Program-made: the position numbers and the translations under genes
The notes under the pieces: generated by a model
What the model saw: the letters and a program-made list of their open reading frames with translations, nothing else
What the model was told of the DNA's origin: nothing
Databases searched by the model: none
Shown here: positions 1-64,000 of the stretch, one piece after another
Layout of the letters: the number at the start of each line of letters is the position of its first letter
How positions within the stretch are numbered: the first letter of the stretch is position 1
Assembly (NCBI GenBank): GCA_945897475.1
Contig: CAMDFL010000001.1
Span: 4,842 to 68,841 of the forward strand
Length of the DNA: 64,000 nt
Origin: Bordetella parapertussis
Lineage (GTDB): Bacteria > Pseudomonadota > Gammaproteobacteria > Burkholderiales > SG8-39
Direction of reading: 5' to 3'

Positions 1-617
1 TCCCCTTGCGTCAAGCCAAACAGGAGGATTTCACTGAAATGGAGGGGTAATTGCCCTCTACTCCATGCTTAGCCGAATGGCAAAGTATGGGATAAATGAG
101 GTATCAACTTTCATCGAAGGATGTCGATAAACACTTAACAACTCCATTTTTATGGCCAAGGCAACTTTCAGCATAAAGAATCTGATCGAACTGTTGACCG
201 AAATATCTGCTGTTGTGCGTGCCCCTCGTCGGGTGTGCCTGATGCAGACGGGATACAGCACACTGAACCCGTTGTTTGAGGGTTGTCTTGCCCATAGTGA
301 TGAAGCGCAGATAATTTATAGGAATATCGTGGCAGTTGTACATTAAGGAAGCGGGGTTTCGCATGCTGCAAAGATTGCATCTTGCTTGCCGTTTTTATGT
401 CGATCTTCACTACTCTTGGCATTTGGCTTGGCACAAAGCCGCACTCAGGAAGCGGATTGCCTTTTAAGAACGCTGCGCGTTAGGCTCCGGTTTTAATTGC
501 CTCAAGAGGCTCGGCTGTTGTCTGGAAACGGGTTCCAGCCGACGCCACCGCCCCGGGCAGCGGTGCCCTCGCTGCGCGCGCTTTCATTTTTTACGACGCA
601 TGATTTACTCGCTATTT

Positions 618-1247
618 TTATTCGCAAGCGTTGAATTTTCTCGCCTGACAATCCGTCGCGAGTTTTTTGGCTTCTCCGATTTGTTGTGGGGATAGGCGTT
701 TAGAAAGAGTATTGATCTCATTGGCACTGGCATTCAGTTGAGCAACACTAACGCTGAACCACATAAGCGCTCGGATATCGTCTTTAAGGACGCCGTAGCC
801 ATCCCGGTACATTACCCCAAGGGCATACTGCGAAAGTGCGTGACCCGCCTGCGCGAGTGGCGCCCAAAGTTTTATTGCACTCGTGTAGTCTTTTTTGAGT
901 GCCGCTGCCATGCCATCTTGATAAGCCTTGGCAGTTTTAGGATCGTCTTGCTGGGGAGGTAATCCTTGGTTGTTAGTTGGATCGCTGGCTATCGAGCCTT
1001 TTTCAGCCAGGCTTTGCAGTAAAAACAATGCTGCCAAATAGTCTTGCTTGCTGGCTGCTTCGGTGGCTTTTTGATAATTATTTTCCTTAGTGGGATTTTG
1101 TTTTGCACCCATCTGCGCCAAAGGCAGCCACAGCCTATATGCGCTGGCGTAATCCTTCGAGATAGCAGCAGCCAACCCATCTTCATACGGTCCAGCCACT
1201 GCATTACCGAAAAGCAGGCACAGCGACACGAACGACAATCTTTTCAT
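618..1247 (-). CDS. Secreted Sel1-like (SLR/TPR-type) repeat protein
   Basis: 209-aa ORF with a signal-peptide-like N-terminus (MKRLSFVSLCLLFGNAVAG). It has repeated 'KDY.SA..LW.PLAQ.G' units and a C-terminal 'SQYALGVMYRDGYGVLKDDIRALMWF' typical of Sel1 repeats. Confidence 0.7.
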   Translation of the reverse strand: MKRLSFVSLCLLFGNAVAGPYEDGLAAAISKDYASAYRLWLPLAQMGAKQNPTKENNYQKATEAASKQDYLAALFLLQSLAEKGSIASDPTNNQGLPPQQDDPKTAKAYQDGMAAALKKDYTSAIKLWAPLAQAGHALSQYALGVMYRDGYGVLKDDIRALMWFSVSVAQLNASANEINTLSKRLSPQQIGEAKKLATDCQARKFNACE

Positions 1248-1572
1248 CTCAAAATCCCTCAGATCCTGGCGGCAGGTAAATTTTATGGCTGCCCGTTAAA
1301 AAATAGCTTGGTGTGTTTGTTGCGGGGCTTACCCCGGGTGAATTCGTCGGTCTGTTAATCCAGTAATCCAGTGTAGACGCAAGAAAGAATAAAGTGCTGC
1401 AGAAACTGTAAACCAAACCGGGGGCCTCAACCAACACAAGTGCGGCATGATGCGGATAAGAGGCTTTTTACCCCAAAGCGACGTTTTGCCCCATCAATAC
1501 CTCGGGGTGGTGTTTCAGCGCGCCGGCCATACTACAATTTGAGCCCGGTATTGCCTTTGCTGGCCCAAAATA

Positions 1573-3249
1573 ATGCTGATCAATGTACTCAAGCGCGTGC
1601 TTCGCTCGCTGATCGAACGCGGCAAACCACGCAGCGCTCCGGCCGTGCCAGCGGAGATTTTGACCGCAGAGCTGCCAGGCCTCCTCGATCAGGCGCGCTT
1701 TGCCCACCGTAACGGCAACTTGGATGAGGCCTTGCGCGCCTATGAATGCGCCTTAAAACTCATATCACCCGCGCAGACGCAAGCTCGCTCGGCCGTGGTG
1801 GTGAACATGGGGGTCATCCTGCGCGAGCAGGTTCGATTGCCGCAGGCTATCGCTTGTCTGCGCGAAGCCATAGTCATTTGTCCGCGAGTGGCCATCGCAC
1901 ATTACAACCTTGGTCTGATTTTGTACGAGATGGGCGAGTCCAGTGAAGCTGAGGTCGAGTTGAATGCCGCCATCGAAATCGCGCCGGATTTTCAGGCGGC
2001 CCACAGCACACTGCTTTGCCTGTATGGCCTCACCCGAAGTGAAAATCCCGAACGCGTTCTGGCGCAACACCGTCGTTGGGCCGAGAAATTCGCCGATCCG
2101 CTGACGTCGATGGCGCCCGCGCATGCCAATGACCGATCGATCGATCGACGGCTCACCGTGGGATATGTATCGGCGGACTTCAAGGAACATTCAGTGGCGC
2201 GTTTTATCAGTCCGATTCTCGCCAATCATGACCGTGCCCGGTTCCGCGTGATCTGTTATGACAACTGGGCTGATGGCGATGCGACTACCGAACGCCTGCG
2301 CGGCTACGCGGATACCTGGAGAAAGATCGATGCTCTCGATGACGAGAATGCCGCCCAACTGGTGCGTGACGATGGCGTCGATATTCTTGTGGATCTTTCC
2401 GGCCACACCACCGGCAATCGCCTGTTGATGTTCGCTCGCAAACCGGCTCCGGTACAGGCGAGCTGGATGGGTTACATGTGCACTACCGGCATGCTGGCCA
2501 TGGATTGGCGCATTACCGACGCGAATCTCGATCCACCAGATGCAAGCGATAGCTGGTACGCCGAGCGCCTGATGCGCATCGGCTGCGCGGTTGCGTTCGA
2601 GCCCCATCCCCACAGCCCGGCGGTCAATGAGTTGCCTGCGCTCCAAAAAGGATTCGTGAGGTTTGGGTCATTCAATAACTACACCAAGATTGGTGACCAG
2701 GTGATAAGTCTGTGGAGTCGCGTGCTCGCCGCGCTGCCGCAATCCAGATTGATGCTGGTATCCCTTGGCGGCGATGATCCGCAGATCAAGGCGGCGATCG
2801 CTGCGCGTTTCGAACGCCTGACTTCGACGCCAGGCGTATCAAACAGAGTCGAGGTCATTGGGCGTCGCTCACCTGAGGATTTTCTGCGCATGTTTCACCA
2901 GGTGGACATCGCCTTGGATCCATTCCCCTATAGCGGAGGGACCACCAGCCTGCATACACTATGGATGGGGGTGCCGATTGTTGCTATCGAGGGAAGTACG
3001 GAATTGTCCCGAAGCACCAGCGGCATGCTCAAGGGGTGTGGGCTTCACGATTTAGTCGCTTATGGCGAGGAGGAGTACTTGAGCATCTCGATCGCGTTGG
3101 CCGCCGATCTTGGCCGGCTTGCCGAGCTTCGCGCAACGATCAGGCAGCGTCTCGCGCAGACTGCGCTCGGTAATGGAGCGCTGGTAACGCGCGAGCTTGA
3201 AGACGCGTATCGCATGATGTGGGCAGATTTTGTGCGCAGTGCTGGGTGA
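1573..3249 (+). CDS. TPR-repeat / GT41 (SPINDLY-OGT-like) glycosyltransferase
   Basis: 558-aa ORF with ATG at 1573. The N-terminus carries TPR-like repeats (LDEALRAYECALKL..., HYNLGLILYEMGESSEAEVELNAAIEIAPDF). The C-terminal domain has VGYVSADFKEHSV, DILVDLSGHTTGNR, RFGSFNNYTKI and LDPFPYSGGTTSLHTLWMGVPIVA, as in bacterial OGT-like GT41 proteins. Confidence 0.8.
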   Translation: MLINVLKRVLRSLIERGKPRSAPAVPAEILTAELPGLLDQARFAHRNGNLDEALRAYECALKLISPAQTQARSAVVVNMGVILREQVRLPQAIACLREAIVICPRVAIAHYNLGLILYEMGESSEAEVELNAAIEIAPDFQAAHSTLLCLYGLTRSENPERVLAQHRRWAEKFADPLTSMAPAHANDRSIDRRLTVGYVSADFKEHSVARFISPILANHDRARFRVICYDNWADGDATTERLRGYADTWRKIDALDDENAAQLVRDDGVDILVDLSGHTTGNRLLMFARKPAPVQASWMGYMCTTGMLAMDWRITDANLDPPDASDSWYAERLMRIGCAVAFEPHPHSPAVNELPALQKGFVRFGSFNNYTKIGDQVISLWSRVLAALPQSRLMLVSLGGDDPQIKAAIAARFERLTSTPGVSNRVEVIGRRSPEDFLRMFHQVDIALDPFPYSGGTTSLHTLWMGVPIVAIEGSTELSRSTSGMLKGCGLHDLVAYGEEEYLSISIALAADLGRLAELRATIRQRLAQTALGNGALVTRELEDAYRMMWADFVRSAG

Positions 3250-3382
3250 CCGGCAGGTAAAACGAGATGGCTGAGTCGTGCGTAGAAAATGTTTGGCTTA
3301 AAGCCCTGCGGGCGCAAATGGCGCAGGCTAGAATGCTCGTGATTTAGGTTGCTTACGCGCGTATCAGGGAGAATTAAAAAGA

Positions 3383-3619
3383 ATGGCTGATCTCGAAAGC
3401 TTTATCGTCAATTTCACCAATGCGGTGGATTTTCAAGAGCAGGTTGAAATGCGCGGCGACACCGTTCTTGCCGAACTGCCCGAATGGGATTCGCTCGCCG
3501 CGCTCGGGGCGATCATCATGTTCGATACCGACTACGGCTTGACCATAACCGGTAATGACTTGAGAAACTGTGCGACGGTCCATGACCTGTTCGTTTTGAT
3601 TCAAACCAAGGCGAAGTAG
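3383..3619 (+). CDS. Acyl carrier protein (stand-alone, non-FAS type)
   Basis: 78-aa acidic ORF with GGGAG about 11 nt upstream of the ATG. 'EWDSLAAL' contains the DSL phosphopantetheine-attachment motif. Confidence 0.8.
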   Translation: MADLESFIVNFTNAVDFQEQVEMRGDTVLAELPEWDSLAALGAIIMFDTDYGLTITGNDLRNCATVHDLFVLIQTKAK

Positions 3620-3625
3620 GCTGCT

Positions 3626-4660
3626 ATGGCGTTATCGAGCATACAAAACGTCCGGTACCGCGGCGTGGTTTCGTGCGTGCCAAAATCCATCATTTCAAAT
3701 CTTGACTGCCCGCCCGAGAAAAGATCGGAGCGCGAGCGCCTGGTTCGCAATATAGGCATCGAGCAGCGCCGTATCTGCTACCCATGGCAATATTTCTCCG
3801 ATCTGGCGGTGGCCGCTGCGGAAAAGCTCCTCGGCGAGCTCAAGTGGGCGCGCGAGGAGGTCGATGCGCTTATCGTCGTAACCCAGTCCCCCGATTACCT
3901 CATCCCTGCCACCGCGATCATTATTCAGGACCGTCTCAAGTTAAAAACCTCGATTCCGGCCTTCGATATCAACCTGGGCTGCTCCGGGTATCCGTATGGC
4001 TTGTATGTGCTTGGGTCCATGATGTCCTCCGGCGCAATTAAAAAAGGCCTGGTGCTGATCGGCGATAAATGCGCGGTGCTGACCGAGCCGCTGTTTTCCG
4101 ACTGCGGTACGGCGACGGCGCTCGAATACGACCCGACTGCGCCACCGATGCACTTCGACCTCAACAGCGACGGCAGCGGCTACCGCGCCATCATTCTTCC
4201 GATCGGCGGGCATCGCGCGCCAACCGAAATCCATCACCTGATCCCGCTTTTGGACGAGAGCGGCGAGCGGCGTCGTGCCGCAGACCTGGTCCTGGATGGA
4301 GCAGCGGTGTTGAATTTCTCGATATCGCGGGTGCCGCCCGCGGTAAGAGAGGTGTGCGAGGCTACTGGCACGTCGCTCGCCGATATCGACTTTCTGGTGT
4401 TCCACCAGGCCAATCGCATGATCAACGAGACCATCCGCAAGAAGCTGGGCTTGACCCCGGACAAGGTGCCCTCCACTCTGGCGGACTTCGGCAACACCAG
4501 TTCGGCATCAATTCCGCTGACCATGACCACGCGCCTCCGCGAGCAACTTGGCGCCGAGCGCAAGCGCCTGCTGCTGTGCGGCTTCGGCATTGGGCTCTCA
4601 TGGGCCACCTGCATCCTGGAGACCGACCGCATCTGCATACCCGAATTACTGGAAATATGA
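3626..4660 (+). CDS. 3-oxoacyl-ACP synthase III (KAS III / FabH-like)
   Basis: 344 aa. The Cys-His-Asn triad contexts are present: 'INLGCSGYPYG', 'VFHQANRMI' and 'FGNTSSASIPL'. The gene starts 6 nt after the ACP stop. Confidence 0.9.
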   Translation: MALSSIQNVRYRGVVSCVPKSIISNLDCPPEKRSERERLVRNIGIEQRRICYPWQYFSDLAVAAAEKLLGELKWAREEVDALIVVTQSPDYLIPATAIIIQDRLKLKTSIPAFDINLGCSGYPYGLYVLGSMMSSGAIKKGLVLIGDKCAVLTEPLFSDCGTATALEYDPTAPPMHFDLNSDGSGYRAIILPIGGHRAPTEIHHLIPLLDESGERRRAADLVLDGAAVLNFSISRVPPAVREVCEATGTSLADIDFLVFHQANRMINETIRKKLGLTPDKVPSTLADFGNTSSASIPLTMTTRLREQLGAERKRLLLCGFGIGLSWATCILETDRICIPELLEI

Positions 4661-5412
4661 ACACGGATCCATTCAGCCTCGAAGGCAAGCGCATTTTGGT
4701 AACCGGCGCCTCATCGGGGATTGGAAGGCAGGTGGCGGTCTCATGCGCGGCGATGGGAGCGACGCTGGTCATTACGGGGCGAAATGAAGCACGCCTTCAA
4801 GAGACTTTTCTGCAACTGGAAGGCGCCGGGCATACGACCGTAACGGCCGATTTATGCGCGGCTGAAGAGCGCGCCCGCCTAGCCGACGCCGCGCTCGCCA
4901 TCAATGGCGTCGCGCATTGCGCCGGCATCACCGCGATCGTTCCTTTCAGGATGATTGCCGAGAAGCACATGAATGAAATGTTCGACACCAATTTTCGCGC
5001 GCCGATTCTGCTGACGCAGCGTCTGGTGGCAAAAAAGCAAGTGTTACCCGGCGGTTCCATCGTATTCATCGCAGCGACCGCCGCGCTGATAGGGCCGACC
5101 GCGACCGGCATGTATGCCGCGAGCAAGGCGGCGCTGATCTCCGCCGCCCGCGTGCTTGCGCTCGAATTGGGCGCGAAGCAGAAAATCAGGGTGAATTGCG
5201 TCGCACCCGGCTATACGCGTACCCCGATGCTGGAAGGCTTTGACAGCCAGGGGACGTCTATGCAGGCCAACTATGCGCTTGCGCCGCTGGGACTTGGGGA
5301 GCCTGCCGATGTCGCCAACGCAGTTGTTTTTTTTCTGTCGGACGCGAGCCGCTGGATTACCCGGGCCACCTTCGCGGTTGACGGCGGCCTGACTTCCCGA
5401 GTCAGCTGTTGA
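4657..5412 (+). CDS. Short-chain dehydrogenase/reductase (FabG-like)
   Basis: An in-frame ATG at 4657 overlaps the KAS III stop (ATGA). Motifs are 'ILVTGASSGIGRQV' (TGxxxGxG) and 'MYAASKAAL' (YxxxK). The longer 4069 ORF start lies out of frame inside KAS III and is rejected. Confidence 0.85.
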   Translation: MNTDPFSLEGKRILVTGASSGIGRQVAVSCAAMGATLVITGRNEARLQETFLQLEGAGHTTVTADLCAAEERARLADAALAINGVAHCAGITAIVPFRMIAEKHMNEMFDTNFRAPILLTQRLVAKKQVLPGGSIVFIAATAALIGPTATGMYAASKAALISAARVLALELGAKQKIRVNCVAPGYTRTPMLEGFDSQGTSMQANYALAPLGLGEPADVANAVVFFLSDASRWITRATFAVDGGLTSRVSC

Positions 5413-5419
5413 GGGGAGC

Positions 5420-6169
5420 ATGAATAGCAAGCACCCTTTTAGGCTGGACGGCAAAACCATTCTCGTCAGCGGCGCTTCGTCGGGACTCGGTCGCCAAACC
5501 GCGATCAGTTGCTCGCACATGGGCGCCAAACTTTTTATCACCGGGCGGGACAGCGAACGCCTCGCGGTGACCCTAGCCGAGTTGAGCGGGGATGGGCACC
5601 GCGTGGCAGTCGCCGATCTGACCTTGGCAGACGATATCAACCGCCTGGTCGATGAGTGCGGCAAGATAGACGGCGTATTTCACGGCGCCGGGGTGAGGGG
5701 CCTTGCGCCGATAAAACAGATCTCCGAAAAGTTCGTACAACACGTTTTCGCCAGCAATTACTTCGCGCCGATGCTGCTCACACAGCGATTGCTTTCCAAG
5801 AGATCCATTCAGCAAGGCGGGTCCATCGTATTCATGTCGTCCACCGCAGCGCACCTCGGCGTACACGGCGTCGGCGTGTATTCGGGCACCAAAGCTGCGC
5901 TGCTGGCCAGCATGCGCTGCCTGGCGAATGAACAAGGTAGAAATAATATACGTGCGAACTGCCTTTCCCCCGATCTGGTTGAGACGCCCATGGTTGTCAC
6001 CATCGACACTGTGGATACCAAGGAATGGATTGAAATGCAGCGTAATCGCCACCCCTTGGGCCTGGGCGCGCCCGAAGATGTTGCCAATGCCGCCATTTAT
6101 CTGTTGTCAGACGCGAGCCGCTGGGTTACCGGGACAACTCTCATCATGGATGGCGGGGTCACTTTTTAA
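5420..6169 (+). CDS. Short-chain dehydrogenase/reductase (FabG-like, paralogue of the previous gene)
   Basis: 249 aa with 'ILVSGASSGLGRQT' and 'VYSGTKAAL'. It is clearly similar along its length to the 4657-5412 product. Confidence 0.9.
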   Translation: MNSKHPFRLDGKTILVSGASSGLGRQTAISCSHMGAKLFITGRDSERLAVTLAELSGDGHRVAVADLTLADDINRLVDECGKIDGVFHGAGVRGLAPIKQISEKFVQHVFASNYFAPMLLTQRLLSKRSIQQGGSIVFMSSTAAHLGVHGVGVYSGTKAALLASMRCLANEQGRNNIRANCLSPDLVETPMVVTIDTVDTKEWIEMQRNRHPLGLGAPEDVANAAIYLLSDASRWVTGTTLIMDGGVTF

Positions 6170-6180
6170 CGGAGCAGCAA

Positions 6181-6816
6181 ATGGAAAATCTGATCATTGT
6201 CGGCGCAGGCGGTATGGGACGGACCATTTATGCGCAATGTAAAAGCGATGACGCCATAGGACGGGAGTGGCTGGTCAAGGGTTTTCTGGATGATCGATCA
6301 AAAATTCTCGCCGGTTATGGAACCCACGTGGGAATTATCGGCGACCCGCAGACTTATGTGCCCCTGTCAGATGACAGATTTGTCGTCGCGCTGGGAGATC
6401 CCAAGGAAAGAGAACGCTACGCGGCGCCTTTATTGGAGAAGAACGCCAACTGCATCAATCTGCTTACGGAATACACGCGCGGCGACAATGTGGTGCTGGG
6501 CAAAGGCAATATATTCGAGCGCAAGGTCTATTTGTCATCGGATATTCGTATCGATGACTTCGTCATCATCTGCGCTCTCACGATTGTCGGGCATGATGTG
6601 CATATTGGGTCTTACGCCCATATTGGCAGTTTCGTGATGATAGGCGGATGGGTCGATATCGGCCCTGGCGTGACCATCCATCCGCATTCCACCGTCCTGC
6701 CGAAAGTAAAAATCGGCGCGGGCGCCACGGTGGGCGCGGGAAGCGTGGTGATGCGCGACGTGCCACCCGGGGTTACGGTGCTTGGCAATCCCGCGAAAAT
6801 TTTCGAGTTCAAGTAA
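6181..6816 (+). CDS. NeuD/PglD-type sugar N-acyltransferase (left-handed beta-helix, hexapeptide repeats)
   Basis: 211 aa. The N-terminus 'MENLIIVGAGGMGRTIY' is a PglD_N-like Rossmann-ish domain. The C-terminus has hexapeptide repeats (IGSYAHIGSFVMIGGWVDIGPGVTIHP...IGAGATVGAGSVV) and ends 'GNPAKIF'. Confidence 0.85.
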   Translation: MENLIIVGAGGMGRTIYAQCKSDDAIGREWLVKGFLDDRSKILAGYGTHVGIIGDPQTYVPLSDDRFVVALGDPKERERYAAPLLEKNANCINLLTEYTRGDNVVLGKGNIFERKVYLSSDIRIDDFVIICALTIVGHDVHIGSYAHIGSFVMIGGWVDIGPGVTIHPHSTVLPKVKIGAGATVGAGSVVMRDVPPGVTVLGNPAKIFEFK

Positions 6817-6841
6817 GGCAGGCAAGCGCCTCATCGTTCGC

Positions 6842-7960
6842 ATGTTATCCCCCTTGACCCAGCGTGACTATTTCTCGGAAGAGGTTCTCGCCCTAGAGAA
6901 CGAGCGCTTGTTCGGGCGCCTGTGGATATTCGCGGCCCTCAGACAACTGCTGGTGCAACCCAACTCATTCGCAACCCGCACCATAGGCGGTGTGCCGCTG
7001 GTGCTGCAGAATTGCGGTGGCGTTATCAAGGCCTTCGAGAATCAATGTTTGCACCGGCAAATGCCGTTGCAATGGGAGGACTACGGCAAGCGGCCACTGG
7101 TGTGCCGTTACCACGGCTGGAGCTACGACGGAGATGGCGCGCCGAAACATATTCCCGATCGGGAACAGCTCTACCGCTATCCCGAACAGGAGACAGCGGG
7201 CTTGCGTCTTCGCCAATTCGCAGTCGAATCTGTGGGCGAGCTGGTATTTGTCAACCTCGGTAAAAATCCGCCACCCATCGCCGAGCAATTCAGCGAGACC
7301 CTTATTGACAGGCTTGCCGCGGCATCCGCAGCTTTCGACGACGAGGTCATGCATACCCGCATTGCCGCGAATTACAACTGGAAGCTTAATTTCGAGAACG
7401 TGTTGGACGGCAACCATGTCCGTTACTTGCATCCGGCCACCTTCACGCCCTATCTGCAGGCCGCGTCAGAGGCGCGCCAGGGCAATTGGGCCGAGACGCC
7501 GGCGGCAATGGCGCCGGATATTGATAACTGCCGCCTGCAGGACTTGAGCTATGAATCGAAGTCCGGCTTCAAGGTGGTGAAGCGCTTCTGGCATCGCGAC
7601 GTGGCCCGCTTTGGTGGCGACGGTGTTTTTTACACCTTCTCCATTTATCCCAATGTAAATTTCATTTCCGTCGGCGGCTACTATTTTCTTATTCAACAAT
7701 TCAATCCGGTGGCGCCGGGGAAAACCGAAGTCAGCTTATCGCTGATGACGGCCAGGAAACTTCGCCGTATCCCCGCCTCAGCGGCAATATTGTGGGGCAC
7801 CATGCGCGGTGAGAAAGCGGTTCTCGACGAGGACATACGCGCGCTGGAAAAACTCCAGGCAGGCCTGCATGGCGACGGTCGCCCGGCGCGCCATGGCGAT
7901 TATGAGAAACAGCTGATGATGAACCACGTTATTTATCGCAAACTGCTGGCCGCGCCGTGA
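6842..7960 (+). CDS. Rieske [2Fe-2S] non-heme-iron oxygenase, alpha-subunit type (copy 1)
   Basis: Start chosen at ATG 6842 (MLSPLTQRDYF...) by alignment with the paralogue at 8624. The Rieske motif is 'CLHRQ-x14-CRYHGW' (CxH-x16-CxxH). The mononuclear-iron motif is 'ENVLDGNHVRYLH' (Dx2Hx4H). Confidence 0.85.
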   Translation: MLSPLTQRDYFSEEVLALENERLFGRLWIFAALRQLLVQPNSFATRTIGGVPLVLQNCGGVIKAFENQCLHRQMPLQWEDYGKRPLVCRYHGWSYDGDGAPKHIPDREQLYRYPEQETAGLRLRQFAVESVGELVFVNLGKNPPPIAEQFSETLIDRLAAASAAFDDEVMHTRIAANYNWKLNFENVLDGNHVRYLHPATFTPYLQAASEARQGNWAETPAAMAPDIDNCRLQDLSYESKSGFKVVKRFWHRDVARFGGDGVFYTFSIYPNVNFISVGGYYFLIQQFNPVAPGKTEVSLSLMTARKLRRIPASAAILWGTMRGEKAVLDEDIRALEKLQAGLHGDGRPARHGDYEKQLMMNHVIYRKLLAAP

Positions 7961-8580
7961 GTAAAGGGCTGCTGATTATTGGCGCAGGCGACCTGTTCCG
8001 GGGTGTTGCTTTGCAGTTTGTGCGGCAGCAACCGAATCGTAAAATAGAAATACTGGAATTGAAATGGGACGAAGCAGAGGAGCTTCAAAGCGGATTGCTG
8101 GATCTTTATCCCCCCGCTGATTGGGATCTGTTTGCGGCGACTGGAATGGGCGGCATGAATTTCGTCCGTCTCGGCCTTTTCTCGCAGGCAAAGCAGCGAG
8201 GGTTCAAGTGTGAAACATTCATTCACCCAAGCGCGGTGGTCGATCCCAATGCGACGGTCGGGCAAAATTGCTATGTCGGCGAAAACGTCGTGATTGAAGC
8301 CGCCGCACGGATCGACTTTAACGCCGTCATCGGGGCGCGCAGCGTCATCGCATACGGCGCCAAGGTCGGGTCATCTGCCTGGATCGGGGCCAATTGCTTT
8401 CTCGGCGCCGCTTCAAGTGTCGGTTCGCATTGCGTCATCGACGTCGGTGTGATGATCGCGGCGGGCGTGAAGGTCGGGAAATTCTGCAATTTGCAGATTG
8501 CCAGGAACTACTCTGTAGATGTCCCGGATAAGACCTTCCATCACGAAATGTTCGATCAGCCAGTGAGAATCTATGCTTGA
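7957..8580 (+). CDS. Divergent NeuD-like hexapeptide-repeat protein (copy 2)
   Basis: 207 aa. The GTG start overlaps the Rieske stop (GTGA). The N-terminus is 'GLLIIGAGDLF'. The C-terminus has LbH repeats (VGQNCYVGENVVIEAAARIDFNAVIGARSVIAYGAKVGSSAWIGANCFLG...). The GNPAK C-terminal motif of copy 1 is absent and the protein ends 'PVRIYA'. Confidence 0.7.
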   Translation: MSKGLLIIGAGDLFRGVALQFVRQQPNRKIEILELKWDEAEELQSGLLDLYPPADWDLFAATGMGGMNFVRLGLFSQAKQRGFKCETFIHPSAVVDPNATVGQNCYVGENVVIEAAARIDFNAVIGARSVIAYGAKVGSSAWIGANCFLGAASSVGSHCVIDVGVMIAAGVKVGKFCNLQIARNYSVDVPDKTFHHEMFDQPVRIYA

Positions 8581-8623
8581 ACATTTCCTGCGCCAGAACC
8601 GCGCCCGGTAGCGGCCCTTCGAT

Positions 8624-9778
8624 ATGCTTTCTCGAATGAAGCCGGAGTTTTACCTGTCGGATGAAATATTTCGCCGGGAGCAGGAAAGCCTGTTCAAGCG
8701 CTTGTGGATCTTCTATGGCTTGAAGACGATGCTGGCCGAACACAATGCGTTTATTGCCCGAAACATCGGCGGCATTCCGGTTGTGGTGCAGAACTTCGAC
8801 GGTGAACTGAGGGCATTCGAAAATATTTGTGTCCATAGACAGAACGCACTTCAGTGGGAAGAATCTGGGAAAAGACCCTTGGTCTGCCGCTATCACGGCT
8901 GGGGTTATGACGCGGATGGATGGGCGCGCAATATTCCGGCGCATGACGAAATCTACCGCTATGCTGAAGAGGAGCGCGCAGGCCTGCGCTTGCGGCGATT
9001 TTCTCTTGAGGTTATCGGCAATCTGGTCTTTGTCAATCTATCGCCTGATCCCTTGCCGCTGACAGAACAATTTACCGGCGAGTTCATCGAGTCTCTCCGC
9101 GACAGTTCCAACGCTTACGATGGCGAGGTGTTGATCGCAAAGCTCAAAACCCGCTTCAACTGGAAACTGGCGTATGAAAATCTGCGCGACGGCAACCACC
9201 CGCGCCATGTGCATGCGCAGACGCTCGCCAAGGATGTCAACTTTCAGGCCTTTGTCGACGAAGCCCAGCATCGCCGGGCCGAGCAGGTCTGCGCTGGCTC
9301 CATGGCCGGCGACCGGGCACAACAAATGGATTTGTTGCGCAGTTTCAGCGTCGGCGGACCCGATACGGCATTAAAGGAGCTCAAGCCCTACGAATGGCAT
9401 GGGGCGGTCGAGCGCTTCGGCAGCCTCGACTACTATTACAACTGGCTGGCTTATCCCAATTTGCATATAGCTTCCGGGTCTGGAGGGTATTCATTTACCT
9501 TGGAGCAGCACAATCCGGTGGCGCCTGGCGTAACCGAATTGACCGTTTATTGGTTGACTGCCAAGAAAAAGCGCCCGTATCCCGCCATGCCGGCGGTGTT
9601 GCTTGCGTCGATCGAGGTCGGCTATCAGGTGTTGGAGGAGGATATTAAAGTCATGGAGATGGTCCAAAAGAATTTGCACGCCGAAGCGCCGCTGCCGCGC
9701 CAGGGCGATTACGAGCATGCCAACAAGTTGCTTGAGAAGTGGTATGCCGATCTGATGGATGGCCAATTTGAAATCTAA
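8624..9778 (+). CDS. Rieske [2Fe-2S] non-heme-iron oxygenase, alpha-subunit type (copy 2)
   Basis: 384 aa with 'CVHRQ-x14-CRYHGW' and 'ENLRDGNHPRHVH'. By eye it is roughly half identical to the 6842-7960 product over the whole length. Confidence 0.9.
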   Translation: MLSRMKPEFYLSDEIFRREQESLFKRLWIFYGLKTMLAEHNAFIARNIGGIPVVVQNFDGELRAFENICVHRQNALQWEESGKRPLVCRYHGWGYDADGWARNIPAHDEIYRYAEEERAGLRLRRFSLEVIGNLVFVNLSPDPLPLTEQFTGEFIESLRDSSNAYDGEVLIAKLKTRFNWKLAYENLRDGNHPRHVHAQTLAKDVNFQAFVDEAQHRRAEQVCAGSMAGDRAQQMDLLRSFSVGGPDTALKELKPYEWHGAVERFGSLDYYYNWLAYPNLHIASGSGGYSFTLEQHNPVAPGVTELTVYWLTAKKKRPYPAMPAVLLASIEVGYQVLEEDIKVMEMVQKNLHAEAPLPRQGDYEHANKLLEKWYADLMDGQFEI

Positions 9779-10388
9779 GCTTGTAGTCGGCGCCGGCGAC
9801 TTCCTTGAGATTGCTTTTCATGCCTGGAAGGAAAAAGATCCCGCCATTGCCGTTGAAAAACTGGAAATCACGCAGGACGAAAACCACAGCTTCGACCTCG
9901 GTTTTCTCGACGGCTACTTGCCGGAGGAAACCTCGATGTTCGCGGCATTCGACAATCGCTTTCTAAACTTCAAGCGGCTTGAATTGATGGGCGCTATAAA
10001 ATCCAGGGGTTTCTGCATGGATGCGTTTATAGGTGGCGGGGCAATTGTCGGCGCCGGTGTGAAAATTGGTGAAAATTCTTTCGTTTCGGAAGGCGCGGTG
10101 ATTGGCGCGGCGGCAATCCTCCAGTACAACATCTACCTCGGTGCTCGCGCCGTAGTTGGATACGCCGCGCAGATCGGGCACTCAGCCTGGATCGAAGCCG
10201 CAGTCGTGCTCGGCAGGCGAGCGCGAATCGGCGCCCACACCACGCTTGGCCTCGGCGTGTCAGTTGCGGATAACATTCAAGTTGGGCGCATGTGCCTGAT
10301 TGAGGATCCAGGGCAGTATTGTGAAAACATTCCTGCGAAAACGTTCTGCAAGCCGTCCTTCGAGGGGCCGATTCGAATTTTCAACTGA
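9759..10388 (+). CDS. Divergent NeuD-like hexapeptide-repeat protein (copy 3)
   Basis: 209 aa. ATG 9759 overlaps the end of the preceding Rieske gene by 20 nt. It has 'KLVVGAGDFL' followed by LbH repeats (IGGGAIVGAGVKIGENSFVSEGAVIGAAA...). It ends 'PIRIFN', like copy 2. Confidence 0.7.
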   Translation: MANLKSKLVVGAGDFLEIAFHAWKEKDPAIAVEKLEITQDENHSFDLGFLDGYLPEETSMFAAFDNRFLNFKRLELMGAIKSRGFCMDAFIGGGAIVGAGVKIGENSFVSEGAVIGAAAILQYNIYLGARAVVGYAAQIGHSAWIEAAVVLGRRARIGAHTTLGLGVSVADNIQVGRMCLIEDPGQYCENIPAKTFCKPSFEGPIRIFN

Positions 10389-10653
10389 CTCGGCGGCACG
10401 CTGGATCACCGCAGCATTGTGCCGCGATCAGCATTCAGTCGATATCGCCATAGAGCACGGTATCGTAGTCGCAGCATGAATGCTGGCGCAGGCGGAACCG
10501 GCAGCGTGGATTTATCTTCAGGATGTGTTGTTCGTCACTTCGAGCAGGTCGTGCGCGTAGTGATATACGGTAAGGGCCACGCGCGGTGAGTATTGGCTTA
10601 GCAGGCGCTGCCCTTCGCTGTGGGGTTTGGCGAAAATGTCTCCCAACTAAAGT

Positions 10654-11847
10654 CTAATTAATCGCTTCAGCAAGGGCCGAACAGACTCGACGGATGCTCT
10701 CTTGAGTGAGCTCAAGGTGGAACGGCAGGCCCAGCATTCGCGGCCCCAGGGATCTAGCCACCGGCAAATCGAATGCCTCTATCCCGGCATAGGCCGGGTG
10801 ATCAGGCAGCAGAGGCAAATACCAGGCTCGGGTCTCGATACCTTGTGCGGTGAGAGCGCTTACTAGCGCATCGCGACTGACCCCGGGCTGCAGCAGCAAC
10901 TGAAAAATTGTGTAGGCGCCATCCAGCGGGCGTGCCTGCAGGGTGATCTCGGGGGAGTTGCGCAACAGTTCGTCGCAATAAGCTTGGTTCAGTGCCTCAC
11001 GCAGCCGGCGGCGTTCGGGCCAGCGCGTCAGCGCGGCGAGTCCAACGGCCGCATGCAATTCACTCAATTTGGCGTTGCCGCCCACATCCGGCGCGTGACC
11101 GTTGGACGGGTCTATGCCGAAATTGGAAAGTCGCCGCACCCGCTCGATGAATGCCGCGTCGCGCGACACCACCAATCCACCTTCGCCAATTCCCAGAGCC
11201 TTGGTCGCGTGCATGCTGAATGCAAGCACAATACGCTCGCCCGGCTGCTGATTGCCAAACGCGCCCGCCGCGTCCACTAGAACCGGAATGCCTGAGCGCT
11301 CGGAAAAATCGTCCCACTCGGCGGCGGGCAGAGGACATCCCAACGCGGCGACAGGCAGGACACAGTCGATTTTTGTTGTTGTCATTGCCGCGCGAGCAAT
11401 CGCCGGTGTCAACACCCAGCTGTGCGCGTCAATATCGGCGATGATGGGCCGCAGTCCGGCACGAAGAACCGCGGCAGCTGTCGCGACAAAGGTGAACGCC
11501 GGAATCAGCACATGGGCGCGTGGTGGCAGTCGTAACGCGGCAAGAGCGAGCTCCAACGCCATAGTGCCGTTGGCAACCGTGCTTAGAAAAGGGGCTGGCG
11601 CCGGGAACAGGGATTGCACACTGTGTTCAAAGCGCCGTACTAAAGGGCCGAAATTCGTATACCAGCGCGCGTTGTCTATCTCAGCTAGGAATGGTTCCAA
11701 ATCGGCGCGTCGCGGCAAATCGGGAACGAGAAGCGGAATTCTTGGGTGATTCAATTCAAATGCCGCCGCGGCCGAACGATAGCGTCTGGATAGAGCTTGG
11801 CGGGGATTTTCATAGGTAATTCTCCCGCGAATCGTAATACCAATCAA
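10654..11847 (-). CDS. DegT/DnrJ/EryC1/StrS-family PLP aminotransferase
   Basis: 397-aa ORF. 'FSMHATKALGIGEGG' is the family's PLP-lysine motif (SxHxxKxxxxGEGG), and 'IPLLVPDLP' lies near the N-terminus. The only in-frame start I see is TTG at 11847, so the start is uncertain. Confidence 0.85.
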   Translation of the reverse strand: MIGITIRGRITYENPRQALSRRYRSAAAAFELNHPRIPLLVPDLPRRADLEPFLAEIDNARWYTNFGPLVRRFEHSVQSLFPAPAPFLSTVANGTMALELALAALRLPPRAHVLIPAFTFVATAAAVLRAGLRPIIADIDAHSWVLTPAIARAAMTTTKIDCVLPVAALGCPLPAAEWDDFSERSGIPVLVDAAGAFGNQQPGERIVLAFSMHATKALGIGEGGLVVSRDAAFIERVRRLSNFGIDPSNGHAPDVGGNAKLSELHAAVGLAALTRWPERRRLREALNQAYCDELLRNSPEITLQARPLDGAYTIFQLLLQPGVSRDALVSALTAQGIETRAWYLPLLPDHPAYAGIEAFDLPVARSLGPRMLGLPFHLELTQESIRRVCSALAEAIN

Positions 11848-11963
11848 CGGCTAATGTTCTTCGGATAATTTCCTCCAACTCCGACACCTTGGTGATTTTG
11901 CCGCACATCAGCGATGTCGTCTCATCGCCAAGGACAGGCAAGCGGCAAAGATTCCTGAATTCC

Positions 11964-13481
11964 CTAGGCATGTGCCAATTTTCCAAAGGCCTCGTCAAGC
12001 GCGCGCCTTGTGTCATTCAAGCGCTGGCGCCGATTGTCTAGCCATGCGCGATCATTATCCAATTGGTCGAGTTGCCTGGCCAGCATTCGTTTGACTTCCG
12101 CAGGCTGCGGCCCTCCCATGCCTCGACTCGATCGCACCATGTTATCCGCCGATAAGGCCTCGCGAAATCGAGCTTCGCTCAAGGGCAATCGAGATTCGGC
12201 ATCGGGCCCCGAGCCATTTACGTCGGAATAAATGCGAACCGCTTCCGCATAGGGAATTTGCGCAGGCTTCAAGCCGTGTCCGCGACCATAGTTCACCAGT
12301 TCCGAGGCGAAATGGTGCCCGGCGCGAAACGCTACGCCGGCATCGCGCTGCAGGATGTCGGCCAGTTCGGTGGTGGTCGAGTAATCGGCATCGATTTCGG
12401 CACGCGCGCGTTCCACATTGAGCGTCAATGAGCGTACCGCGGCATCGATCATGTCGAAAAATTTGGCCACCGATTGCAGCGCGATCAAGGCTTCATTGCC
12501 GCGGTGTTCGAGTAATCCGGAGCCTATGTTGTGCGCGACGAATAAACACGCCTGTGCCTCGCCAAGAACCTTGCTTGCCAAGTGCCGCGCCGCCACCAGC
12601 ACGATCGGATTGCGTTTCTGCGGCATGATGGTACTGGGGCCAGTGAGCCCACCTTCCCGCAGGACGATCCATGGCGAGGTCTGCCGATACTGTGCCAGGA
12701 TGTCGTTGATGAGCGCATCCCCGGTGAGGGCGCCCGATGCGGCGATGCCGGCAAGCTCGACGCTCATGTCGCAGGGTGCGACGTGGTTTGCATCGAGAGA
12801 ATTCTCCACCACGCCATCGAAACCCAGCAGTTCGGCGAGGCGCGGACGGTCTATGGCGAAGCTTGATGTGCCCAGGGCCCCGGCCCCCAATGGCGAAAGA
12901 TTCACCCTTGCCCACGCCTCGCGCATGCGTGCCGCGGTGCGCTCCAAGGCCGCGGCAAACGCCAGAAGATAGTGGCCGAAGGTGGTGGGCTGCGCTTGCA
13001 CGTTGTGGGTATATGCGGGAACTAGATCGTTTTGATGACGCTGCGCAAGCGCAAGCATTCCCGCCCGAATCCGTGCAAGGCTGTCGTAGGTGTCGAGAAA
13101 CTGGTCGCGAATGAACAGGCGATGAGTAGTCGCCAGCATGTCCTGGCGGCTACGTCCCGAATGCACGCGTGTCACTTCTGCGCCGCCTGCTTCGACCAAG
13201 AGCCGCTCAATGATCATGTAATTGCCGGGACGCTCGGCGCCAGGCGCGGCGCCCGCCTCAAGGACCTGTGTCACCGCATTGGCGATGATTTTTGCAAGTG
13301 GTGCTCTGATCACACCTTGCTCGGCGAGCATCACCGCCGAAGCCTTGTTCATCTCCCCCATCCAGTGGAAGGCATCGTGCCCATCCGAGGAGGTAGTAAT
13401 GGGTCTAATTTCCTCGCCCATCAGATAGAATTCGCTGCCCTGCGTTGCCTGGCCCATGGAGATTTGCCGACTTTCCATCAT
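11964..13481 (-). CDS. Argininosuccinate-lyase-like fumarate-lyase superfamily protein (paralogue, not the canonical argH)
   Basis: 505 aa with 'GRSRQDMLAT', 'AYTHNVQAQPTTFGHY' and 'GPSTIMPQKRNP', the fumarase/ASL signature regions. The start may be one of several downstream ATGs, because only 46 nt separate 13481 from the divergent gene at 13528. Confidence 0.8.
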   Translation of the reverse strand: MMESRQISMGQATQGSEFYLMGEEIRPITTSSDGHDAFHWMGEMNKASAVMLAEQGVIRAPLAKIIANAVTQVLEAGAAPGAERPGNYMIIERLLVEAGGAEVTRVHSGRSRQDMLATTHRLFIRDQFLDTYDSLARIRAGMLALAQRHQNDLVPAYTHNVQAQPTTFGHYLLAFAAALERTAARMREAWARVNLSPLGAGALGTSSFAIDRPRLAELLGFDGVVENSLDANHVAPCDMSVELAGIAASGALTGDALINDILAQYRQTSPWIVLREGGLTGPSTIMPQKRNPIVLVAARHLASKVLGEAQACLFVAHNIGSGLLEHRGNEALIALQSVAKFFDMIDAAVRSLTLNVERARAEIDADYSTTTELADILQRDAGVAFRAGHHFASELVNYGRGHGLKPAQIPYAEAVRIYSDVNGSGPDAESRLPLSEARFREALSADNMVRSSRGMGGPQPAEVKRMLARQLDQLDNDRAWLDNRRQRLNDTRRALDEAFGKLAHA

Positions 13482-13527
13482 TTCATTTCGGTGATAATAA
13501 TTGCTGAATCACGGGATTCGGATAAAC

Positions 13528-14490
13528 ATGAAAATTATTTCCTTGCTTATATTCGCATTGATTGGGCTGGCGGCGCCGATGTCATCGACATTGGCCCAGT
13601 CGTACCCGGTCAAACCCATACGCTTGATGGTCCCCTTTGGATCGGGTAGCGGCTCGGATATCGCGGCGCGTTTTTTCGGCGATCAGCTCTCAGGCGTCAT
13701 CGGAGCGCCCTTTATCATCGAGAATCGCCCCGGCGCTAATGGCGTTATCGGCGTGATGGCGGCAAAGACCGCGCCCGCCGACGGCTATACACTATTGCTT
13801 GGGAGTTGGACCACTATCTCGGTTAATCCCATTGCAGTCAAAGACCTTGCCTACGACCCGGTGCAGGATTTCAAACCGATATCGGGCCTCACGCGCAGCA
13901 TGATCGGCATCGCGGTGCCGGGTGGTTCCGCCATCAAGTCTGTGGCCGATCTGGTGTCAATGGCCAAGGCCGGCAAACCGATCAACATCGGCACCTATTC
14001 CACCGGGTTTCACATCGTTCTGGAGTCGTTTAACGCGGCGGCGGGAATCAAGCTTGTCAACGTGCCTTATAAGGCTGCCGGCCAAGCGCATACCGATGTC
14101 ATGGGTAGTCAGATCGACGCATTAATGGATGGCACGACTTCGCTTGGCCCCATGTTGCGCTCCGCGAAACTGCGCCTGCTGGCCGCATCGGGTGAGCGGC
14201 GCGATGCGGCGTTTGCCGATGTGCCGACCTTCCGCGAAAGCGGCTACCCCGATTTTGTCGCCTGGGGGTGGTCGTCGTTTTTTGTTCGCACCGAGACGCC
14301 CGAGGAGGCCACGCATAAACTCGCCGATGCGATGCAAAAGGTACTGGCATTGAGCGCGACACAGGAATTCGCGAAGAAAAGTGGCTCCGAACTGATGCTG
14401 TTCGGACCGGCGGCTATGCGAAAATTCCAGTTAGATGAAATCGGCAAATTCCGCCGCGTCGCCGCCGCGGCAGGCATCAGGCCCGAATAG
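13528..14490 (+). CDS. Bug-family (TctC-like) tripartite tricarboxylate transporter substrate-binding protein
   Basis: Start chosen at ATG 13528 (MKIISLLIFALIGLAAPMSSTLA, a signal peptide), followed by 'QSYPVKPIRLMVPFGSGSGSD', the typical Bug N-terminal motif. Confidence 0.85.
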   Translation: MKIISLLIFALIGLAAPMSSTLAQSYPVKPIRLMVPFGSGSGSDIAARFFGDQLSGVIGAPFIIENRPGANGVIGVMAAKTAPADGYTLLLGSWTTISVNPIAVKDLAYDPVQDFKPISGLTRSMIGIAVPGGSAIKSVADLVSMAKAGKPINIGTYSTGFHIVLESFNAAAGIKLVNVPYKAAGQAHTDVMGSQIDALMDGTTSLGPMLRSAKLRLLAASGERRDAAFADVPTFRESGYPDFVAWGWSSFFVRTETPEEATHKLADAMQKVLALSATQEFAKKSGSELMLFGPAAMRKFQLDEIGKFRRVAAAAGIRPE

Positions 14491-14497
14491 GAAAAAC

Positions 14498-15697
14498 ATG
14501 TCCCAATCTCTACCTTTGCATCCGGTGTTCGATGACCCGAATATTCAAGCCATTCTGGCCCAGGAGTACGGGCGTATGTCCGATGCCGAATTTGTTCGCC
14601 GTAAGCTCGCTCTAGGCCTTGTCCTTGCCGAGCATGGCTGCGATACGGTACTTCTATGCGGTGAACAGCGGGTCGGCAGCGGCGTGCATTGGATCACCGG
14701 ATGGGCGACCACCACCGAGGCAATGGTTCTGCATATGCCTGGCGAACAGGATCTCATGTGGGTCGAGCACTACAACCACCTGCCTAACGCGCGCCGCATG
14801 GCGATTGGCGTCGATGTTCGTTGGGCCGAGCGCAAGGGCCCGGCACGCGCCATTGATGAATTGAAGAAACGCGGCGCAAGGCGCGTGGGTTTCATCGGCA
14901 ATCTTTCCTGGTCAAAAATGCGCGCCCTGGCCGATGCTTTCGATCTGGTGGATCTGAACGGCGACTACGCATGGCTGCGAATGCGTAAATCGGAGGAGGA
15001 AATCCAATGGATGCGAATCGGCGCCGCGTTGTCCGATCTGGGTATGGAGGCTCTGGCCAATGGTGCGCGGCCCGGAATGAGCGAGAGGGAGCTGGGCGCC
15101 ATGGTGGAGGCGGCCTATCAGCCGCTGGGGGGCGCCACCACCATTCATTTCATCGGCATCAACGACATGGCCAGTCCCACGCAATGCGTTCCGCCGCAAT
15201 ATCATTCCACCAGAACGCTGAAACGTGGCGACATGATGTTTGTTGAATTTACCGCGGCGTTCTGGGATGCCTCGGGACAGGTGCTGCGAAGTTTTACCGT
15301 GGATGCCGAACCCACGCCGCTGTTTCGCGATCTGTATGCCACGGCCGAAGCCGCGTTCAAGGCGATCACCGGGGTGTTGCGCGCAGGCGTATCGGCGCAG
15401 GAAATCGTCGATGCCTCATCGCTTATCGAGAAGGCGGGTTTCTCTACCTACGACGACATCCTGCACGGCTTTGGCGGAGGCTATTGGGCGCCGGTGCTCG
15501 GCTCAAACAGCCGGCCGTCTGGCCCGGTTCCGGATATGAGGCTGGAGGCGAATATGACCGTGGTGGTTCAGCCCAACGTGATCACCACCGATGAAAAGGC
15601 GGGCGTTCAATTTGGTGAGATGGTGCGCATCACCCCGGAGGGGTTCGAGCGCATGCACCATGCGCCTTCGGGGTTTCGGCGGATCGGCGCCTGGTAA
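14498..15697 (+). CDS. M24-family (creatinase/prolidase 'pita-bread' fold) protein with non-canonical metal site
   Basis: Start chosen at ATG 14498, preceded by AGGAAAAAC. It has a creatinase-like N-domain and a C-domain. The positions that align with the canonical ligand motifs read 'GDMMFVEFTAAFWDASGQ', 'HGFGGGYW', 'VVVQPN' and 'GEMVRIT'. Compare pepP at 43125. Confidence 0.75.
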   Translation: MSQSLPLHPVFDDPNIQAILAQEYGRMSDAEFVRRKLALGLVLAEHGCDTVLLCGEQRVGSGVHWITGWATTTEAMVLHMPGEQDLMWVEHYNHLPNARRMAIGVDVRWAERKGPARAIDELKKRGARRVGFIGNLSWSKMRALADAFDLVDLNGDYAWLRMRKSEEEIQWMRIGAALSDLGMEALANGARPGMSERELGAMVEAAYQPLGGATTIHFIGINDMASPTQCVPPQYHSTRTLKRGDMMFVEFTAAFWDASGQVLRSFTVDAEPTPLFRDLYATAEAAFKAITGVLRAGVSAQEIVDASSLIEKAGFSTYDDILHGFGGGYWAPVLGSNSRPSGPVPDMRLEANMTVVVQPNVITTDEKAGVQFGEMVRITPEGFERMHHAPSGFRRIGAW

Positions 15698-15730
15698 GCC
15701 AGGCGAATCTGCAGCAATGCCTCCTGGATT

Positions 15731-16225
15731 TTAGGAGGTGACCGCGTGTGCATCGGCGAGCGTGAATCGGTCGCCAAAATCAAACATGTCGTCGTGCTGG
15801 AAGCCCTCGAAGTGCTGCACCTCCCACCAATTGTGGTCGAGATCCTCGATATAGAACGAATACACGCCGTGCTGATCGACCACATCGAGCACATTCCTGA
15901 TCTTGTATTTGTCTTTCAATTCGAGCGCCATCTTGTGCACGCGCTCGACTTCGTCGCGACTCTCCACATCGACGCCCCAGTGGTTGAAGACGCCACAGGG
16001 TTTGAGACTCTTGCCGACCTGAACGCACACAATATGGAATTTCATGCCGCAACGCACCGCCATGGTTCGCCGCGCATGCTGCACGCACTGCATGCCGAGA
16101 AACTCCTCGTAGAAGCGCCGCGACTCGCCCAGGTCGTAGCACTCCATGGTGCCGTGCGAAAGCACATAGGGCTTGACCACGGAGGTCATATTTTCGGGTT
16201 TGAACGCGGCGTCGAGAATTTCCAT
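15731..16225 (-). CDS. VOC (glyoxalase/bleomycin-resistance/extradiol-dioxygenase) family protein
   Basis: 164 aa with AGGA 8 nt upstream of the ATG. 'HGTMECYDLGESRRFYEEFLGM' and 'NHWGVDV...YSFYIEDLDHNWWEV' give the paired beta-alpha-beta-beta-beta module pattern. Confidence 0.75.
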   Translation of the reverse strand: MEILDAAFKPENMTSVVKPYVLSHGTMECYDLGESRRFYEEFLGMQCVQHARRTMAVRCGMKFHIVCVQVGKSLKPCGVFNHWGVDVESRDEVERVHKMALELKDKYKIRNVLDVVDQHGVYSFYIEDLDHNWWEVQHFEGFQHDDMFDFGDRFTLADAHAVTS

Positions 16226-16373
16226 GATGTTTTCCTTGGGGCGGTGTTACGGATGGGTGTAGGGATTCGGGCCCGGTCCTGGGGCCCGGAATCGACAGGC
16301 GATATTCTGCCGCATTTGGCGAAGTCATGGCCTGCGCTGGCGTACCATATGAAAATATTGGGTCTTTAGCAAA

Positions 16374-16676
16374 ATGGAGATCGCGACAATGAGCGAATCA
16401 AATATTGATGTGGAAGCAGCGAAGCGACTCGCTGAGGATTTGTCCAGAAAACTTGCCGAAGTGGGTGGCGATGGCGAGAAATTTCGCGAATTGCGGGAAG
16501 AAGTCGATTCATTGCGCGACATCCTCAATGGCCCCAATGCGCAGCATTTCTGGATCACCGACCGCTTGCATGCGATGGAGGCCATCTTCGAGCGTGCTGC
16601 GGTCGAGTTGCTTGCAGATGGCATCAAGGCGGGTAGCTACCTCGCCGAAATCGGCAGGATTCTTGGCGTGCGCTGA
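16374..16676 (+). CDS. Small acidic helical hypothetical protein
   Basis: 100-aa ORF. An alternative ATG at 16389 has GGAG 9 nt upstream. I recognise no catalytic motif, and the composition is coiled-coil-like. Confidence 0.5.
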   Translation: MEIATMSESNIDVEAAKRLAEDLSRKLAEVGGDGEKFRELREEVDSLRDILNGPNAQHFWITDRLHAMEAIFERAAVELLADGIKAGSYLAEIGRILGVR

Positions 16677-16773
16677 GGCGGGATGGGGGCGCTTTTGATT
16701 GACTCCCGTCGACGGGGGGGCAAAGATACCCGGATCTATAGGCGCGGAATGCCGCGGGGAATCCGGCGCGGCC

Positions 16774-17613
16774 TCAGGCAAGCAGGGCGCGCGCCTCTTG
16801 GTTGAGCCGACGGATGCTGGCGCCGATGGCATCCGCGCTGGTGCCAGCCGCGATTAACTCGCGCGACACATTGGGAAGAATACGGCCGCGCGCCGGAGCG
16901 AGCCGAACGCGGCAATCCTCCATGCTCGCCCCTTGCGCGCCTATGCCAGGCGACAAAATAAAGGAATGCGGCAATGCGGAGACCACGGGGCCGGCATCGG
17001 TGCAGGTTGCGCCGACGACCGCGCCTATGGGGCCGACCGGGCTCGTGGATAGCAGGCGATTAAATTCAGTGATCTCCGCGCTCATCGACTCCCACACCAT
17101 GCGGCCATCGGCCATGCGCGCCCTCTGCAAGGCTTCGCCTTCGGGGTTGGAGGAGCGCACCACCACGAAAATGGCGCAGCCATGCTTGGCTGCCAGCTCA
17201 AAGGAAGACTTGAGCGCAGCCACGCCCAGATACGGCGAAAGCGTGATCGCGTCGACTCGGATGGGGCTTGCGGGGTCGAAGTAGGCATGCGCATAGGCAT
17301 CGGCGGTGGAGTCGATATCACCGCGCTTCACGTCCAGCAAGAAGGGCAGCTCTTTTTCCCGCGCGTGCGCCGCGAGTTCCTCGATGGCCTTCACACCCGC
17401 GCTGCCAAATCGTTCGAAGAATGCGGACTGCGGTTTGACCACTGCGATCTCGTAATTCGCAGATCGCATAATAAGTTTGCCGAATTCGAGCGCGCCTTCG
17501 GCGGAATCGGGCAAGCCGCATTTGGCCAGCGTAGCTGCGGCGGGGTCGATGCCGGCGCACAATGGACCGTAACGATTCATTCGCTGGGTAACTCGGGTGG
17601 CGAAATCGCTCAT
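16774..17613 (-). CDS. pyrF: Orotidine-5'-phosphate decarboxylase (type 2)
   Basis: 279 aa with 'VVKPQSAFFERFG', 'LLDVKRGDIDSTADAYA' and 'LSPGIGAQG', characteristic of long-form PyrF. Confidence 0.9.
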   Translation of the reverse strand: MSDFATRVTQRMNRYGPLCAGIDPAAATLAKCGLPDSAEGALEFGKLIMRSANYEIAVVKPQSAFFERFGSAGVKAIEELAAHAREKELPFLLDVKRGDIDSTADAYAHAYFDPASPIRVDAITLSPYLGVAALKSSFELAAKHGCAIFVVVRSSNPEGEALQRARMADGRMVWESMSAEITEFNRLLSTSPVGPIGAVVGATCTDAGPVVSALPHSFILSPGIGAQGASMEDCRVRLAPARGRILPNVSRELIAAGTSADAIGASIRRLNQEARALLA

Positions 17614-17626
17614 TGCTAGTCCATGT

Positions 17627-18499
17627 TCAGGTGTGAGTCAAGCGCGTCTCGAAGCCGCTGGAATAAATAACTATCTCGTCGACGGCGCTGATCGCCGGTA
17701 GGTTGCTGCCGGGGGGGCTATAGATAAAACTGCCCTCGTAGATTGTCTGCCCGCCGCACTCACCTTTGCCTGCAAACACCACCCACATGCGATGCACTTG
17801 CGCGCGACCGCCGATGAGCGCGGCGCCTGCTTTGATGCGGATCATTTCAACATCAGGTCCGCCTGCATTGAACCGCGCCAGTGGTTTGGTCATGACGCCC
17901 ACGCCATGGTTCGATTCAAGCCAGGGAAACCTATCCGTATGAAACTGAATCGGCGCGCGAGTGCGCCCCGGCGGATATTGGGCGGGGCCGCCATGCACCT
18001 GTTCTAGGAGTGCCTCGAAACTATCCTGCTTTTTCCCATCTGCCCAGATGAATTGCCCGGTGGCGCGGTCCATTTGTCCGCGTCCTGTTAATTGCTCGCC
18101 CGCCACGGCGCATTCGGCATCGGTGGGAAAACAACCCCAACTGGGGCCTTGTGTCTGGATGGTGCAACTGGCCAGATCCTCGGAGAGCGATTCGGTCGGC
18201 CCGTAGAACACGCCTTCGGGAAAATAGGCAAAATCGCCGCTGCCAAGGCGCATCGGGCCGTATTTGGTCTTGCCTTCGATCACGAAGCGCAACTGATCGA
18301 AAGTGTGGCGGTGCGGCGGCGAGTAGTAATTGTCCTGTTTTCGCCTGCTGTAGCCGCAGCGAAAACGCCGGCCATCGCGCGGGTCCTCGAATTCGGCGGT
18401 GCGAAGCACGGTCTGCCGGTGCGCCGTAACCACTGGTTTGATCTCCAGGACATTGATGATTTCGATGGCGGGGGCGGTCGGGTCGGCAGGTGCGTTCAT
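17627..18499 (-). CDS. Cupin-domain protein
   Basis: Start chosen at ATG 18499, with GAGGA 6 nt upstream. The longer ORF to 18736 runs through a microsatellite. 'PPHRHTFDQLRFVIEG...GDFAYFPEG' is a cupin HxH...E / G..P.G pattern, and a second beta-barrel-like half follows. Confidence 0.7.
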   Translation of the reverse strand: MNAPADPTAPAIEIINVLEIKPVVTAHRQTVLRTAEFEDPRDGRRFRCGYSRRKQDNYYSPPHRHTFDQLRFVIEGKTKYGPMRLGSGDFAYFPEGVFYGPTESLSEDLASCTIQTQGPSWGCFPTDAECAVAGEQLTGRGQMDRATGQFIWADGKKQDSFEALLEQVHGGPAQYPPGRTRAPIQFHTDRFPWLESNHGVGVMTKPLARFNAGGPDVEMIRIKAGAALIGGRAQVHRMWVVFAGKGECGGQTIYEGSFIYSPPGSNLPAISAVDEIVIYSSGFETRLTHT

Positions 18500-18593
18500 G
18501 GCAATCCTCGCGAGGAAGGGATGCTGTAAATTATCACAGAGCAGAGCGCCGCGGCGCCCCAGGTCAATACATATCAGCATTTCATATCGAGCA

Positions 18594-18641
18594 TCGACTT
18601 TGACTGGCACCGACTTCGACTGTCGACTTCGACTTCGACTT
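18594..18641. repeat. Imperfect (CGACTT)n hexanucleotide microsatellite
   Basis: tcgactttgactggcaccgacttcgactgtcgacttcgacttcgactt, in the divergent intergenic region between the cupin gene (start 18499) and the Bug gene (start 18705). Confidence 0.8.
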
Positions 18642-18704
18642 GGAATTTGATCGGCACGAGTGTAGATTGCCGGCCTGCCCCCAGATAGACCAAGGAGAAT
18701 CGAT

Positions 18705-19688
18705 ATGCCGAAACCAATACTAAGCCTGCCATCCATTGCCGTTTTAATGGGGGCAATGATGCCGCTTGCGGCTCTATCGCAGGCCTACCCGGTCAAGCCG
18801 ATCAATCTGTTGAGCGGCGCCTCCGTGGGCAGTGCCGGCGACACCGCTATGCGCGTGGTCGCCGCGCGCATGTCCGAGACCATCGGTCAGCCCATCGTGG
18901 TCGAGGCGCGCCGCGGCGCCGGTGGCATGGAGGCCTATGTGGCGACCGCCAAGGCCGCGCCGACTGGCTACACCTTGATGTTCGCTAATGCGGGCATCGT
19001 GACCAACCAATACCTGCGCAAAGCCTGGCCGCTGGATGTGCTGCGCGATTACACGCCGATAGTGCAGTTGTTCGGCTCGCCCTATTTTTTGGCCGCCGCC
19101 ACCAGTGTGCCGGCGGGCAACATGAAGGAACTCATCGATTATGCCAAGCAGAATCCGGGGAAGCTGAGCTATGCCACCACCGGCATCGGCTCAGGCGCCC
19201 ACCTTCAAGGCGAGGCGATCAACATGGCCGCGGGCACGCAGATGCTGCACGTGCCCTATGCCGGAAACAACTCGACCATGGCGGTCAACGACCTCATCGC
19301 CGGACGCATCGATTTATACCTGGCCGACCTGAACAGTTTTAATCAACACGCCGCGGCAGGAAAACTCAAACTCATTGCCTTCGTCGACAAGACCCGCAGC
19401 CGCCTGCGCCCCGAGGTGGGCACTATTAACGAGGCGCTGCCAAGCGCCTACAACCTGGTGGTGTGGTGGGGCCTTCTCGGGCCGACGGGCCTACCCAGGC
19501 CGATGGTTGATCGTATCAATATCGAGGCTGGCAAAGCCCTGGGCGATGCCTCGCTCACCTCCAAGATGAGTACGCTTACCGTGATGTCACCGAGCGCCAG
19601 CGCGCCCGAAGACTTCGCCCGCCAGATCAAGAGTGACGTGGATAATATCGGCCGCGTGGTCAATACGCTGGGTTTGAAGCCGGAGTGA
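18705..19688 (+). CDS. Bug-family (TctC-like) substrate-binding protein
   Basis: 327 aa with AAGGAG 8 nt upstream. A signal peptide is followed by 'QAYPVKPINLLSGASVGSAGD'. Confidence 0.85.
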   Translation: MPKPILSLPSIAVLMGAMMPLAALSQAYPVKPINLLSGASVGSAGDTAMRVVAARMSETIGQPIVVEARRGAGGMEAYVATAKAAPTGYTLMFANAGIVTNQYLRKAWPLDVLRDYTPIVQLFGSPYFLAAATSVPAGNMKELIDYAKQNPGKLSYATTGIGSGAHLQGEAINMAAGTQMLHVPYAGNNSTMAVNDLIAGRIDLYLADLNSFNQHAAAGKLKLIAFVDKTRSRLRPEVGTINEALPSAYNLVVWWGLLGPTGLPRPMVDRINIEAGKALGDASLTSKMSTLTVMSPSASAPEDFARQIKSDVDNIGRVVNTLGLKPE

Positions 19689-19784
19689 TTTGCCCCCAGG
19701 TGGGAAAAAATATTCAAATTCGGGATTCATTTCTGTCGTTGATTCATGCATTCACATCATTCCATCGATAAATAGTCATTAATT

Positions 19785-21479
19785 ATGCTTACGCAAGAGG
19801 GTGCGGTATCGGGTGAAATTCCCGTGCTTATCGCCGGCGCCGGGCCGGTAGGATTGACGCTTGCCGCAGATCTCGCCTGGCGTGGTGTGGCAAGCGTGAT
19901 TGTCGATCCTCAGGTTCAGGTTCATCCGCACCCGCGCGCTATCTCCATCGGTGTGCGCTCGATGGAGCATTTTCGGCGGCTCGGTCTTGATCAGCATGTA
20001 ATTGACGCCGGCGTGCCGCGCAATCGGCCCCTGGACGTCGTATATGTGACGCGAATGCTCGGGCGCGAGATCTTCCGCTTTCGCTTTCCTTCCATAGCCG
20101 CGCTTGATCACGATAAAGAATCGCTGACGCGGTCGACTCCTGAAATAGCCGCATCGCCGTATTTCAAGACCTGGGTTGCGCAGTCGCCGCTGGAGCGCAT
20201 GCTGCGCGCGCACTTGGCGAAACTTGCGAACGTGCAAATTCGTCTCGGTTGGCGCCTGGCCGGGTTCGATGAGCATGACGGCGGTGTCGTGGCGCGTCTG
20301 ATAGACGGAGCGAACGGCGCCACGCACTCGGTGACAGCTCGCTACCTCGTTGGTTGCGACGGCGCGAACTCGACGGTGCGCGCAGGTCTTGGTATCCGCC
20401 TGGAAGGTCGCGGTACGCTGGGCCAGGCACGCGGCATCCACTTTCGCTCGCCGGCCCTGGATGAGCGTCTCAAAGCAGATCCCGCAGTGATGTATTGGGT
20501 GCTCGCACCGGGTGCGGGGGGAACCATCTACACCATCAATGGCGGCGGAGAATGGGTGTTCAATCGCTACCCGGGTGCAGACGAAACCGCCGACGAGGGC
20601 GACCTTAGTAACGAAGGCGAACTCAACAAAGCAGTTGATCCCGTAAAACTGGTGCAAAGCGCCATTGGCGAGGCACTTGATATCGAGATTCTCTCGGTGC
20701 AGGACTGGCTGCCGCGCCAGTTGGTCGCCGAACGATTTTGCTCCCGGCGCGTGTTTCTTGCCGGAGATGCCTGTCACCTGTTCGTTCCCACAGGAGGCTT
20801 TGGCATGAACACCGGCATTGCGGATGCGGCGGATCTGGCCTGGAAAATCGCGGCGGTAGAAGCGGGTTGGGGAGGTGAAAATCTGCTGGCGAGTTACGAC
20901 AGCGAGCGCCGTCCGGTGGGGCAGTTCAATACGCTGGAGGCGGCAGACAACTACGCTCGAAGCGGCGATTTGTTTAAGGTGCCGGCGAGCATAGAAGCCG
21001 ATGACGCAGAAGGCCAGGACGCTCGCATCGCCGTTGCCGCGAAGCTGCCACCCAAGATCAAACACTTCGCGCCCATCGGCGTGCATTTGGGTTATCGCTA
21101 CGAGGATTCGCCGCTTATCGTGCCCGATGGCACGCCGCTACCGCCGCAGGAGACTGCAAGTTATACGCCTACCACGCGACCCGGCCATCGCGCCCCGCAT
21201 GCGTGGCTTGCCGATGGACGCTCGACGCTCGATCTTTTCGGAGCAGGCTTCGTTCTACTGCGCCTGGGGCGTGCCGCGCCTGGAGGGGGAATCCTGCAAA
21301 GCGCCGCGCGTGAGGCCGGTGTGCCGCTATCGATTTTTGCCATCGATGATGCCGCTATTGCGGCGCTCTATGAGAGGCGATTGGTGCTGGTGCGTCCTGA
21401 CGGACACGTGGCATGGCGTTCAGATACCGAACCCGAGGATGCCGCAGCACTCATTGCGAGGATTACGGGCGGGATGTGA
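19785..21479 (+). CDS. FAD-dependent aromatic-ring hydroxylase (PheA/TfdB/MhpA-like class A flavoprotein monooxygenase)
   Basis: 564 aa. 'VLIAGAGPVGLTLAADLAWRG' is the GxGxxG motif and 'FLAGDACHLFVPTGGFGMNTGIADAADLAWK' is the GD/FAD-ribityl motif. The long C-terminal domain is typical of phenol-hydroxylase-like enzymes. Confidence 0.9.
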   Translation: MLTQEGAVSGEIPVLIAGAGPVGLTLAADLAWRGVASVIVDPQVQVHPHPRAISIGVRSMEHFRRLGLDQHVIDAGVPRNRPLDVVYVTRMLGREIFRFRFPSIAALDHDKESLTRSTPEIAASPYFKTWVAQSPLERMLRAHLAKLANVQIRLGWRLAGFDEHDGGVVARLIDGANGATHSVTARYLVGCDGANSTVRAGLGIRLEGRGTLGQARGIHFRSPALDERLKADPAVMYWVLAPGAGGTIYTINGGGEWVFNRYPGADETADEGDLSNEGELNKAVDPVKLVQSAIGEALDIEILSVQDWLPRQLVAERFCSRRVFLAGDACHLFVPTGGFGMNTGIADAADLAWKIAAVEAGWGGENLLASYDSERRPVGQFNTLEAADNYARSGDLFKVPASIEADDAEGQDARIAVAAKLPPKIKHFAPIGVHLGYRYEDSPLIVPDGTPLPPQETASYTPTTRPGHRAPHAWLADGRSTLDLFGAGFVLLRLGRAAPGGGILQSAAREAGVPLSIFAIDDAAIAALYERRLVLVRPDGHVAWRSDTEPEDAAALIARITGGM

Positions 21480-21563
21480 CCAGGCGATGGCGGCAAATGA
21501 GGTGTTCGTCAATTGCCGCCTGGTCCTTTGGTATGAGGCAGTAACTATCCTATAAATAGGAAC

Positions 21564-21600
21564 GAAATAGTCAAAATCAGTACGTTATTCGGACTATTTC
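21564..21600. terminator. Possible bidirectional stem-loop between convergent genes
   Basis: GAAATAGTC (21564-21572) pairs with GACTATTTC (21592-21600), giving a 9-bp stem and 19-nt loop in an AT-rich gap between the monooxygenase stop (21479) and the FAH stop (21633). The flanking T/A runs are only modest. Confidence 0.3.
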
Positions 21601-21632
21601 TTCAATAATTGTTTCAAATTAATACGATTTAA

Positions 21633-22520
21633 TCAGACGTCCGCGACTACATCCAGTTCCATGCTGCCGATCTTGTCGATGGTGCCGTGAAGCTTGTCGC
21701 CGGGGGCAAGGCGCGACACGCCGGCCGGGGTGCCGGTGGTGATGAGATCGCCGGGGCGCAGGGTCAGGCAGCTGGTCAGGAAACGAATGTGCTGACGCAG
21801 GTTGCAGATCATGTCGCCGGTATGCGCGGTCATTTCTTCTTTGCCGTTTTGCAGAACTTTGATGTTGAGGTCCTGGGGATCGGGGATCTCGTCTTTGGTG
21901 ACGATCCATGGGCCCAGGGCCGAGAAGGAGTCGAAGCCCTTGCGGATATTGCGGGTGTTGTGCTTGCCGATGCCCCAGGGATCGCGCTGGCTGATATCCC
22001 AGCAAATGGTGTAGCCGAAGATGATGTCGTAAGCATTTTCCTCGCTCACATTTTTTGCGCGCGTACCGACCACGGCACACAGCTCGCACTCGAAATCGAC
22101 GTGCTTGGAAACTTTCGGCAGCACGATAGGACCGCCGGGTCCGACGATGGACGATGTGGGTTTCAGGAAGAACTCGGCCATCAGTTCGTCGGGTGTCATG
22201 TCGGTACGCACGTAGCTGCCGACGCGGCCGATCATTTCAGCCTGGTGTGCGCGGTAGTTGGAGGCCGCAGCCCATAAGGAACCTGGATTGGTGATGGGGG
22301 CGAGCAATTTCACCGAAGACAGCGCAACCGATGCACCCGATGAACCTGCCTCGCGCGCAACATTCATGGCGGCCGGGTTGTTGGCCAGAGCGTCGATTAC
22401 CTCCAGCATGGTGTAGCCGGCGCGCACATGATTGGCTTTGACCAGCGCGTCGCCGATGTTATAGACCTTGTCGCCGACCACGGCGCCCGCTTGATTGGCG
22501 TTGTAATGACATATCTTCAT
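21633..22520 (-). CDS. Fumarylacetoacetate hydrolase (FAH) family protein
   Basis: Start chosen at ATG 22520, with AGGAG 6 nt upstream. 'FECELCAVVG', 'GYTICWDISQRD' and 'LRPGDLITTGTPAGV' match the FAH-fold decarboxylase/hydratase/isomerase family. Confidence 0.85.
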   Translation of the reverse strand: MKICHYNANQAGAVVGDKVYNIGDALVKANHVRAGYTMLEVIDALANNPAAMNVAREAGSSGASVALSSVKLLAPITNPGSLWAAASNYRAHQAEMIGRVGSYVRTDMTPDELMAEFFLKPTSSIVGPGGPIVLPKVSKHVDFECELCAVVGTRAKNVSEENAYDIIFGYTICWDISQRDPWGIGKHNTRNIRKGFDSFSALGPWIVTKDEIPDPQDLNIKVLQNGKEEMTAHTGDMICNLRQHIRFLTSCLTLRPGDLITTGTPAGVSRLAPGDKLHGTIDKIGSMELDVVADV

Positions 22521-22866
22521 GCTTGCTCCTGGGATTTTCGGATGGTGAAATTCGGTGGCGATCTTAACCGATAGCGCGACATCCGGAGCGCGCCAGATTG
22601 CGATGTATGCGATCGCGGTAATCAGCCTATCCTTGAACCGTTCCCTGATAGGAGGTGTCCCCGATGCTCGGCTGCGCCCATGCGGCCGGATTCCGCGCGG
22701 CCCCAGAACTGAAGCAGGGACGATAGCCCGGTATTTCTTCGCGCAGGAGGACAAGCCCGACTCATGCCCCGGCAATCGCCTTGGCTAGGGGAGTCTTGCT
22801 CTTTACACGCCAAATCGCTAGCCTTGGCGCTCAATATTATCGATTTCGAATAAGGAGAGAATCAGC

Positions 22867-24171
22867 ATGGCCACAAAGAAGCTCGCCTCCCCTGGCAATC
22901 CCGCGCTTGCCAAGCCGGATATCAAGGATACGAGCGCCAATGCGCACGGCGGCCCCGTCACGCGGCGCTGGATAGAGCAGCGCTGGACTATCGACAATAC
23001 CATCCGCTCGGTCGGCATGGACTGGGACCAGCCGCGCTCAATTTATATTTCTTCGCCGATGGGTGTCGAGGCTAATGCCGACATGGCAGGCATACGACAG
23101 CGCATAAACAAACTCGCCGATGCGGCGCCGGTGTTTGAATCGGTAGCGCGGCGACGTGAGGCGAAGGCGGTTGCCGCCGAGCGCAATGGCGATTTGGTCA
23201 CCGCGCGTGACAATTACTTCATGGCCAGCGTCCACTGGGGTGCGGCGCAATGGCCGATCGACAAGAACGACGCGCAAAACCTGTTCTACAACGCGAAAAA
23301 GCGCGAGTGTTACACGCGCTATGCGAAGCTGGCCGACCACCGCGTCGAAGAGGTCTGGATCAAGGTACCCGGCGGCCGTATTCCCGCATGGTTTCACTTG
23401 CCGCCTGGTTATCGTGGTGGCCGGCTTGCGGTGGTTATTGTCGTTCCGGGCATGGATAGTTATAAGGAGATCAGCGTTGCATTGAATGGCGATCGCTGGC
23501 TCGCGCGCGGCATGGCGGTGCTTGCCATCGACGGGCCGGGTCAGTATGAGAGTGCGGTGGTGGGCGTGCCGGTGACCATGGAGGACTGGATGGCCACGGG
23601 GCGCGCCTGTTTCGATTGGCTCGCGCGCCGGCGCGAAGCAGACCCCACGCGCATCGGTATCAACGGCACCTCTTTTGGTACATTCTTTGCCACCATTGCG
23701 GCGGCTCACGAACCGCGCATCCGCGCCGTGGCGGCAACCTCGGTGTGTCATGAGCCGGGCTTTCATTCGATCTTTGAAGAAGCGTCGCCGACTTTCAAGA
23801 TGCGCTTCATGTACATGTCGGGCTACACCGACGAGGCCGCGTTTGACGAATTCCGCAAGTCACTCACCTGGGAAGGCCACGCGCAAAAGATCCGTGTGCC
23901 CTACCTCTGTCTGACTGGCGAATTCGACGAATTGAGCCCGCTGAAACACACTGAAGCATTGATGCGCGCTGTACGCGGCAAGAAACGCTTGGTGGTCTAT
24001 CAGGAATCGCGCCACTCAGTGGGTAACGTTCCCGCCGCCAATCTCGGCCCTTTCCCGGGGACGCTGGTGGCGGATTGGATGGCCGCAACTTTGAACGGCA
24101 AAACGTTTCAAAGCGAAAAGTGGGTGGTGCAGCCCAACGGTACTATCGTCAAGACGCCTTTCAAATCATAA
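22867..24171 (+). CDS. Alpha/beta-hydrolase (FrsA-like esterase / C-C hydrolase type)
   Basis: 434 aa with AAGGAGAG upstream. The nucleophile elbow is 'GTSFGTFFA' (GxSxG), with 'VVPGMDSYKE' and a late 'ESRHS' as the candidate His. Confidence 0.8.
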   Translation: MATKKLASPGNPALAKPDIKDTSANAHGGPVTRRWIEQRWTIDNTIRSVGMDWDQPRSIYISSPMGVEANADMAGIRQRINKLADAAPVFESVARRREAKAVAAERNGDLVTARDNYFMASVHWGAAQWPIDKNDAQNLFYNAKKRECYTRYAKLADHRVEEVWIKVPGGRIPAWFHLPPGYRGGRLAVVIVVPGMDSYKEISVALNGDRWLARGMAVLAIDGPGQYESAVVGVPVTMEDWMATGRACFDWLARRREADPTRIGINGTSFGTFFATIAAAHEPRIRAVAATSVCHEPGFHSIFEEASPTFKMRFMYMSGYTDEAAFDEFRKSLTWEGHAQKIRVPYLCLTGEFDELSPLKHTEALMRAVRGKKRLVVYQESRHSVGNVPAANLGPFPGTLVADWMAATLNGKTFQSEKWVVQPNGTIVKTPFKS

Positions 24172-24233
24172 ACACGGCGTATTTTGCCGGGCATTTCGCC
24201 ACTGTATCAAGGAGATGGCGGGAGGGGCTGGTC

Positions 24234-24239
24234 TATAAT
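24234..24239 (+). promoter_or_regulatory. -10-like TATAAT upstream of hemA
   Basis: A perfect TATAAT lies 49 nt upstream of the hemA ATG. There is no convincing -35. It sits inside an inverted repeat, GGTCTA(24230-35)...TAGACC(24247-52). Confidence 0.3.
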
Positions 24240-24245
24240 CGCGGC

Positions 24246-24265
24246 TTAGACCGCCCTGATACTTA
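24246..24265 (-). repeat. Single copy of the dispersed AGTATCAGAGCGGTCTAA-family repeat
   Basis: The + strand ttagaccgccctgatactta is the reverse complement of TAAGTATCAGGGCGGTCTAA. It lies in the hemA 5' leader/promoter. Confidence 0.7.
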
Positions 24266-24287
24266 TTAGTCCTAGTCATATTCAGCC

Positions 24288-25607
24288 ATGTCCATGCAGT
24301 TGTTCGCCCTCGGCATGAATCATCAATCCGCGCCGCTCGAATTGCGCGAGCGGGTGGTGTTCGCGGCCGAGCGTTTGCAGGTGGCGCTGGCCGAGTTGGT
24401 GAGAGCGAAGCCTGTAACCGAGGCGGCGATTATCTCCACCTGCAATCGCACCGAGATCTATGGCGCGTCGGGCGATCCTTCGCAGGCGCTGGATTGGATG
24501 GCGGACTACCACGGCGTGTCGACCGAGGAGTTGAAGCCCCATGTCTATGCTTTGCCGCAAGGCGAGGCGGTGAGGCATGCGTTTCGCGTCGCCTCGGGCC
24601 TGGATTCTATGGTGCTGGGTGAGCCGCAGATTCTGGGGCAGATGAAAGACGCGGTGCGCGCCGCGCATTCGGCCGGAACGCTTGGGACCACGCTGAATCG
24701 CCTGTTTCAGCAAAGTTTCTCTGTGGCCAAGGACGTCCGCAGCAACACCCGCATCGGCGCCAATGTGGTGTCGATGGCCGCCGCCGCAGTGAAGCTGTCA
24801 GCGCGGATTTTCGAAAGCCTCGCCGATCAAAAGGTTCTGTTTGTCGGCGCGGGTGAAATGATCGAGTTATGTGCAACGCATTTTTCCGCGCAACAACCGC
24901 GTGCGATGGCTTTCGCCAATCGCACCATGGAGCGCGGCGAATCGCTGGCGCAACGCTTCAATGCGCGCGCCTTGTTGCTGCGCGAGTTGCCCGAGGTGCT
25001 CGCAGACTATGACATCGTGGTGTCGTGTACCGCCTCATCCCTGCCCATCATCGGCAAAGGGATGATGGAGCGCGCCATACGCGCGCGCCGCCATCGTCCG
25101 GTATTCATGGTGGATCTGGCCGTTCCGCGCGATATCGAGCCCGAAGTGGGGACAATGGATGATGTGTTCTTGTATTGCATCGACGATTTGGCGGAATTGG
25201 TGCGAGATGGACTGGATGAGCGCCAGGGTGCGGTGGTTCAGGCCGAAGCGATCATCGAGACGCAGGTGGATTCGTTTCTGCATTGGATGCGTGGCCGCGA
25301 GCGCGTGCCATTGATCAAGCAATTGCGCGATTCGGGAGAACAAGCAAGGCGCGCGGAGCTGGATCGCGCTTTGAAGTCGCTTGCGCGTGGCGATGATCCC
25401 AAGGCGGTGGTGAGTGCGCTCTCCCATGGTCTCACCAATAAACTTCTGCACGCGCCCACGCAAGCATTGAATCAGGGCGATACCTGGAACGACGAATTGA
25501 GGCGCGCGGTCACGCGACTCTACAGATTGGAAGACAGTAATTTGCAACCCGGTGAGTCTAAAGATAGTGTTTCTAGGGACGCTCAATTGAGCGAGGGCGA
25601 CCGATGA
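24288..25607 (+). CDS. hemA: Glutamyl-tRNA reductase
   Basis: 439 aa with '[14 protein letters not shown]', '[10 protein letters not shown]' and 'VGAGEMIEL'. The stop overlaps the prfA start (ATGA). Confidence 0.95.
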
Positions 25608-26686
25608 AAGCGAGTATCGAGGCAAAACTCGATCAGCTTTCGAGGCGCTTGGATGAGCTTGGCGCCATCTTGAGTTCCGAAGGCATCACGCGCGACATGG
25701 ATCAATACCGGCGCTTGACCCGCGAACACTCCGAGCTTGATCCCATCGCCGAAATGTTCCGTCAATACCGCAAAACTCTTGGCGATTCAGCCGACGCCGA
25801 GGCGATGCTGGGCGACGCGGAAATGAAAAGCTATGCCGAAACAGAGATACGCTCGTGCAGGCAACATCTGGTGGAGCTGGAGGAGAATCTGCAGAAGCTG
25901 CTTCTCCCCAAGGACCCCAATGACGATAGAAATATTTTTCTGGAAATTCGTGCTGGTACCGGCGGAGACGAGTCGGGTTTGTTCGCCGGGGATTTGTTCC
26001 GTATGTACGCAAGATTCGCCGAGCGCAATCGCTGGCAGGTGGAAATCGTCTCGGAAAATCAAGGGGAGGTCGGCGGATATAAGGAGGTGATCGCGCGAAT
26101 CAGTGGCCAGGGCGCGTATTCAAAATTGAAATTCGAATCTGGCGGACATCGCGTGCAGCGCGTACCCGACACCGAAACGCAGGGGCGTATTCACACATCG
26201 GCGTGCACCGTTGCGGTGATGCCCGAGGCCGATGAACTGGCCGAGGTGGTATTGAACCCCGCCGATCTCAAAATCGACACATTTCGCGCCTCTGGCGCGG
26301 GCGGGCAGCACATCAACAAAACCGATTCGGCGATCCGTATCACCCACCTGCCCAGCGGCATCGTGGTGGAATGCCAGGACGATCGCTCGCAGCACCGCAA
26401 CCGTGCGCGCGCCATGGCCGTGCTGGCGGCGCGTATCAAGGACGTGCAAACGCGCGCGCAGCAGGCCAAGGAAGCCGCGACTCGCAAGTCGCTGATCGGT
26501 TCGGGGGATCGCTCGGAGCGCATCCGTACCTACAATTTTCCGCAGGGTCGAGTCTCTGACCATCGCATCAATCTCACGCTCTACAAAATCGCCGACATCA
26601 TGGATGGCGATCTGAGCGAGTTGACCGGCGCCCTGGTGGCCGAACATCAGGCCGAGCAACTGGCGCAACTGGCCGAAGTCGTTTGA
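25604..26686 (+). CDS. prfA: Peptide chain release factor 1
   Basis: 360 aa with '[23 protein letters not shown]' (GGQ motif) in the conserved hemA-prfA-prmC context. Confidence 0.95.
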
Positions 26687-26693
26687 GGGCGGC

Positions 26694-27551
26694 GTGGCAA
26701 GCCTTGCCGCGATTCTCAAAACAAGCGGCCTGGACCGGCTCGAGGCGCGCGTGCTCGCCGCGCATGCGCTGGGCGTCGAGCGTGTCTGGATCAGCGCGCA
26801 CGAGAACGAGGAAATAAATGACCGCGCCGCTGCACAAATTCAGGCACTGCATCAGCGCCGCAGCGCCGGCGAGCCGGTGGCCTATCTCACCGGCGAGCGC
26901 GAGTTCTATGGGCTGTCGTTCTCGGTGTCACCCGCGGTTTTGATTCCTCGACCCGAAACCGAACTATTGGTCGATTGCGCGCTGCCTCTCCTGCGCGAGG
27001 GCTCACGGGTGTTGGATCTGGGTACCGGCAGCGGCGCAATTGCCATTGCTATTGCACATCATTACCCTGCCGCCGAAGTCATCGCCTGCGATGCCTCTGC
27101 TGGGGCTTTGGAGATGGCACGCGCCAATGCCAGGCGCCACGGTGCTGAAGTGAGATTCATGAAAAGCGACTGGTTCTCGGCATTGCAAGGCGAGCGATTC
27201 GATATGGTGGTCTCCAATCCGCCCTACATCGCACTGGGTGATCCGCATTTAACGCAGGGTGATCTGCGTTTTGAACCTTGTGAGGCCTTGGTGGCGGGAG
27301 TCGAGGGTGTGGAGTGCATCGAAGCTATTTCTGCGGCGGCGGTTGATTACCTGCTGCCCGGTGGCTGGCTTTTGCTGGAGCATGGGCATGATCAAGGCGA
27401 GGTTTGTGTTCGCATGTTGCAGCAACTCGGTTTTACGCAGATCTGCGACCATCGGGATCTGGCCGGGATTGCACGAACCGTGCAAGCGCGTTTTGGCACG
27501 ATTTGCGCAGGCACGGCAAGCCTATCCGACACAAGCGCATCCGTGGTTTGA
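26694..27551 (+). CDS. prmC: Release-factor glutamine N5-methyltransferase
   Basis: 285 aa with a GTG start, 'VLDLGTGSGAIAI' (SAM-binding) and 'VSNPPYI' (NPPY). Confidence 0.9.
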   Translation: MASLAAILKTSGLDRLEARVLAAHALGVERVWISAHENEEINDRAAAQIQALHQRRSAGEPVAYLTGEREFYGLSFSVSPAVLIPRPETELLVDCALPLLREGSRVLDLGTGSGAIAIAIAHHYPAAEVIACDASAGALEMARANARRHGAEVRFMKSDWFSALQGERFDMVVSNPPYIALGDPHLTQGDLRFEPCEALVAGVEGVECIEAISAAAVDYLLPGGWLLLEHGHDQGEVCVRMLQQLGFTQICDHRDLAGIARTVQARFGTICAGTASLSDTSASVV

Positions 27552-27639
27552 CCGATTGCCGTGCCAGCGTTAAAATCCCGACAAATTTAGTTGGGTATAA
27601 AGTTCTGTCATAAGATTAATTCGGCAATAGGTTCGGAAG

Positions 27640-27678
27640 TTAATTTCGAATTTAATTCCAAAGATAATTCGAAATTAA
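27640..27678. promoter_or_regulatory. Perfect 13-bp inverted repeat (candidate operator) upstream of grxD
   Basis: TTAATTTCGAATT (27640-27652) and AATTCGAAATTAA (27666-27678) are separated by a 13-nt spacer. The site is 29 nt upstream of the grxD ATG in a very AT-rich gap. Confidence 0.5.
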
Positions 27679-27706
27679 ATTCAAAATCAACCCCTTGGAG
27701 CATTCG

Positions 27707-28018
27707 ATGGACGCCAGGCAACGCATACATGAAACCGTCACCGGCCATCCGGTTGTACTGTTTATGAAGGGCACTCCGCAGTTTCCGCAATGCGGATTTT
27801 CCGCCAATGCGATTCAGTTGCTCAAAGCATCTGGCGCCGAATCCTTGCACACGGTCAATGTGCTGGAAGATGCCGACGTCCGCCAGGGTATCAAGGAGTA
27901 CGCCAACTGGCCGACCATCCCTCAGCTCTATATCAACGGGGAGTTCGTCGGTGGTTCGGACATCATGCGCGAGATGTACCAGTCGGGTGAGTTACAGAAG
28001 TTGCTGGAGAAGAAATAA
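27707..28018 (+). CDS. grxD: Monothiol glutaredoxin (Grx4 family)
   Basis: 'VVLFMKGTPQFPQCGFS' is the CGFS active site. ATG 27707 has GGAG 7 nt upstream, so it is preferred over the TTG at 27695. Confidence 0.9.
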   Translation: MDARQRIHETVTGHPVVLFMKGTPQFPQCGFSANAIQLLKASGAESLHTVNVLEDADVRQGIKEYANWPTIPQLYINGEFVGGSDIMREMYQSGELQKLLEKK

Positions 28019-28107
28019 GCCAGGAAAGCTTCGGAACAGGAAGACAGGGCGGGCCTCTCTTCTCGTTCCCCGTTACCGCCCCCAGGTGTCGTTGCCGCGT
28101 TAAGGGA

Positions 28108-29556
28108 TCAAACTTGGCGCAAAGCGCGGCGGGCAGCTGCGCGTACCTGTATTGGCGCGGTGCCGCCTGGGTGGCAGCGGGCGGCGACAGATCCTTGGAG
28201 GGTTAGCGCGCGCCGCACGTCGGTGCCGATCTTCGGGGAAAAACGCTGCAGCTCAGAGAGCGGCAATTCGCCCAGATCCAGCTTTTGCAATTCTGCGTGA
28301 CGCACCGCGCGTGCCACGATTTCATGGGCGTCGCGAAATGCCACACCTTTTTTTACCAGGTAATCGGCAAGGTCGGTGGCGGTGGCGTAGCCTTCGCGTG
28401 CCGCGGCTAGCATGCGCTCGGGATGAACACTGATGCCGGGCATCATCTCCGCGAATATGGCGAGCGTTTCCCGCAGAGTGTCGACGGCGTCGAACAGCGG
28501 TTCCTTGTCTTCCTGGTTGTCCTTGTTATAAGTGAGCGGTTGGCCCTTCATCAGCGTGAGCAGTGCCATGAGATCACCAAACACGCGCGCGCTCTTGCCA
28601 CGCGCCAGTTCCGGAACATCCGGATTTTTCTTTTGCGGCATCATCGACGAGCCGGTGCAATAGCGGTCGGGTAAGCCTACAAATCCGAACCGCGGGCTCA
28701 TCCACAGCACCAATTCTTCCGAAAGGCGCGACAGGTGCATCATGGAAATGGCGGCACAGGAACAGAATTCGATGGCGAAATCGCGGTCAGAGACCGCGTC
28801 GAGTGAATTGGCGCAGAAGCCATCGAAGCCCAGTTCGCGCGCTACTTGATCGCGACGTATCGGAAAGGTGGTGCCGGCCAGCGCACCCGCTCCCAGGGGC
28901 GACACATTCAGCCGTTTTCGACAATCGAGAAGGCGCAGCGTATCGCGTTCGAACATCTCGCCATAGGCCATCAAATGATGTCCAAACGTTACCGGCTGCG
29001 CAACCTGCATATGGGTGAATCCGGGCATGATGAGCGCGGCGTGCTCTAGCGCCAGGGTCGCCAGCGCGCGCCGCAGCGACTTCATCAGGACGACGATGCC
29101 ATCGAGCTCCCCGCGCAGCCACAGGCGCACGTCGGTGGCCACCTGATCATTGCGTGAGCGCGCGGTGTGTAATTTCTTACCCGCTTCGCCCACCAGGGCG
29201 GTGAGGCGACGCTCGATGTTCAAATGCACGTCTTCGTTATCCAGCGACCAGGGGAAGCTGCCGGTGTCGATCTCGTGTTGAATCGCTTTCATGCCACGCA
29301 CGATCGCCGCTAGGTCGCCCCGCGTGATGATGCCAGTGGTGGCGAGCATGCGCGCATGCGCGAGCGAACCGCGAATGTCGACCTGTGCCAGGCGCCGGTC
29401 GAAATCCACCGATGCGGTGTAACGCTTGACACGCTCGGCGACCGGTTCGGCGAAGCGTCCCGACCAGGCAGAGTTGCCGCCATGGGTCGAGCCCTTCTGC
29501 GCGCTCTTGGGCAATTTTTGGACTTTGTTCCTGGGGAACGGAGATTTTCTTGGCAT
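28108..29556 (-). CDS. argH: Argininosuccinate lyase (canonical)
   Basis: 'WSGRFAEP', '[11 protein letters not shown]', '[16 protein letters not shown]' and '[16 protein letters not shown]'. ATG 29556 is chosen as the start. The ORF extends to a GTG at 29616, which would clash with the divergent kinase gene. Confidence 0.9.
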
Positions 29557-29660
29557 AAAATGCAGTGGACTGTTTTTGTGATCGGATTTTGTCGCCCGTG
29601 TCTGAGTGCTTGGCACTCGGGCGAATTCATCAAAACGAACCGGCCCGTGCCATCACTTCA

Positions 29661-30689
29661 TTGAACGCAAGCAAGCCCATAAGTATAAGGCAAACGTTCG
29701 GCCCGCTCCCCGATTTTCGCAATCTGGGGGTGATGACGCGGGTGTTGCTGGCGGTCAATTTGGCTGGCCTGGTCACCGCGTTGCTGCGTAGCGCAGAACT
29801 GCGCGAAGTCGTCGATCAGTTCGCGCTGATTGCCACCACGCTGGAGCCGTCTTTACTGGCGGCTTTGGTGAGCCTGCATTTGCTGAGTCGCCTGTTGCGA
29901 AGACTGGGCTACCTCGCCGGCCTTGCCATGACCTTGATGCTGACAGCATCGATTGCCGCTGGGGTGAGCGCGGGCTTGGGGCAGTTGGGTCTGGGTCGGG
30001 CCGACGCAATGTGGAGCGCGGTCTACGCCCTGTTGCTGACGCTTGGATTGGCGGCGTACTTCTCGCTTTGGCAGCGAGCGTTTTCACCGGCATTGGCCGA
30101 GGCTCGGCTGCAGGCTTTGCAGGCGCGGATCAGACCCCATTTCCTGTTCAACAGCATCAACGCCGTGCTTTCCCTGATGCGCAGCGACCCGCGGCGCGCG
30201 GAAACCGCGCTGGAAGATATGGCCGACCTGTTTCGCAGCGTCATGCGCGATAACCGTGATCTGGTGACATTGGATGAGGAAGTCACCCTTACCCGGTGTT
30301 ATCTGGATCTGGAGAATTTACGTCTGGGCGACAGGCTGATTGTAGAATGGCATGTCGACCCATCGTGTGCATCCGCCATGCTGCCCTCCATGCTGCTGCA
30401 GCCGCTGGTGGAGAATGCCGTTTATCACGGCATCGAACCGGGCGCCGCGCCCGGAAAAATAGAGATCAACGTGCGTCGAGCCGGCGACCAGATGCAGCTT
30501 GAGTTATCCAATCCCTATTGGCCGGAGCATCAGCATCGTCAGGGCAATCGCATGGCGCTCGCCAATATCGGCGAGCGGCTGGCTTTGCACTTCGATGTCG
30601 AGGCTTCTCTGGAGACATCCATCCTGGATAATCGCTTTCGAATCCTGATTTCAGTTCCCTTCAGGGTCTCCGACGCACACAAGGCATGA
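29661..30689 (+). CDS. algZ: LytS/AlgZ(FimS)-type sensor histidine kinase
   Basis: Polytopic N-terminal half, then 'RIRPHFLFNSINAVLSLMR' (His_kinase PF06580-type H box) and 'LLQPLVENAVYHGIEP' (N box). The position between argH and a LytTR regulator upstream of hemC matches Pseudomonas algZ-algR synteny. The start is uncertain (TTG 29661, GTG 29565 or ATG 29733). Confidence 0.75.
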   Translation: MNASKPISIRQTFGPLPDFRNLGVMTRVLLAVNLAGLVTALLRSAELREVVDQFALIATTLEPSLLAALVSLHLLSRLLRRLGYLAGLAMTLMLTASIAAGVSAGLGQLGLGRADAMWSAVYALLLTLGLAAYFSLWQRAFSPALAEARLQALQARIRPHFLFNSINAVLSLMRSDPRRAETALEDMADLFRSVMRDNRDLVTLDEEVTLTRCYLDLENLRLGDRLIVEWHVDPSCASAMLPSMLLQPLVENAVYHGIEPGAAPGKIEINVRRAGDQMQLELSNPYWPEHQHRQGNRMALANIGERLALHFDVEASLETSILDNRFRILISVPFRVSDAHKA

Positions 30690-30699
30690 GTGCGCCGGC

Positions 30700-31518
30700 A
30701 TGAACGCCCATCCTGAACGCATCCATGAACCAACGCGTATGAACCCTGGCCTTCGAATTCTGCTGGTCGATGACGAGGCGCCCGCGCGCGCGCGCCTGCG
30801 CGAAGTGCTCGCCGATTGTTCGGCAGACACGCCCAATCAGGTTGTCGGCGAAGCCGCCAGCGGCGTTCAGGCGCTTGCCTTGCTTCCTGATTGCCGCGCC
30901 GAGCTGGCTCTGGTCGATATTCACATGCCGGGCATGAGCGGTATCGAGTTCGCGCGTCATCTGCAAGTGCTGGAGATGCCACCTGGGGTGATATTTGTCA
31001 CGGCGCACGATCAATACGCGGTGCAGGCGTTCGAACTCAATGCCATCGATTATTTGTTGAAACCGGTGCGCGCGGCGCGTCTGGCAGCGGCATTGGGAAA
31101 ATTCCGGGTAGGCAGCGGCCCGGAGCGCGAGTATTTGGAGCGCGTCGATCCGGGGCCGCGTCGCTATTTCAGTTCAGCAGAACGCGGGCGCGTCCATCTG
31201 ATCCCGGTGGAGGAGGTGTTGTTTCTCAAGGCCGAGTTGAAGTACGTTACCGTGCACACGCGCGAACGCGAGTTTCTGATCGAGGATTCGCTTGCCCAGA
31301 TTGAGCAGGAGTCCAAAGGCCGATTCATACGAGTGCATCGCAATTGCCTGGTTGCGGTAGATCGGATTCGTGGCGCCGAGTGCTTGCCCGCCGCGCCGGT
31401 TGACGAGGAAGGGGGGCAGGAGATCGGTCATTGGGCGTTGCGCCTGGATGGGTACGCCGAGCCGATCGCGGTGAGCCGGCGGCAGTGGGGCGCGGTCAAG
31501 TCGCTGGTGAAACGCTGA
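30700..31518 (+). CDS. algR: LytTR-family response regulator (AlgR-like)
   Basis: The receiver domain is 'ILLVDDEAPARARL...LVDIHMPGMSG...DYLLKP'. The C-terminal LytTR domain is 'VHLIPVEEVLFLKAELKYVTVHTREREFLIEDSLAQIE...FIRVHRNCLV'. An alternative start is ATG 30739. Confidence 0.85.
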   Translation: MNAHPERIHEPTRMNPGLRILLVDDEAPARARLREVLADCSADTPNQVVGEAASGVQALALLPDCRAELALVDIHMPGMSGIEFARHLQVLEMPPGVIFVTAHDQYAVQAFELNAIDYLLKPVRAARLAAALGKFRVGSGPEREYLERVDPGPRRYFSSAERGRVHLIPVEEVLFLKAELKYVTVHTREREFLIEDSLAQIEQESKGRFIRVHRNCLVAVDRIRGAECLPAAPVDEEGGQEIGHWALRLDGYAEPIAVSRRQWGAVKSLVKR

Positions 31519-31735
31519 TAGAACCGTGAGCCCCCAGACATGGGCAGGCGCGGTGAAATCTGCGCGACGGATGGCGCGCTATGCGTGCATGCTAATATCG
31601 TCGCACTCGCAAGCAGCCCGGACGTGTCTACACTGATGTGGATCTACAGATAGGCCAGAGGCGCCCATAAGGTGGCTTGCACATCACCGCAGACCACCCC
31701 ATTGCACAAAACCCCATCCTCATCCGGTCTCCAGC

Positions 31736-32653
31736 GTGAATACTGATCGTATCGTTATCGCATCTCGCGAAAGCCGTCTTGCCTTGTGGCAGGCCGAGCA
31801 CGTTCGGGACGCCTTGCTGCAGTTGTATCCTTCGCGCGCCATCGAAATTCTGGGGATGAGTACCCAAGGCGACCGAATTCTTGATGTGAGTCTGTCGGCA
31901 ATCGGCGGCAAGGGCCTGTTCGTCAAGGAGCTTGAAGTCGCCATGATCGAGGGCCGCGCGGATTTCGCGGTGCATTCGGCTAAAGATGTGCCTATGGTGT
32001 TGCCGCCGGGATTTCACATCGCGGCCACGCTCAAGCGCGAAGACCCGCGCGATTGCTGGGTGTCCACGCGATATCGTAATTTCGATCTTCTGCCGCACGG
32101 TGCGCGCGTGGGTAGTTCTAGCCTGCGTCGCGAGGCGCAAATACGTGAACGACTGGCGCATATCGATGTAGTGCCGGTGCGCGGCAATCTGGATACACGG
32201 CTCGCCAAGCTCGATCGTGGCGAATATGACGCGCTGATATTGGCCGCGGCCGGGTTGAAGCGTTTGGGTTTGGGGGGGCGGATTGCCGGTTTTATCGACA
32301 CCGAGCACAGCCTTCCAGCGCCGGGTCAGGGGGCATTGATGATCGAATGCCGGGAGGATCGCAGCGATCTCATTGGGCTGTTGGCGCGATTGAACGACAG
32401 CGATACCGATGTCTGCGTTCGCGCCGAACGCTGCGCGAGCCGCGCGCTTTCTGGGAGTTGCCAGTTGCCCCTTGCTGTCTTCGGTGAAATAGAGGCGGGC
32501 CAGTTGCGTTTGCGTGGATTGGTCGCCACGCAGGACGGCCGCACCGTATTGCGTGCTGAGCTCCGCGGCAATCCCGAGGATGCGGACCGCCTGGGTGAGC
32601 GCTTGGCCGCGCAATTGCGCGAATCCGGCGCCGACCGCATTCTCGTTCGCTGA
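31736..32653 (+). CDS. hemC: Porphobilinogen deaminase (hydroxymethylbilane synthase)
   Basis: 305 aa with a GTG start, '[16 protein letters not shown]', '[11 protein letters not shown]' and '[11 protein letters not shown]'. The cofactor Cys lies in '[10 protein letters not shown]'. Confidence 0.92.
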
Positions 32654-32659
32654 ATTCAG

Positions 32660-33445
32660 ATGGACGATCAGGGCATGGGCGAGAAATTGCGCGGCAATGC
32701 CATTCTGATTGTCAGGCCGGCGGGCCTGGGCGACGCCTTGGCTTCAATGATTCGCGCCGAGGGTGGCGAGCCCATCCTGCTTCCGGCGATTGTTATTCTC
32801 TCGGCGCCGCGCCCGGAGCGCCTGGCGACGCTGATTGCCAGGCTGCATACCTTCGAGTGGGCGATTTTCGTGAGCCCAAGCGCGGCACGCGAGGGCGCTA
32901 AGATCGTACGCGCGACACGCCACTGGCCACCCGGTGTGCGAATGGCTGCGGTTGGCCGCGGAACCGCCGACGCGCTTGCCGAGCTTGGTATGAAAGACGT
33001 TTTGGCGCCCGCCGCGCCTGGCGATAGCGACGCACTTGCCGCGCTACCTGAGTTGCAGGAGATGGCCGGCCAGAATGTGGTGATATTTCGCGGCGATGGC
33101 GGCCGCGAGCATCTCGGGCGCGTGCTCGCGCAACGCGGCGCGCGCGTGGAATACGCCGAATGCTACCGGCGGGCGCGGCCCGCGGTCGATATGTCAGGCT
33201 TGTTGGCGCGTTTGCACGCCGGCAGGGTGCAGGCCATTTGCGCGGCCAGCGGCGAAGCATTGCGTAACCTGCTTGAAATGTCAGGCGCCGAGCACCGGAG
33301 CCTGGCTCTGGCAATGCCGGTTTTCGTGCCGCATCCACGCGTGGCCGAAGCTGCCCGCGAGATGGGGTTCACCCAGGCCATCGTTGCCATCGGTGGCGAC
33401 CACGCAATCGCGGAAGGTTTGGCTGCATTTTTTGCTAAAGTGTGA
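32660..33445 (+). CDS. hemD: Uroporphyrinogen-III synthase
   Basis: 261 aa immediately after hemC, with HemD-like two-lobe repeats (ILIVRPAG...; VVIFRGDGGRE...). The call rests mainly on conserved synteny and overall pattern. Confidence 0.8.
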   Translation: MDDQGMGEKLRGNAILIVRPAGLGDALASMIRAEGGEPILLPAIVILSAPRPERLATLIARLHTFEWAIFVSPSAAREGAKIVRATRHWPPGVRMAAVGRGTADALAELGMKDVLAPAAPGDSDALAALPELQEMAGQNVVIFRGDGGREHLGRVLAQRGARVEYAECYRRARPAVDMSGLLARLHAGRVQAICAASGEALRNLLEMSGAEHRSLALAMPVFVPHPRVAEAAREMGFTQAIVAIGGDHAIAEGLAAFFAKV

Positions 33446-33502
33446 GAGGTCCATGAATAAGTATCAATCCCGGCTCATCCATCAACGCACTGCTGTGAGC
33501 GC

Positions 33503-34537
33503 TTGCCCGTGAACGACGCGGAGAATCGTGCCGAATTCAGCGTTGCCGGTAGCACCGCCCATCTGCCTAGATGGGTTCCTGGCGTGGCCGTGTTGCTGGC
33601 TGCGGCGCTGGCGTGGATGTGGATCGATACGCGCGGCGATGTGCAGGCCTTGCGCGGTGAGTTGGCCGGCAAGCTTCGCGAAACCGATTCGGACAGCCGC
33701 GACGCGCGTGCCGCCGCGCGCCAGGCGCAGGAGTCGGTGCGCGACGCGCAAGTACGAATTGTGCAACTGGAATCGCGTCTGGCCGAATCGCAAAACCAGC
33801 AATTGGCGCTGGAATCGCTCTATCAGGATTTGTCCCGAGGACGCGATGAATGGGTGCTGGCCGAAGTGGAGCAAATCCTCGCCATCGCCTCGCAACAGTT
33901 GCAACTCGCCGGCAACGTGCAAGCCGCACTGGTTGCATTGCAGACCGCGGATGCGCGCCTGGCGGGTTCCGAACGGCCGCAACTGATTTCTGTTCGCAAG
34001 GCCTTGGCACAGGACATCGAGCGGCTCAAGTCAGCGCCCAATGTGGATGTGGTGGGCCTTGCGCTCAAGATCGATTATGTGATCGCGGCGATAGAGGGTC
34101 TGCCTTTGTCCGCTGATGAGCGGGCGGTGGCGCCGCGCGACAGTGAACCTCTCGAGCAAGGGTTCTGGGCTCGCCTTGGAACCGGCATTTGGGATGAGTT
34201 GAGACAATTGGTGCGGGTGCGCAACATCGAGCAAGCAGAGGCGCCCCTGCTCTCGCCCACGCAGTCCTATTTTCTGAAACACAACCTGCAATTGCGATTA
34301 TTGAACGCGCGCCTAGCATTGCTCAATCGCAATGAGCCGGTGTTGCGCGCCGACCTTGCGGCCGCCAACGCCTGGTTGACGCGATATTTCGATATGCGCT
34401 CAAAGTCGGTTATCGCCGCGGGTGCGACGCTCAAACAAGTATCGGCCAGCGCTATCAGCATCGAACCACCTAGTGTCGCCGAAAGCCTTGCTGCGGTTCA
34501 CAGCTTTAAGACCGCCCGCGACAAATCGACACGATGA
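33503..34537 (+). CDS. hemX: HemX-like membrane protein (so-called uroporphyrinogen-III C-methyltransferase family)
   Basis: One N-terminal TM segment (VPGVAVLLAAALAWMWI) is followed by a long coiled-coil and the 'LRLLNARLALL' region typical of HemX. The TTG start is uncertain. Confidence 0.75.
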   Translation: MPVNDAENRAEFSVAGSTAHLPRWVPGVAVLLAAALAWMWIDTRGDVQALRGELAGKLRETDSDSRDARAAARQAQESVRDAQVRIVQLESRLAESQNQQLALESLYQDLSRGRDEWVLAEVEQILAIASQQLQLAGNVQAALVALQTADARLAGSERPQLISVRKALAQDIERLKSAPNVDVVGLALKIDYVIAAIEGLPLSADERAVAPRDSEPLEQGFWARLGTGIWDELRQLVRVRNIEQAEAPLLSPTQSYFLKHNLQLRLLNARLALLNRNEPVLRADLAAANAWLTRYFDMRSKSVIAAGATLKQVSASAISIEPPSVAESLAAVHSFKTARDKSTR

Positions 34538-34568
34538 GCGGCGCCGCGACAACGCCCGGAGCCGTGCC

Positions 34569-35744
34569 ATGAGGGGATTGCTGTGGGTGATCGGCGCATT
34601 TGCGGCGGCGGTGGCCTTGTCGCTAGCTTTGCAGGATGACGGCTATGTCCTCATCACCCTGCCGCCATGGCGTATCGAAATCTCCTTGCTATTCGCGATA
34701 CTGGTGCTGGTGGGTGGATTCCTAGCCGGGTATTTTCTGGTGCGGGTGGCATCTAATACTCTTAACTTACCCGCTCACGTGCGCGCCTTCCGGCTGCGTC
34801 AACGCGAAACGCGGGCGCGACTGGCCCTGGTGGATGCGATGCAAGCGCTCCTGGAGGGGCGTTACGCGCGCGTCGATAAGCTTTCCGGTGAAGCCTGGGA
34901 GAACGGTGCGTCGCCTGCCTTGGCGAGCCTGATCGGCGCAAGAGCAGCGCAACGCCGGCGCGACTTCAAACGGCGCGATGAGTGGTTGGAGCGTGCGCGC
35001 GCCGCCGAACCCGAATGGCGCAACGCGCGTCTCGCCGTTACTGCCGAACTGCTTGCCGAAGAGCACCGCTTCGACGAAGCAAAAAATCTCATCGTCGAAT
35101 TGCACGCCGGCGGATTGCGCCATTTGTCCAGCCAGCAATTGCTGTTGCGCTGCGAGCAGGCATTGGGCAATTGGGAGGAGGTGGTGCGCCTCGCGCAGCA
35201 ACTGGCCAAGCGCGGTGCGTTGACGCCCGATGCGCTGCAGAGCATGGCCAGTGGCGCCCACATCGCGCAACTCGAGCGCCTGTCGCAGGATTCTTCGCGC
35301 CTTGGTGAGTTCTGGCGGAAATTGCCGCGCGAGCAGCGCGTGCACGCGAGAACCGCGACGGCCGCGGCGCGCGCATTCATGCAGAGTGGCGATTGCGGCG
35401 CCGCTCACCGCCTGATTGAAGATGCCCTTGGGTCGGCCTGGGAGCCAGAGCTGGTGCGGCTCTACGGAGAATGCAAGGCCCCGGACAGCCTGCTTCGTAT
35501 CGAGCACGGCGAGCGCTGGTTGCTAAGCCATACGCGTGATGCGATGCTGTTGTCGGTGTTGGGGAGGTTATGCATGGAGCGGGAATTGTGGGGCAAGGCG
35601 CAAAGCTATCTGGAGGCAAGCCTTGCCATCGAAGTCACCCGCGCAACGCATATTGCGCTGGGGCGATTGTTCGACGCCACAAACAGGATTGACGAGGCCA
35701 ACCGGCATTACCGGGCGAGCGCGGATGTGGGGATTGCGGATTGA
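34569..35744 (+). CDS. hemY: HemY-like TPR membrane protein
   Basis: Start chosen at ATG 34569 (MRGLLWVIGAFAAAVALSLAL). It has two N-terminal TM segments, 'PPWRIEISL' and C-terminal TPR-like repeats, and it is last in the hemCDXY order. Confidence 0.8.
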   Translation: MRGLLWVIGAFAAAVALSLALQDDGYVLITLPPWRIEISLLFAILVLVGGFLAGYFLVRVASNTLNLPAHVRAFRLRQRETRARLALVDAMQALLEGRYARVDKLSGEAWENGASPALASLIGARAAQRRRDFKRRDEWLERARAAEPEWRNARLAVTAELLAEEHRFDEAKNLIVELHAGGLRHLSSQQLLLRCEQALGNWEEVVRLAQQLAKRGALTPDALQSMASGAHIAQLERLSQDSSRLGEFWRKLPREQRVHARTATAAARAFMQSGDCGAAHRLIEDALGSAWEPELVRLYGECKAPDSLLRIEHGERWLLSHTRDAMLLSVLGRLCMERELWGKAQSYLEASLAIEVTRATHIALGRLFDATNRIDEANRHYRASADVGIAD

Positions 35745-35784
35745 GCAGGAGAAGACGAAGACTATCCCCGTCGCTGATCGGGAC

Positions 35785-36435
35785 TCAACTCAGTATCTTG
35801 CGCAATTTGTTGACTGCGCTATCCGGGCTGGTGAGCACAGGGCAGGACAGCACGGTGCGCGCCTGGCGCGCGGCCTGTGCCATGGAGAATTGCGCGAGCA
35901 AGACCACGTCGCATTGCCCCAGTTCGGGTAAGGCGGCGGCGATGGCCTGGTCATGTTCCTCGCCCTTGCCTGCGGCAAGCGCATCCATGGCACCGGGCAC
36001 GTGACGGGTTTGAATTTCGATCTTCCGACTACGTAAATCGGCCAGTAACTGCAGCTCTTCCACCATCGAAGGGATGGTCGGTTGAAAAGTGGCCACAATG
36101 CCTATTCGAGACCCTGCAGCGAGCGCCTCCTCCAGCATCGCTTCATTGGGTTTGAGCACCGGGATGCGCACTTGCTTTGCCGCGGTGTCTATCGCTTCGC
36201 CAAACGCCGAGCAGGTAAACAGGATGGCATTCGCGCCGCTAGCCTCGGCATAACGCGCCAGTGTTTCGAATCGGGTGATCATGGCGGCGTCCAGTTTTCC
36301 GCTCGCGGCGAGATCCTCGGAAAGAGAATCCTCCAGCAGATTGGTGGTGCGGGCCTGCGGCCACAATCGGGCAAAGGCTTCGCGAATCGGGTCGACCGCA
36401 AGCGCGGTGGCGTGGATCAGTGCAATTCTAGGCAT
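35785..36435 (-). CDS. Asp/Glu/hydantoin-racemase (arylmalonate-decarboxylase-like) family protein
   Basis: 216 aa with 'ILFTCSAFG' and 'VLLAQFSMA', the two pseudo-symmetric Cys/Ser-loop regions of this fold. Confidence 0.7.
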   Translation of the reverse strand: MPRIALIHATALAVDPIREAFARLWPQARTTNLLEDSLSEDLAASGKLDAAMITRFETLARYAEASGANAILFTCSAFGEAIDTAAKQVRIPVLKPNEAMLEEALAAGSRIGIVATFQPTIPSMVEELQLLADLRSRKIEIQTRHVPGAMDALAAGKGEEHDQAIAAALPELGQCDVVLLAQFSMAQAARQARTVLSCPVLTSPDSAVNKLRKILS

Positions 36436-36470
36436 GGGCTAACCGGATGTTGACTTCTTGTTACAGGGGG

Positions 36471-37400
36471 CTATTCTTCATCGGCCCACTCGCGCGGGCG
36501 AAGATAATCGCGATAAAGACGTCCTTCCTCGCTTGCCTCGGGGGGCTTCCAATCGTAGCGCCACTTCACGGTCGGCGGCAGCGACATCAGGATGGATTCG
36601 GTGCGCCCCCCGGATTGCAGGCCAAATAGCGTGCCTCTATCCCAGACGAGATTGAATTCCACGTAGCGGCCGCGCCGATAGGCTTGAAAATCGCGCTCAC
36701 GTTCGCCAAATGCGAGACTGTTGCGCGCCTCGATAATGGGCACATAGGCGGGTAGAAAGTGATCGGCGACACTTCGGGTCAGCGCAAAACTTGTTTCGAA
36801 ACCGGGTTCATGCAAATCATCGAAGAATATTCCGCCGATGCCGCGCGGTTCATTGCGATGTTTGAGGAAAAAATACTGGTCGCACCAGCGCTTGTAGCGT
36901 GCATGCGTGTCCGCGCCGAAAGGCGCGAGCGCGGCGCGACAACTGCGATGGAAATGCCGGCAGTCTTCATCAAAACCATAGTAAGGCGTGAGGTCCATGC
37001 CGCCGCCAAACCAGAAAATAGGCTCCTTGCCATCAGCCAGTGCCAGCAGGAAGCGAACATTCATGTGAACTGTCGGGCAATAGGGGTTGCGCGGATGCAG
37101 CACCAGCGATACGCCCATGGCCTCGAAGCCGCGACCGGCAAGCTCCGGCCGGGCGCTGGTGGCCGAGGCGGGCAGTTTTGGGCCACTCACATGCGAGAAG
37201 GCCACACCGCCACGCTCGAATAGGCCACCGTCCTCGAGGATGCGCGTATTTCCGTGGCCCTGCAGACCGGAGGGGTCGTCCTTCTCGCGCGCCCAGGCGT
37301 CCTTCGTGAATGGCTTGCCGTCTAAGCGCTCCAACTCGGCAACGATGCGCTCCTGCAGGCAATGCAGGTAGCTTTTGACTTCGCCGGAATCAAAGCTCAT
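36471..37400 (-). CDS. hemF: Oxygen-dependent coproporphyrinogen-III oxidase
   Basis: Start chosen at ATG 37400, 25 nt after the purD stop. Motifs are 'RGGVAFSHV', '[16 protein letters not shown]', '[12 protein letters not shown]', '[10 protein letters not shown]' and '[11 protein letters not shown]'. Confidence 0.92.
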
Positions 37401-37425
37401 GGCGCGCGGTCCGCAAATTCTTGTG

Positions 37426-38703
37426 TCAACTATGCCGCGGGGCGAGCGCGCGATGCCCGATGTCGTGGCGGAACTGCATGCCTGGAAAGCGTATTTCATT
37501 GATCACCTGATAGGCGCGCCGCTGCGCCATCTTGATCGATTCACCCAGCGCAGTGACGCACAGCACGCGCCCACCGTCGGTGATGACTTTGCCCTCCTGT
37601 AACACGGTGCCCGCCTGGAATACGTGAAAATCCTCCTCCCCTGCGGGCAGCGTGGCGATGACATCGCCTTTACGTGGCGATTCGGGGTAGCCGTGCGCCG
37701 CCAGCACTACGCCCAGGGCCGCGCGTCTGTCCCACTCGACTTCAGTCGTATCCAACTTGCCTTCTACGGCGCACTCGAACAGTTCGAACAGGTCGCTTTT
37801 CAAGCGCAGCATGATGGGCTGGGTTTCCGGGTCGCCGAGGCGGCAATTGAATTCCAGAACCTTGAGGTCGCCCTTCGAATTGATCATCAGGCCGGCGTAG
37901 AGAAATCCGGAATAAGGCGTTCCCCTGGCGGCCATGCCGTTCATCACCGGTTGGATGACTTCGCGCATCACCCGCGAATGAATCTTGGGTGTGATTACCG
38001 GCGCCGGGGAGTAGGCCCCCATGCCGCCGGTATTGGGACCAAGGTCGCCATCAAGGAGTCGTTTGTGATCCTGGCTGGTGGCCAGCGTCAGAATGTTGCG
38101 GCCATCGCACATGACTATGAAGCTGGCTTCTTCGCCGTCCAGAAATTCCTCAATCACCACACGATTGCCGGCGCTGCCCATGGCATGGTCGATGAGCATC
38201 CAGTCAATGGCCTTATGGGCTTCGCTCAGATTGGACGCTACAACCACGCCTTTTCCCGAGGCCAGTCCGTCGGCTTTGATGACGATGGGCGCGCCCTTCG
38301 ATTCCACGTACGCGTGCGCCGCGGCTGCATCCGAGAAGGCCGCGTACTCCGCCGTGGGAATCCTGTGCTCGGCCATGAAGGTCTTTGCAAACTCCTTGGA
38401 CGCCTCGAGTTGCGCGCAGGCCTGCGATGGTCCGAAGATTCTAAGGCCTCTTGCCTGGAAGGCATCGACGATTCCCGCAGCGAGCGGTGCTTCGGGGCCG
38501 ACCACGGTCAGGTGTATCGGTTCGTTCGCCGCAAAATCCGCAAGCGCCGAGGCATCGGTGATGTCCAGGTTTTTGACGCCGGCCTCGGTGGCGCTGCCGG
38601 CATTGCCAGGGGCGACGAAGACGGTCTGCACACGCGGGCTTTGCGCGAGGCGCCACGCGATGGCGTGCTCGCGCCCACCAGCGCCTATGACCAGAAGTTT
38701 CAT
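37426..38703 (-). CDS. purD: Phosphoribosylamine--glycine ligase
   Basis: 425 aa with '[19 protein letters not shown]', '[14 protein letters not shown]' and '[12 protein letters not shown]'. The start abuts a 20-nt tandem array. Confidence 0.95.
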
Positions 38704-38803
38704 GGTGAGTGCAGAAGTTTCATAGTGAGTGCAGAAGTTTCATGGTGAGTGCAGAAGTTTCATGGTGAGTGCAGAGGTTTCATAGTGAGCGCAGAACTTT
38801 CAT
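38704..38803 (-). repeat. 5 x 20-nt tandem repeat abutting the purD start codon
   Basis: The minus-strand units are ATGAAAGTTCTGCGCTCACT, ATGAAACCTCTGCACTCACC, ATGAAACTTCTGCACTCACC, ATGAAACTTCTGCACTCACT and ATGAAACTTCTGCACTCACC. They are followed by the purD start, ATGAAACTTCTGGTC. Confidence 0.95.
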
Positions 38804-38864
38804 ATCAAACCAGACGTTTCCTGGCGAGCGTGGAATTGTTCAATCAAGTATGAAATCTTAACGA

Positions 38865-40430
38865 TCAATGACGAAAGTGACGCACGCCGGTGAATACCAT
38901 GGCGACGCCCAGTTCGTCGGCCGCGCTAATGACTTCGTTGTCGCGCATGCTGCCGCCGGGCTGGATGATGGCCTTGGCCCCGGCATTGGCCACCACCTCG
39001 ACACCATCCTTGAAAGGGAAAAATGCATCCGAGGCGACCACCGAACCCGCCAGCGACAGGCCAGCGTTTTGCGCCTTGATGGCGGCGATACGCGCACTAT
39101 CCACGCGGCTCATCTGTCCCGCGCCAACGCCTAGTGTTCGCCCCGCAGCGCAAAATACGATGGCATTCGATTTCACGAACTTGGCCACGCGCCAGGCAAA
39201 CAGCAGGTCCTCAAGTTGCAAGGGTGTCGGGGCGATGCGGGTGACCACGCGCAATTCTGAGGCGGCCAGGTTGCGACTATCCGGTGATTGCACCAGCAGG
39301 CCACCGCCTACGCGTTTGAGGTCGTAGGCGGAGAATTCACGGCCGGCGGGAATCACCAGCAGGCGAACATTGGCTTTCGCCGACATGATCTTGCGTGCCG
39401 CATCGTCTATTTCGGGCGCGAGTACAACTTCAACAAACAGTTTGGCCAGCGCTTCGGCGGTAGCGCCATCCACAGGCCGGTTGAACGCGACGATGCCGCC
39501 AAAGGCCGATGTGGGATCGCAGGCGAGCGCCGCCTGGTAGGCATCGATCGAGCGCGCGCCGACTGCCACGCCGCAGGGATTGGCGTGTTTCACAATGACG
39601 CAGGCAGGTCTATCGAATGTTTTGACGCACTCCCAGGCGGCATCGGCATCGGCGATATTGTTGTAGGAGAGTTCCTTGCCTTGTATTTGCGTGTAATCGG
39701 CAATCGCCCCGGCAAAGGGTTTTGATTCGCGATAGAACGCCGCGCTCTGATGGGGGTTTTCCCCATAGCGCATTTCCTGCATTTTCTCGAATTGTAGTGT
39801 GAGTCTATCGGGCCACTCGCGGCGGCCGCCGCTGCCATCGAGACTGGTCAAATAATTGCTGATGGCCGCATCGTAGGCCGCAGTATGGGTATAGACCTTC
39901 TTCGCAAGCTCGAAGCGGCGCTCTGCCCCAAGCGAGCCTTGATTGGCGCGAAGTTCGTCCGTGATCGCGGCATAGTCATCGGGATCGACCACCACCGCGA
40001 CGCCGCGATGATTCTTGGCAGCCGCGCGCAGCATGCTCGGGCCCCCAATGTCGATATTCTCGATCGCCTCCTCCAGGGTGCAATCGGCGCGCGCCACGGT
40101 TTTCTCGAATGGATAAAGATTGACCACCACCAGGTCGATCGGCTCGATCCCGGCATCGCGAATCGCCTGCATGTGGCCGGGCAAATCGCGCCGCGCCAGC
40201 AAGCCCCCATGAATACGTGGATGCAAGGTTTTTACCCTGCCATCGAGCATTTCCGGAAAGCCGGTGTAATCGGAAACCTCGGTCACCGGGATTCCTTCCT
40301 GCGCCAATGCCCTGGCGGTGCCGCCGGTGGACAAAATGGTGACGCCCATGCCAACGAGCGTCCTGGCGAATGCCTCCAAACCGGTTTTGTCCGATACGCT
40401 GATGAGCGCGCGGCGCAGGGTGATGTTCAT
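38865..40430 (-). CDS. purH: Bifunctional AICAR transformylase / IMP cyclohydrolase
   Basis: 521 aa with '[11 protein letters not shown]', '[12 protein letters not shown]', '[12 protein letters not shown]' and the C-terminal 'FTGVRHFRH'. Confidence 0.95.
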
Positions 40431-40485
40431 AATGATGAATCGATGGTTGTCGCCAGGGCGAGCTCAGGTGATCGGCGCAATCGAT

Positions 40486-40737
40486 TCAACTCTTGATCTT
40501 CAGGGCGTGAATTTTCTTGCGCAGGGTATTGCGATTGATGCCCAGCATCTCAGCGGCGACAGTCTGGTTGCCCTCGGCATGTTGGAGCACGGCTTCCAGC
40601 ATCGGACGTTCGACATGCTGTAGAACCATGTCGTAGATGGATTGCGGGCGAGTACCATCCAGATCCTTGAAGTAACGGTCCAGCGTTCGCCGAACGCTGT
40701 CGGCAATCTCACCGCTCGCGTTTAAGCTTGTCGTCAT
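40486..40737 (-). CDS. fis: Fis-family DNA-binding protein
   Basis: 83 aa with the C-terminal HTH 'GNQTVAAEMLGINRNTLRKKI'. It overlaps the dusB stop, in the conserved dusB-fis pair. Confidence 0.85.
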   Translation of the reverse strand: MTTSLNASGEIADSVRRTLDRYFKDLDGTRPQSIYDMVLQHVERPMLEAVLQHAEGNQTVAAEMLGINRNTLRKKIHALKIKS

Positions 40738-41798
40738 GCCACCGCCTCCTCGCGTTCTGTGCGCCCACTCATTGCATCCCGCATTTCATCGCCTAATTCC
40801 AGATATTGCAAATGCCGGCTCGCTTGCGTCATCTGGCTGAAAAAACCGTCGACCGCCGCTATCTGATCTTCGCAATTGTCGATCTGGTTCATGCGCTGAC
40901 GAAAATTGGCCGATCCCGCCAGGCCCTTGGTGTACCAGGAGATGTGCTTGCGGGCGATCTTTACGCCTTTGTCCCTGCCATAGAACCCGTGCAGGTCATG
41001 CAAATGCTCGATCAGCACTTCGTGAATCTCCGATACCAGCGGCGCCGCCATTTTCCGTCCGGTGGACAGATAATATTCAATCTCGCGGAATATCCATGGA
41101 CGTCCCTGCGCCGCGCGTCCGATCATCACACCGTCGGCGCCGGTGTACTCAAGCACCTGCTTGGCTTCTTCCGGGGTTCCAATATCGCCATTGGCGATTA
41201 CCGGCAACCGCGTGCTGCGTTTGACTTCGCGAATGGTGTCGTATTCGGCATGCCCTGAAAACCCGCAGGCGCGGGTGCGTCCGTGAAGGGTAAGCATGCG
41301 AATGCCGCTTTGCTCGGCGATGTGCGCGACTGTGAGCGCATTTTTGCTGATGGTGTCCCAACCGGTGCGAAACTTCAAGGTCACCGGAACGCTCGATGCA
41401 TTGACCACCGCTTCCAGTATCCGGCCCACCAGAGATTCGTCGCGAAGCAAGGCAGATCCGGCCATGGCATTACAGATTTTCTTCGCAGGACAGCCCATGT
41501 TGATATCGATAATCTGCGCGCCTTCGTCCACGTTATAGCGGGCGGCATCAGCCATCATTTTCGGATCGGCGCCCGCAATCTGCACCGCGATAGGATCGAC
41601 TTCGCCATCGTGATTGGCGCGGCGGCGCGTTTTTTCGCTGCCCCAGAGAAGCGAGTTCGATGCGACCATTTCGGACACAGCCAGACCCGCGCCGAACTTT
41701 TTGCAAAGCTGGCGAAACGGACGGTCTGTTACGCCAGCCATTGGCGCTACAAGTAAATTGTTACGCAACACATGTGCGCCGATTTGCATGTTGGCCAT
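40734..41798 (-). CDS. dusB: tRNA-dihydrouridine synthase B
   Basis: 354 aa with 'LVAPMAGVTDRPFRQLC', 'IDINMGCPAKK' and 'LTLHGRTR'. Confidence 0.92.
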   Translation of the reverse strand: MANMQIGAHVLRNNLLVAPMAGVTDRPFRQLCKKFGAGLAVSEMVASNSLLWGSEKTRRRANHDGEVDPIAVQIAGADPKMMADAARYNVDEGAQIIDINMGCPAKKICNAMAGSALLRDESLVGRILEAVVNASSVPVTLKFRTGWDTISKNALTVAHIAEQSGIRMLTLHGRTRACGFSGHAEYDTIREVKRSTRLPVIANGDIGTPEEAKQVLEYTGADGVMIGRAAQGRPWIFREIEYYLSTGRKMAAPLVSEIHEVLIEHLHDLHGFYGRDKGVKIARKHISWYTKGLAGSANFRQRMNQIDNCEDQIAAVDGFFSQMTQASRHLQYLELGDEMRDAMSGRTEREEAVA

Positions 41799-41904
41799 TT
41801 CTAGATGAAATCGATGAGAGGGTAAATCGAGGGGGGCCGGCGATTTTACACTGAATCGTTTTTCACCTGGCAGCGTCGATGTCGCGAAAATATCACGCGG
41901 CTGC

Positions 41905-43053
41905 TCAGAACAGGCGATTCGAACGCAATCCGTACATCATGGTTTTCGCCAGAAGGCGTCTTGCCGGAGGGAAGGTGTCGATGGCGAGCAGCGCAGCGCC
42001 GCGCAGGGCACCCAACCAGGGTTCGGGCCGGGAAAAAATGCGCACCAGCGAGTCGGTCAGGCCGATTTCCAGGCGTCGGTCGGCCTGTCGTTGCCGCATG
42101 AAATTTTCTGCGAATTGCGCAGGCGCGATCGAGGCGTTCCGGTCGAGCAGCGCAGCGGCGAGCTCCCAAGCGTCGCGCAGACCGAGATTCAAGCCCTGTC
42201 CGGCCACCGGGTGCAGCGATTGCGCGGCATTGCCGATGGCAACGACTCTTTCACCCGGGCTCTTATTCAGGTAACGCAAGGACAAGGGAAAGCTCCGTCT
42301 GTTGCCGATATCGACAAATCTACCCAGGCGCGATCCGAAGGATTCACCAAGCTGGGACAGAAAGGCCTTTTCATTCATCCCGATCAAACCTGGCGCTCGG
42401 TCACGACTGACGCACCAGACCAATGCGAATCCATCCTCATTGGGTAGCAATGCCAGAGGCCCCTCGGGGGTAAACCGTTCGTAGGCGGTGTGGCGGCGAG
42501 GCGCTTCAGCGCGTACTTGGGCAACAATCGCGCATTGAGCGTAGTCGCGCGTCGTCGATGAATCCAGGGAGTTGTCTCGCGACAGGTTTTCAGCGGCGCC
42601 GTCGGCGAGTACCAGTAATTGAGTGTGAAAATCCTGGATTAATCCTTGCTGATCGCTAACGCTGACCGCCACCCGCCCGGCCTCTAACGACCATCCGGCA
42701 ACCTGGCCAATGTTTGGTGTGATTTTTTCGCCCATGGCGGCGCGAATCGAGCTGTAGTCGGCGACGTAACCGAGAGCTGGTAGCCCATATTCCTGCGCCT
42801 TTATCAGCGAGCGGCCGAATGCTCCGCGTTGCGAAACATGTATGGTTTGAATCGAGGTGTTGGCAATACTGTCGAATACGCCCTGATTGGCAAGCAACAG
42901 ACGCGAGCCATGGGACAGGGCGATGGGGCGCTGCGCGCCCGCCTCCAAGCTATCCACATGGAGCACTGAGAGTGGTGCGTCGCGAAGGCACAGCGCGAGA
43001 AAAGCGCCTACCGGGCCGCCACCCGCGATGAGGACGTCAACAGAGGTGTCCAT
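41905..43053 (-). CDS. ubiH: UbiH/UbiF/VisC/COQ6-family FAD-dependent ubiquinone-biosynthesis hydroxylase
   Basis: 382 aa with 'VLIAGGGPVGAFLAL' and 'VVAIGNAAQSLHPVAGQGLNLGLRD'. It lies directly downstream of pepP, as in the pepP-ubiH arrangement. Confidence 0.8.
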   Translation of the reverse strand: MDTSVDVLIAGGGPVGAFLALCLRDAPLSVLHVDSLEAGAQRPIALSHGSRLLLANQGVFDSIANTSIQTIHVSQRGAFGRSLIKAQEYGLPALGYVADYSSIRAAMGEKITPNIGQVAGWSLEAGRVAVSVSDQQGLIQDFHTQLLVLADGAAENLSRDNSLDSSTTRDYAQCAIVAQVRAEAPRRHTAYERFTPEGPLALLPNEDGFALVWCVSRDRAPGLIGMNEKAFLSQLGESFGSRLGRFVDIGNRRSFPLSLRYLNKSPGERVVAIGNAAQSLHPVAGQGLNLGLRDAWELAAALLDRNASIAPAQFAENFMRQRQADRRLEIGLTDSLVRIFSRPEPWLGALRGAALLAIDTFPPARRLLAKTMMYGLRSNRLF

Positions 43054-43061
43054 GGTGAAAT

Positions 43062-43103
43062 AAGTATCAGAGCAGTCTAATTAAGTATCAGAGCGGTCTA
43101 ATT
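43062..43103 (+). repeat. 2 x 21-nt tandem copy of the dispersed repeat family
   Basis: aagtatcagagcagtctaatt and aagtatcagagcggtctaatt, between the pepP stop (43125) and the ubiH start (43053). Confidence 0.9.
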
Positions 43104-43124
43104 GTCGATCTATGGAACGCTGCC

Positions 43125-44429
43125 TCAGGCAGCGCCTACCAGCGCCTCGATGTCCGCTACCGTCTTGGGCGTGGCCTGGGTCAGCACTTCATTGCCCGTT
43201 TCGGTGACCAGCACATCGTCTTCGATGCGCACGCCGATGTTCCAGAATTCGCGCGCTACTTTTTCGTCGGGGCGGATGTAGCAACCTGGCTCCACTGTGA
43301 GCACCATGCCGGGGCGCAGCTCACGCCATTCGCCGCCGCGCTTGTACTCGCCGGCATCGTGCACATCCAGCCCCAGCCAATGGCCGGTGCGATGCATGTA
43401 GAAGCGCTTGTAGTCTTCTTTTTCCAACACTTCCTGCAAGGACCCGGTACAAAGGCCCAGATCGATGAAGCCCTGGGCCAGCGTCTGAACTGCGGCATCA
43501 TGCGCGTCGTTCCAGCGGTGCTGGGGCGAGACCTTGGCAATCGCCGCGGCCTGTGCTTGGAGCACCAATTCATAGATTGCACGTTGCGGTGCAGAGAACT
43601 TCCCGGAGACCGGCCAGGTGCGGGTGATGTCGGAGGCATAGCCATCGAGTTCGCAACCTGCGTCCACCAGCAGCAAATCGCCCTCCATCATGGCGGCGTT
43701 GTTGTCGCGGTAATGCAGCACGCAGGCATTGGCGCCGCCGGCGACGATGGGCCAGTAAGCCGGAAACTGCGCGCCGCCGCGGCGAAATTCGTAGAGCAGT
43801 TCGGCCTCGATTTCGTATTCGTGCATACCCTGACGCGTGGCGCGCATGGCGCGGCGATGCCCGACATCGGAAATCGTTGCTGCCCGGCGCAGGGTATTGA
43901 TTTCGGCTTCGTCCTTGATCAGGCGCATTTCGTCCAATGCAAGCCGTAAGTCAATAATTGTCGATGGAGCGGTAATGCCGGCGCGGCTTTGCACCCGAAC
44001 CTGATTCAGCCATGTAATAACACGGGCGTCCCATGTGGCATCCGCGCCCGGCATGTAATGAATCGAGGCTTGATCGCCGAGAATCATCGGCATCATTTCA
44101 TCCAGCTTGGAAATTGAGTGGGCCTCATCGAACCCGAAGCGTTCGCGAGCGGCCTCCGGGCCAAAGCGGAACCCTTCCCACAACTCGCGCTCGATATTTT
44201 TGTCGCGGCAAAATAGGATGGACCTGGGCTCAGGCCCGGCAACCAGCACCAGCACCGCTTCGGGCTCCGGAAATCCCGCGAGATAATAAAAATAGCTGTC
44301 GTAGCGATACAGATAATCACTGTCGCGGTTGCGCAGCCGTTCAGGCGCCGTGGGGATGATCGCAACGCCGTGTTGCATGCGATCGCGAAGGGCGGCGCGA
44401 CGTCTTGCCTGGTCTGGAAATTCGCTCAT
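43125..44429 (-). CDS. pepP: Xaa-Pro aminopeptidase
   Basis: Start chosen at ATG 44429 (MSEFPDQARRRAAL). The canonical M24B metal ligands are present: 'LLLVDAGCELDGYASDITRT', 'HRTGHWLGLDVHD', 'LTVEPGCY' and 'GVRIEDDVLV'. Confidence 0.9.
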   Translation of the reverse strand: MSEFPDQARRRAALRDRMQHGVAIIPTAPERLRNRDSDYLYRYDSYFYYLAGFPEPEAVLVLVAGPEPRSILFCRDKNIERELWEGFRFGPEAARERFGFDEAHSISKLDEMMPMILGDQASIHYMPGADATWDARVITWLNQVRVQSRAGITAPSTIIDLRLALDEMRLIKDEAEINTLRRAATISDVGHRRAMRATRQGMHEYEIEAELLYEFRRGGAQFPAYWPIVAGGANACVLHYRDNNAAMMEGDLLLVDAGCELDGYASDITRTWPVSGKFSAPQRAIYELVLQAQAAAIAKVSPQHRWNDAHDAAVQTLAQGFIDLGLCTGSLQEVLEKEDYKRFYMHRTGHWLGLDVHDAGEYKRGGEWRELRPGMVLTVEPGCYIRPDEKVAREFWNIGVRIEDDVLVTETGNEVLTQATPKTVADIEALVGAA

Positions 44430-44484
44430 GGACCGAAGTATAGCGCCACCCCTTAGAAGGCCGTCTGGTTTGAAATAGATTGAA

Positions 44485-45156
44485 CTAGACTTGCAATAGC
44501 CTTTGATCGAGCTCGGCCAGTCTTTGCGGCGTGCCGATGTCAAACCAGTGGCCTGTATGCAATTCGCCGCTCGCCTTGCCGGCGTCGGCGGCTTCGCGCA
44601 ACAGGGGGGCAAGTTTGTGCCGGCTGCCGGGTGCCAGTCCGGCGAAAAGACGCGGGTGGTACAGAGCGATCCCGGAAAACGTGTGGCGAGGCAAGCCGTC
44701 ATTTCGGAGCGCCGATTGGTCGAGTGCGAAATCGCCTTCGAGGTGATGCGGCGGATTTGGGACGAGCACCAGATGCGCTAAATTACCGGCAAGATCGCGC
44801 GAACAAATTTTTGCAAAATCCCAATCGCAATAAATGTCGCCGGCCACCGCGATAAAAGGCGCATCGCCGAGTAAATCAAGAGCATTCGCGATTCCCCCGG
44901 CGGTTTCCAAGGCTTCGCGTTCGGGAGAATAGCGGATGCGCACACCGTACCGATCGCCATCGCCCAAGGCGGACTCGATCTGCGCGCCCAGATGTGCGTG
45001 ATTGATCACGATCTCCCGGATGCCGCCATCGCGCAGGCGCTCCAGAGTCCAAACGATCAAGGGTTTGCCGCCTGCCTGCAACAGGGGCTTGGGCGTGACA
45101 TCGGACAGCGGGCGCATCCGTTCGCCATGCCCTGCGGCGAGGATCATTGCTTTCAT
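44485..45156 (-). CDS. murU: Nucleotidyltransferase, MurU-like (N-acetylmuramate-1-phosphate uridylyltransferase)
   Basis: 223 aa with 'MKAMILAAGHGERMRPLSDVTPKPLL'. It is paired with an AmgK-like kinase and divergent from lptD, as in the Pseudomonas amgK-murU locus. Confidence 0.75.
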   Translation of the reverse strand: MKAMILAAGHGERMRPLSDVTPKPLLQAGGKPLIVWTLERLRDGGIREIVINHAHLGAQIESALGDGDRYGVRIRYSPEREALETAGGIANALDLLGDAPFIAVAGDIYCDWDFAKICSRDLAGNLAHLVLVPNPPHHLEGDFALDQSALRNDGLPRHTFSGIALYHPRLFAGLAPGSRHKLAPLLREAADAGKASGELHTGHWFDIGTPQRLAELDQRLLQV

Positions 45157-45185
45157 CGGCGGCTCCCAAGCATTCGGGATTGGTT

Positions 45186-46292
45186 CTAATTTTTCATGAC
45201 TGGTTCGAAGCCGGGGTCTTGAGCGTCCAGTTCATCGAGCAGTTTCGCAAATCCCGCCAGGTCCCGGTAGCGCCGGCAGGTGGCGTGCAGGTATTTCAAC
45301 ACCAGCGCTTGATCGCGAAGGTAGGTGGTCTTGCCGTCGCGGAACGCCAGCCGCGCGAAAATGCCCACCACCTTGATTTGTCTTTGCACGCCCATCCATT
45401 CGAAATCGCGGTAGAAATCCGCGAAATCTGCGGGAACCGGCAGGCCAGACTTGCGCGCCAACTCCCAATATCGAACGCACCAGTCGATGACGCGCTCCTC
45501 CTCCCATTCAATATAGGCGTCGCGCAGCAGCGATACCAGGTCATAGGTGATGGGGCCGTAGACCGCGTCCTGAAAATCCAGTATGCCGGGGTTGGGATCG
45601 CACACCATGAGATTTCGCGAATGGTAATCGCGATGAACGAAAACACGCGCTTGGGCGAGGTTATTGGCGAGGAGGGCTTGGAACGTGGATTCCATTGCCT
45701 GGGATTGTGTCTTGGTGAGCGTGGCGCGCAACTGCAGTTGCAAGTACCAGTCGGGGAAAAGTCTTAACTCTTTTTCCAGAAGGGATCGATCGTACTCGGG
45801 CAATACACCCATCCGGCTGGCGCGCTGAATGACAAGCAGAGCATCGATCGCGTCCCTGTACAGAATATCGATGCGAGCTCCACCATCAGCGTGGCTTTGC
45901 TGGCGCAGCAATTCCTCCAGATAGGTCGTCGTACCCATGTCCGATAGCAGCAGAAACCCGAGTGCCGCGTCTTGGTCGAGAACCTTTGGAACATTGACCC
46001 CGGCGTCACCAAAAATTTGCGCAACGCGAATAAAGGGTTCGCAGTTTTCCCGATCAGGTGGCGCGTCCATGACGATCAATGACCCGCCTTGTTTGTCGCG
46101 GACGCGGAAATAGCGCCGAAAGCTTGCGTCGCTGGAGGCCGGCTCCAGGTTCTTCGCCGATCCAGGCCGGCTCGCGTGCAGCCAATCGCTCAGCAGTTCA
46201 ATGCGATTTAGCGTACCGGTCGGGATGAGATTAAGCGAATCGACCGCGACGTGATCACGCTTTTCGGCCGGAATCCGGACGGAATCGCTCAA
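45186..46292 (-). CDS. amgK: Aminoglycoside-phosphotransferase-fold kinase, AmgK-like (anomeric MurNAc/GlcNAc kinase)
   Basis: 368 aa with 'SDASFRRYFRV', 'VFVHRDYHSRNLMV' and 'GILDFQDAVYGPITYDL' (APH Brenner and DFQ motifs). The only in-frame start is TTG 46292. Confidence 0.75.
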   Translation of the reverse strand: MSDSVRIPAEKRDHVAVDSLNLIPTGTLNRIELLSDWLHASRPGSAKNLEPASSDASFRRYFRVRDKQGGSLIVMDAPPDRENCEPFIRVAQIFGDAGVNVPKVLDQDAALGFLLLSDMGTTTYLEELLRQQSHADGGARIDILYRDAIDALLVIQRASRMGVLPEYDRSLLEKELRLFPDWYLQLQLRATLTKTQSQAMESTFQALLANNLAQARVFVHRDYHSRNLMVCDPNPGILDFQDAVYGPITYDLVSLLRDAYIEWEEERVIDWCVRYWELARKSGLPVPADFADFYRDFEWMGVQRQIKVVGIFARLAFRDGKTTYLRDQALVLKYLHATCRRYRDLAGFAKLLDELDAQDPGFEPVMKN

Positions 46293-46478
46293 CGGGCGAA
46301 TGTCGGGACAACCCGCACTGAAAATCCGATTTTGAAATCAATGTTGCGGTCGAAATCCATGTTGCCTTCCGCAGTGAATTGTGCGATTTTAGCAGCCGGC
46401 CACAATGGGCGTCTTCACGTGCGCTTTCAACACCGTATTTCTCCGCGTATTTCAAACAAATCTTCTCGCGCCACCTCA

Positions 46479-48737
46479 ATGTACGTATTCATCTCACGTT
46501 TCGTGGCCCTGGTGCTACCTTTGCTCGCTGTGGGGCAACTTGCCGCGCAGCAGCCCGGTCTGCAAATTCCCGCACAAGCCCAGGGCGGCGCGGCGAAGGA
46601 CTTGTCCACTTCGATTAGCGCTCGCCGCATCGATGGCGTGGCAGACAAGGAAACCGTCGCCGAGGGCAACGCAATTCTTCGTCGCGGCGAGAAAACCATT
46701 GCCGCGGACTGGATTCGTTTCAACAGCGAGAACGACGAGGTGGAAGCCAGAGGCAATGTGCGCCTGGAACAAGGCGGCGTGGTCATCACCGGGCCGTCAC
46801 TGCGGATTCGCAGCACTGATTCCATCGGCAGAGTCGACAGTCCATCTTATTCAATCACCACGCAGGACAGGAGCGATGGAAAGCGAATTACCGCCAGAGG
46901 CGAGGCGAGTCGCATCGACCTGGATGGCGAGAATCTTTATCGTCTGCTCAATGCAAGTTTTACCACCTGCGTGCCGGGCGATGAGGCCTGGTATGTGCAG
47001 GTTGAAGAACTCGGATTGGATTACGGACGCGAAGTCGGCACGGCGCGTTGGGCCACGTTGCATTTTTTCGACGCGCCGATACTGAAGCTGCCCTACCTGG
47101 ATTTCTCGCTGAATAATCAGCGCAAATCGGGCTTCCTCTCGCCCAGCATGGGCATCAGCGGCAAAAACGGGCCGGAAATTTCCGTGCCCTATTATTTTAA
47201 TCTTGCGCCCAATCGCGATCTCACGGTCACGCCCCGCTACATGGCCAAGCGTGGATTGATGGCAGGCAGCGAATTTCGTTACCTGGAACCCAGTAGTCGC
47301 GGCAATGCGCGCCTCGAGTATCTGCCCGAGGACGAGGTGCGGGGCGGAAAGCGCTATGCGGTTTCCGCCGTGCATGGTTTCGACAACGGGCCTTACGCTG
47401 CCGGGATTAGTTTGAACAAGGTATCGGACAACGATTATTTCCGCGATTTGTCCACCCGGCTCAATTTCGTTTCGCAGTCGTATCTGCCTCGCGAAGGTTT
47501 TGCGCGGTACTCCGGGGCCTGGTTGGAGTCCGGATCGTGGACCGCCACCGCGCGCGCGCAATCGTTCCAGACACTGCAGTTACCCAATACGCCGCTACCC
47601 ATACAGTATTCGCGGCTCCCCCAGATTCTGCTGACGGCCACGCGCCCCGATATTCGCGGAACGGACGTGAACGTTAATGGCGAGGTGGTGGATTTTCATC
47701 ACCCGACGCGGGTAAGAGGAGTGCGCAGCACCATCAATCCGAGCCTATCTTTGCCGCTTCTGACTCCCGGCGCCTACCTCACGCCGAAAATAGGTTTTCA
47801 TTCCACAACTTATAGCCTTTCCAATACCGCGGCCGGGGTAGGCGCTTCTTCGATACAGCGCACATTGCCTGTGGTGTCGATTGACTCGGGGCTGACCTTT
47901 GAGCGCGATTCCGCTTATTTTGGCCAGAACTTTCAGCAGACCCTCGAGCCACGCGCCTTCTATCTCAACGTGCCCTACAAGGACCAGGCTCATATCCCCT
48001 TGTTTGATACCGCGGTGGCCGATTTCAACTATGCGCAAATTTTTTCCGAGAACGGTTTTACCGGTGGCGATCGAGTCAATGACGCCAATCAAGTCACGCT
48101 TGCCTTGACATCGCGATTGCTCGCGCCATCAACCGGGCAGGAGGCGGCTCGAGCAACGATCGCACAGCGTTACTATTTCAGCCGCCAGCAGGTCACGCTG
48201 AGCCCGGCGACATCACCAAGGGATTTCACCGCCTCGGATTGGCTTGCCTCGGTGGCGGGGCGGGTTGCCCCCCACTGGACTCTGGAGGGCGCGACTCAAT
48301 ATAGTCAGCGTGAATCCAGAATCGAGCGTCTCACGGTGGCCACGCGCTTTCAGCCCGAAGTTCACAAGACGCTGAATCTGAGCTATCGCTTTCTACGCGA
48401 TCAGTTCAATCAGGTTGATGTCTCAGCGCAATGGCCTGTGGCCGGCAAGGTCTACGGCGTGGGCCGCTACAATTATTCAGTGCGCGACCATCGCGTGGTC
48501 GAAGCCCTGGCAGGCTTCGAATATAATGCCGACTGCTGGATTGGCCGCTTTGTGTTCCAGCGCTTTGCCGCGGCTGCGGGCGTGGCGACGCATGCTGTTT
48601 TCCTGCAACTTGAGTTGAACGGATTTTCCCGCCTGGGGTCCAATCCACTTGAGGCGCTAAAGCGCAATATTCCAGGCTATACGCGCATCAACCAAACGCC
48701 GAATCCAGGACGATTTGCAGATTACGATGACTACTAA
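46479..48737 (+). CDS. lptD: LPS-assembly outer-membrane protein LptD
   Basis: Start chosen at ATG 46479 (MYVFISRFVALVLPLLAVGQLAAQ, a signal peptide). It has an OstA-like N-domain and a large beta-barrel, and it is followed by surA-pdxA-rsmA. Confidence 0.9.
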   Translation: MYVFISRFVALVLPLLAVGQLAAQQPGLQIPAQAQGGAAKDLSTSISARRIDGVADKETVAEGNAILRRGEKTIAADWIRFNSENDEVEARGNVRLEQGGVVITGPSLRIRSTDSIGRVDSPSYSITTQDRSDGKRITARGEASRIDLDGENLYRLLNASFTTCVPGDEAWYVQVEELGLDYGREVGTARWATLHFFDAPILKLPYLDFSLNNQRKSGFLSPSMGISGKNGPEISVPYYFNLAPNRDLTVTPRYMAKRGLMAGSEFRYLEPSSRGNARLEYLPEDEVRGGKRYAVSAVHGFDNGPYAAGISLNKVSDNDYFRDLSTRLNFVSQSYLPREGFARYSGAWLESGSWTATARAQSFQTLQLPNTPLPIQYSRLPQILLTATRPDIRGTDVNVNGEVVDFHHPTRVRGVRSTINPSLSLPLLTPGAYLTPKIGFHSTTYSLSNTAAGVGASSIQRTLPVVSIDSGLTFERDSAYFGQNFQQTLEPRAFYLNVPYKDQAHIPLFDTAVADFNYAQIFSENGFTGGDRVNDANQVTLALTSRLLAPSTGQEAARATIAQRYYFSRQQVTLSPATSPRDFTASDWLASVAGRVAPHWTLEGATQYSQRESRIERLTVATRFQPEVHKTLNLSYRFLRDQFNQVDVSAQWPVAGKVYGVGRYNYSVRDHRVVEALAGFEYNADCWIGRFVFQRFAAAAGVATHAVFLQLELNGFSRLGSNPLEALKRNIPGYTRINQTPNPGRFADYDDY

Positions 48738-50115
48738 AATCATTGCGCGCCGGCCGGCGCCGCACATCTTTAGCACGGGCGCTGGCGCCAAACCCTGGCC
48801 CGCGTGGTCTCGCGACCTGCTGGCTGTTGCCCTTGCTTTCCTATCGGTAAGCCTCGCCGCCACTGCGCAGGCACAAGCCCCCAGGGCGCGAATAACACTG
48901 ATCGACCGGATAGTCGCGATCGTCAATAACGAAGTGATTACGCAGCATGAACTGGCCCAGACGGTACAGCAATCCCTCGATGAGTTGCGCCGCCGCGGAA
49001 CCCCCATTCCACAGCGTGAGGACCTTGAAAAGCAGATGCTTGAACGCCTCATCATCGAGCGGGTGCAGCTGCAATTCGCCAAGGAATCCTCGACGCGGGT
49101 CGATGAACTGGATCTTGATCGCACCATTGGCAGGATCGCCGAGGGCAATAATTTGTCGCTTGCCGAATTCCGTGTTCGGCTGGAGAACGATGGTTTAACT
49201 TTCAACAAATTTCGAGACGATCTGCGCAAGGAAATACTGATAGAACGGGTTCGGGATCGCGAGGTGGATAGCAAGATCAATATCGCCGACAGTGAAATCG
49301 AAAACTATCTGGCGGAAAACAAGGAATTGGCCGAGTCCAAGGGCGAGATCCGGCTGGGACATATTCTTGTACGCGTGCCGGAGCAGGCGAGTCCGGACCA
49401 GTTGGAGCGATTGCGCGCGCGCGTGCAGGAAGTGGTCGACAAGATGAAGCAGAATAGCGATTTCGCGCAACTCGCCGCCACTTACTCGGATGCGCCCGAT
49501 GGTTTGCAGGGCGGCGACATGGGCTGGCGCGGCCAGGATCGTTTGCCGGAACTTTTTGCCGAGGCGGTGGCGAAACTGAAAGTCGGGGAATACAGCGCGG
49601 TACTGCGAAGCCCGGCGGGATTTCATGTCATCCGGGTGACGGAGCGCCGCGGCGGTGCGGCACCATTGCTGGTGGAGCAGAACCGAATTCGGCATATTCT
49701 TGTGCGTGTTAACGAACTAACGTCGGAGGACGAGGCCAAGCGCAAGCTCGCCTTGCTTCGCGACCGCATCATAAACGGCACCGATTTCGCGGAACTGGCG
49801 CGGCTGCAATCCGAGGATTCTTCGGCCGCCAAGGGTGGCGAACTGGGATGGATCGTTGCGGGGGACACACTTCCCGAATTCGAGCGGGCCTACCAGGCGC
49901 TGAAAACCATGGAGGTGAGCGAGGTCGTAAAAACCCAATTCGGCTTGCATCTGATACAGGTGCAGGAACGCCGCACTTCAGATGTCTCCAGCGACCGCAA
50001 GCGTCTGGAGGCGCGAAAGGTCTTGCGGGACCGCAAGAGCGACGAGGCCTACCAGGATTGGTTGCGCCAGATTCGCGACCGGGCCTATGTGGAGTATCGG
50101 ACAGAGGATAGATGA
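48727..50115 (+). CDS. surA: Periplasmic chaperone / peptidyl-prolyl isomerase SurA
   Basis: ATG 48727 overlaps the lptD end by 11 nt. 'IDRIVAIVNNEVIT' is followed by two parvulin domains ('GGDMGWRGQDRLPELF' and 'GGELGWIVAGDTLPEF'). Confidence 0.9.
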   Translation: MTTKIIARRPAPHIFSTGAGAKPWPAWSRDLLAVALAFLSVSLAATAQAQAPRARITLIDRIVAIVNNEVITQHELAQTVQQSLDELRRRGTPIPQREDLEKQMLERLIIERVQLQFAKESSTRVDELDLDRTIGRIAEGNNLSLAEFRVRLENDGLTFNKFRDDLRKEILIERVRDREVDSKINIADSEIENYLAENKELAESKGEIRLGHILVRVPEQASPDQLERLRARVQEVVDKMKQNSDFAQLAATYSDAPDGLQGGDMGWRGQDRLPELFAEAVAKLKVGEYSAVLRSPAGFHVIRVTERRGGAAPLLVEQNRIRHILVRVNELTSEDEAKRKLALLRDRIINGTDFAELARLQSEDSSAAKGGELGWIVAGDTLPEFERAYQALKTMEVSEVVKTQFGLHLIQVQERRTSDVSSDRKRLEARKVLRDRKSDEAYQDWLRQIRDRAYVEYRTEDR

Positions 50116-50147
50116 CGCCATTTGGTTTTTTGGCGTCGTAGGTGCAA

Positions 50148-51179
50148 ATGGCGACTGATAGTATTCCCGTTATCGCGGTGACCTCAGGGGAACCTGCCGG
50201 GATCGGCCCCGATGTTTGCCTGGATCTGGCCGGCGCGATCGAAGGCGTTCGCTTACTCGTTATTGGGAATCGCGGGCTTTTCGAACAACGAGCACGGGAT
50301 TTGGGAAAATCCGTCTCTCTGCGCGAATACCGCCCCGATCAAGGAATCCCGCAGGGTATCTCCTTGGCTGATGCCGCAGGTGACATTGAATTCCTCGATT
50401 TTCCCTTGGGCGGTGAATGTTCGATGGGACGCCTGAACGCCGCCAACAGTCCCTATGTCCTGAAAATGATTGATCGCGCCTACGACGGATGTGTTGCCGG
50501 CGAATTCGACGCCATGGTCACCGCACCCGTCAGCAAGGCCGCCATTAATGACGCGGGGATTGTTTTTACCGGCCATACGGAATACCTCGCGCAGCGCGCG
50601 GGTGACGCGCATGTCGTGATGATGCTGGTGGGTGGGGGATTGAGAGTGGCGCTTGCCACCACCCACTTGGCGCTAAAAGATGTGTCGCGCGCGCTTACCC
50701 AAGCGAGTCTGGATCGAACCCTGAGAGTTCTGGTTGCCGGATTGCGAGCTGATTTCGGCCTTGATGCGCCGCGGATTCTGGTATCCGGTTTAAATCCCCA
50801 TGCTGGCGAGGACGGATATCTTGGTCGCGAGGAGATCGAAGTCATACGACCGGTGCTCGATCGACTGAGGCAAGAGGGCATGGATCTCTCGGGCCCGCTG
50901 CCGGCGGACACGCTTTTCAATCCCGATCGTCTTCGCGATGCGGATTGTGTATTGGCGATGTATCACGATCAGGGTCTGCCAGTGCTCAAATTCGCCAGTT
51001 TTGGCGCCGGCGTCAATGTCACCTTGGGCCTGCCTATTATTCGAACTTCGGTCGATCATGGCACGGCTCTCGACATCGCCGGCACCGGCCGCGCTGAATC
51101 GGGAAGTCTTATCGAGGCGATTCAGTTGGCCGCTGCCATGGTTGATGCACGTGCGCGTCATGCGCTTGCCCAGGCGTGA
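50148..51179 (+). CDS. pdxA: 4-hydroxythreonine-4-phosphate dehydrogenase
   Basis: 'VTSGEPAGIGPD', 'FTGHTEYLA', 'GLNPHAGEDG' and 'AMYHDQGLPVLK'. ATG 50148 is preferred over GTG 50142. Confidence 0.9.
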   Translation: MATDSIPVIAVTSGEPAGIGPDVCLDLAGAIEGVRLLVIGNRGLFEQRARDLGKSVSLREYRPDQGIPQGISLADAAGDIEFLDFPLGGECSMGRLNAANSPYVLKMIDRAYDGCVAGEFDAMVTAPVSKAAINDAGIVFTGHTEYLAQRAGDAHVVMMLVGGGLRVALATTHLALKDVSRALTQASLDRTLRVLVAGLRADFGLDAPRILVSGLNPHAGEDGYLGREEIEVIRPVLDRLRQEGMDLSGPLPADTLFNPDRLRDADCVLAMYHDQGLPVLKFASFGAGVNVTLGLPIIRTSVDHGTALDIAGTGRAESGSLIEAIQLAAAMVDARARHALAQA

Positions 51180-51949
51180 CTAAGCGGCATATTCCCCGTA
51201 AGCGATTCGGCCAGCATTTTCTGGCGGACCGGGCGATCCTCGACCGGATTGTCGAAGCCATCCATCCCGTTGCAGAGGATATCTTCCTGGAGATCGGCCC
51301 GGGTGAAGGCGTATTGACCGCCAGGATTCTAGCCGCTGTCCAGCGGATGCACGCCGTTGAGATCGATCGCGATCTGGCGGCCGGTCTTAGAAAAACCTAT
51401 GGCGACGAACGCTTAGGCGTTATCGAAGGCGACGCATTGAAATTGGATTTCTCCGGTTTCCCCGAGGGTATGCGCGTCATCGGGAATCTTCCCTACAATA
51501 TCTCGACCCCCCTCATATTCCATTTGTGCGAATTCGCGAATCGCATCCGGGACATGCATTTCATGCTGCAAAAAGAAGTGGTGGAGCGCATGGCGGCGGC
51601 GTCATCGACAGCGGCTTACGGCAGACTGTCCGTGATGACGCAATATTGGTTCGATGTTGAACCGCTTTTCGTTGTTCCGGCGACTGCCTTCAAACCGCCG
51701 CCCAAAGTGCAGTCCATGATGGTGAGATTAAGGCCTAGCAGTGCCGGCATGCGCAACGAAACGGATGCGCGCTTGCTCAAGAAAGTCGTCACCGCCGCGT
51801 TCTCGCATCGACGCAAGACACTCAGAAATGCCCTCGCGGAATTATTTACCGAGGATCGCCTGCTTGAATTGGGCGTCGACCCTGGAAAACGCGCTGAGAA
51901 TCTGAGCCTCGCCGACTATGTTACGCTTTCACGCCATATGGACGCGTGA
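51176..51949 (+). CDS. rsmA: 16S rRNA (adenine1518/1519-N6)-dimethyltransferase
   Basis: 257 aa. The GTG start overlaps the pdxA stop. Motifs are 'RFGQHFL', 'LEIGPGEGVLT' and 'IGNLPYNISTP'. Confidence 0.92.
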   Translation: MTKRHIPRKRFGQHFLADRAILDRIVEAIHPVAEDIFLEIGPGEGVLTARILAAVQRMHAVEIDRDLAAGLRKTYGDERLGVIEGDALKLDFSGFPEGMRVIGNLPYNISTPLIFHLCEFANRIRDMHFMLQKEVVERMAAASSTAAYGRLSVMTQYWFDVEPLFVVPATAFKPPPKVQSMMVRLRPSSAGMRNETDARLLKKVVTAAFSHRRKTLRNALAELFTEDRLLELGVDPGKRAENLSLADYVTLSRHMDA

Positions 51950-52028
51950 TCCATTCACATATGCTTTTGCCACTGGCACAATTCGATATTCCCGTCATGA
52001 CGGCTGTATCATGAAATGCCGCCGTAAT

Positions 52029-52128
52029 AGGTATCACAGCGGTCTAATAAGTGTCAGAGCGGTCTAATAAGTGCCAGAGGGGTCTAATTAGTATCAGAAG
52101 GGTCTAATAAGTATCAGACGGGTCTAAT
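52029..52128 (+). repeat. 5 x 20-nt tandem array of the dispersed repeat family
   Basis: ggtatcacagcggtctaata, agtgtcagagcggtctaata, agtgccagaggggtctaatt, agtatcagaagggtctaata and agtatcagacgggtctaatc, between rsmA and the 52198 ORF. Confidence 0.95.
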
Positions 52129-52197
52129 CGGCGTTGAAGAACTTCGGGGACGTTCCCCCGACATTGAATCTGTAATCCGCAAATTTGGAGACTGATT

Positions 52198-52860
52198 ATG
52201 GGCCTGCTCGATGATTTGAAAAAACAGGCGGAACTGGCTAAATCCCAACAGATATCGGAGAAATCGCTGCAGGCGGAGTCCTTGAAGGTGGTTGAGACAA
52301 AGGCCAAACAGACCTTTCAATACCTGAACGACCTATTGAAGCAGCTTGCGGTACTCAAGCCGGTCAATCCGCTCAATTTTTCCATTCCCAGCGTCACTGA
52401 ACTGAAGAATTTATCCTATCTGGACTCGTTTATCGATAGCCGCAAGAAGAGCGTCAGCGATATTGAGGTGATCGACACCATCAGTTTCTATATCAAGTGG
52501 GGCAGTGCCGCCAAAATCAACATCGAAAAGGACATGCCCGCGCCGGCGCAGAAAATTCGTGACGGACTGACCCAGAATGGCGTGAAATTCGCCGAAGATG
52601 AAATGCGCAGCCCACGGGGGACCATCGCAGGGTGGAAGTTTACTGTCGATCAGGCAATCAATACCGATGTGAAAATAACAGCCGACCACGCGAATTTACG
52701 GCTCATGATTGCAGGCAGAAATCTTATTCGACTGGGAAGTGACGATTTCGTGGTTCCGATCCTGGAGATCACTGAAGAATGGCTCGAGGAATTCGCCAAA
52801 TCCCTGTTGGGGCATCCCAGCGGGCTACAGAAGTACAAGGTCCAAACGCCGTTTCGCTAA
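52198..52860 (+). CDS. Hypothetical protein (N-terminal amphipathic/coiled-coil region, no recognised domain)
   Basis: 220-aa ORF with GGAG 7 nt upstream of the ATG and ordinary coding-like composition. It lies between two repeat arrays. Confidence 0.6.
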   Translation: MGLLDDLKKQAELAKSQQISEKSLQAESLKVVETKAKQTFQYLNDLLKQLAVLKPVNPLNFSIPSVTELKNLSYLDSFIDSRKKSVSDIEVIDTISFYIKWGSAAKINIEKDMPAPAQKIRDGLTQNGVKFAEDEMRSPRGTIAGWKFTVDQAINTDVKITADHANLRLMIAGRNLIRLGSDDFVVPILEITEEWLEEFAKSLLGHPSGLQKYKVQTPFR

Positions 52861-53000
52861 GCCGGACCCTATCTGGCGCTTGTGATGGGCCGGACCCTAT
52901 CCGGCGCTTGTGATGGTCCGGACCCTGTCCGATGCTTGTCATGGCCCGGACCCTGTCCGGTGCTTGTAATAAACCGGACCTTCTGCGGTGCAGCTGATCA
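52861..53000. repeat. About 5 x 28-nt tandem array, each unit containing a short hairpin
   Basis: The units are gccggaccctatctggcgcttgtgatgg, gccggaccctatccggcgcttgtgatgg, tccggaccctgtccgatgcttgtcatgg, cccggaccctgtccggtgcttgtaataa and a degenerate fifth. GCCGGA...TCCGGC forms a 6-bp stem in unit 2. The array fills the convergent gap 52861-53010. Confidence 0.9.
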
Positions 53001-53010
53001 TGCCTCTTGT

Positions 53011-53880
53011 TCAAAGTTCAGGCAGTTGCCTTCCCAATAAATTGAGTTCGCGACGCGCATCGCGACAATTGGGATAGACGCGGTCGAGGATCGACCAGAA
53101 GCGCGCTGAATGGTTCATCTCCAGCAGGTGCGCGATTTCATGGGCCACCACATAGTCAATTAGATGTGCGGGCATGTGTATCAGGCGCCAGTTAAGGCAA
53201 ACCCTGCCAGAGGCGCTGCAACTTCCCCAGCGCGTGCGTGCATTGGACAGGCGTACCGAGGGTGTTGGCACGCCGAGTCTCGCCGAATATAAATTGACGC
53301 GCTCAGTGCCGGTCAGAAGCATCTTTTCGCGCAACCACGTTTGTACCAGGCTGCGCAACTGTTCGAGGCCGTCGTCGTTGAGGATCCGCGCGACCAGTCT
53401 ATTTTCTTCCATGAGAACCGCTCGCTCTCTGGGTTCCGAGGCGACGCGCCTGATGTCCAGCGAGGCCGGCTGGCCAAACAAGGAAATGCTGTCTCCGTTG
53501 TTCCATTGGAATGCTTCTTTTTTGGAACAGCGGTCTTTCAGGTGCTGCCAAATCCATTTCTCTTTCTCGCGAAGAAATTTTTCGACTTCGCCCACGCCGA
53601 CCCAGCGAGGCGCGCGTACCTCAACGCCGCGGTCGCCGACCAGGATGCCGAGGGTGCGGCGGCGCGCTCGAATCAAGCGATAGCCAAGAACACCACCTTC
53701 GAGGGCGAGCTGTCGTTCTCCGGCGCTCCTCTGCGGCGTGTCGGCGAGTTGCGTGTTGCTTAGCTTCGTGTCGCCGAGTTGCGTGTTGCTTAGCTGCGTT
53801 TCGATTCGCGGCGGGTTAAGGCCAAGTCCCAAAGACAACTGAAACATTTGCAACTGAAACATTTGTTTCAAAAACTTCAT
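53011..53880 (-). CDS. M48/DUF45 (YgjP-like) zinc metallopeptidase-family protein
   Basis: 289 aa with 'YRLIRARRRTLGILV' (DUF45 N-region) and 'VVAHEIAHLLEMNHSARFW' (HExxH...H). The ATG overlaps the plsC stop (ATGA). The N-terminal ~55 aa contain in-frame tandem duplications. Confidence 0.8.
   Translation of the reverse strand: MKFLKQMFQLQMFQLSLGLGLNPPRIETQLSNTQLGDTKLSNTQLADTPQRSAGERQLALEGGVLGYRLIRARRRTLGILVGDRGVEVRAPRWVGVGEVEKFLREKEKWIWQHLKDRCSKKEAFQWNNGDSISLFGQPASLDIRRVASEPRERAVLMEENRLVARILNDDGLEQLRSLVQTWLREKMLLTGTERVNLYSARLGVPTPSVRLSNARTRWGSCSASGRVCLNWRLIHMPAHLIDYVVAHEIAHLLEMNHSARFWSILDRVYPNCRDARRELNLLGRQLPEL
53738..53797 (-). repeat. 2 x 30-nt in-frame tandem duplication inside the M48 gene
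   Basis: gtgtcggcgagttgcgtgttgcttagcttc and gtgtcgccgagttgcgtgttgcttagctgc encode QLSNTQLGDT and KLSNTQLADT. Confidence 0.9.
53836..53865 (-). repeat. 2 x 15-nt in-frame tandem duplication 13 nt after the M48 start codon
   Basis: caactgaaacatttg occurs twice and encodes QMFQL QMFQL. Confidence 0.9.
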
Positions 53881-54617
53881 GGGCCGGGGCGCAAGGCAAG
53901 CATTTCATTTTCAATCCAGAATTTGACCTTCTCGTTCAATAACTCCGGGCTGATGTCAGTGCTGGCTATAGGCTTGCCAATGACCACGCGAATGGTTCCA
54001 GGCCGTTTGGTGAAGGCATTGCGCCCCCAAAACATGCCGGCGTTGTGCGCCACTGGAATCACCGGCGCGCCGGTGCGAACCGCGAGCCAGGCACCGCCTA
54101 CCCTGTAAGTACCGCAGTCGCCTGGAGCAACGCGGGTGCCCTCAGGGAAAACAACGATCCAAAAGCCCTGCGTCAGCCGAGCGGCGCCCTGCGCGGCCAT
54201 TTGCCGCAGCGCGCGCACGCCGCGGCCGCGATCGATGGCGATGGGACTCATCAATGCCAGACCCCAGCCGAAGAAAGGAATCCAGAGCAACTCCTTCTTC
54301 AGTACATGCACCTGGGGTGGAAAAATCAGCTGGAAGGCCAGCGTTTCCCAGGCCGACTGGTGTTTGGAGAGAATAATCGCAGGATTGTCAGTGAGGTTTT
54401 CAAGCCCTTCGACCTGATAGCGCAACCCGAGCAAGCATCGAGCTAACCAGATAACGCAATGCGACCATCCTGAAATAATGCGCCAGCGCCTATGACGGGG
54501 CAATACCACGGTCATCAGCGCGACCGCCGAATAGGGTGGTGTCAACAGCAGCAGGGCGAGCGCAAACAAAAACGATCGCAGCAGGTTAGGTAATGCACTG
54601 TCGTTGTAGGTGCGCAA
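53877..54617 (-). CDS. plsC: 1-acyl-sn-glycerol-3-phosphate acyltransferase
   Basis: 246 aa with 'ILSKHQSAWETL' (H-x4-E variant of the HX4D box) and 'VVFPEGTRV'. The TTG start is uncertain. Confidence 0.85.
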   Translation of the reverse strand: MRTYNDSALPNLLRSFLFALALLLLTPPYSAVALMTVVLPRHRRWRIISGWSHCVIWLARCLLGLRYQVEGLENLTDNPAIILSKHQSAWETLAFQLIFPPQVHVLKKELLWIPFFGWGLALMSPIAIDRGRGVRALRQMAAQGAARLTQGFWIVVFPEGTRVAPGDCGTYRVGGAWLAVRTGAPVIPVAHNAGMFWGRNAFTKRPGTIRVVIGKPIASTDISPELLNEKVKFWIENEMLALRPGP

Positions 54618-54644
54618 TCGAATCTATCTAAATGCAGTGTGTTG

Positions 54645-54719
54645 GGCCGATCTGATACTTATGACCGCTCTGATACTTACAGACCGCTCTGATACTTACA
54701 GACCGCTTTGCTACCTATT
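54645..54719 (-). repeat. About 4 x 18-19-nt tandem array of the dispersed repeat family (inverted relative to 52029-52128)
   Basis: The + strand reads ggccgatctgatacttat, gaccgctctgatacttaca, gaccgctctgatacttaca and gaccgctttgctacctatt, the reverse complement of TGTAAGTATCAGAGCGGTC. It lies between the gmhB stop and the plsC start. Confidence 0.9.
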
Positions 54720-54757
54720 GTGCGATGACCGGCGCCAGAATCGTGCATCGGTGTGAT

Positions 54758-55291
54758 CTAGCGCAGGAGTTCAAGCGTCACTGCGGCGAGATCCGGGAAA
54801 ATTTGCGTTCCCGCGGGCATGCCACCTTTCTTGCGTGTTTTCCTGCCATTGCCGGACAGAACCAGAAACGGCAGCGCGCCAACGGCGTGCGCTGCCTGTA
54901 GATCGCGAAGACTGTCTCCGACCATGGGAATGCCATGCAGCGGGGTATTGAAGCGCTCGGAAATCGATAAGAGCATGCCTGGATTGGGCTTGCGGCTGGG
55001 TGAATTGGAATCCGGGCTATCGGGACAGTAGAAAACCGCCTCGATTCGACCGCCTGCCTGCATTACAGCCTTATGCATCTTGGCGTGCATTGCGTTCAGG
55101 GTTTCCATGGTAAAAAGCCCGCGCGCAATGCCGGATTGATTGGTGGCGACCGCAATTCGCCAGCCAGACTGGGTAAGCTGGGCGATCGCCTCCAGACTGC
55201 CTGGCAGCGGACGCCACTCGTCGGGATTTTTGATGTACTGGTCGCTGTTATGGTTGATGACGCCGTCGCGATCGAGGATTAATAGCTTCAT
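54758..55291 (-). CDS. gmhB: D-glycero-beta-D-manno-heptose-1,7-bisphosphate 7-phosphatase
   Basis: Start chosen at ATG 55291, overlapping the glyS stop (ATGA). 'LLILDRDGVIN' (DxD HAD motif I), 'VATNQSGIARG', 'RKPNPGML' and 'MVGDSLRD'. Confidence 0.9.
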   Translation of the reverse strand: MKLLILDRDGVINHNSDQYIKNPDEWRPLPGSLEAIAQLTQSGWRIAVATNQSGIARGLFTMETLNAMHAKMHKAVMQAGGRIEAVFYCPDSPDSNSPSRKPNPGMLLSISERFNTPLHGIPMVGDSLRDLQAAHAVGALPFLVLSGNGRKTRKKGGMPAGTQIFPDLAAVTLELLR

Positions 55292-57390
55292 GCTGCGAGC
55301 TTGGAGATATCGGCGACGCGATTCATTTGCTCCCGCAAGTCGCAAAGAAGCGCTAAACGGCTTCTACGCACTACTGGATCGTCCACCATGACCATGATGG
55401 ATTCGAAGAATGCGTCAACCGGGGCCCGCAGCACGGCAAAGGTTTTCAGATACCCGGTGTAATCCCCGTTCTTGAACAAAGGCGTTGCTATTCGGGAGGC
55501 TTCGGCAAGCGCGTTGAATAGTTTGATTTCCGCATCCTCGGTCATTTCCGCGGCGCTTGCATTGCCGTATGACTCGCCCTTGGCTTGGGCTTGTTTCAGG
55601 ATGTTGGCCACCCGTTTATTGGCCGCAGCAAGGCTAGCTGCTTCGGGCAGGCTGGCAAAGGCGCGTACCGCGGCCAACTGACGCGGGACAGGCGCGAGAT
55701 GCTCTGGTTTCATTGACAGCACAGCCTCTATCTCGTTAGCGGTATAGCCGGCATCGCGCAGGTAGCCCCGCATTCGTTCCCTCACAAAGTCCTCAAGCGG
55801 AGTGCGGGCATCGCCTATCATGCCACCGGGGAACACGGAATACGCCATGTTCACCAGCTCGAGAAGCGACACATCAATGCCGCCTTCCACCAGCATTCGA
55901 ATGACCCCGAGCGCATGGCGGCGCAGCGCAAAAGGGTCTTTGTCGCCGCTGGGCTGCTGGCCGATGCCGAACATGCCCGCCAGCGTTTCCAATTTGTCGG
56001 CCAGTGCCAGCGCCAAGGCGACACCTTCCTGCGGCAGGGAATCACCGGCAAAACGCGGCAGATAATGCTGTTCGATAGCAGCCGCCACTCTCGCATCTTC
56101 GCCATCGCCACTCGCGTAGTAGCGGCCCATAATTCCCTGCAATTCGGGAAACTCGCCAACCATATTCGTCACCAGGTCGGCTTTTGCCAGCCACGCGGCG
56201 CGCTCCGCCAGAGTGGGGTCGGCGCCGATGGCACGCGCGATCTGGCCAGCCAGCAATTGCACGCGTGTGGTGCGATCGAGCTGGGTACCCAATTTGTTGT
56301 GGTAGACGACCTTCGCCAACTTCGGCACGCGCGATTCCAGGCGGGTCTTGCTGTCGGATTCGAAGAAAAAGCGCGCGTCCGCCAGACGCGGTCGCACCAC
56401 GCGCTGGTTGCCGTCGATAATATTCTTCGGGTCGGCAAGGCGCATGTTACTGACGATGAGAAAGCGGTTGCTCAGTTTTCCCGAGGACTCAAACAGCGGA
56501 AAATATTTCTGGTTGGTGCGCATGGTCAGCACCAGGCACTCCTGCGGCACCGACAGGAATTCGGATTCGAACTGGCCGGCATACACACTCGGGTATTCCA
56601 CCAGGGCTGTGACTTCGTCCAACAGCGGCTCGACTGATTCCTCAGGACCTAGCGATGCGCCCAGTTCTGCGGCACGTGCGCGTAACTGCGACTCGATTTC
56701 CGAGCGGCGCGCATCGAACGAGGCAATGATCATGCCGTGGGTGGCAAGCGCCTCCTCGTAAGCATCCGCTGACGCTACTTCGATATCCTTTACGCCTTGA
56801 AAGCGATGGCCGTGAGTCAGGCGACCGGCCCTCAGGCCCAGTATCGATACATCTACAATCTCTGCGCCGTGCAGGACCACCAGACCGTGTGCTGGTCGCG
56901 CAAAGCGCACGCTGGTCACGCCATCGGCGAGCTGATAGCTCATCAACTTGGGGATGGGAAGTCGTTCAATCGTATCCTGCAACGCAAGCTGCAATCCCGC
57001 CGCCAGCGTCACCCCGGGAATCATCTGTTTGAGAAAGACGTATTCGATGCCGCCTTCGGCCTTGCGCTCAAGCTGGTCCGCAGTGGCGGCTTCTTTTTCC
57101 AGACGCTTGCCCAGCGCCGCGCTGGGCTTGCCCTCGGCGTCGAAAGCGACCTTGACAGGCATCAATTTTTTTGACTGGTTGCGATCCATTGCGCGAGGGC
57201 GCACGCCGCCGATCAACGCCGCAAGGCGCCGCGGTGTGGCAAATACACGCAAGTCGCCGGAATCGGCTTCCTTCAATTGGGCCTGAATCAGGCATTCCTG
57301 CAGGTGCTCACCGAATCGTTCACCCAATTGCCGCAATGCCCGCGGCGGCAATTCCTCGGTGAAAAGTTCAATCAGGAGATTGGCGTTCAT
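55288..57390 (-). CDS. glyS: Glycine--tRNA ligase beta subunit
   Basis: 700 aa with '[12 protein letters not shown]' at the N-terminus. The start overlaps the glyQ stop. Confidence 0.95.
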
Positions 57391-58331
57391 GCCGGCTCGC
57401 GCGCATTAAGCGCTACCCTAAGAGATTCCAGGTCGATACCCAAATGCTGCAATTGGTGCGGCGTGGATAAAGGAAAACCTGTGCGTACTCTGGAGTCGAA
57501 ATACGATTGCGAGACGCTCTTGGCGAGGTTGCGGATACGCCCGATATAGGCGGCCCGTTCGGTGACTGAAATCGCGCCGCGAGCGTCCAGCAGATTGAAT
57601 GTGTGCGCGGCCTTTAGCACTTTTTCATAGGCCGGGAGTGCAAGGCGCGCCAATATCAATCGCTTCGCGTCGGACTCGTGATCGCCGAAATGGCGAAACA
57701 GCATTTCAGTATCCGATTGCTCGAAGTTGTAGGCAGATTGCTCCACTTCGTTCTGATGATAGACATCCCGGTACTTGAGTCCGGGCGTCCAAACAAGATC
57801 GAAAACGTTTTCCACGCCCTGGAGAACCATGGCCAGGCGTTCCAGGCCATAGGTGATTTCACCCATGATCGGCTTGCAGTCGAGCCCGCCCACTTGCTGG
57901 AAATAGGTGAATTGTGTGACTTCCATGCCGTCTAGCCAGACCTCCCAGCCCAGACCCCAGGCGCCCAGGGTGGGATTCTCCCAGTCGTCCTCAACAAAAC
58001 GGATGTCGTGCACGAGGGGATCAAAGCCTGCCGCCTTCAGGGATTCGATATACAGGTCGAGAATGTCGGGCGGCGAGGGTTTGAGCACCACCTGAAATTG
58101 ATAGTAGTGCTGCATGCGGTTGGGATTGTCGCCATAGCGGCCGTCCTTGGGGCGCCGTGAGGGCTGTACATAGGCGGCGTGCCACGGCTCCGGGCCGATG
58201 GCTCGCAGGAAGGTCGCGGTGTGCGAGGTGCCGGCGCCTACCTCAAGATCATAGGGTTGCAGTAGCGCGCAGCCATGGCCTGCCCAGAACTGCTGCAAGC
58301 GAAGTATCAGATCCTGAAAGCTCGACATCAA
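57387..58331 (-). CDS. glyQ: Glycine--tRNA ligase alpha subunit
   Basis: 314 aa with '[31 protein letters not shown]' and '[12 protein letters not shown]'. Confidence 0.95.
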
Positions 58332-58387
58332 AGAGCGCCGCGCATGGTGATGAATAAGGCCGCGATTTTACCGGCATTTGGGACGGC

Positions 58388-59926
58388 TCAGGCCGAAGCG
58401 GGCGGGCTTTCGCGCGAAATCGTGCGACGCCGAACAAAAATAAATATTCCCGCAGCGAGCGACATGGCGCAAATGGCCAATGCCAGGTTGTTGCCAACGC
58501 GCACGTAAGGCGTGGCATTGACAAATGGCTGCGCTTTGCCATGCAGCACCCCCTCGGTGAACAGCGGTAATTGCGCGTTCACGTGGCCGCGCTCACTGAT
58601 GATGGCGGTGACACCGGTATTGGTGGCACGCACCATAAAACGTCCAGTCTCGATGGCGCGCATGCGCGAGATCTGCAGGTGTTGCCCGGGAGCAAGAGAG
58701 TCGCCAAACCAGGCAACATTGGACAGGTTCGCGAGCAATGTCGCCTCAGGTAGTTGGGCAATCAGTTCCTCGCCAAAAGCATCCTCATAACAGACTGTGA
58801 CGCCGATGCGCTCACCCGCCGCCAGCAGGGGGCGGGGTCGCAAACCCGGCGAAAAATCCGATAGCGGGATGTGCAACATGGCGACAATCCATTTGAACTC
58901 TGGCGGTACAAACTCACCCAAAGGAACCAGGTGCGATTTTGCGTAGAACTGCAAACCCGAGTGTCCGAGATTGATGACCCCGTTGAAGTAACTGCCGCTG
59001 TTGTTTCGAAATGGCGCGCCTAACAACACATCGCCGCCACGGCGGCGGGCAAGCTCGGTGAGTCCGTCCAGATAGGCCGGATCGACCAGATCGAGAAGCC
59101 TCGGCACGGCGGTCTCTGGCAGCACGATCAATTGCGCGGGACTGGCTTCAATCAGACGCGCGTAAGTCGCCAAGGTCGATGCATAGTGCGCCGGTTCGAA
59201 CTTCAGATTCTGCGGGATATTGCCTTGTATCAATGCCACCGGTACTGGCTCGCCGTGGGCTTTGACCCAATTGATTTCGCGCAATATCGCACCTGAACCA
59301 ATCAGTATCACGGTGATCGCCAGGAGTGTCTGCCGCGTTCGCAGCGGGCCTGCCAGGCAAGCTGCGGCAAGCGATCCTGCGGCGAGCATGCTCGCCAGGG
59401 AAACCCCATAAACGCCCAATAACGGCGCGTATCCTGAAAAGGGCGTGTCGATTTGCGAGTAAGCCACGGAGAGCCAGGGGAATCCGGTCAAAAGCCAGCC
59501 GCGCATCCATTCGGTGAGGACCCACAGTGGCGGCGCCAGCAACGTCGCCCGAACCCATGGTGGGGCCTCAAGGCGCGCCTGCAAGGAACCGGTGAGCGCC
59601 GGAAATAACGCAAGATAGGCGCAAAAAAGCACGGTGGTGGTCGCAGCCAACGGCGCGGGCATCATGCCAAACTGGTGCAGGCTGATGTACACCCAGGAGG
59701 TGCCCGTGCCGAAAAAGCCCGCGCCAAACAAAAATCCATTCAGTGCCGCTTCGCGTGGCGCGGGCGTGCGAAGCCATACAAGAATAAGCGCCGTGAAGCA
59801 CGCGCCGCTCAACCAAGGCAGGCCCGTTGGAGAAAATCCGCTGACCGCGCCCACACCGGCAGCCAAAGCTAGCAGGGCTCGTTGCCAGCGGGTGGCCAGT
59901 ATTCGTTCGGAAATCGCCGCTATCAA
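58388..59926 (-). CDS. lnt: Apolipoprotein N-acyltransferase
   Basis: 512 aa. A polytopic N-terminal half is followed by a nitrilase-like domain with 'VTVCYEDAFGEE' (catalytic Cys) and 'LSNVAWFG'. Confidence 0.9.
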   Translation of the reverse strand: MIAAISERILATRWQRALLALAAGVGAVSGFSPTGLPWLSGACFTALILVWLRTPAPREAALNGFLFGAGFFGTGTSWVYISLHQFGMMPAPLAATTTVLFCAYLALFPALTGSLQARLEAPPWVRATLLAPPLWVLTEWMRGWLLTGFPWLSVAYSQIDTPFSGYAPLLGVYGVSLASMLAAGSLAAACLAGPLRTRQTLLAITVILIGSGAILREINWVKAHGEPVPVALIQGNIPQNLKFEPAHYASTLATYARLIEASPAQLIVLPETAVPRLLDLVDPAYLDGLTELARRRGGDVLLGAPFRNNSGSYFNGVINLGHSGLQFYAKSHLVPLGEFVPPEFKWIVAMLHIPLSDFSPGLRPRPLLAAGERIGVTVCYEDAFGEELIAQLPEATLLANLSNVAWFGDSLAPGQHLQISRMRAIETGRFMVRATNTGVTAIISERGHVNAQLPLFTEGVLHGKAQPFVNATPYVRVGNNLALAICAMSLAAGIFIFVRRRTISRESPPASA

Positions 59927-60753
59927 GCTATTCCGGGAAGCTTTTGCACGGTCAGCAGATGTAGCCGGCGGCTGTCGGCGCGAAGCACCGAAATTCGGAG
60001 ACCCAGAAGAACGGTGGATTCACCTCGCTTGGGCAGGCGGCCAAAACTGTCGATCAGCAATCCGCCGACAGTATCGAATTCCTGGTCCGAAAATGCTGTC
60101 CCGAAAGCCCGATTGAAATCGGCGATCTCGGTTTGCGCCTTGACCCGATACTGCCCGCCGGTTTCGCCGACGATGTTGTCCACGGTTTCGTCGAAATCGT
60201 ATTCGTCCTCAATATCGCCGACGATTTGTTCCAGCACATCCTCGATTGTGATGATGCCGGCAATGCCGCCGTACTCATCGACCACGATGGCCATGTGATT
60301 GCGGTTGGCTCGAAAATCCCGTAGCAATACGTTGAGCGGCTTGGATTCCGGGACGAACACCGCTGGGCGCAGCATTTCGCGCACGCTGAACTCTTCCTCG
60401 CCGGCGTAGTAACGCAACAGATCCTTGGCCAGCAGGACGCCGATGACATTGTCGCGATTTTTATCGATGACAGGAAAGCGCGAGTGCGCGGTTTCAATCA
60501 CAAAGGGAATGAATTTGTCGGGCGTTTCGGCGATGTCGATGACATCCATCTGCGCACGCGGCACCATGATGTCGCGCACCCGCATCTCCGAGACCTGCAT
60601 CACCCCTTCGGTCATCGACAGCGCGTCAGCATCCAGAAGGTCGCGTTCGTGCGCTGAGCGCAATAATTCCAGCAATTGCTTGCGATCCTGCGGCTCACGC
60701 ATCAGCATCGCCGAGAGCCGCTCCAAAAGAGAGGGTTTGTCGCTGTCGTTCAT
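59923..60753 (-). CDS. corC: HlyC/CorC-family transporter-associated protein (CBS pair + CorC_HlyC domain)
   Basis: 276 aa with 'VRDIMVPRAQM' and 'HMAIVVDEYGGIAGIITIEDVLEQIVGDIEDE'. It follows ybeY, as in ybeZ-ybeY-corC-lnt. Confidence 0.9.
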   Translation of the reverse strand: MNDSDKPSLLERLSAMLMREPQDRKQLLELLRSAHERDLLDADALSMTEGVMQVSEMRVRDIMVPRAQMDVIDIAETPDKFIPFVIETAHSRFPVIDKNRDNVIGVLLAKDLLRYYAGEEEFSVREMLRPAVFVPESKPLNVLLRDFRANRNHMAIVVDEYGGIAGIITIEDVLEQIVGDIEDEYDFDETVDNIVGETGGQYRVKAQTEIADFNRAFGTAFSDQEFDTVGGLLIDSFGRLPKRGESTVLLGLRISVLRADSRRLHLLTVQKLPGIA

Positions 60754-60795
60754 AGTCTATGGTTCACGGTCTATGTTCTACGGTCTATGTTTCAC
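60754..60795 (-). repeat. 3 x 14-nt tandem repeat abutting the corC start codon
   Basis: The minus-strand units are GTGAAACATAGACC, GTAGAACATAGACC and GTGAACCATAGACT, followed by the corC start ATGAACGAC. Confidence 0.9.
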
Positions 60796-60818
60796 GGAAT
60801 ATTGGTTTGGCATGCGGC

Positions 60819-61274
60819 TCACAGATACGGATCGGGAAATCCCAGTATGCGCAGAATGCGCCTTTCACGGTTTTCCATGAGGTGGGCAGCTGCGCTGGTA
60901 TTGTGATCATAACCACGCAAATGCAGCACGCCATGCACCGTCAGATGCGCGTAATGAGCAGCAATCGTTTTTTGCTGTTCGCGCGCTTCGCGAGAGACCA
61001 CCGACGCGCACAAAACAACGTCGCCGCAGGTTTTTCGCCCCGTTTCGTACGCGAAGGAAAGCACATTGGTGGCGTAGTCCTTGCTGCGGTAACGGCGGTT
61101 GAGCGCGCGCGCCTCCCTTCCATCAACGACTCGTACGGTGATTTCGGCACGCGAACCAAGGGCCGCAAGCGCCCAGCTGCGCAGCTTAGCGCCGGGCGGA
61201 ACTCCTTGCGCGCGGGCAGCTATTTGCACGCATACATTCTGCAGGCTTGCATTCGCGCCCGATGATGACTTCAT
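60819..61274 (-). CDS. ybeY: rRNA maturation endoribonuclease YbeY
   Basis: 151 aa with 'HLTVHGVLHLRGYDH' (H-x3-H-x5-H zinc motif). Confidence 0.88.
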   Translation of the reverse strand: MKSSSGANASLQNVCVQIAARAQGVPPGAKLRSWALAALGSRAEITVRVVDGREARALNRRYRSKDYATNVLSFAYETGRKTCGDVVLCASVVSREAREQQKTIAAHYAHLTVHGVLHLRGYDHNTSAAAHLMENRERRILRILGFPDPYL

Positions 61275-62266
61275 TGCGCTGGCTTCAGGTCGTCACTTTC
61301 GTAGGCGTCGACAATACGTTGCACCAGTGGGTGGCGCACCACGTCTTTCGAGGTGAAGGTCGAGAAGGCAATGCCGCGGACATCCGCCAATACCTTGCGG
61401 GCATTGGCAAGGCCGCTTAGATGGCCGCGCGGCAAATCGACCTGGGTCACGTCGCCGTTGACTACGACTTTGGAGCCAAATCCGATTCGGGTGAGAAACA
61501 TTTTCATCTGTTCGGGCGTGGTGTTCTGCGCCTCGTCCAGAATAATGAAGGAATGATTGAGGGTGCGTCCACGCATGTAGGCCAGAGGCGCGAGTTCTAT
61601 GGCGGCACGTTCAAACAGCTTGCCCACCTTGTCGAATCCCAGCAGGTCGTACAGCGCATCGTACAAAGGCCTTAGATAGGGATCGACTTTCTGCGCGAGA
61701 TCTCCAGGAAGAAATCCCAGCCGCTCTCCGGCTTCCACCGCGGGTCGCACCAGCACGATGCGTTTGACCGTATCGCGCTCCAGAGCGTCCACGGCGCATG
61801 CGACCGCCAGATAGGTTTTGCCGGTGCCGGCGGGCCCGATGGCGAAGGTAATGTCGTTGGCGAGGATGGCCCTCAAGTAGGCGCGCTGATTGGGTGTTCG
61901 GCCTCTCAGGTCGGGTTTGCGGGTGGCCAGTATGGGCGCCTTGGGCTCATCGGCTGGCGTGTCTTCGCGCGCCTCGACCAGAGAGAGTTGAATAGCCTCA
62001 ACGGTCAGCGCACGCGAGCATTCGCCATAGAATTGCTTCAGCGCTTGTGCGGCCCTGGCCGTATTCGCCGCATCTCCCCGCAGGGAAAAATTTTCGCCGC
62101 GCCGCGCGATGCTCACATCCATGGCGCTCTCGATCTGCCTGAGATTTTCGTCCATCACGCCGCAAAGATTGGCCAGACGCGGGTTGTCGACCGGGGAGAA
62201 TTGAAGTTCGACAGGTGCTTGCTTCCTATCGACATCTGTACGCTTCATATCGACTGAACGCTTCAT
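61271..62266 (-). CDS. ybeZ: PhoH-like ATPase
   Basis: 331 aa with '[15 protein letters not shown]' (Walker A) and 'FIILDEAQN' (Walker B). The start region is tandemly duplicated, so the true start may be 62266 or 62248. Confidence 0.9.
62231..62266 (-). repeat. 18-nt-spaced duplication of the ybeZ (phoH-like) start region
   Basis: On the minus strand GATATGAAGCGT occurs twice, 18 nt apart and in frame, giving [13 protein letters not shown]. The first ATG overlaps the miaB stop (ATGA). Confidence 0.85.
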
Positions 62267-63609
62267 ATCGCGACCGCCGCCGCGGAGCTCAACTCCCCGC
62301 GCAGGGTGTGGCGTCTGGCCTCTGTGATTCGCACCGGCTCGAAGCGCCCGATGAGCGCCGCATCGCCTGGAAAATTGACAGTTCGATTGTTGCTAGTCCG
62401 CCCGGTGAGCTCCCCAGGGTCTTTTGCCGAGCGCGATTCGATCAATAACAACTGCGTGCCGCCGACCATGCGCTCGCTAATGGCCATTTCAAGCTGGTCC
62501 TGTGTTTTCTGCAATCGATACAAGCGTTCGAGTTTTTGCTGATGTGGCGTAGCGTCGTCAAGTGAGGCGGCGGGAGTGCCGGGCCGCGGGCTGTAGAGGA
62601 AGGAGTAGGAGGTGTCAAAGCCAATGTCCTCGACCAGCGCCAAGGTGGCGTCGAAATCCGCTTCGGATTCACCTGGAAATCCAACGATGATATCCGTTCC
62701 GATGGAAATATCGGGTCGCGCGGCGCGCAGGCGCCGAACGATCGATTTGTACTCGAGCGTGGTGTAGCCGCGTTTCATGGCGGCAAGTATGCGGTCGCAG
62801 CCTGATTGGATAGGCAGATGCACGTGGGCGGCGAGTTTTCCTATGCGGGCGTGGGCGTCTATCAAGCGCGGCGTGACATCGCGGGGGTGCGATGTGAAGT
62901 AGCGGATCCTGTCGATACCCGGAATCTCGGCAACGTGTTCAAGTAACAGTGTGAAATCGCACTGTTCCGTGGTGTGGGAGGAATGGTCGCGATAGGCATT
63001 CACGTTTTGCCCGAGCAGCGTGATCTCTTTGACCCCGCTTATCGCCAGCGCCGCGATCTCATCGAGCACGTCGGGAAGCGGTCGCGATACTTCCTCGCCT
63101 CGCGTATAGGGGACGACGCAGAAGCTGCAATATTTACTGCATCCTTCCATGATCGAGACAAATGCCGTGGGTCCGGTGGTGCGAGGCGCAGGCAAATGGT
63201 CGAATTTTTCGATTTCTGGAAAGGAAATGTCGATTTGCGATTTGCCCGAACTGCGTCGCGCAGCGAGGAGGGCCGGCAAACGATGCAGTGTCTGCGGACC
63301 AAATACGACATCGACAAACGGAGCGCGCCGAACGATGTTTCCACCTTCCTGGCTGGCGACACAACCGCCGACGCCTATCAACAAATTCGGATTGGCCCGT
63401 TTCAAGTCGCGCACGCGACCCAGATCGTGAAATACTCTTTCCTGCGCACGCTCGCGCACCGAGCAAGTGTTGAAAAGGATCAGATCGGCGTCCTCGGGCC
63501 GGTCGGTCCGCTCGTAGCCTTCCGCCTCATATAGCACGTCGGCCATCTTGTCCGAGTCGTACTCGTTCATTTGACAACCGAAGGTGCGAAGAAATAGTTT
63601 CTTGGTCAT
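62263..63609 (-). CDS. miaB: tRNA-2-methylthio-N6-dimethylallyladenosine synthase
   Basis: 448 aa with '[11 protein letters not shown]' (UPF0004 cluster), '[16 protein letters not shown]' (radical-SAM CxxxCxxC) and a C-terminal TRAM domain. Confidence 0.95.
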
Positions 63610-63650
63610 GACTGTTTTGTTAATGGGGCTCGCCCTTGCTGGCCGTTCTA

Positions 63651-63710
63651 TTGGATTTTCAACGCAATCATTGAAATTTCAAAGCAATCATTGAAGTTTC
63701 AACGCAATCA
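63651..63710 (-). repeat. 3 x 20-nt tandem repeat between the upstream gene's stop and miaB
   Basis: The minus-strand units are TGATTGCGTTGAAACTTCAA, TGATTGCTTTGAAATTTCAA and TGATTGCGTTGAAAATCCAA. They start directly after the TAA at 63711-63713. Confidence 0.95.
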
Positions 63711-64000
63711 TTAGCGTCGCGGCCTCTGTCTGGCGGCTTCCTCGGGAGTGATTAGCCAGGCGCGGGCGACTTGCCCGGCGATATCAAGCTGAAACTCCGC
63801 CAGCGCCCCGCCAGGTGGCAAAGAGGCGGGAACCACGATGAAATTTCGCTGGTCTCGGATAGTGCCACCTGGCGCCATCTGAATCGGCCTCTCGTCAATG
63901 GCAATAAGGTTTTCCTGGACATGTCGCAACCAACCGCGCTGCACGTCCTCTGGAATAAGTCGCAGTTGCGCCCAGGCGCTGTTGGCGAGGCATAGTGCGA
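63711..64000 (-). CDS. Hypothetical protein, 3' end only (reading frame stays open to the window edge)
   Basis: The frame of the listed 63711-63944 ORF has no stop codon between 63945 and 64000, so the gene probably starts beyond the window. I recognise no motif. Confidence 0.4.
   Translation of the reverse strand, partial: ALCLANSAWAQLRLIPEDVQRGWLRHVQENLIAIDERPIQMAPGGTIRDQRNFIVVPASLPPGGALAEFQLDIAGQVARAWLITPEEAARQRPRR

Follow-up and report, generated by a model that had tools for sequence, protein, structure and literature searches.

A tightly packed block of nine genes in the 64-kb stretch of DNA analyzed here (the window) raises the question of what an acyl carrier protein (ACP), a condensing enzyme, two reductases, three LbH proteins, and two Rieske oxygenases might make together. 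An initial annotation found no characterized counterpart for this block and excluded a flagellin-glycan locus, a view that did not stand: a GT41 glycosyltransferase had been missed, the block is syntenic with flagellar islands, and its composition recurs in Pseudomonas aeruginosa PAK and PA103. The block is probably the biosynthetic core of a 'viosamine'-type island for protein O-glycosylation, a member of the family to which the P. aeruginosa a-type flagellin island belongs, and the product of the island is most likely an NDP-linked 4-amino-4,6-dideoxyhexose whose amino group carries a 3-hydroxyacyl group derived from ACP.

The ORF list of the window places nine + strand ORFs at 3383-10388, in agreement with the gene calls of the source contig (ENA ERZ27280251 k141_1210240, a metagenome). 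From ACP to LbH3, the intergenic spacings are 6, -4, 7, 11, 25, -4, 43, and -20 nt, confirming three start/stop overlaps and, with a largest gap of 43 nt, the earlier claim that no gap exceeds 45 nt. The order originally read from the sequence, ACP/KAS III/SDR/SDR/LbH/Rieske/LbH/Rieske/LbH, was upheld by Pfam and NCBIfam profiles and by catalytic motifs; it is more than a chance arrangement, as it recurs across dozens of species.

The first four genes encode a carrier protein, a condensing enzyme, and two reductases. The dedicated ACP (3383..3619, + strand, 78 aa) carries a DSL motif at residues 36-38. While it had no Pfam match and only weak NCBIfam ACP matches (E 0.007), W35, D36, and S37 are invariant in all 64 distinct homologous sequences and L38 is present in 63 of the 64. 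In flagellar islands, the small ORF in front of KAS III encodes a protein with 59-65% identity to it, and the equivalent ORF has been named acp in Pseudomonas syringae and orfB in PAK (PMC3927599, PMC4020848). KAS III, a FabH-like condensing enzyme equivalent to VioS/OrfC (3626..4660, + strand, 344 aa; Pfam ACP_syn_III and ACP_syn_III_C), scored 209 bits against the NCBIfam FabH subfamily, which is under the cutoff; it contains the motifs GCSG at 118, HQAN at 260, and GNTS at 289 (Cys118, His260, Asn289) and is 61-67% identical to its island homologues. SDR1 (4657..5412, + strand, 251 aa, as in the source gene call; Pfam adh_short and adh_short_C2) and SDR2 (5420..6169, + strand, 249 aa; Pfam adh_short) are FabG-like reductases with 49% identity to each other, SDR1 being classed as a ketoreductase. 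The glycine-rich cofactor motif and YxxxK motif are TGASSGIG at 16 and YAASK at 153 in SDR1, and SGASSGLG at 17 and YSGTK at 154 in SDR2; identities to the first and second SDR of other islands are 55-59% and 52-56%, respectively. A longer ORF at 4069-5412 was rejected: its additional 5' part is spurious, and SDR1 truly starts at the ATG at 4657.

LbH1 (6181..6816, + strand, 211 aa; Pfam PglD_N and Hexapep) is a predicted VioB/PglD-type nucleotide-sugar N-acyltransferase and a clear member of the PglD/PerB/VioB/PglB-ATD group of nucleotide-sugar 4-N-acetyltransferases. It scored 161.9 bits against TIGR03570 (NeuD/PglB/VioB; cutoff 160.8), its closest relatives among solved structures are VioB (7txp, E 2.6e-20) and then PerB, and it retains the catalytic His138-Asp139 pair. 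The original proposal that ACP, KAS III, and a reductase yield a short 3-oxo- or 3-hydroxyacyl-ACP, from which an LbH protein moves the acyl group to an amine, is supported both because VioB is the best solved relative of LbH1 and because the same scheme is genetically established in the P. syringae viosamine island (PMC3927599).

LbH2 (7957..8580, + strand, 207 aa), which has a GTG start and a 4-nt overlap, and LbH3 (9759..10388, + strand, 209 aa), which has a 20-nt overlap, are PglD-fold partners of Rieske1 and Rieske2, respectively. They are 36% identical to each other and match only Hexapep in Pfam; LbH2 scored 79 bits against TIGR03570, under the cutoff. LbH3 is 37-42% identical to the LbH protein encoded after the Rieske gene in other islands and was related to the LbH1 family by hhalign with 99.4% probability. 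Both proteins share the two-domain fold of the 4-N-acetyltransferases, the best matches of the LbH3 AlphaFold model (pLDDT 83.9) being the PglB acetyltransferase domain, PerB (TM 0.77), and PglD. However, they differ from these enzymes in having Tyr in place of the general-base His, a position that is variable across the LbH2/LbH3 family, and in carrying an S-x-W motif, of which 83 of 94 family sequences keep the Ser and 91 the Trp. Because the canonical catalytic His is missing, acyltransferase activity of LbH2 and LbH3 is uncertain, and the idea that the acyl group is transferred up to three times is doubtful.

The two oxygenases are alpha-only Rieske non-haem-iron enzymes with 44% identity to each other (both Pfam Rieske and Ring_hydroxyl_A): Rieske1 (6842..7960, + strand, 372 aa), for which 6842 is the most likely start, and Rieske2 (8624..9778, + strand, 384 aa), the canonical oxygenase of such islands. 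Every ligand of the cluster and of the iron is conserved: both proteins have CxH at 69 and CxxH at 88, and His192, His197, and Asp340 (Rieske2 numbering) are invariant as well. Rieske2 has more than 350 homologues and is 51-53% identical to the lone Rieske protein encoded in the flagellar islands of Delftia, Xanthomonas, and P. dryadis. Rieske1 falls in a monophyletic clade of extra paralogues (n=17 sequences) that is limited to loci with two Rieske/LbH pairs. The solved structures nearest to Rieske2 (AlphaFold model pLDDT 76.8) are the stachydrine demethylase Stc2 and the carnitine monooxygenase CntA, at approximately 20% identity and with similarity confined to the N-terminal half. These two enzymes resemble the window oxygenases in their fold (Rieske plus catalytic domain), in all metal ligands, and in having no beta subunit; however, the substrate of Stc2 and CntA is a quaternary amine, whereas the window oxygenases presumably act on an NDP-acylamino sugar or an acyl-ACP. 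No Rieske reductase gene was found near the island.

The initial annotation overlooked the gene directly upstream of the block and treated the aminotransferase ORF at 10654-11847 as optional, and both extend the island. The upstream gene (1573..3249, + strand, 558 aa) encodes a TPR and GT41 protein (Pfam Glyco_transf_41, 158 bits; TPR_1/2/11/12 at residues ~31-145) that is predicted to act as the island's soluble protein O-glycosyltransferase. Its identity is 61% with the equivalent gene product in the closely related loci L007-9, 54% with that in L015, and 35-37% with the GT41 of flagellum-linked islands in Delftia, Rhodoferax, and Pseudacidovorax. Characterized GT41 members such as OGT and HMW1C glycosylate proteins. 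The same TPR-then-glycosyltransferase architecture is found in FlmG of Caulobacter, a soluble TPR-containing flagellin O-glycosyltransferase of ~560-600 aa with an N-terminal TPR region and a C-terminal GT-B domain (PMC7591256), although the sugar of FlmG is pseudaminic acid and the likeness is one of architecture. The predicted flagellin glycosyltransferase of Burkholderia cenocepacia, FlmQ, also contains TPRs (PMC4462625).

Downstream, on the - strand, lies a DegT/VioA-like PLP-dependent sugar aminotransferase (10654..11754, 366 aa; Pfam DegT_DnrJ_EryC1, 225 bits). The ORF extends to 11847, but the probable start is the TTG at 11754. Among solved structures it is closest to 3ju7, DesI (2po3), and perosamine synthases, of which those with a name aminate NDP-4-keto-6-deoxyhexoses at C-4; its identity to DegT of related islands is 42-67%. 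Between LbH3 and DegT, L007-9 carry an intact 444-aa FkbM/Methyltransf_21 (MT21) sugar methyltransferase gene, of which the window retains a relic of ~35 codons (10527..10631, - strand): in tblastn searches with MT21 proteins of many islands only this segment matched, the best matches having 53-67% identity over 24-32 aa.

A locus survey seeded with the Rieske protein, in which loci of at least 16 kb were counted (n=63), revealed the full core ACP-KASIII-SDR-SDR-LbH1(VioB)-Rieske-LbH in the same order in 60 loci, from genera that include Xanthomonas, Pseudomonas, Delftia, Acidovorax, Massilia, and Methylobacillus. The SDR pair is present in all 60, DegT in 56, a GT2 (~1170 aa) or GT41 glycosyltransferase in 53, and methyltransferases in 53. 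Flagellar genes lie within 10 kb of 31 of these 60 core loci: the island is situated between fliC-fliC-fliD and motAB in Delftia, between fleQ and fliE in Xanthomonas, and between flgL and fliC in P. dryadis. In Paracidovorax valerianellae and Acidovorax sp., a block with all nine genes in the window's order begins ~0.9 kb from a flagellin gene. Identities between window proteins and their counterparts in islands within flagellar clusters are 37-67%.

To our knowledge, only orfA and orfN of P. aeruginosa PAK have been functionally tested, and the structure of the PAK glycan is known only in part. The a-type flagellin glycosylation island of this strain reportedly comprises orfA to orfN and is said to have been described by Arora et al. 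in 2001 (GenBank AF332547). Between flgL and fliC, the PA103/PAK island encodes an aminotransferase, ACP, 3-oxoacyl-ACP synthase, reductase, transferase, 2Fe-2S protein, acetyltransferase, methyltransferase, and glycosyltransferase (PMC4020848). Content and order match those of the window from the aminotransferase through the acetyltransferase, as compared by this published gene table; by the same table, composition and position liken Rieske2 to the orfF '2Fe-2S' protein and LbH3 to the orfG 'acetyltransferase'. P. aeruginosa was absent among the homologues listed. A characterized locus thus has the same order for seven of the nine genes, and by the initial annotation's own reasoning such a locus would make the pathway a known one. 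The P. dryadis island, at a PAK-like flgL-fliC position, encodes proteins 37-61% identical to those of the window (33% for DegT). The window differs from the PAK/PA103 island in its additional, paralogous Rieske/LbH pair, in having two SDRs where one reductase is tabulated for PA103, and in that TPR-GT41 replaces the large OrfN-type GT2, the methyltransferase is a relic, and its island lies outside a flagellar cluster.

In P. syringae, mutant and mass-spectrometry evidence revealed that vioA, vioB, vioS, vioR, and acp produce dTDP-N-(3-hydroxybutanoyl)viosamine for flagellin (PMC3927599). The island of pv. tabaci 6605 (vioA, vioM, vioT, vioS, vioB, vioR, acp) shares the aminotransferase, ACP, KAS III, reductase, and VioB-type acyltransferase with the window; unlike the window, it has no Rieske protein, no second LbH, and a single SDR, and it encodes VioT (1173 aa) as its transferase and VioM as a 2-O-methyltransferase. 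In composition, the window block extends this island.

By analogy with the P. syringae homologues, for which the steps through N-acylation have been shown in the literature, DegT would aminate an NDP-4-keto-6-deoxyhexose, likeliest dTDP-4-keto-6-deoxyglucose, which housekeeping enzymes with genes located elsewhere would provide. KAS III and the dedicated ACP would make acetoacetyl-ACP, the 3-oxo group of which would be reduced by an SDR, either on ACP or after transfer, with a role for the second SDR that we can only infer; VioB-like LbH1 would then transfer the acyl group to the 4-amino group of the sugar. Each Rieske/LbH pair may tailor the NDP-linked acyl sugar, likeliest through C-H hydroxylation by the oxygenase, while its PglD-fold partner might bind the nucleotide sugar for the oxygenase or add a further acyl group. 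Action of such a module on a nucleotide sugar fits a Myxococcales locus in which Rieske-LbH-MT21 lies in a polysaccharide-type context with Wzx and GT2. Finally, TPR-GT41 would place the finished sugar on Ser/Thr of a cytoplasmic target prior to export, most likely flagellin. Because the window lacks flagellar genes and 24 of 29 GT41-type islands lack a flagellar marker within 10 kb, flagellin can only be inferred as the acceptor in this lineage. A search for a sigma-28-like promoter upstream of the island found none.

The missing flagellar genes and the many GT41-type islands without flagellar linkage also favor an unlikely alternative, that the same kind of acylated amino sugar ends up not on flagellin but on another glycoprotein or on a lipid-linked polysaccharide (O-antigen, capsule, or EPS). 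Also in its favor, the Rieske-LbH-MT21 module of the Myxococcales locus L083 has neighbors that encode a Wzx-like flippase, GT2, and PMT_2. However, the window contains no Wzx/Wzy, initiating transferase, or polymerase, and its sole glycosyltransferase is a soluble TPR-GT41, a family whose characterized members act on proteins. Pathways for LPS and flagellin glycans share components in some bacteria (Merino and Tomas review), but in Acidovorax the nine genes stand in identical order next to fliC.

We consider least probable the initial proposal of an orphan small-molecule pathway that has no relation to glycan loci and leads to an oxygenated metabolite with several acyl groups. It drew on the absence of a sugar dehydratase, nucleotidyltransferase, flippase, polymerase, NRPS, or PKS, which was confirmed within the 64 kb, and a literature search found no paper on Rieske/LbH chemistry. 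Although rml-type genes are also missing near the island, the P. syringae viosamine island likewise lacks them and relies on copies elsewhere (PMC3927599). Moreover, the block is flanked by a glycosyltransferase and a sugar aminotransferase, LbH1 is of the nucleotide-sugar VioB type, and synteny with flagellar glycosylation islands extends to more than 50 species. That the island is a decaying, nonfunctional remnant displaced from a flagellar locus is highly improbable as well: the methyltransferase is indeed a relic, DegT lacks an ATG start and was miscalled as truncated in the source gene calls, and the remaining window genes surrounding the island are housekeeping genes, but all eleven island ORFs from GT41 to DegT are intact with catalytic residues retained. 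Furthermore, layout and flanks persist in L007-L012 and L015, at 57-78% Rieske identity to the window, and the GC and GC3 of the island genes are near housekeeping values.

The nine plus-strand genes at 3383-10388, together with a glycosyltransferase gene upstream and an aminotransferase gene downstream, are quite probably a variant of the known viosamine/a-type flagellin glycosylation island. The initial annotation had found no characterized counterpart for this block and had set it apart from flagellin-glycan loci, a view that gives way before the TPR-GT41 and DegT genes flanking the block, the presence of its core order in the published PAK/PA103 gene table, and the syntenic islands found among flagellar genes of other bacteria. 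Flagellin glycans affect motility, immune recognition, and virulence of both plant and animal pathogens.

The gene calls of the source record, a 77.9-kb metagenome contig (ENA ERZ27280251 k141_1210240), coincide with the nine ORFs, and the intergenic spacings along the block are 6, -4, 7, 11, 25, -4, 43, and -20 nt, in agreement with the gaps of at most 45 nt and three overlaps noted at the outset. Pfam and NCBIfam searches returned KAS III (3626-4660), two classical SDRs (SDR1, 4657-5412; SDR2, 5420-6169), a NeuD/PglB/VioB-family LbH acyltransferase (LbH1, 6181-6816), two Rieske plus Ring_hydroxyl_A oxygenases (Rieske1, 6842-7960; Rieske2, 8624-9778), and two further hexapeptide proteins (LbH2, 7957-8580; LbH3, 9759-10388). 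These are the families originally named, except that the ACP (3383-3619) had no Pfam match. The motifs reported earlier were also recovered, with GCSG at 118, HQAN at 260, and GNTS at 289 of KAS III and DSL at 36 of the ACP; among 64 distinct ACP homologues, W35, D36, and S37 are invariant and L38 is found in 63. Thus, a dedicated ACP, KAS III, and 3-oxoacyl reductase are all present with their phosphopantetheine-site Ser, catalytic Cys/His/Asn, and YxxxK, and are 52-67% identical to their island homologues. SDR2 is 49% identical to SDR1, is kept in every island, and is absent from P. syringae. A 447-aa ORF at 4069-5412 (plus strand) was rejected as a gene, as it consists of SDR1 with a spurious 5' extension read out of frame across the KAS III gene; the true SDR1 start is the ATG at 4657, which gives a 4-nt overlap with the KAS III stop. 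The most likely start of Rieske1 is 6842.

The gene 133 nt upstream of the block (1573-3249, plus strand) encodes a 558-aa protein with N-terminal TPR repeats followed by a GT41 glycosyltransferase domain. It takes the place of the VioT/OrfN-type GT2, which is absent from the island, as is also the case in 29 of 60 related loci. Proteins that combine TPR repeats with a glycosyltransferase domain include the flagellin O-glycosyltransferase FlmG of Caulobacter (PMC7591256) and FlmQ of B. cenocepacia, a predicted flagellin O-glycosyltransferase (PMC4462625). Downstream of the block and convergent with it lies a DegT/DnrJ/EryC1 sugar aminotransferase gene (10654-11847, minus strand; Pfam DegT, 225 bits), whose closest named relatives of known structure are the C-4 aminotransferases DesI and perosamine synthase; by these two measures, the VioA-like aminotransferase expected of a viosamine-type island is present. 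The first 95 codons of the DegT ORF contain no ATG, and a truncated 302-aa protein is called here in the source annotation. Because family alignments begin near residue 35, the start was placed at a TTG at 11754, for a product of 366 aa. Just downstream of this gene, a relic (10527-10631, minus strand) preserves about 35 codons of the C-terminal region of an FkbM/Methyltransf_21 methyltransferase. Close relatives carry an intact 444-aa copy, and a sugar methylation step has therefore probably been lost in the window lineage. On the other side of the island, the GT41 gene and a gene for a 209-aa Sel1-repeat protein (618-1247, minus strand) diverge. The Sel1-repeat gene is not a conserved neighbor of the island; its place in relatives is taken by an MFS gene and an unknown 487-aa gene.

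Two characterized systems bear on this assignment. In P. aeruginosa PA103 and PAK, genes for an aminotransferase, ACP, 3-oxoacyl-ACP (synthase), 3-oxoacyl-ACP reductase, transferase, 2Fe-2S ferredoxin, acetyltransferase, methyltransferase, and glycosyltransferase lie between flgL and fliC (PMC4020848), and the window core follows the same order by that gene table. The PAK glycan has been described as heterogeneous, with chains reaching 11 sugars (PMC3958885). The smaller P. syringae island (vioA, acp, the KAS III gene vioS, the reductase gene vioR, vioB, vioM, and vioT) was shown by mutants and mass spectrometry to produce dTDP-N-(3-hydroxybutanoyl)-2-O-methylviosamine for flagellin, and each of its genes has a homologue in the PAK island (PMC3927599). 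Because no P. aeruginosa protein was among the best 120 matches listed for a P. dryadis Rieske query, the link to PAK rests on the published gene table and the P. dryadis locus. The A. avenae K1 island proved to be of different composition and was set aside. Compared with the known kind, the window island has an extra paralogous Rieske/LbH module, GT41 in place of GT2, a lost methyltransferase, and a site away from flagellar genes.

Conservation of the island was assessed in one genome per species by a scan seeded with the Rieske alignment, which yielded 80 loci that were annotated by tblastn. Sixty-three loci were 16 kb or longer, and 60 of them had the complete core, accompanied by DegT in 56 of these 60, by methyltransferases in 53, by a large GT2 in 24, and by GT41 in 29; owing to the Rieske seeding, these counts show what accompanies the Rieske gene, not how often islands carry one. 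The block is conserved, and the nine-gene order recurs in other genera. A location in or beside flagellar genes, expected of a viosamine-type island and not found in the window, is seen in 31 of the 60 complete-core loci, these having one or more flagellar genes no farther than 10 kb away. The Delftia block, ordered ACP-KAS3-SDR-SDR-LbH1-Rieske-(MT)-LbH, is bordered on one side by fliC-fliC-fliD and TPR-GT41 and on the other by DegT, a second GT41, and motAB. The block sits between fleQ and fliE in Xanthomonas sacchari and between flgL and fliC in Pseudomonas dryadis, ending with a GT2 of 1174 and 1173 aa, respectively. Identities between the window and these three islands are 59-67% for ACP and KAS3, 52-59% for the SDRs, 47-51% for LbH1, 51-53% for Rieske2, and 37-42% for LbH3. 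Rieske2 has more than 350 homologues at E ≤ 1e-10; the 120 listed, whose gene neighborhoods were inspected, are at least 50% identical. Island Rieske proteins bear public names such as "ribosomal subunit interface protein," "carnitine monooxygenase subunit," and "GbcA glycine betaine demethylase" (proteins P0109, P0126, P0133, P0137, P0140, P0161, and P0162), which gene context suggests are propagated misannotations.

At least two Rieske genes are present in 17 of the 80 loci, and the two-pair version is a recurrent subtype rather than a local accident. Rieske1-type proteins form a clean clade of 17, whose members have a median identity of 51% to one another and 37% to Rieske2-type proteins, indicating that the Rieske1/LbH2 pair is an old paralogue of Rieske2/LbH3; within the window, Rieske1 is 44% identical to Rieske2 and LbH2 is 36% identical to LbH3. 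A recent tandem duplication of the second pair was rejected, because the Rieske1-type clade spans genera and has only ~37% identity to the Rieske2 type. The nine-gene order is found in Collimonas rhizosphaerae, Methylovorus sp. MM2, Xenophilus, Acidovorax spp., and several Burkholderiales MAGs, as well as in the closest relatives (loci L007-L012; Rieske proteins 73-78% identical) as far as their contigs extend; L007-L009 also share the downstream flank of the window. The nine genes start ~0.9 kb from a flagellin gene in Paracidovorax valerianellae and Acidovorax sp. SUPP3334, where fliC and fliD are neighbors. Some Burkholderiales carry two old paralogous Rieske/LbH pairs.

The VioB-type LbH N-acyltransferase expected of a viosamine-type island is present as LbH1, which scores 161.9 bits against TIGR03570 (cutoff, 160.8) and has VioB of A. 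baumannii (7txp; E 2.6e-20) as its best PDB match, with PerB and the PglB acetyltransferase domain next. The LbH1 residues His138-Asp139 align at the position of the catalytic pair. In the family alignment, the catalytic His is replaced by Tyr in 23 of 78 VioB-like island homologues, so members of the LbH1 family may tolerate Tyr here without loss of activity. LbH2 and LbH3 are remote relatives of this family (hhalign probability, 99.4%) and fall below the TIGR03570 cutoff of 160.8 bits, at 79 and 62 bits, respectively. Both have the two-domain PglD/NeuD fold, with an N-terminal nucleotide-sugar-binding domain and an LbH domain; an AlphaFold model of LbH3 (pLDDT 83.9) matched PerB (TM 0.77), PglD (TM up to 0.71), and the PglB acetyltransferase domain in Foldseek, with the N-terminal domain included. 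The PglD/NeuD catalytic His general base is absent from both proteins, which have Tyr instead, at a position that varies among A, P, S, and Y in a set of 94 family members. An S-x-W motif is well kept in the same family, with Ser in 83 and Trp in 91 of the 94.

Both Rieske proteins retain the cluster ligands and the His-His-Asp (2-His-1-carboxylate) iron site, and C69, H71, C88, H91, H192, H197, and D340 are invariant in the Rieske alignment, including both window copies. They are alpha-only enzymes, and their nearest structures, stachydrine demethylase and carnitine monooxygenase, are ~20% identical and carry little information on substrate. In the AlphaFold model of Rieske2, pLDDT is below 50 at residues 187-208, exactly around the invariant iron ligands His192 and His197, a region that is unlike all solved Rieske oxygenases. 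A cognate reductase or ferredoxin is encoded neither in the island nor in the 64-kb window. A Fer2-FAD_binding_6-NAD_binding_1 reductase gene lies ~9 kb downstream of the island in L007-L009 (~20556-21143, minus strand), with no counterpart there in the window, and its product is a possible electron donor for the Rieske enzymes.

By homology with P. syringae, enzymes encoded elsewhere would supply an NDP-4-keto-6-deoxyhexose, which DegT would aminate at C-4; KAS III and ACP would form acetoacetyl-ACP, which an SDR would reduce; and LbH1 would N-acylate the amino sugar. Each Rieske/LbH pair may then introduce one further modification, for which C-H hydroxylation is favored, with the LbH partner re-acylating or presenting the substrate; this hydroxylate-then-acylate scheme is offered tentatively. 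The TPR-GT41 protein would transfer the finished sugar to Ser/Thr of flagellin in the cytoplasm, flagellin being a reasonably likely acceptor in the window organism.

The main alternative to flagellin is that the acylated amino sugar serves a polysaccharide or another protein. In its favor, tblastn with flagellin, FliD, MotA, and related proteins found no flagellar genes in the 64-kb window, 24 of the 29 GT41-type islands have none nearby, and in one Myxococcales MAG locus (L083, 941-8568) genes for a Rieske protein, an LbH protein, and an FkbM methyltransferase are followed by genes for a Wzx-like Polysacc_synt_3 protein, a GT2, and a PMT_2 protein, indicating that the Rieske/LbH module is also used in a polysaccharide-type locus. 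We nevertheless consider this use of the sugar unlikely in the window organism. Far less probable are the readings that the block is a decaying remnant or, at slightly longer odds still, an orphan small-molecule pathway: a glycosyltransferase and an aminotransferase gene flank the block, its catalytic residues are intact, and the island is conserved in relatives. The fitting annotation for the block, which is not an orphan pathway, is a protein (flagellin-type) glycosylation island.

Only part of the P. aeruginosa a-type glycan has been solved to date. What keeps the island of interest is its uncharacterized Rieske/LbH cassette, a concrete experimental target. A literature search on Rieske/LbH genes in flagellin islands, including the functions of the a-type "2Fe-2S" and second LbH genes, found nothing relevant. 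The occurrence of the Rieske and second LbH genes in Xanthomonas, Pseudomonas, Delftia, Acidovorax, Massilia, and others shows that they are a conserved, mobile pair. In Xanthomonas translucens pv. cerealis (locus L057, 10001-11760), a lone pair lies between purT-like and Band_7 genes, with no ACP, KAS III, or glycosyltransferase genes within 10 kb. The pair fits a self-contained module acting on a nucleotide sugar. A bolder and doubtful extension is that it constitutes a portable, two-protein nucleotide-sugar-tailoring cassette, in which a PglD-fold protein without the general base and an alpha-only Rieske enzyme would act on an N-acyl amino sugar, first by hydroxylation or N-oxygenation and then by renewed acylation. 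Two anciently diverged copies would yield a doubly tailored sugar, which TPR-GT41 would perhaps transfer to a non-flagellar protein; such a sugar would be one unseen in any solved glycan.

The remaining window is core chromosome, including hemA-prfA-prmC, argH, hemCDXY, purD, purH, dusB, lptD-surA-pdxA-rsmA, glyS, lnt, miaB, and several TctC genes, and for this reason the initial annotation was right that no sugar dehydratase, nucleotidyltransferase, flippase, or polymerase is encoded in the window. Rfam at gathering thresholds gave no match in the window, and sigma-70 promoters and intrinsic terminators at 1200-12200 did not rise above shuffled expectation. The sigma-28 pattern TAAA-N14-16-GCCGA occurred three times against 1.3 expected, with no match upstream of the island, and neither a FliA nor a sigma-54 promoter was recognized when the upstream sequences were inspected visually. 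The island is close to housekeeping genes in base composition, its GC and GC3 being only marginally lower, and no recent horizontal transfer is therefore claimed. Beyond the aminotransferase gene lie a divergent argininosuccinate-lyase-like gene (11964-13481, minus strand), a TctC receptor gene (13501-14490, plus strand), and a creatinase/M24-type peptidase gene (14435-15697, plus strand), a trio that also flanks the island in L007-L009. The other lyase gene of the window (28108-29616) scores 257 bits against Lyase_1, compared with 108 for the divergent copy.

Follow-up and report, generated by a model that had tools for sequence, protein, structure and literature searches.

A recurrent Rieske oxygenase–LbH gene cassette, present twice in a putative viosamine-type protein glycosylation cluster

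The window, the whole 64,000-nt stretch of DNA analysed here, carries two tandem gene pairs, each joining a Rieske oxygenase to a left-handed beta-helix (LbH) protein, among the following genes.

1573..3249, + strand: TPR and GT41-family glycosyltransferase of the flagellin-type protein O-glycosylation class (Pfam Glyco_transf_41, 2.9e-46; TPR repeats)
3383..3619, + strand: putative acyl carrier protein (ACP), 78 aa ('WDSL' phosphopantetheine-site-like motif; position before FabH)
3626..4660, + strand: FabH-like beta-ketoacyl-ACP synthase III, VioS-like (Pfam ACP_syn_III and ACP_syn_III_C; NCBIfam PRK09352, 6.8e-62)
4657..5412, + strand: SDR/FabG-like reductase 1 (Pfam adh_short_C2; ATGA overlap with FabH)
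5420..6169, + strand: SDR/FabG-like reductase 2, VioR-like (Pfam adh_short_C2, 7e-49)
6181..6816, + strand: canonical NeuD/PglD/VioB-type sugar N-acyltransferase (TIGR03570, 161.9 bits; PglD_N)
6842..7960, + strand: Rieske1, non-heme-iron oxygenase alpha-type subunit, type 1, 372 aa (PF00355 and PF00848)
7957..8580, + strand: LbH1, 207 aa, GTG start, PglD fold, Tyr133 at the catalytic-His position (Hexapep; alignment)
8624..9778, + strand: Rieske2, Rieske oxygenase of type 2, 384 aa (PF00355 and PF00848; type-2 clade)
9759..10388, + strand: LbH2, 209 aa, Tyr135 at the catalytic-His position (Hexapep; alignment)
10654..11847, - strand: DegT/DnrJ/EryC1-family sugar aminotransferase, VioA-like (Pfam, 1.9e-66), convergent with the operon

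By Pfam and NCBIfam assignment, the core of this cluster comprises an ACP, FabH, SDRs, a VioB/PglD-like acyltransferase, a DegT aminotransferase and a GT41-TPR protein, a homologue of which is found across nearly all related clusters. The putative ACP returned no match in a Pfam search; a 74-78 aa ORF occupies the slot before FabH at every related locus, and its equivalents are acp in Pseudomonas syringae (PMC3927599) and XCV2012, 'acyl carrier protein', in Xanthomonas (PMC3826837). SDR 1, when started at 4657, has 251 aa, the length of its relatives' 251-aa genes; a 447-aa ORF starting at 4069 was rejected as an over-extension, adh_short_C2 being confined to its residues 213-442. NCBIfam DesI/PseC-like matches to the aminotransferase fall under their cutoffs. 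The cluster contains no reductase or ferredoxin gene, the 64,000-nt window contains no flagellin or pilin gene, and aromatic-catabolism-like genes lie further downstream in the window.

The core genes match by family the vioA/acp/vioS/vioR/vioB set, which genetics have shown to produce the N-(3-hydroxy-1-oxobutyl)-viosamine that decorates flagellin (PMC3927599). The core families (DegT aminotransferase, small ACP, FabH-type KASIII, FabG-type SDR and NeuD/PglD/VioB LbH) are common to the viosamine island of P. syringae pv. tabaci 6605 (vioA, acp, vioS, vioR, vioB, vioM, vioT) and the flagellin glycosylation island orfA-orfE of Pseudomonas aeruginosa PAK. The methyltransferase shared by these islands and by the closest relatives' clusters was, in contrast, not found in the window. 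The window further differs from the Vio island as described in having Rieske oxygenases, a second and a third LbH protein and two SDRs, and a GT41-TPR transferase in place of the 1,173-aa VioT. Flagellar linkage, as in both islands, is seen in related clusters from Xylophilus and Xanthomonas: in Xylophilus rhododendri a cluster with both cassettes adjoins fliC-fliC-fliD-fliS-fliT, and in X. cucurbitae the cluster lies directly 3' of rpoN-fleQ and corresponds to XCV2005-2013, part of the flagellar cluster of Xcv 85-10 (PMC3826837). In Collimonas, however, the cluster adjoins type IV pilin genes, and because the window itself lacks both flagellin and pilin genes, flagellin is here only a putative protein target. 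The earlier note on this DNA overlooked this context, a putative viosamine-type island for flagellin glycosylation to which the cassette is accessory.

The two tandem pairs described in that note are true paralogous pairs, and their ORFs were recovered at the coordinates listed above. Rieske1 and Rieske2 align end to end (44% identity over 364 aa, E 1e-107) and carry the motifs reported for them, C69xH71-x16-C88xxH91 and D189xxH192xxxxH197 in Rieske1 with equivalents in Rieske2. LbH1 and LbH2 are likewise homologous (36% over 204 aa, E 3e-44), and their 'GAGD' and 'P(V/I)RI(Y/F)' sequences, as well as the 'GAGGMG' and 'GNPAKIF' of the copy at 6181, are read in the translations as claimed; either protein is only about 24% identical to the 6181 copy, over 91 aa (E 3e-4), and PglD_N is found on that copy alone. 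The stop/start overlaps are also present, as GTGA at 7957-7960 in the first pair and as 20 nt with the ATG at 9759 in the second, where an alternative TTG start at 9768 gives the 11-nt overlap usual among relatives. Rieske2 falls in a type-2 clade of 20 sequences, Xanthomonas and Massilia among them. Both known cassette types, 1 and 2, are present in the window, and they go back to a duplication that took in the entire pair.

Beyond this genome, the cassette is found again in Xanthomonas and in numerous Betaproteobacteria. We collected 38 Rieske-LbH pairs from about 28 loci, a set whose effective size is smaller than these raw counts since it includes near-duplicates (L081-83, L091-93). The LbH start overlaps the Rieske stop at 38/38 junctions, by 4 nt in type 1 and mostly 11 nt in type 2, and does so between sequences down to 25% identical; at other junctions of the same operons overlap occurs in 20-70% of cases (4/20, 4/19, 5/18, 6/11 and, between FabH and SDR, 11/16). 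Rieske precedes LbH at every close locus, and loci retrieved through the LbH motif alone have a Rieske gene immediately upstream in 17 of 17 cases; no LbH of the partner family lacked one, save contig-edge fragments and the frameshifted locus L084. Repeated at about 28 independent loci, the arrangement is far beyond chance. The distance matrices of the two families correlate with r = 0.94, a value that falls to 0.42 when partners are swapped within double-cassette genomes and reaches at most 0.32 in random permutations. In Xanthomonas translucens and at locus L105, a lone Rieske-LbH dicistron stands amid housekeeping genes. The sole apparent Rieske-LbH fusion, P0078, was discarded, as it reflects a 1-nt frameshift that is either an artefact or a recent mutation. 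Constant adjacency, order and overlap, co-divergence, co-duplication and joint retention outside the island support the view that the pair evolves and functions as a single unit, which bears out part of the earlier proposal; that the two gene products form a physical or stoichiometric complex is plausible.

The Rieske proteins are predicted to be alpha-only, catalytically intact non-heme-iron monooxygenases. In a 30-sequence family alignment the Cys/His ligands of the Rieske cluster, H192, H197, D331 and D189 show little or no variation, and because the metal ligands are kept and the model is confident (AF2 pLDDT 90 for Rieske1), the proteins are probably competent. The best structural and profile matches are the alpha3 monooxygenases Stc2 (stachydrine demethylase; 3VCA/4QUR), CntA (carnitine monooxygenase; 6Y8J) and GbcA (glycine betaine monooxygenase), which act on small polar substrates. 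The window proteins resemble these in length, in the conserved Rieske cluster, 2-His-1-carboxylate site and bridging Asp, and in having no nearby beta subunit gene, but they share only about 20% identity with them (75-85 bits against the GbcA model, cutoff 670), have no adjacent CntB/GbcB-like reductase gene, and lie among genes of glycan biosynthesis rather than quaternary-amine catabolism. In Caulobacteraceae, Azospirillum, Flavobacterium, Polaromonas and Niveispirillum, more distant relatives (25-31% identity) are encoded between FabH and SDR with no LbH partner, a setting that ties the Rieske proteins to the acyl module. An additional, partly disordered segment at about residues 205-235 of Rieske1 is found in partnered Rieskes and is missing from five such partner-less relatives; it is present in the solo Rieske P0111 (L089).

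All three window LbH proteins match Hexapep, yet against the NeuD/PglB/VioB model TIGR03570 (cutoff 160.8 bits) the 6181 copy passes, whereas LbH1 and LbH2 score 79.4 and 61.9. The partners share the predicted fold of PglD, PerB, PglB-ATD and VioB (3BSY, 4EA7, 4M99, 7TXP), an N-terminal alpha/beta domain followed by the beta-helix (LbH2 AF2 pLDDT 93.5; Foldseek probability 1.0, TM up to 0.78), at just 16-21% identity. Unlike that class, they have 'GAGD' for the GxGGxG-like loop and 'P(V/I)RI(Y/F)' for the C-terminal 'GNPAK', and their genes are always coupled to a Rieske gene. The 6181 copy keeps a His at the PglD His125 position, within 'IVGHDVHIG'. The earlier note had asked whether LbH1 and LbH2 retain it; both have Tyr there, 129 family members differ in the residue they carry at this position, and the His125/Glu126 positions are unconstrained (A33/Y13/S13/H11...), with no substitute conserved His, Asp or Glu seen in the core of the family alignment. 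Within the N-domain, in residues that line up with PglD N58/R61/G72, an Arg is invariant and an Asn 95% conserved. Because the catalytic-His position varies in this way, the partners, judged by sequence, are not ordinary PglD-type acetyltransferases.

One possible but less favoured arrangement of the two proteins is an obligate hetero-oligomer, in which a transferase-dead LbH C3 trimer would dock on a C3 Rieske alpha3 trimer in the manner of a beta3 stalk and provide a nucleotide-sugar binding site or specificity, yielding a single two-subunit NDP-sugar hydroxylase. Both folds are trimers in their solved relatives, and the universal overlap with type-specific lengths, the co-divergence lost on partner swapping, the persistence of the pair away from the island, the loss of constraint on His/Glu while the N-domain Arg/Asn are held, and the 205-235 segment (its presence in P0111 aside) are all consistent with this model. 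However, consecutive enzymes acting on one substrate also predict gene overlap and co-divergence, the distant Rieskes and P0111 work partner-less, the only fusion is the frameshifted P0078, and the conserved N-domain residues are common to PglD and may be structural. Moreover, LbH N-acyltransferases of the QdtC/WlbB class are base-free, so that loss of the His is no proof of inactivity.

It is improbable that the LbH proteins are instead ordinary sugar acyl- or acetyltransferases and the Rieskes act on another intermediate, with adjacency reflecting operon compaction and common inheritance. Tight packing is indeed general in these operons, as at the FabH-to-SDR junction, LbH1 and LbH2 keep their hexapeptide repeats and a complete PglD-like fold, and the canonical VioB-like copy of Collimonas also has Tyr for the catalytic His, which may thus be dispensable in active enzymes. 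Nevertheless, the 38/38 overlap and 17/17 adjacency are far tighter than at any other junction, the pair was duplicated and moved as one unit, and partner-family LbH genes stand without a Rieske only at contig edges and in L084. Far less probable still are catabolic aromatic-ring-hydroxylating dioxygenases unrelated to glycosylation. The source names ('phenylpropionate dioxygenase-like', 'aromatic ring-hydroxylating oxygenase subunit alpha'), best NCBIfam/PDB sequence matches that include HcaE, AndAc and BenA, and the downstream aromatic-catabolism-like genes point that way, but the matches reach 50-85 bits where the cutoffs are 600-830, none of the adjacent genes encodes a beta subunit, ferredoxin, reductase or dihydrodiol dehydrogenase, and the surrounding genes are always those of sugar/acyl biosynthesis and the flagellum.

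The earlier note knew of no precedent for the pair. It has in fact already been annotated, though not commented on, among the flagellar genes of Xanthomonas euvesicatoria 85-10, where XCV2007, a 'Rieske 2Fe-2S family protein', lies beside XCV2006, a 'hypothetical protein' (PMC3826837); we found no study of its function in the literature, and the two-gene cassette is previously uncharacterised. The reading we prefer, to which we give an even chance, is that the region represents the variable end, devoted to tailoring, of a protein (flagellin) glycosylation cluster of viosamine-island type, to which the pairs were added as tailoring cassettes of a hydroxylase and a non-canonical partner for acyl transfer or substrate binding. 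We infer substrate, chemistry and step order as follows. Judged by its homology with the vio genes of P. syringae, the core would synthesise an NDP-4-amino-4,6-dideoxyhexose that bears a short N-linked 3-hydroxyacyl group, and would transfer this sugar. Drawing electrons from a reductase encoded elsewhere, the Rieske would hydroxylate either the N-acyl-amino-sugar nucleotide or its ACP-bound acyl precursor, at a C-H (or N-H) bond. An analogy, and only that, for this type of reaction is CMP-N-acetylneuraminic acid hydroxylase (CMAH), itself a Rieske iron-sulfur protein, whose target is the N-acyl group on a nucleotide-activated sugar; CMAH is eukaryotic and b5-dependent, is not known to have an LbH partner, and is not known to be homologous in its catalytic domain (no PF00848). 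Translational coupling would yield the LbH partner, a PglD-fold trimer that retains the N-domain Asn/Arg and has lost the general base, in fixed proportion to the Rieske. The case for acylation of the new hydroxyl is weakened by the lack of a conserved His in the partners, since the LbH enzymes known to transfer acyl groups to oxygen normally require such a base. The partner would act on the Rieske's molecule, most probably as a base-independent, non-canonical acyltransferase capping the newly made function, a role that fits the one extra LbH per Rieske, and the two cassettes may thus provide two successive oxidation/acylation decorations.

The Rieske and LbH genes form a conserved, co-inherited, translationally overlapping two-gene cassette, which pairs an intact oxygenase with a PglD-fold protein that lacks the PglD catalytic dyad. 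The earlier note had described two such pairs in tandem between 6842 and 10388, and four + strand ORFs were found there, within the following gene order.

Gene order in and around the window cassettes
1573-3249, + strand: TPR and GT41 glycosyltransferase
3383-3619, + strand: 78-aa ORF with WDSL motif, at the conserved acp position
3626-4660, + strand: FabH-type KASIII
4657-5412, + strand: SDR/FabG-like reductase
5420-6169, + strand: second SDR/FabG-like reductase
6181-6816, + strand: canonical PglD/VioB-like acyltransferase
6842-7960, + strand: Rieske1, 372 aa
7957-8580, + strand: LbH1, 207 aa, GTG start
8624-9778, + strand: Rieske2, 384 aa
9759-10388, + strand: LbH2, 209 aa
10654-11847, - strand: DegT-family aminotransferase, converging on the operon

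As that note had also claimed, the two Rieske paralogues align end to end (44% identity, E 1e-107), LbH1 and LbH2 are related to each other (36% identity, E 3e-44) and distinct from the 6181-6816 copy, with which they are barely alignable (E 3e-4), and every sequence motif that it quoted is present in the window proteins. Both LbH starts overlap the Rieske 3′ ends as it had described. Specifically, CCG-TGA overlaps GTG-A at the Rieske1-LbH1 junction, a GTGA overlap, and the LbH2 ATG at 9759 produces an overlap of 20 nt with Rieske2; an alternative TTG at 9768 would produce 11 nt, as in most relatives. Further upstream, a 447-aa ORF starting at 4069 in the mechanical ORF list is over-extended and covers about 590 nt of FabH; an ATG at 4657, in an ATGA overlap with the FabH stop, is almost certainly the true start of the SDR gene, which then encodes 251 aa as in relatives. 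The 78-aa ORF at 3383-3619 stands at the acp position and has no Pfam PP-binding match at E <= 0.01, which suggests a very divergent ACP. A promoter and terminator scan of 3200-12000 gave nothing exceeding shuffled expectation. The cluster is flanked by Sel1, lyase and TctC genes, and the window genes outside it (lyase, TctC receptors, M24 peptidase, aromatic-catabolism-like genes) are unrelated. On the 3′ side of the island, 13501-22775 encodes two TctC (Bug-type) solute receptors, an M24 peptidase, an OMP-decarboxylase-family protein, a ChrR-cupin protein, an FAD aromatic-ring hydroxylase and a fumarylacetoacetate-hydrolase-family protein, a content typical of Burkholderiales catabolic genes and unrelated to the cassettes.

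Both Rieske proteins contain a Rieske [2Fe-2S] domain (PF00355 at 6e-15 and 1e-13) and a catalytic domain (PF00848, Ring_hydroxyl_A, at 8e-15 and 6e-14). Across a 30-sequence alignment C69, H71, C88 and H91 are invariant, as are the 2-His-1-carboxylate site (H192, H197 and D331) and an NWKxxxEN motif, and the bridging D189 is at least 90% conserved. The solved structures closest to the AF2 model (pLDDT 90, pTM 0.90) are stachydrine demethylase Stc2, CntA, TM1040_3219 and TPADO, at about 20% identity. Scores against NCBIfam equivalogs lie an order of magnitude under every cutoff, for example 75.1 and 85.2 bits against 670 for GbcA. Intact ligands combined with sub-cutoff scores indicate that these are intact members of an uncurated, alpha-only-looking subfamily. 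No beta subunit gene adjoins the Rieske genes in the window or in the syntenic metagenome relative, and no reductase or ferredoxin gene was found in the window cluster or related clusters; the electron-transfer partner may be encoded elsewhere. In Xylophilus rhododendri (CP047650.1) the island continues at 14778-17329 with a 424-aa protein (weak WavE-like match) and an amine-oxidase/NAD_binding_8 flavoprotein, the latter being the sole candidate redox partner near any of these Rieske genes.

Pfam assigns Hexapep to LbH1 and LbH2 and PglD_N solely to the 6181-6816 copy; against TIGR03570 (NeuD/PglB/VioB, cutoff 160.8 bits) LbH1 and LbH2 fail, at 79.4 and 61.9 bits, whereas the 6181-6816 copy passes at 161.9. 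The LbH AF2 model (pLDDT 93.5, pTM 0.89) has a two-domain fold, an N-terminal alpha/beta domain followed by LbH, and its top Foldseek matches are PerB, PglB-ATD, PglD and VioB, at 16-21% identity. The earlier note had asked whether the catalytic His is kept. When the LbH proteins were aligned with canonical copies and with C. jejuni PglD, whose sequence and residue numbering (His125, Glu126, N58, R61) we take as the reference, the His125 position proved to be Tyr in both LbH1 and LbH2, His in X. translucens, Ala in Collimonas and Glu in an Azoarcus MAG. A profile search over 1.84 billion representatives returned 126 matches at E <= 1e-30, of which about 94 are full-length (roughly 200-230 aa), and the family amounts to about 90-125 clusters at 50% identity. 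In a 129-member alignment the His125 position reads A33/Y13/S13/H11/P9/N7/R7/F5, the Glu126 position is mostly Gly or Ala, and the LbH core contains no conserved His, Asp or Glu. What is conserved is an invariant Arg (R71/R73), an Asn (N68/N70, 95%) and a Trp (W142/W144, 76%). In the N-terminal domain, the Asn and Arg correspond by alignment to N58 and R61 of PglD, which we take to be possible nucleotide-sugar contacts. Tyr takes the place of the His in one canonical VioB-like copy too, that of Collimonas, so loss of the His is no proof of inactivity.

An LpxA/LpxD-like acyl-ACP transferase was considered for the partner, LpxD being the best PDB sequence match of LbH1, and was rejected: the similarity does not extend beyond the hexapeptide coils, and by fold PglD/PerB are the better matches. 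The LpxD model gives 65.5 and 46.5 bits against a cutoff of 242.5, and LpxA 34 and 26 bits against 231. The LbH proteins stop about 30 residues past LbH, without a C-terminal helical ACP-docking domain, and TM to LpxD is < 0.3.

The pairing recurs outside the window genome, a check that the earlier note had proposed and that yielded 38 extracted pairs. A protein search with Rieske1 finds a compact family at 30-77% identity in Burkholderiales, Methylophilaceae and the Azoarcus MAG, and in each context examined the Rieske gene is followed immediately by a partner-family LbH. Both cassettes are present in a syntenic metagenome relative, together with an FkbM-type methyltransferase; in the complete genome of Xylophilus rhododendri, where they directly adjoin fliC-fliC-fliD-fliS-fliT; and in a Methylophilaceae MAG. 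One cassette each occurs in Collimonas humicola (adjoining type IV pilin genes), the Azoarcus MAG (36% identity), a Burkholderiales MAG, Massilia, X. cucurbitae and X. translucens. Conversely, a scan of metagenome contigs with an LbH-only motif found a Rieske gene immediately upstream in 17 of 17 loci. A motif scan of genome contigs with generic patterns gave at least 4 close and 5 intermediate useful loci, the roughly 70 others listed being unrelated Rieske oxygenases; ORFs on high-GC loci were taken from candidate lists with a GC3 filter. With start codons picked heuristically and a few loci near-duplicates, the Rieske-to-LbH junction overlaps in all 38 extracted pairs, by 4 nt in type 1 and mostly 11 nt in type 2, the cassette clades that include window Rieske1 and Rieske2, respectively; in the same operons overlap is seen at 4/20 PglD-to-Rieske, 4/19 SDR-to-PglD, 5/18 SDR-to-SDR, 11/16 FabH-to-SDR and 6/11 LbH-to-Rieske junctions.

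Two apparent fusions were rejected. For P0078, a 593-aa Rieske and LbH protein, the DNA (locus L084, 5646-7427) has a 1-nt frameshift ~15 codons before the normal Rieske stop, and the +1 frame restores the ending ...AEAYLDLLGTGSA and its stop with the usual ATGA overlap. The sequence comes from a single Logan contig, SRR23683175_178790, and the frameshift arose either in assembly or by a very recent mutation, one that happens to fuse both overlapping genes in frame. P0090 (513 aa) is an out-of-frame read-through.

Directly after LbH2, most double-cassette loci, and likewise the nearest syntenic relatives, have a 390-445 aa FkbM-type (Methyltransf_21) methyltransferase: at 13557-14891 in the syntenic metagenome relative (L081), 13582-14757 in Xylophilus rhododendri (L087) and 13585-14814 in a further related locus (L088). 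The window counterpart, 10389-10653, measures only 265 bp, tblastn detects no trace of the gene across the 64 kb, and the methyltransferase appears to have been lost in this lineage.

The two genes have also diverged together. Rieske and LbH distance matrices of 35 full-length pairs correlate at r = 0.94; swapping LbH partners solely within double-cassette genomes lowers r to 0.42, and in 2000 random permutations r never exceeded 0.32. The Rieske tree contains a type-2 clade of 20 sequences, including window Rieske2, Xanthomonas and Massilia, whose partners all fall in one LbH cluster, and a type-1 clade of 12 sequences, including window Rieske1, Collimonas and Xylophilus, 10 of whose 12 partners fall in another. 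This match of clades and clusters implies that the cassette was duplicated as a pair. The exceptions are LbH1 of the window (7957-8580) and of its closest relative (L081, 11110-11733), which group with type-2 LbHs though Rieske1 is clearly type 1; gene conversion, replacement by an LbH2 copy or a low-identity clustering artefact could be responsible. Genomes carry type 1, type 2 or both, and the order is always [type 1][type 2]. X. translucens pv. cerealis CFBP 2541 (L002; NZ_CP074364.1, about 1.18-1.20 Mb) and a similar metagenome contig (L105) each carry an intact Rieske-LbH dicistron by itself, with the other island genes absent within 8-10 kb. On its upstream side lies an arginyl-tRNA-protein transferase (ATE) gene, PurT being the direct upstream neighbour in L105; on its downstream side lie Band-7/DUF3887-hydrolase genes. 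In L002 about 2.7 kb upstream of the pair (7146-9887) lacks a convincing ORF and possibly represents decayed island remnants.

Relatives of the Rieske protein at 25-31% identity, which make up a sister group, occur near FabH and SDR genes in Caulobacteraceae, Azospirillum doebereinerae, Flavobacterium sp. CF136, Polaromonas and Niveispirillum fermenti (L005-L009), and no partner LbH was found in these five loci. FabH-Rieske-SDR is contiguous in L005, L007 and L008, sometimes with PglD next; in L006 and L009 the three genes are more loosely placed, 2-7 kb apart. These neighbours tie a wider Rieske clade to a short-acyl (ACP/FabH/SDR) module, and the partner-less relatives show that having an LbH partner characterises a sub-clade and that the fold does not require it. 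Compared with the five solo relatives, partnered Rieskes have an extra segment at about residues 205-235 of Rieske1, of which the model leaves 208-222 disordered, and their bridging residue is Asp where that of the solo relatives is Glu. The inserted segment is also present in P0111, a solo Rieske of L089, a locus that has one Rieske-LbH pair besides. Solo Rieskes with FabH and SDR constitute a second uncharacterised association of Rieske proteins with short-acyl sugar decoration, in several phyla.

The cassette belongs to viosamine-type glycosylation clusters, which are flagellar in Xylophilus and Xanthomonas. In Pseudomonas syringae, knock-outs and MS established that a viosamine island (vioA, acp, vioS, vioR, vioB) makes dTDP-N-(3-hydroxy-1-oxobutyl)-(2-O-methyl)viosamine for flagellin, and the PAK island of P. 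aeruginosa has homologues of it in orfA-E (PMC3927599). The window cluster resembles that island, by family-level homology only, in its DegT gene, 78-aa DSL-motif ORF, FabH, SDR and TIGR03570-passing LbH; unlike the window cluster, the P. syringae island as described has no oxygenase and a single LbH protein (PMC3927599). The Acidovorax K1 island also differs from the window cluster in gene content. In X. cucurbitae the order is PilZ, LuxR-type regulator, RpoN, response regulator and FleQ, then aminotransferase-ACP-FabH-SDR-SDR-PglD-Rieske-LbH-methyltransferase, the same order in which a flagellar-cluster table lists XCV2017 to XCV2005 (PMC3826837). That table lists XCV2007 as 'Rieske 2Fe-2S family protein' and XCV2006 as 'hypothetical protein', without comment and in most of the xanthomonads compared (PMC3826837); from the gene order, XCV2006 would be the LbH partner. 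In the 64-kb window itself tblastn found no flagellin, pilin or FkbM-type methyltransferase. The one-cassette cluster of Collimonas humicola (JAGQEF010000009.1, 3690-16472) lies between a Wzy_C/O-antigen-ligase-like gene and two type IV pilin genes plus FimB, a setting in which the glycan may decorate pilin, not flagellin.

In the reading that we favour, and to which we give roughly an even chance, the Rieske oxygenase would hydroxylate an N-acyl amino-sugar nucleotide or acyl-ACP precursor, and the LbH partner would act on the same molecule to cap it. The LbH count argues for hydroxylation followed by capping, there being one VioB-like copy plus one LbH per Rieske, and no extra LbH with solo Rieskes. 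To our knowledge, known LbH O-acyltransferases use a His base, which counts against it. The main rival pictures the pair as one two-subunit enzyme, with a catalytically dead transferase trimer that would lend substrate binding to a Rieske trimer; it would explain more naturally why the coupling is invariant, the co-divergence partner-specific and the catalytic site unconstrained, and we consider it possible, if on the unlikely side. Slightly less likely is an obligate alpha3-LbH3 complex, in which the dead, His-less acetyltransferase trimer would form the nucleotide-sugar-binding, beta-subunit-like part of a two-subunit Rieske hydroxylase of a new class, acting on NDP-activated N-acyl amino-sugars. 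Such a complex, if real, would bring a Rieske enzyme into bacterial protein-glycan biosynthesis for the first time, and the window genome would run two paralogous complexes in series.

The earlier note's view of the pair as a functional unit gains support from adjacency, overlap, co-divergence and duplication as a pair across loci; two independent enzymes that are merely co-located fit poorly and are improbable. Aromatic catabolism, to which the generic name 'ring-hydroxylating dioxygenase' borne by all members of the compact family would point, also fits poorly and is very improbable: where the aromatic dioxygenase equivalog models HcaE/BenA/AndAc have cutoffs of 672-830 bits, the window Rieske proteins reach 57-72.

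Pfam and NCBIfam hold no model specific to either family, source annotations call the LbH a 'hypothetical protein' or misname it LpxD, and no functional study of the cassette was found in a literature in which subscription papers were mostly outside reach; the cassette is provisionally without precedent. What is known is the flagellin glycosylation island with its tailoring enzymes, and what is new is a widespread Rieske/LbH cassette variant, ranging over Burkholderiales, Methylophilaceae, an Azoarcus MAG and Xanthomonas, where the model pathogen Xcv 85-10 has it in its flagellar cluster. Xanthomonas, with its genetics, and Xylophilus rhododendri, cultured and with a complete genome, are tractable carriers. 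The cassette would also allow a clean decision on whether a PglD-fold protein that lacks the catalytic His is a base-free transferase or a recruited pseudoenzyme subunit. Moreover, the cassette predicts an undescribed viosamine-type sugar, oxidised and possibly doubly acylated, and Rieske oxygenases would join the enzymology of bacterial nucleotide-sugar tailoring. Flagellin glycans hide flagellin from host and plant immune recognition, and terminal modified amino-sugars determine this shielding (review PMC8364246); the cassette is a widespread, uncharacterised source of such terminal amino-sugar modifications.

Follow-up and report, generated by a model that had tools for sequence, protein, structure and literature searches.

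In Nostoc and its relatives, small dispersed repeats (SDR elements) of 21–27 nt are reportedly dispersed in non-coding DNA within a narrow clade, and their recent mobility is said to have been inferred from filled and empty orthologous sites. Several SDR families reportedly share a conserved predicted hairpin, and SDRs are said to lie inside heptamer repeats, HIP1 or mini-transposons. For SDR4–6, the conserved secondary structure is reportedly supported by compensatory changes. To our knowledge, the spread of cyanobacterial SDRs is still unsolved, and we know of few dispersed repeats well under 100 nt for which clean filled and empty sites have been documented. The MIRUs (mycobacterial interspersed repetitive units) of Mycobacterium tuberculosis are minisatellite-like VNTR loci that reportedly keep one orientation with respect to transcription and contain small ORFs that overlap neighbouring genes. 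They occupy 41 loci, 12 of which are variable (PMC3914561; PMC3635867), and have a unit size of 46–101 bp (PMC3914561). REP/REPIN elements with their RAYT transposases are short, dispersed, intergenic and lineage-specific, and occur in both orientations (PMC3116915).

Here we describe, from an uncultured freshwater Burkholderiales bacterium, a 20-nt unit that has recently been copied into at least four spacers separating housekeeping genes and that behaves as a very small dispersed repeat, mobile or copied. As the SDRs are reportedly described, the family resembles them in its very small size, non-coding location, narrow clade and filled and empty orthologous sites, but differs in lacking a predicted structure, in forming tandem arrays of itself and in belonging to the Burkholderiales rather than the cyanobacteria; in particular, no conserved secondary structure of the SDR4–6 type was predicted for the unit. 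The filled and empty sites (an insertion of 20 nt at locus D and of 41 nt at locus A, and absence from three sister sequences at locus B) place it, in kind, with SDR-like very small mobile repeats. As with MIRUs, one unit family occupies several intergenic or intercistronic loci, often in tandem (four loci in the window, with additional copies in two further MAGs), and copy number is strain-variable at some loci and stable at others (here three and one, respectively). With the same unit at several intergenic loci and polymorphic copy number, the family is in kind a MIRU-like interspersed VNTR. The mycobacterial MIRU family itself is ruled out by the unit of 18–21 nt, the occurrence of both orientations and the stop codons that close all six frames; the two are, moreover, unrelated in sequence and come from different phyla.

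RESULTS

The repeat unit is 20 nt long and reads AAGTATCAGAGCGGTCTAAT on one strand and ATTAGACCGCTCTGATACTT on the opposite strand. The family is real and discrete. A total of 41 distinct units went into a 26-nt weight matrix, and a search of the window (the whole 64-kb stretch of DNA analysed) with this matrix returned exactly 12 copies, all within the four intergenic loci where the original prediction had placed them and none (0 of 12) in coding sequence. All 12 scored at least 18.6 bits, the range from 8 to 18 bits was empty, and shuffled sequences gave ~0. Matches to the core GTATCAGAGCGGTCTAAT with up to three mismatches allowed numbered 10 in the window, against 0.03 expected from shuffles. 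Four loci, with a possible fifth, are known from the ~74 kb of sequence covered. Those in the window are as follows:

Locus D, 24246..24269, minus strand: solitary copy in the hemA leader, located by sequence match and weight matrix
Locus A, 43061..43102, plus strand: two 21-nt units, head-to-tail, in the pepP–ubiH spacer (pepP stop, 43125; ubiH start, 43053)
Locus B, 52025..52128, plus strand: TAAT (52025–52028) and five 20-nt units (52029–52128) in the gap between rsmA and ORF220
Locus C, 54641..54719, minus strand: four units of 18–19 nt, the outermost degenerate, in the gmhB–plsC spacer (gmhB stop, 54758; plsC start, 54617)

On the plus strand, locus D reads TTAG-ACCGCCCTGATACTTA-TTAG, with the 20-nt insertion at 24246–24265 followed by a second TTAG at 24266–24269. 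The copy had been thought to overlap the TATAAT of hemA, but the insertion begins 7 nt past this conserved hexamer (24234–24239), close to the transcription start, and stops 18 nt short of the hemA ATG (24288). It is identical across six strain contigs. The genes that flank loci A and C (pepP and ubiH, gmhB and plsC) are all on the minus strand, and the extent of pepP, earlier given as 43125–44702, was corrected to 43125–44429 on the basis of gene calls in strain contigs. Locus B lies in the 5′ leader of ORF220 (52198–52860), downstream of a conserved promoter-like TTCACA-N17-CACAAT (51954–51982), and its TAAT at 52025–52028 constitutes a 4-nt direct repeat. The flanking genes hemA, ubiH, plsC and ORF220, together with ftsB in another MAG, have unrelated housekeeping functions.

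Three features that had been read from the sequence alone were borne out: the units abut without spacers, they contain stop codons (now located in all six reading frames) and they occur in both orientations relative to transcription, D and A lying one way and B and C the other. The imperfect dyad AGAgCGgTCT is also real, and extends to ATTAGACC abutting GCTCTGAT, but it is weak, with 6 of 8 positions symmetric. In a solitary copy, the first 3–5 bases (ATTAG/ATTRG) recur at the far end, and such a copy is therefore ~1.2 units long. The multi-copy loci are all head-to-tail, and inverted pairs were never seen. The unit matched no Rfam family, and no record matching it was found in the plasmid, phage and viral-contig collections searched.

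Sister species with ~86% DNA identity to the window (HemA, 88–91%; RsmA, 87–90%; PepP, 88%) lack the repeat at the orthologous sites of D, A and B that were sampled. It is also absent from the orthologous A, B and C spacers of those more distant relatives that could be sampled, the sampled sites amounting to three of the four loci and gmhB–plsC being represented only by two distant relatives. At locus D, alignment with the sister species L030, L031 and L032 gave an exact 20-column gap, with TCAG as the empty site and a distance from the site to the hemA ATG of 18 nt in all three species. Given that TTAG stands on both sides of the insertion in the window and TCAG in the sisters, no simple target duplication took place.

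At locus A, the window differs from the sister species by a 41-nt insertion (20 + 21; 43062–43102) at an ATT. The pepP–ubiH spacer of sister L033 is 30 nt long and without the repeat, and the corresponding spacers of more distant relatives measure 10–31 nt. The locus B array is missing from the sisters L024, L025 and L033 and from L015–L017; L024 reads ..GCTGCAAT and then CGCC at this site, and where the sister species have CAAT as the adjoining bases, the window has TAAT. The empty-site targets in all three comparisons resemble the ATTAG end of the unit (TCAG, ATT and ATTG, the last being CAAT on the plus strand). Taken together, these alignments indicate that the repeat was recently gained in this lineage.

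Two other MAGs contain solitary copies sharing an identical 23–25 nt (ATTAGACCGCTCTGATACTTATTRG). These copies are at unrelated sites: the eno–ftsB spacer, a spacer that separates a bug gene from a hypothetical gene, and one that separates an XRE gene from a nucleotidyltransferase gene. In one of the two MAGs, the pepP–ubiH and rsmA–ORF220 loci are free of the repeat. The distribution among related species is patchy; MAG F1F2.bin.81 is a carrier and GCA_009693475.1 a non-carrier.

Variation in copy number between strains, which the original prediction had suggested looking for, was found in ten strain contigs that are 99.0–99.8% identical and differ by whole units. Locus A contains 2–5 units (inserts of 41, 62, 83 or 104 nt) and locus C 1–5 units (inter-anchor segments of 25 to 110 nt); locus B contains 4–8 units, of which the arrays of 144–164 nt are possibly mis-sized, being longer than the k-mer of the MEGAHIT k141 short-read metagenome assemblies from which all strain contigs derive. 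By contrast with these three variable loci, locus D is stable. No presence/absence polymorphism was observed among 10–11 strains, in which all four loci are fixed. The same alleles were recovered from independent samples (the window and L011; L006 and L009; L005 and L010).

The linker, the unit variants and the period differ from array to array, the period being 21 nt at A, 20 nt at B and 18–19 nt at C. In the single-copy allele of locus C, TGGACCGCTCTGATACGTATGACCG, the 5-nt microhomology GACCG recurs 18 nt apart, and this spacing predicts the 18-nt first period of the expanded C alleles. The genome is generally prone to tandem arrays: the window holds 12 arrays of period at least 12 in 64 kb, compared with 0–3 per 21 kb in relatives, and arrays unrelated to the 20-nt unit also differ between strains.

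DISCUSSION

The family is probably a lineage-specific, very small dispersed element that entered ATTAG-like sites and subsequently formed MIRU-like variable-number arrays by slippage. Dispersal did happen, and the following route may account for it. One unit would first be copied into an intergenic site already bearing 3–4 bases of the ATTAG motif, which would leave it with a short direct repeat on either side. Such copying might proceed by microhomology-guided template switching from another copy, or through an enzyme acting in trans or an RNA intermediate that uses an ATTAG-like target. Minisatellites undergo replication slippage or unequal exchange at direct repeats. The terminal direct repeat, 18–21 nt apart, would be a substrate for the same processes, and each locus would therefore grow or shrink independently and in whole units, with the local junction setting the period (21, 20 or 18–19 nt). 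The pattern of array growth is seen directly in the strain alleles, and from knowledge of minisatellites we infer its mechanism. The consequences for the host, i.e. longer leaders and intercistronic spacers with stops in six frames, are most likely incidental.

It is less likely that the unit is a true non-autonomous transposable element of ~20 nt that owes its movement to a dedicated enzyme whose gene lies elsewhere in the genome. A transposase, Y1/RAYT-like nuclease, integrase or reverse transcriptase that recognises the unit and an ATTAG-like target would fit the precise 20-nt insertion at locus D with its short flanking direct repeats, the ATTAG-like target in all three empty-site comparisons and the patchy presence among related species. 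Against such an enzyme, no mobilising gene was found among the genes called in ~74 kb, and the unit has neither terminal inverted repeats nor a hairpin for a Y1 nuclease. The flanking repeats, moreover, are element-like on both sides rather than copies of the target, and all four loci are fixed among the strains. Similar doubt attaches to the broader proposal that the unit is actively mobile by means of a dedicated trans-acting system, for example a reverse transcriptase working through an RNA intermediate, or else a site-specific nuclease or transposase, and that the arrays act as fast-evolving length modulators of housekeeping leaders and spacers. If this were so, the unit would be among the smallest known mobile elements and the first such outside the cyanobacteria.

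The original prediction had suggested that the arrays may be bound by a DNA-binding protein, with the AlgR-like LytTR regulator encoded nearby as one candidate. In its full form, i.e. arrays as functional platforms for a sequence-specific protein with copy number tuning expression of the flanking genes, this reading is improbable. The binder could be the AlgR-like protein, a regulator of the OmpR type or a dimeric helix-turn-helix protein acting through the dyad, which is of the type used by dimeric DNA-binding proteins; an AlgZ/AlgR pair is encoded at 29565–31518. In arrays A and B, units follow one another head-to-tail every 20–21 bp (about two helical turns), a spacing that resembles that of LytTR direct repeats (AgrA, AlgR), OmpR-type 20-bp tandem sites and plasmid iterons, but in array C the period of 18–19 bp loses the helical phasing. 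For LytTR sites, repeats of 9 bp with spacers of 12–13 bp would give a period of ~21–22 bp; the periods seen here are 21 (A), 20 (B) and 18–19 nt (C). Exact identity over 23 nt between genomes whose housekeeping proteins differ by 10–30% could mean that the sequence is constrained by function, for instance as a protein site, and was not recently copied. Substitutions, on the other hand, show no significant excess outside the putative contact arms (p = 0.06–0.23).

With respect to AlgR itself, the core consensus is CCGTTCGTC and the generic LytTR consensus is [TA][AC][CA]GTTN[AG][TG] (PMC4064291). The best match to the AlgR core in the unit is 5/9 (CCGCTCTGA), a chance-level score reached by 80% of shuffled 9-mers, and GTT is absent from both strands of the tandem consensus. 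The sisters L030 and L031 share with the window the gene order argH-algZ-algR-hemC, including the His_kinase and LytTR genes, but have 0 copies of the repeat in 21 kb, the hemA leader included; in each sampled orthologous spacer of sisters that keep algZ-algR, the repeat is absent. Unlike tandem regulator or initiator sites, the arrays have no rep or origin context and are hypervariable in copy number even among strains at least 99% identical, and the genes beside them are functionally unrelated. The binding-site interpretation is not supported, and the copies are probably neither ancestral regulatory sites nor AlgR sites.

Membership of a REP/REPIN-type extragenic palindrome family, also raised at the outset as a selfish or structural element, is highly improbable. 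The suggestion is right in outline, insofar as the copies are short, intergenic, dispersed in both orientations, lineage-specific and recently inserted, and the weak dyad is in keeping with it. In structure the family is not REP-like: no hairpin was found, a single unit folding with 0 kcal/mol. Array folding z-scores lie between +0.9 and −1.4, except for one strand of locus C at −3.0, and 5 of 6 array strands fold no better than shuffles. The stable palindrome, the inverted doublets and the conserved GTAG-plus-hairpin layout are all lacking, and no RAYT/Y1 transposase gene was called in ~74 kb. Highly improbable, too, is that the copy-number differences are an artefact of short-read metagenome assembly, as the k141 contigs and the longest B arrays might suggest, for point variants distinguish units within one array and make it assemblable, identical alleles recur in independent assemblies, and arrays below 141 nt differ too (A, 41 to 104 nt; C segments, 25 to 110 nt).

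Other classes of repeat were rejected. Plasmid-type iterons do not fit the flanks pepP/ubiH, rsmA/ORF220 and gmhB/plsC: the genes called in ~74 kb include none for Rep or ParA/B and none of plasmid type, and no plasmid match was obtained. DNA uptake sequences (DUS/USS) occur at about one copy per kb, in thousands per genome and also inside genes, and are ruled out by four loci in ~74 kb with none in coding sequence. A CRISPR array is ruled out by direct abutment of the units without unique spacers.

The repeat family reveals no new regulatory system. Its three arrays provide ready-made strain markers for this freshwater lineage and are likely points at which short-read assemblies break or are mis-sized. 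The case combines a 20-nt insertion that is exact and whose junctions are defined with three independent expansions in place and many natural strains, and is therefore tractable for the study of both the dispersal of short sequences and the birth of bacterial minisatellites.

Distribution of the Repeat Family

The 18-nt core of the repeat, GTATCAGAGCGGTCTAAT, was matched 10 times in the window at ≤3 mismatches, compared with an expectation of 0.03. A weight-matrix search, proposed as a check in the original prediction, was then run on the window with a 26-nt matrix derived from 41 distinct units of the window and its strain relatives. Exactly 12 copies were recovered at four loci, each scoring at least 18.6 bits, while the rest of the window scored ≤8 bits. 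All four loci of the original prediction were confirmed in place, and none of the 12 copies (0/12) lies in a coding region. Array coordinates, periods, and copy numbers below are those given by Tandem Repeats Finder.

Locus D, 24246-24269 (-), hemA leader
Locus A, 43061-43102 (+), between pepP and ubiH; array at 43061-43103, period 21, 2 copies
Locus B, 52025-52128 (+), between rsmA and ORF220; array at 52025-52128, period 20, 5.2 copies
Locus C, 54641-54719 (-), between gmhB and plsC; array at 54647-54707, period 19, 3.3 copies

With respect to local transcription, the units in the hemA leader and the pepP-ubiH spacer are oriented one way, and those in the ORF220 leader and the gmhB-plsC spacer the opposite way. 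Four strains carry GAGTCAAAGCGGTCTAAC between rpe and apaG, approximately 5 kb after the window ends (positions 4894-4911 of strain contig L026). This sequence shares 14 of the 18 core positions and may, on this resemblance, represent a decayed fifth copy, with a borderline chance expectation of ∼0.07.

Copy Number Variation among Strains

The proteins encoded in the window, which derives from a source contig of 71,982 bp, recur on metagenome contigs at NCBI and ENA that belong to an uncultured freshwater Burkholderiales bacterium. Ten strain contigs span window positions 42.2-62.9 kb and share 98.97-99.84% identity with the window when the arrays are left out; the hemA region was compared in six strain contigs, and further contigs extend 10 kb beyond the window end.

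Distances between genes were found to shift by whole units from strain to strain. The comparison of copy number between strains suggested in the original prediction gave 2-5 units for array A (inserts of 41, 62, 83, or 104 nt), 4-8 units for array B (84-164 nt counting the leading TAAT), and 1 to 5 units for array C, with a single unchanged copy at locus D in 6/6 strain contigs. Each locus expands and contracts independently, by whole units. Since the linkers (TAATTAAG in A, TAATAAG in B, and TCTGTAAG in C) and the unit variants are specific to each array, the arrays were evidently amplified in place rather than moved as finished arrays. In the single-copy allele of C, TGGACCGCTCTGATACGTATGACCG, the pentamer GACCG occurs twice, 18 nt apart; this pair is precisely the microhomology expected to yield the 18-nt first period of the expanded C alleles. 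Recovery of the same alleles in independent assemblies argues against an assembly artefact, and the sizes of arrays >141 nt are provisional and should be confirmed.

Filled and Empty Sites

Sister species and more distant relatives provided the comparison. The sisters were L024 and L025 (RsmA 90 and 87%, respectively), L030 and L033 (both from GCA_009693475.1; HemA 91%, PepP 88%, ∼86% DNA identity), and L031 and L032 (HemA 88%), with L015, L016, and L017 as the more distant relatives. No family copy was detected in any of these sequences at up to 4-5 mismatches.

At locus D, the window reads CGCGGC-TTAG-ACCGCCCTGATACTTA-TTAG-TCC...ATG, and the sisters read CGCGAC-TCAG-TCT...ATG and CCGCCT-TCAG-TCA...ATG. 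The alignment is unambiguous, with a gap of exactly 20 columns, a conserved -10 element upstream, and a site-to-ATG distance of 18 nt in the window and the sisters alike. At locus A, the spacer of the sister measures 30 nt (...ATCGACG|ATTTCACC-ATG), and 41 nt (21 + 20) are inserted in the window at the ATT of this spacer; pepP-ubiH spacers in more distant relatives are only 10-31 nt. Array B is absent from three sister sequences, the junction being ...GCGCTGCAAT|CGCC in L024 versus ...GGGTCTAAT|CGGC in the window. Precise, recent gain of a single unit at ATTAG-like sites is shown. For any single site, exact loss by slippage is a formally possible alternative to gain; given that copies are missing from every outgroup that could be sampled, the parsimonious view is that insertion took place in the lineage of the window.

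Scanning the GTDB representative genomes, a collection in which the species of the window is evidently not included, for the exact 18-mer gave only three solitary copies, at sites unrelated to one another and to the window loci, in two other metagenome-assembled genomes (MAGs).

L001, 2913-2930, 30-nt spacer between an XRE-HTH gene and an AbiEii-like nucleotidyltransferase gene, abutting the GTG start of the latter
L002, between a bug gene and a hypothetical gene
L003, between the eno stop and ftsB

The copy in L001 fills its 30-nt spacer. L002 and L003 belong to MAG F1F2.bin.81 (JBJXEY01), whose rsmA region (L017) has no repeat either between pepP and ubiH or between rsmA and ORF220. The solitary copies match beyond the 18-mer query, as ATTAGACCGCTCTGATACTT-ATT(A/G)G; the element thus consists of a 20-nt unit and, directly after it, a second occurrence of the unit's first 3-5 bases. 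In 3/3 comparisons, the empty target already holds part of this pentamer (TCAG; ATT; ATTG, or CAAT on the + strand), and the flanking repeats resemble the element on both sides rather than being arbitrary duplicated target bases. As read from these alignments, the junctions fit microhomology- or fixed-target-guided insertion better than classical random target-site duplication. The sole JGI metagenome match to the 18-mer (L014, 579-596) lies in AT-rich, eukaryote-like sequence beside a tRNA-like segment (GGTTCGATTCCC) and was judged a chance match.

Background of Unrelated Arrays

The window contains 12 arrays of period ≥12 in 64 kb, compared with 0-3 per 21 kb in relatives. Unrelated arrays of ∼20-30 nt are unusually abundant in this segment, and several of them differ between strains. 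This abundance and strain variability indicate that array formation is a general property of the lineage, which seems generally prone to ∼20-nt intergenic minisatellites. What sets the repeat family apart is that one unit has dispersed. Other repeats of the segment, and one from a sister, were as follows.

38692-38803, 20-nt array, 5.6 copies, repeating the start region of gene 37426-38703 (-)
52861-52991, 28-nt tandem repeat directly 3' of the ORF220 stop, 3 or 4 units by strain
53736-53803, 15/30-nt in-frame repeat in the 5' part of a YgjP-like gene (53011-53880, minus strand)
63657-63712, 20-nt array TTTCAACGCAATCATTGAAA upstream of miaB, 2.8 copies (4.8 in another strain, L026 9860-9963)
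L033 9153-9295, unrelated 21-nt array AACCCACCATGAATGCTTAGA of the sister itself, 6.8 copies

Gene 37426-38703 has its match in the GARS/purD gene of L033, a sister. Each unit of its array, CACTCACCATGAAACTTCTG as read on the minus strand, forms a mini-ORF of 7 codons, and its TGA overlaps the ATG that follows (ATGA); only ∼2 degenerate units are present in the sister species. A segment inside hemA (25431-25451) is complementary to this unit at 19/21 positions, a match that probably arose by chance from similar coding sequences. The YgjP-like product has 279, 289, or 294 residues depending on the strain. The L033 array lies between an APH-like kinase gene and an NTP-transferase gene and also spans a start codon. 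ORF220 encodes a conserved 220-residue protein without a Pfam family match; a promoter-like TTCACA-N17-CACAAT before it (51954-51982) and its leader end, AAATTTGGAGA, are kept in all relatives examined.

Binding Site, Hairpin, and Promoter Readings

The original prediction suggested, as speculation, that the loci may be arrays of protein-binding sites, perhaps for the AlgR-like LytTR regulator, and this interpretation was not supported. With its weak dyad (6/8), the unit could formally still accommodate a dimeric binding protein. A test for purifying selection on the arms of the dyad found substitution events per position not significantly uneven along the unit, and no claim of constraint is therefore made from the dyad. 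ORF220, which adjoins two arrays, was considered as a candidate binding protein and set aside for want of an informative Pfam match.

For AlgR itself, the core consensus CCGTTCGTC (PMC4064291) matches the unit at best at 5/9 positions, a level reached by 80% of shuffled 9-mers, and GTT is absent from both strands of the repeat. Sister species that retain algZ-algR in argH-algZ-algR-hemCD synteny have zero family copies. An identity as AlgR/LytTR sites was judged unlikely on these grounds. In the window, the genes run argH, algZ-like His_kinase, algR-like LytTR regulator (30700-31518), hemC, hemD, hemX, and hemY (28108-35744), an order that is kept in the sister species and also surrounds algR in Pseudomonas.

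The REP-like alternative offered in the original prediction failed on folding and layout: one unit folds at 0 kcal/mol, 5/6 array strands show no folding advantage over shuffles, and every multi-copy locus is arranged head to tail. A promoter reading (TCTAAT as -10, or a sigma-E-like GTCTAA) was rejected since no fitting -35 occurs in any array register, and no promoter matches were found inside the arrays. Plasmid or phage origin and a known RNA family were dismissed, with no match to the unit in viral contig, plasmid, and phage collections and nothing relevant in Rfam at gathering score or at E-values up to 1. A literature search for the repeat sequence found no paper, and the called genes in ∼74 kb include no mobile-element genes.

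Discussion

The observation itself is sound, with junction data of unusual clarity. Dispersal of the unit could have proceeded by template switching at ATTAG microhomology or through a trans-acting system. Subsequent changes in array length would be attributable to replication slippage or unequal exchange between direct repeats, processes established for minisatellites such as MIRU (PMC3635867, PMC3914561). The repeat family described here works like MIRU, the best-known interspersed VNTR family. It also works like the cyanobacterial SDR, reportedly described by Elhai et al. in 2008 (cited in PMC3116915) as very small mobile repeats. It belongs to neither group, since it differs from both in the size of its unit, in structure, in orientation rules, and in taxon. 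By lengthening leaders and spacers, the repeats may possibly alter the expression of hemA, ubiH, ORF220, and plsC, a putative effect.

Follow-up and report, generated by a model that had tools for sequence, protein, structure and literature searches.

A copy-number-variable tandem array of 20-nt start-codon units upstream of purD in an uncultured betaproteobacterial species

Why does the start codon of a purine biosynthesis gene stand at the end of a row of near-copies of itself, and what might these copies do to the translation of the gene? The question is raised by the purD locus in a 64,000-nt stretch of DNA (the window, meaning the whole stretch analyzed), whose source organism has its nearest relatives among uncultured Betaproteobacteria/Burkholderiales. 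A previous sequence-only reading of this DNA noticed the repeated starts and offered several explanations for them: a termination-reinitiation relay coming from purH, a change of copy number or phase by slipped-strand mispairing, and a neutral duplication scar.

The array and the purH-purD locus

The array belongs to a dusB-fis-purH-purD-hemF cluster, a gene order on the minus strand that was assigned by NCBIfam profiles. The features of the locus, including the homologous units found in the relatives L042 and L047/L048, are the following.

37426..38703, minus strand: purD, phosphoribosylamine-glycine ligase, 425 aa (TIGR00877, 557 bits, E 2e-167)
38692..38703, minus strand: final partial repeat ATGAAACTTCTG, the genuine first four purD codons (MKLL), with the ATG overlapped by the unit 5 TGA
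38704..38783, minus strand: units 2-5, amplified and species-specific, ATGAAAC[T/C]TCTGCACTCAC[T/C] (from the array sequence; absent from the sister species)
38784..38803, minus strand: unit 1, a 7-codon upstream ORF (uORF; MKVLRSL in the window allele), with homologous single units in L042 and L047/L048
38804..38864, minus strand: purH-purD spacer of 61 nt, nearly constant within the species
38824-38810, minus strand: small hairpin CCAG-N7-CTGG in the spacer
38822-38819, minus strand: AGGA, the sole Shine-Dalgarno-like (SD-like) motif in the spacer, 15 nt before the first ATG
38867-38865, minus strand: purH stop codon TGA
38865..40430, minus strand: purH, AICAR formyltransferase / IMP cyclohydrolase (NF002049, 788 bits)

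Tandem Repeats Finder detected a single array at 38692-38803 (period 20, 5.6 copies, 92% matches, no indels), and its score of 189 was the highest in the window. The five 20-nt units described in the sequence-only reading were recovered both from the sequence and by the program; they occupy 38803-38704 on the minus strand, directly before the purD ATG at 38703. Units 1-5 read in order ATGAAAGTTCTGCGCTCACT, ATGAAACCTCTGCACTCACC, ATGAAACTTCTGCACTCACC, ATGAAACTTCTGCACTCACT and ATGAAACTTCTGCACTCACC, and unit 5 is followed by ATGAAACTTCTG GTC..., the purD start, from which the 425-aa ORF opens as ATGAAACTTCTGGTC.... Every unit is a mini-ORF of 7 codons (MKVLRSL, MKPLHSP, MKLLHSP, MKLLHSL and MKLLHSP for units 1-5), and its TGA is shared with the next ATG in the form ATGA, exactly as had been described. 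The internal units are identical or nearly so to the true initiation region (positions -20 to +12); 12 of the 20 nt are the purD start, and the unit is without internal symmetry. The unit junction, CTGCACTCACCATGAAAC, has 5 occurrences with at most 3 mismatches in the 64-kb window, all at the purD locus (0.07 expected), and no copies of the unit were found away from this locus in the window. Being a head-to-tail 20-nt repeat at a locus unique in the window, the array has the structure of a minisatellite, or VNTR.

The closure of each mini-ORF on the next start had been counted in favor of a translational role. The closure is real in all units, but it follows automatically from the period and the second codon: with a period of 20 (2 mod 3) and an A-initial second codon, any duplicate of the start codon begins an ORF of 7 codons that closes on the next ATG, and the ATGA closure is therefore no evidence of selection. 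Given the A-initial second codon, it is a roughly one-in-three outcome.

Copy number among strains and the origin of the units

Alleles were gathered from public assemblies through the exact PurD protein (identical on 7 further contigs) and the members of its 90% cluster, giving 19 other samples or MAGs and, with the window, 20 alleles. The scored alleles came from ENA megahit contigs and two NCBI MAGs, and one truncated Logan contig additionally showed the array. This comparison of related strains, proposed in the sequence-only reading as a check for polymorphism, revealed a locus that varies over the 20 assemblies: 2 units in 5 alleles, 3 units in 7, 4 units in 3, 5 units in 3, 6 units in 1 and 8 units in 1, forming 14 haplotypes, with 1 to 7 species-specific units (unit 2 onward) per strain. 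All 72 units are exactly 20 nt long and start with ATGA. Between strains, the flanks show 6-26 SNPs per 4 kb and PurD is 99-100% identical, so that the copy number varies while the flanks are conserved, the second property of a VNTR. The purH-purD spacer exists in 5 variants, 1-2 SNPs apart, and the distance from the purH stop to the first ATG is 61 nt in all 20 alleles. In sum, it is a VNTR, a hypervariable minisatellite confined to a single uncultured species of Betaproteobacteria.

Between the two most similar strains, the window and L027 (6 SNPs), the array differs by one inserted unit, which is a clean slippage step; together with the range of 2-8 units, this bears out the suggested change of copy number by slipped-strand mispairing. 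The short-read assemblies give one dominant allele per sample, and heterogeneity within populations is therefore unseen. It could be argued that collapse or expansion of repeats in such assemblies created the copy-number differences, as most contigs are short-read megahit k141 products and the 8-unit array, at 172 nt, does not fit within the k-mer of 141, making that count less secure. We find this scarcely credible: the arrays of 2-6 units (52-132 nt) fit one 141-mer with their flanks, the alleles differ in the order of unit variants as well as in their number, the ENA contigs and the two NCBI MAGs agree, and neighboring arrays vary independently on shared contigs.

Sequence variation inside the units is limited to positions 7, 8, 11 and 20, and position 14 is fixed by class (G in unit 1, A in later units). 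The first unit is always the divergent one (tail CGCTCAC[C/T], position 7 either G or A), the last unit has CACC as its end in every allele, and the partial repeat ATGAAACTTCTG is invariant in the 20 alleles, while the units across these alleles encode ten different mini-ORF peptides. The five variable positions miss all four ATGA positions, which would happen by chance with p ~0.28 and is not significant; selection on ATG/TGA as read from the variable positions was rejected on this basis. The C at -1 of the last unit was observed to be invariant, which could mean selection on the true start or mere stability of an edge unit.

Contingency loci of Haemophilus and Neisseria carry repeat units of 1-8 nt and switch on and off through frameshifts or promoter spacing. 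Slipped-strand mispairing is common to them and the purD array, as is a location close to the 5' end of a gene, but no allele of the array disrupts purD, which is a biosynthetic housekeeping gene. Phase variation, part of the earlier proposal, was excluded, since the array lies upstream of the true ATG, the mini-ORFs are closed, purD is intact in 20 of 20 alleles and no promoter is predicted on the coding strand of the purH-purD spacer.

The origin of the array was traced in the relatives, where the segment upstream of the purD ATG has the following forms.

L042, PurD 93% identical: gat ATGAATGCTCCGCGCTCCCC, one 20-nt unit encoding MNAPRSP and a stop, with ATGA overlap
L047/L048, PurD 87% identical: ATGAAAGCTCCACGCCCATC, one 20-nt unit encoding MKAPRPS and a stop, with ATGA overlap
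L008/L049, PurD 87-88% identical: equivalent segment with ACG for ATG, uORF start lost
L009, PurD 85% identical: 17-nt uORF encoding MKRYSI and a stop, with ATGA overlap
L010, PurD 82% identical: purH TGA, cc, then the purD ATG (TGAccATG), a direct junction without a uORF

L042 was found by protein search as an intermediate relative, and a scan of JGI metagenomes gave few further close relatives. The reference genomes with PurD 82-88% identical have short spacers and no array, and no comparable uORF or unit was found in the more distant relatives. The single homologous units of the sister species identify unit 1 as an ancestral uORF, and units 2 onward are a young, species-specific expansion. 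The array thus originated from an ancestral coupled uORF, and the view of it as a neutral scar can stand for the recent expansion of units 2 onward but not for unit 1, the older uORF of the sister species. The loss of the uORF start in L008/L049 (ACG) suggests that any role of the uORF in purD translation is dispensable in at least some lineages.

ATGAAA..TC.G is common to the starts of the uORF and of purD, which are 20 nt apart and make up an imperfect direct repeat. From this pair of starts, slippage during replication or unequal exchange produced chimeric units, and the internal unit is such a chimera, with purD-like first 12 nt and uORF-like last 8 nt; further slippage or exchange has expanded and contracted the array between 2 and 8 units. 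Some unit 1 alleles, for instance ATGAAAGCTCCGCGCTCACC, are near the L042 and L047 versions, and others, that of the window included, carry T at positions 8, 11 and 20, a pattern consistent with partial conversion toward the internal consensus. A derivation of the 8-nt tail from the purH 3' end, where it resembles CACTGACC in L010, was considered and dropped, because L042 and L047 place the tail in the ancestral uORF.

Translation of the array and comparison with known systems

The stop of the short ORF overlaps the downstream start as AUGA in the 72 units of this species and in the single units of L042, L047/L048 and L009. None of the ATGs of the array has an SD sequence close to it, the nearest AGGA lying 15 nt before the first unit as the sequence-only reading had stated. 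This absence had been used to support a relay; it holds for purD, but it is normal in this organism, where only about 9 of the 26 database-called genes of the species have an SD duplex of -3.5 kcal/mol or better. Overlaps of 4 nt were found at 8 of 21 co-directional gene junctions, so ATGA coupling is the usual operon joint here.

For the array RNA (112 nt), folding predicts next to no structure: the MFE is -4.4 kcal/mol (z = +2.15), and 197 of 200 shuffled sequences fold more stably. In the model, the purD AUG has an accessibility of 0.52-0.55 when 0 or 3-8 units precede it and a slightly lower one with 1-2 units, a difference within the noise of the model, and a structural switch depending on the number of units was rejected since the accessibility is flat at 0 and 3-8 units. 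All six AUGs of the window allele have modeled accessibilities of 0.41-0.58, and by this model each of them looks able to initiate independently. No Rfam match was found at the gathering threshold in the whole window or at E <= 1 in 38550-39000, and a known RNA family such as a purine riboswitch was rejected on these searches. A leader-peptide attenuator was rejected as well, considering the ten different peptides, the lack of a predicted minus-strand terminator and the nearly structureless RNA.

We consider it fairly probable that the array is a VNTR grown by slippage from the ancestral uORF, whose units load ribosomes, with reinitiation at -4 overlaps reaching purD and the change of copy number being buffered. 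Each unit reproduces the purD initiation region in full, on RNA predicted to be unstructured and in an SD-poor and ATGA-rich organism, and we infer from this that ribosomes probably initiate at any unit of the array. After translating seven codons, such a ribosome would stop at the UGA of AUGA and shift back by one base to start again, and successive steps of this kind would bring ribosomes to the purD AUG. A ribosome footprint covers about 30 nt, more than one unit, so that only the nearest units would compete with or feed the true start, and the effect of extra units should saturate. Changes of copy number would never frameshift, extend or bury the purD start, which would allow the repeat to persist and to vary before an important gene. 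The effect of the unit number on the PurD level is probably modest and saturating, with no on/off switch. Coupling at -4 spacing without an SD sequence, and short ORFs that deliver ribosomes, have been described (PMC12548453).

The relay proposed in the sequence-only reading goes further, with ribosomes that leave purH reaching the first ATG and being handed unit by unit to purD, whose translation would then depend on that of purH. The two genes are co-oriented, with neither a coding-strand promoter nor a minus-strand terminator predicted in the spacer between them, purD lacks an SD sequence, and in L010 the purH stop and the purD start are 2 nt apart, suggesting direct coupling in that relative. 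Nevertheless, the gap of 61 nt is present in every allele, and coupling efficiency falls with spacing, about 70 nt giving only weak coupling in vivo (PMC12548453). Fresh initiation would need no help from purH, given that the model shows the units as unstructured and accessible, and most genes of this organism initiate without an SD sequence. We therefore regard the dependence on purH as very unlikely, while hand-over within the array is plausible, the required geometry being present and recurring at corC.

Among known systems, the array resembles in its presumed working the MIRU elements and VNTR3239 of mycobacteria. In two published summaries (PMC12548453, PMC3184786), MIRU are described as dispersed and apparently mobile elements of 40-100 bp at about 40 loci, in Mycobacterium only, with ORFs that couple to the downstream start at -4 spacing, an arrangement that probably minimizes the impact on expression (Supply et al. 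1997). Judged by the same sources, MIRU (e.g., senX3-regX3) and the purD array are alike in having tandem units between co-transcribed genes, a strain-variable copy number and a co-oriented short ORF per unit that joins the downstream start through ATGA. They differ in that a MIRU ORF is described there as overlapping the codons of both flanking genes, whereas the purD array overlaps only the downstream gene, the purH stop being 61 nt off. A further difference is the material of the purD array, the start of purD itself and a uORF that was already there. The array was rejected as a MIRU member, having a unit of 20 nt instead of 40-100 bp, a betaproteobacterial host outside Mycobacterium, and a single locus without dispersed copies in the 64-kb window.

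VNTR3239 (ETR-F), located between rnc and fpg1 of Mycobacterium tuberculosis, stretches from 40 bp past the upstream stop to the start codon of fpg1; it is strain-variable, it is absent from related species, which have a spacer of a few bp, and its length was correlated with expression (PMC2734929). Like the purD array, it lies within an operon, ends at the downstream start, varies among strains, is absent from relatives and precedes a housekeeping gene. Unlike the purD array, it has complex units of 55 and 79 bp, its reported effect is on the mRNA level, and a chain of start-codon copies was not described for it (PMC2734929). The AUGA-coupled short uORFs (PMC12548453) match both the single unit of the sister species and the individual steps of the array, with an SD-less downstream gene and presumed ribosome delivery, but the known cases are single uORFs, whereas the purD coupler is serially duplicated and variable in number. 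The sequence-only reading knew of no described bacterial element of this kind, and a full-text literature search found no direct description of serial start-codon duplications as such; MIRU and VNTR3239, however, are precedents.

Tandem repeats elsewhere in the genome and the meaning of the array

The purD array is not isolated. The window contains 11 arrays with a period of at least 10 and a score of at least 60 (17 per 100 kb), compared to 1 array in 164 kb (0.6 per 100 kb) at the purD loci of other taxa, the sister species included. In the 50-64 kb part of the window, all examined arrays vary among strains, except an 18-nt in-frame duplication of the miaB stop / phoH start junction at phoH. 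The corC gene is preceded by a 14-nt array (2 mod 3) of 3 or 4 units, in which units containing an ATG or a GTG are closed by an ATGA at the next start; its fourth unit, ATG AAC CAT AGA CTA TGA, closes on the corC ATG. A 15-nt in-frame repeat in a YgjP-like gene leads to proteins of 289 or 294 aa. The ribosome-binding region of apaG, a gene outside the window, is repeated in 20-nt units, and one strain also has an 18-nt in-frame duplication of the apaG start. A variable array was also seen at a 3' convergent region.

The five start-codon arrays have periods of 20, 14, 18, 18 and 15, none of them 1 mod 3. This lack would fit a translational filter, which is only suggestive, as the chance expectation of (2/3)^5 = 0.13 makes it not significant. 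The purD array is one instance of a general mutational propensity.

Two further kinds of array in the window, one upstream of miaB with a 20-nt unit containing an internal palindrome and a dispersed AAGTATCAGAGCGGTC family at four loci, resemble binding sites. They favor the idea that the purD array too acts at the DNA or RNA level, as iterated sites for a regulator or as a structured RNA, with the mini-ORFs being incidental. We hold this to be highly improbable, because the purD unit has no such symmetry and is confined to a single locus in the window, 12 of its 20 nt are merely the purD start, the RNA is less structured than nearly all of its shuffled versions and gave no Rfam match at E <= 1, and the sister species manage with one unit or none. 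Membership of the purD unit in the AAGTATCAGAGCGGTC family was rejected: about 9 of 14 positions match by eye, and no purD unit occurs elsewhere in the window.

The copy number could also be an adaptive rheostat, a selected, heritable gain control of purine synthesis set by slippage, where an extra unit would be either an added ribosome entry (more PurD) or a lossy reinitiation step (less PurD). The wide range of 2-8 units and the many haplotypes among closely related strains would agree with this, as would the correlation of VNTR length with fpg1 mRNA level at rnc-fpg1 of M. tuberculosis (PMC2734929) and the variation of several other leaders and starts in this genome. We consider such a rheostat unlikely, as the model gives the purD start a flat accessibility over 3-8 units, stochastic tuning would be without obvious benefit for a housekeeping gene, and arrays at unrelated genes and at the 3' convergent region are likewise variable, pointing to the general mutational propensity and not to selection at this locus. 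A broader version, in which short tandem duplications of initiation regions are selected, genome-wide and strain-specific gain controls for SD-less genes, appears to us quite doubtful. The -4-coupled chains of mini-ORFs at purD and corC would then be ribosome loading tracks of variable length, with the variation supplied by a high rate of minisatellite formation, and, if true, this would be the logic of contingency loci in quantitative form, in housekeeping operons of a free-living environmental bacterium.

The strains of this species and its relatives provide a natural allelic series of serial AUGA-coupled mini-ORFs before an SD-less gene, with 1 unit in the sister species and 2-8 units here. 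The series is close to an ideal construct for the per-step efficiency of reinitiation and for models of 70S scanning versus fresh initiation. The locus also illustrates a mechanism of birth, in which a repeat grows out of a uORF similar to the beginning of the gene behind it, and it indicates which periods are able to survive at a start codon, namely multiples of 3, and periods of 2 mod 3 when the second codon is A-initial. The polymorphic minisatellites are ready strain-typing markers for this uncultured bacterium in metagenomes, and they are sites at which start codons can be put in the wrong place by short-read assemblies and by gene callers. The purD array is, finally, the sign of an unusually minisatellite-rich genome.

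The corC array

A 14-nt tandem array lies directly before the corC-like gene.

Window 60755-60797, minus strand, and L032 (a locus of the same species in another assembly) 9943-10006: 14-nt tandem array, unit CGTGAAACATAGAC, upstream of the corC-like gene
Window 59923-60753, minus strand: corC-like gene

The corC ATG is placed 1 nt past the end of the array, which has three units in the window and four in other strains. The additional unit of the four-unit strains, CATGAACCATAGAC, carries an ATG of its own, and the mini-ORF that it opens (ATG AAC CAT AGA CTA TGA) closes on the corC ATG. After the purD array, the corC array is this genome's second putative relay of mini-ORFs, and its period too is 2 mod 3.

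Repeats at other gene starts

Repeats were also detected at the starts of phoH, the YgjP-like gene and apaG.

Window 62236-62270, minus strand: 18-nt tandem duplication, TCGATATGAAGCGTTCAG, 1.9 copies, at the miaB/phoH junction
Window 62263-63609, minus strand: miaB
Window 61271-62266, minus strand: phoH
Window 53736-53865, minus strand: in-frame coding repeats in the N-terminal region of the YgjP-like gene (53011-53880)
L032-L040 (loci of the same species in other assemblies), about 2040-2110, outside the window, past its 64000 end: 20-nt repeats at the apaG start

The 18-nt duplication takes in the ATGA where the miaB stop codon overlaps the phoH start codon; it keeps the frame, so phoH has two candidate start codons. 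The YgjP-like repeats comprise 15 nt x2 (MFQLQ/MFQLS) and 30 nt x2.3, and the length of the protein, 289 or 294 aa, differs between strains. The apaG repeat, CATCATGAGGCGTCTTTAGC, present in two or three copies by strain, consists of copies of the ribosome-binding region, GAGG included; in strain L034 the apaG start is additionally duplicated in frame by 18 nt (MKLWGV-MKLASA).

Intergenic arrays and the dispersed family

Window 63657-63712, minus strand: 20-nt array, unit TTTCAATGATTGCGTTGAAA, about 48 nt upstream of miaB
Window 52861-52991: 28-nt array between the 3' ends of convergent genes
Window 27636-27686: AT-rich repeat, 24 nt x2.1, about 20 nt before the start of a plus-strand gene
Window 24249-24264, 43061-43103, 52025-52128 and 54645-54716: dispersed unit, core AAGTATCAGAGCGGTC

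The array before miaB looks like an operator, and its unit contains the inverted repeat TTTCAA..TTGAAA; the window has 2.8 copies of this unit, and the count reaches 4.8 among other strains. The 28-nt array ranges from 3.7 to 4.6 copies among strains, with the hairpin-like sequence CCGGACCCTATCCGG in every unit. The AT-rich repeat probably acts as a promoter or operator region; the gene downstream has a GGAG Shine-Dalgarno (SD) motif.

The core AAGTATCAGAGCGGTC gave 12 matches in the window at ≤3 mismatches vs 0.28 expected. The family forms 19-21 nt tandem arrays at three loci, all upstream of genes, plus one solitary copy. Copy number varies strongly across strains in the array at 52025 (4.2-7.2), and in the acyltransferase leader it ranges from none detected to 4.4. 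The unit may serve as a binding site for a regulator or be a small mobile repeat.

Genome-wide habits

Across the whole window and loci L001 and L032 of the same species, 4-nt ATGA-type overlaps account for 8 of the 21 co-directional junctions, and a recognisable SD was found in about 9 of the 26 called genes. Minisatellites are about 28 times as dense as in the comparison purD loci of other taxa, and the organism appears SD-poor.
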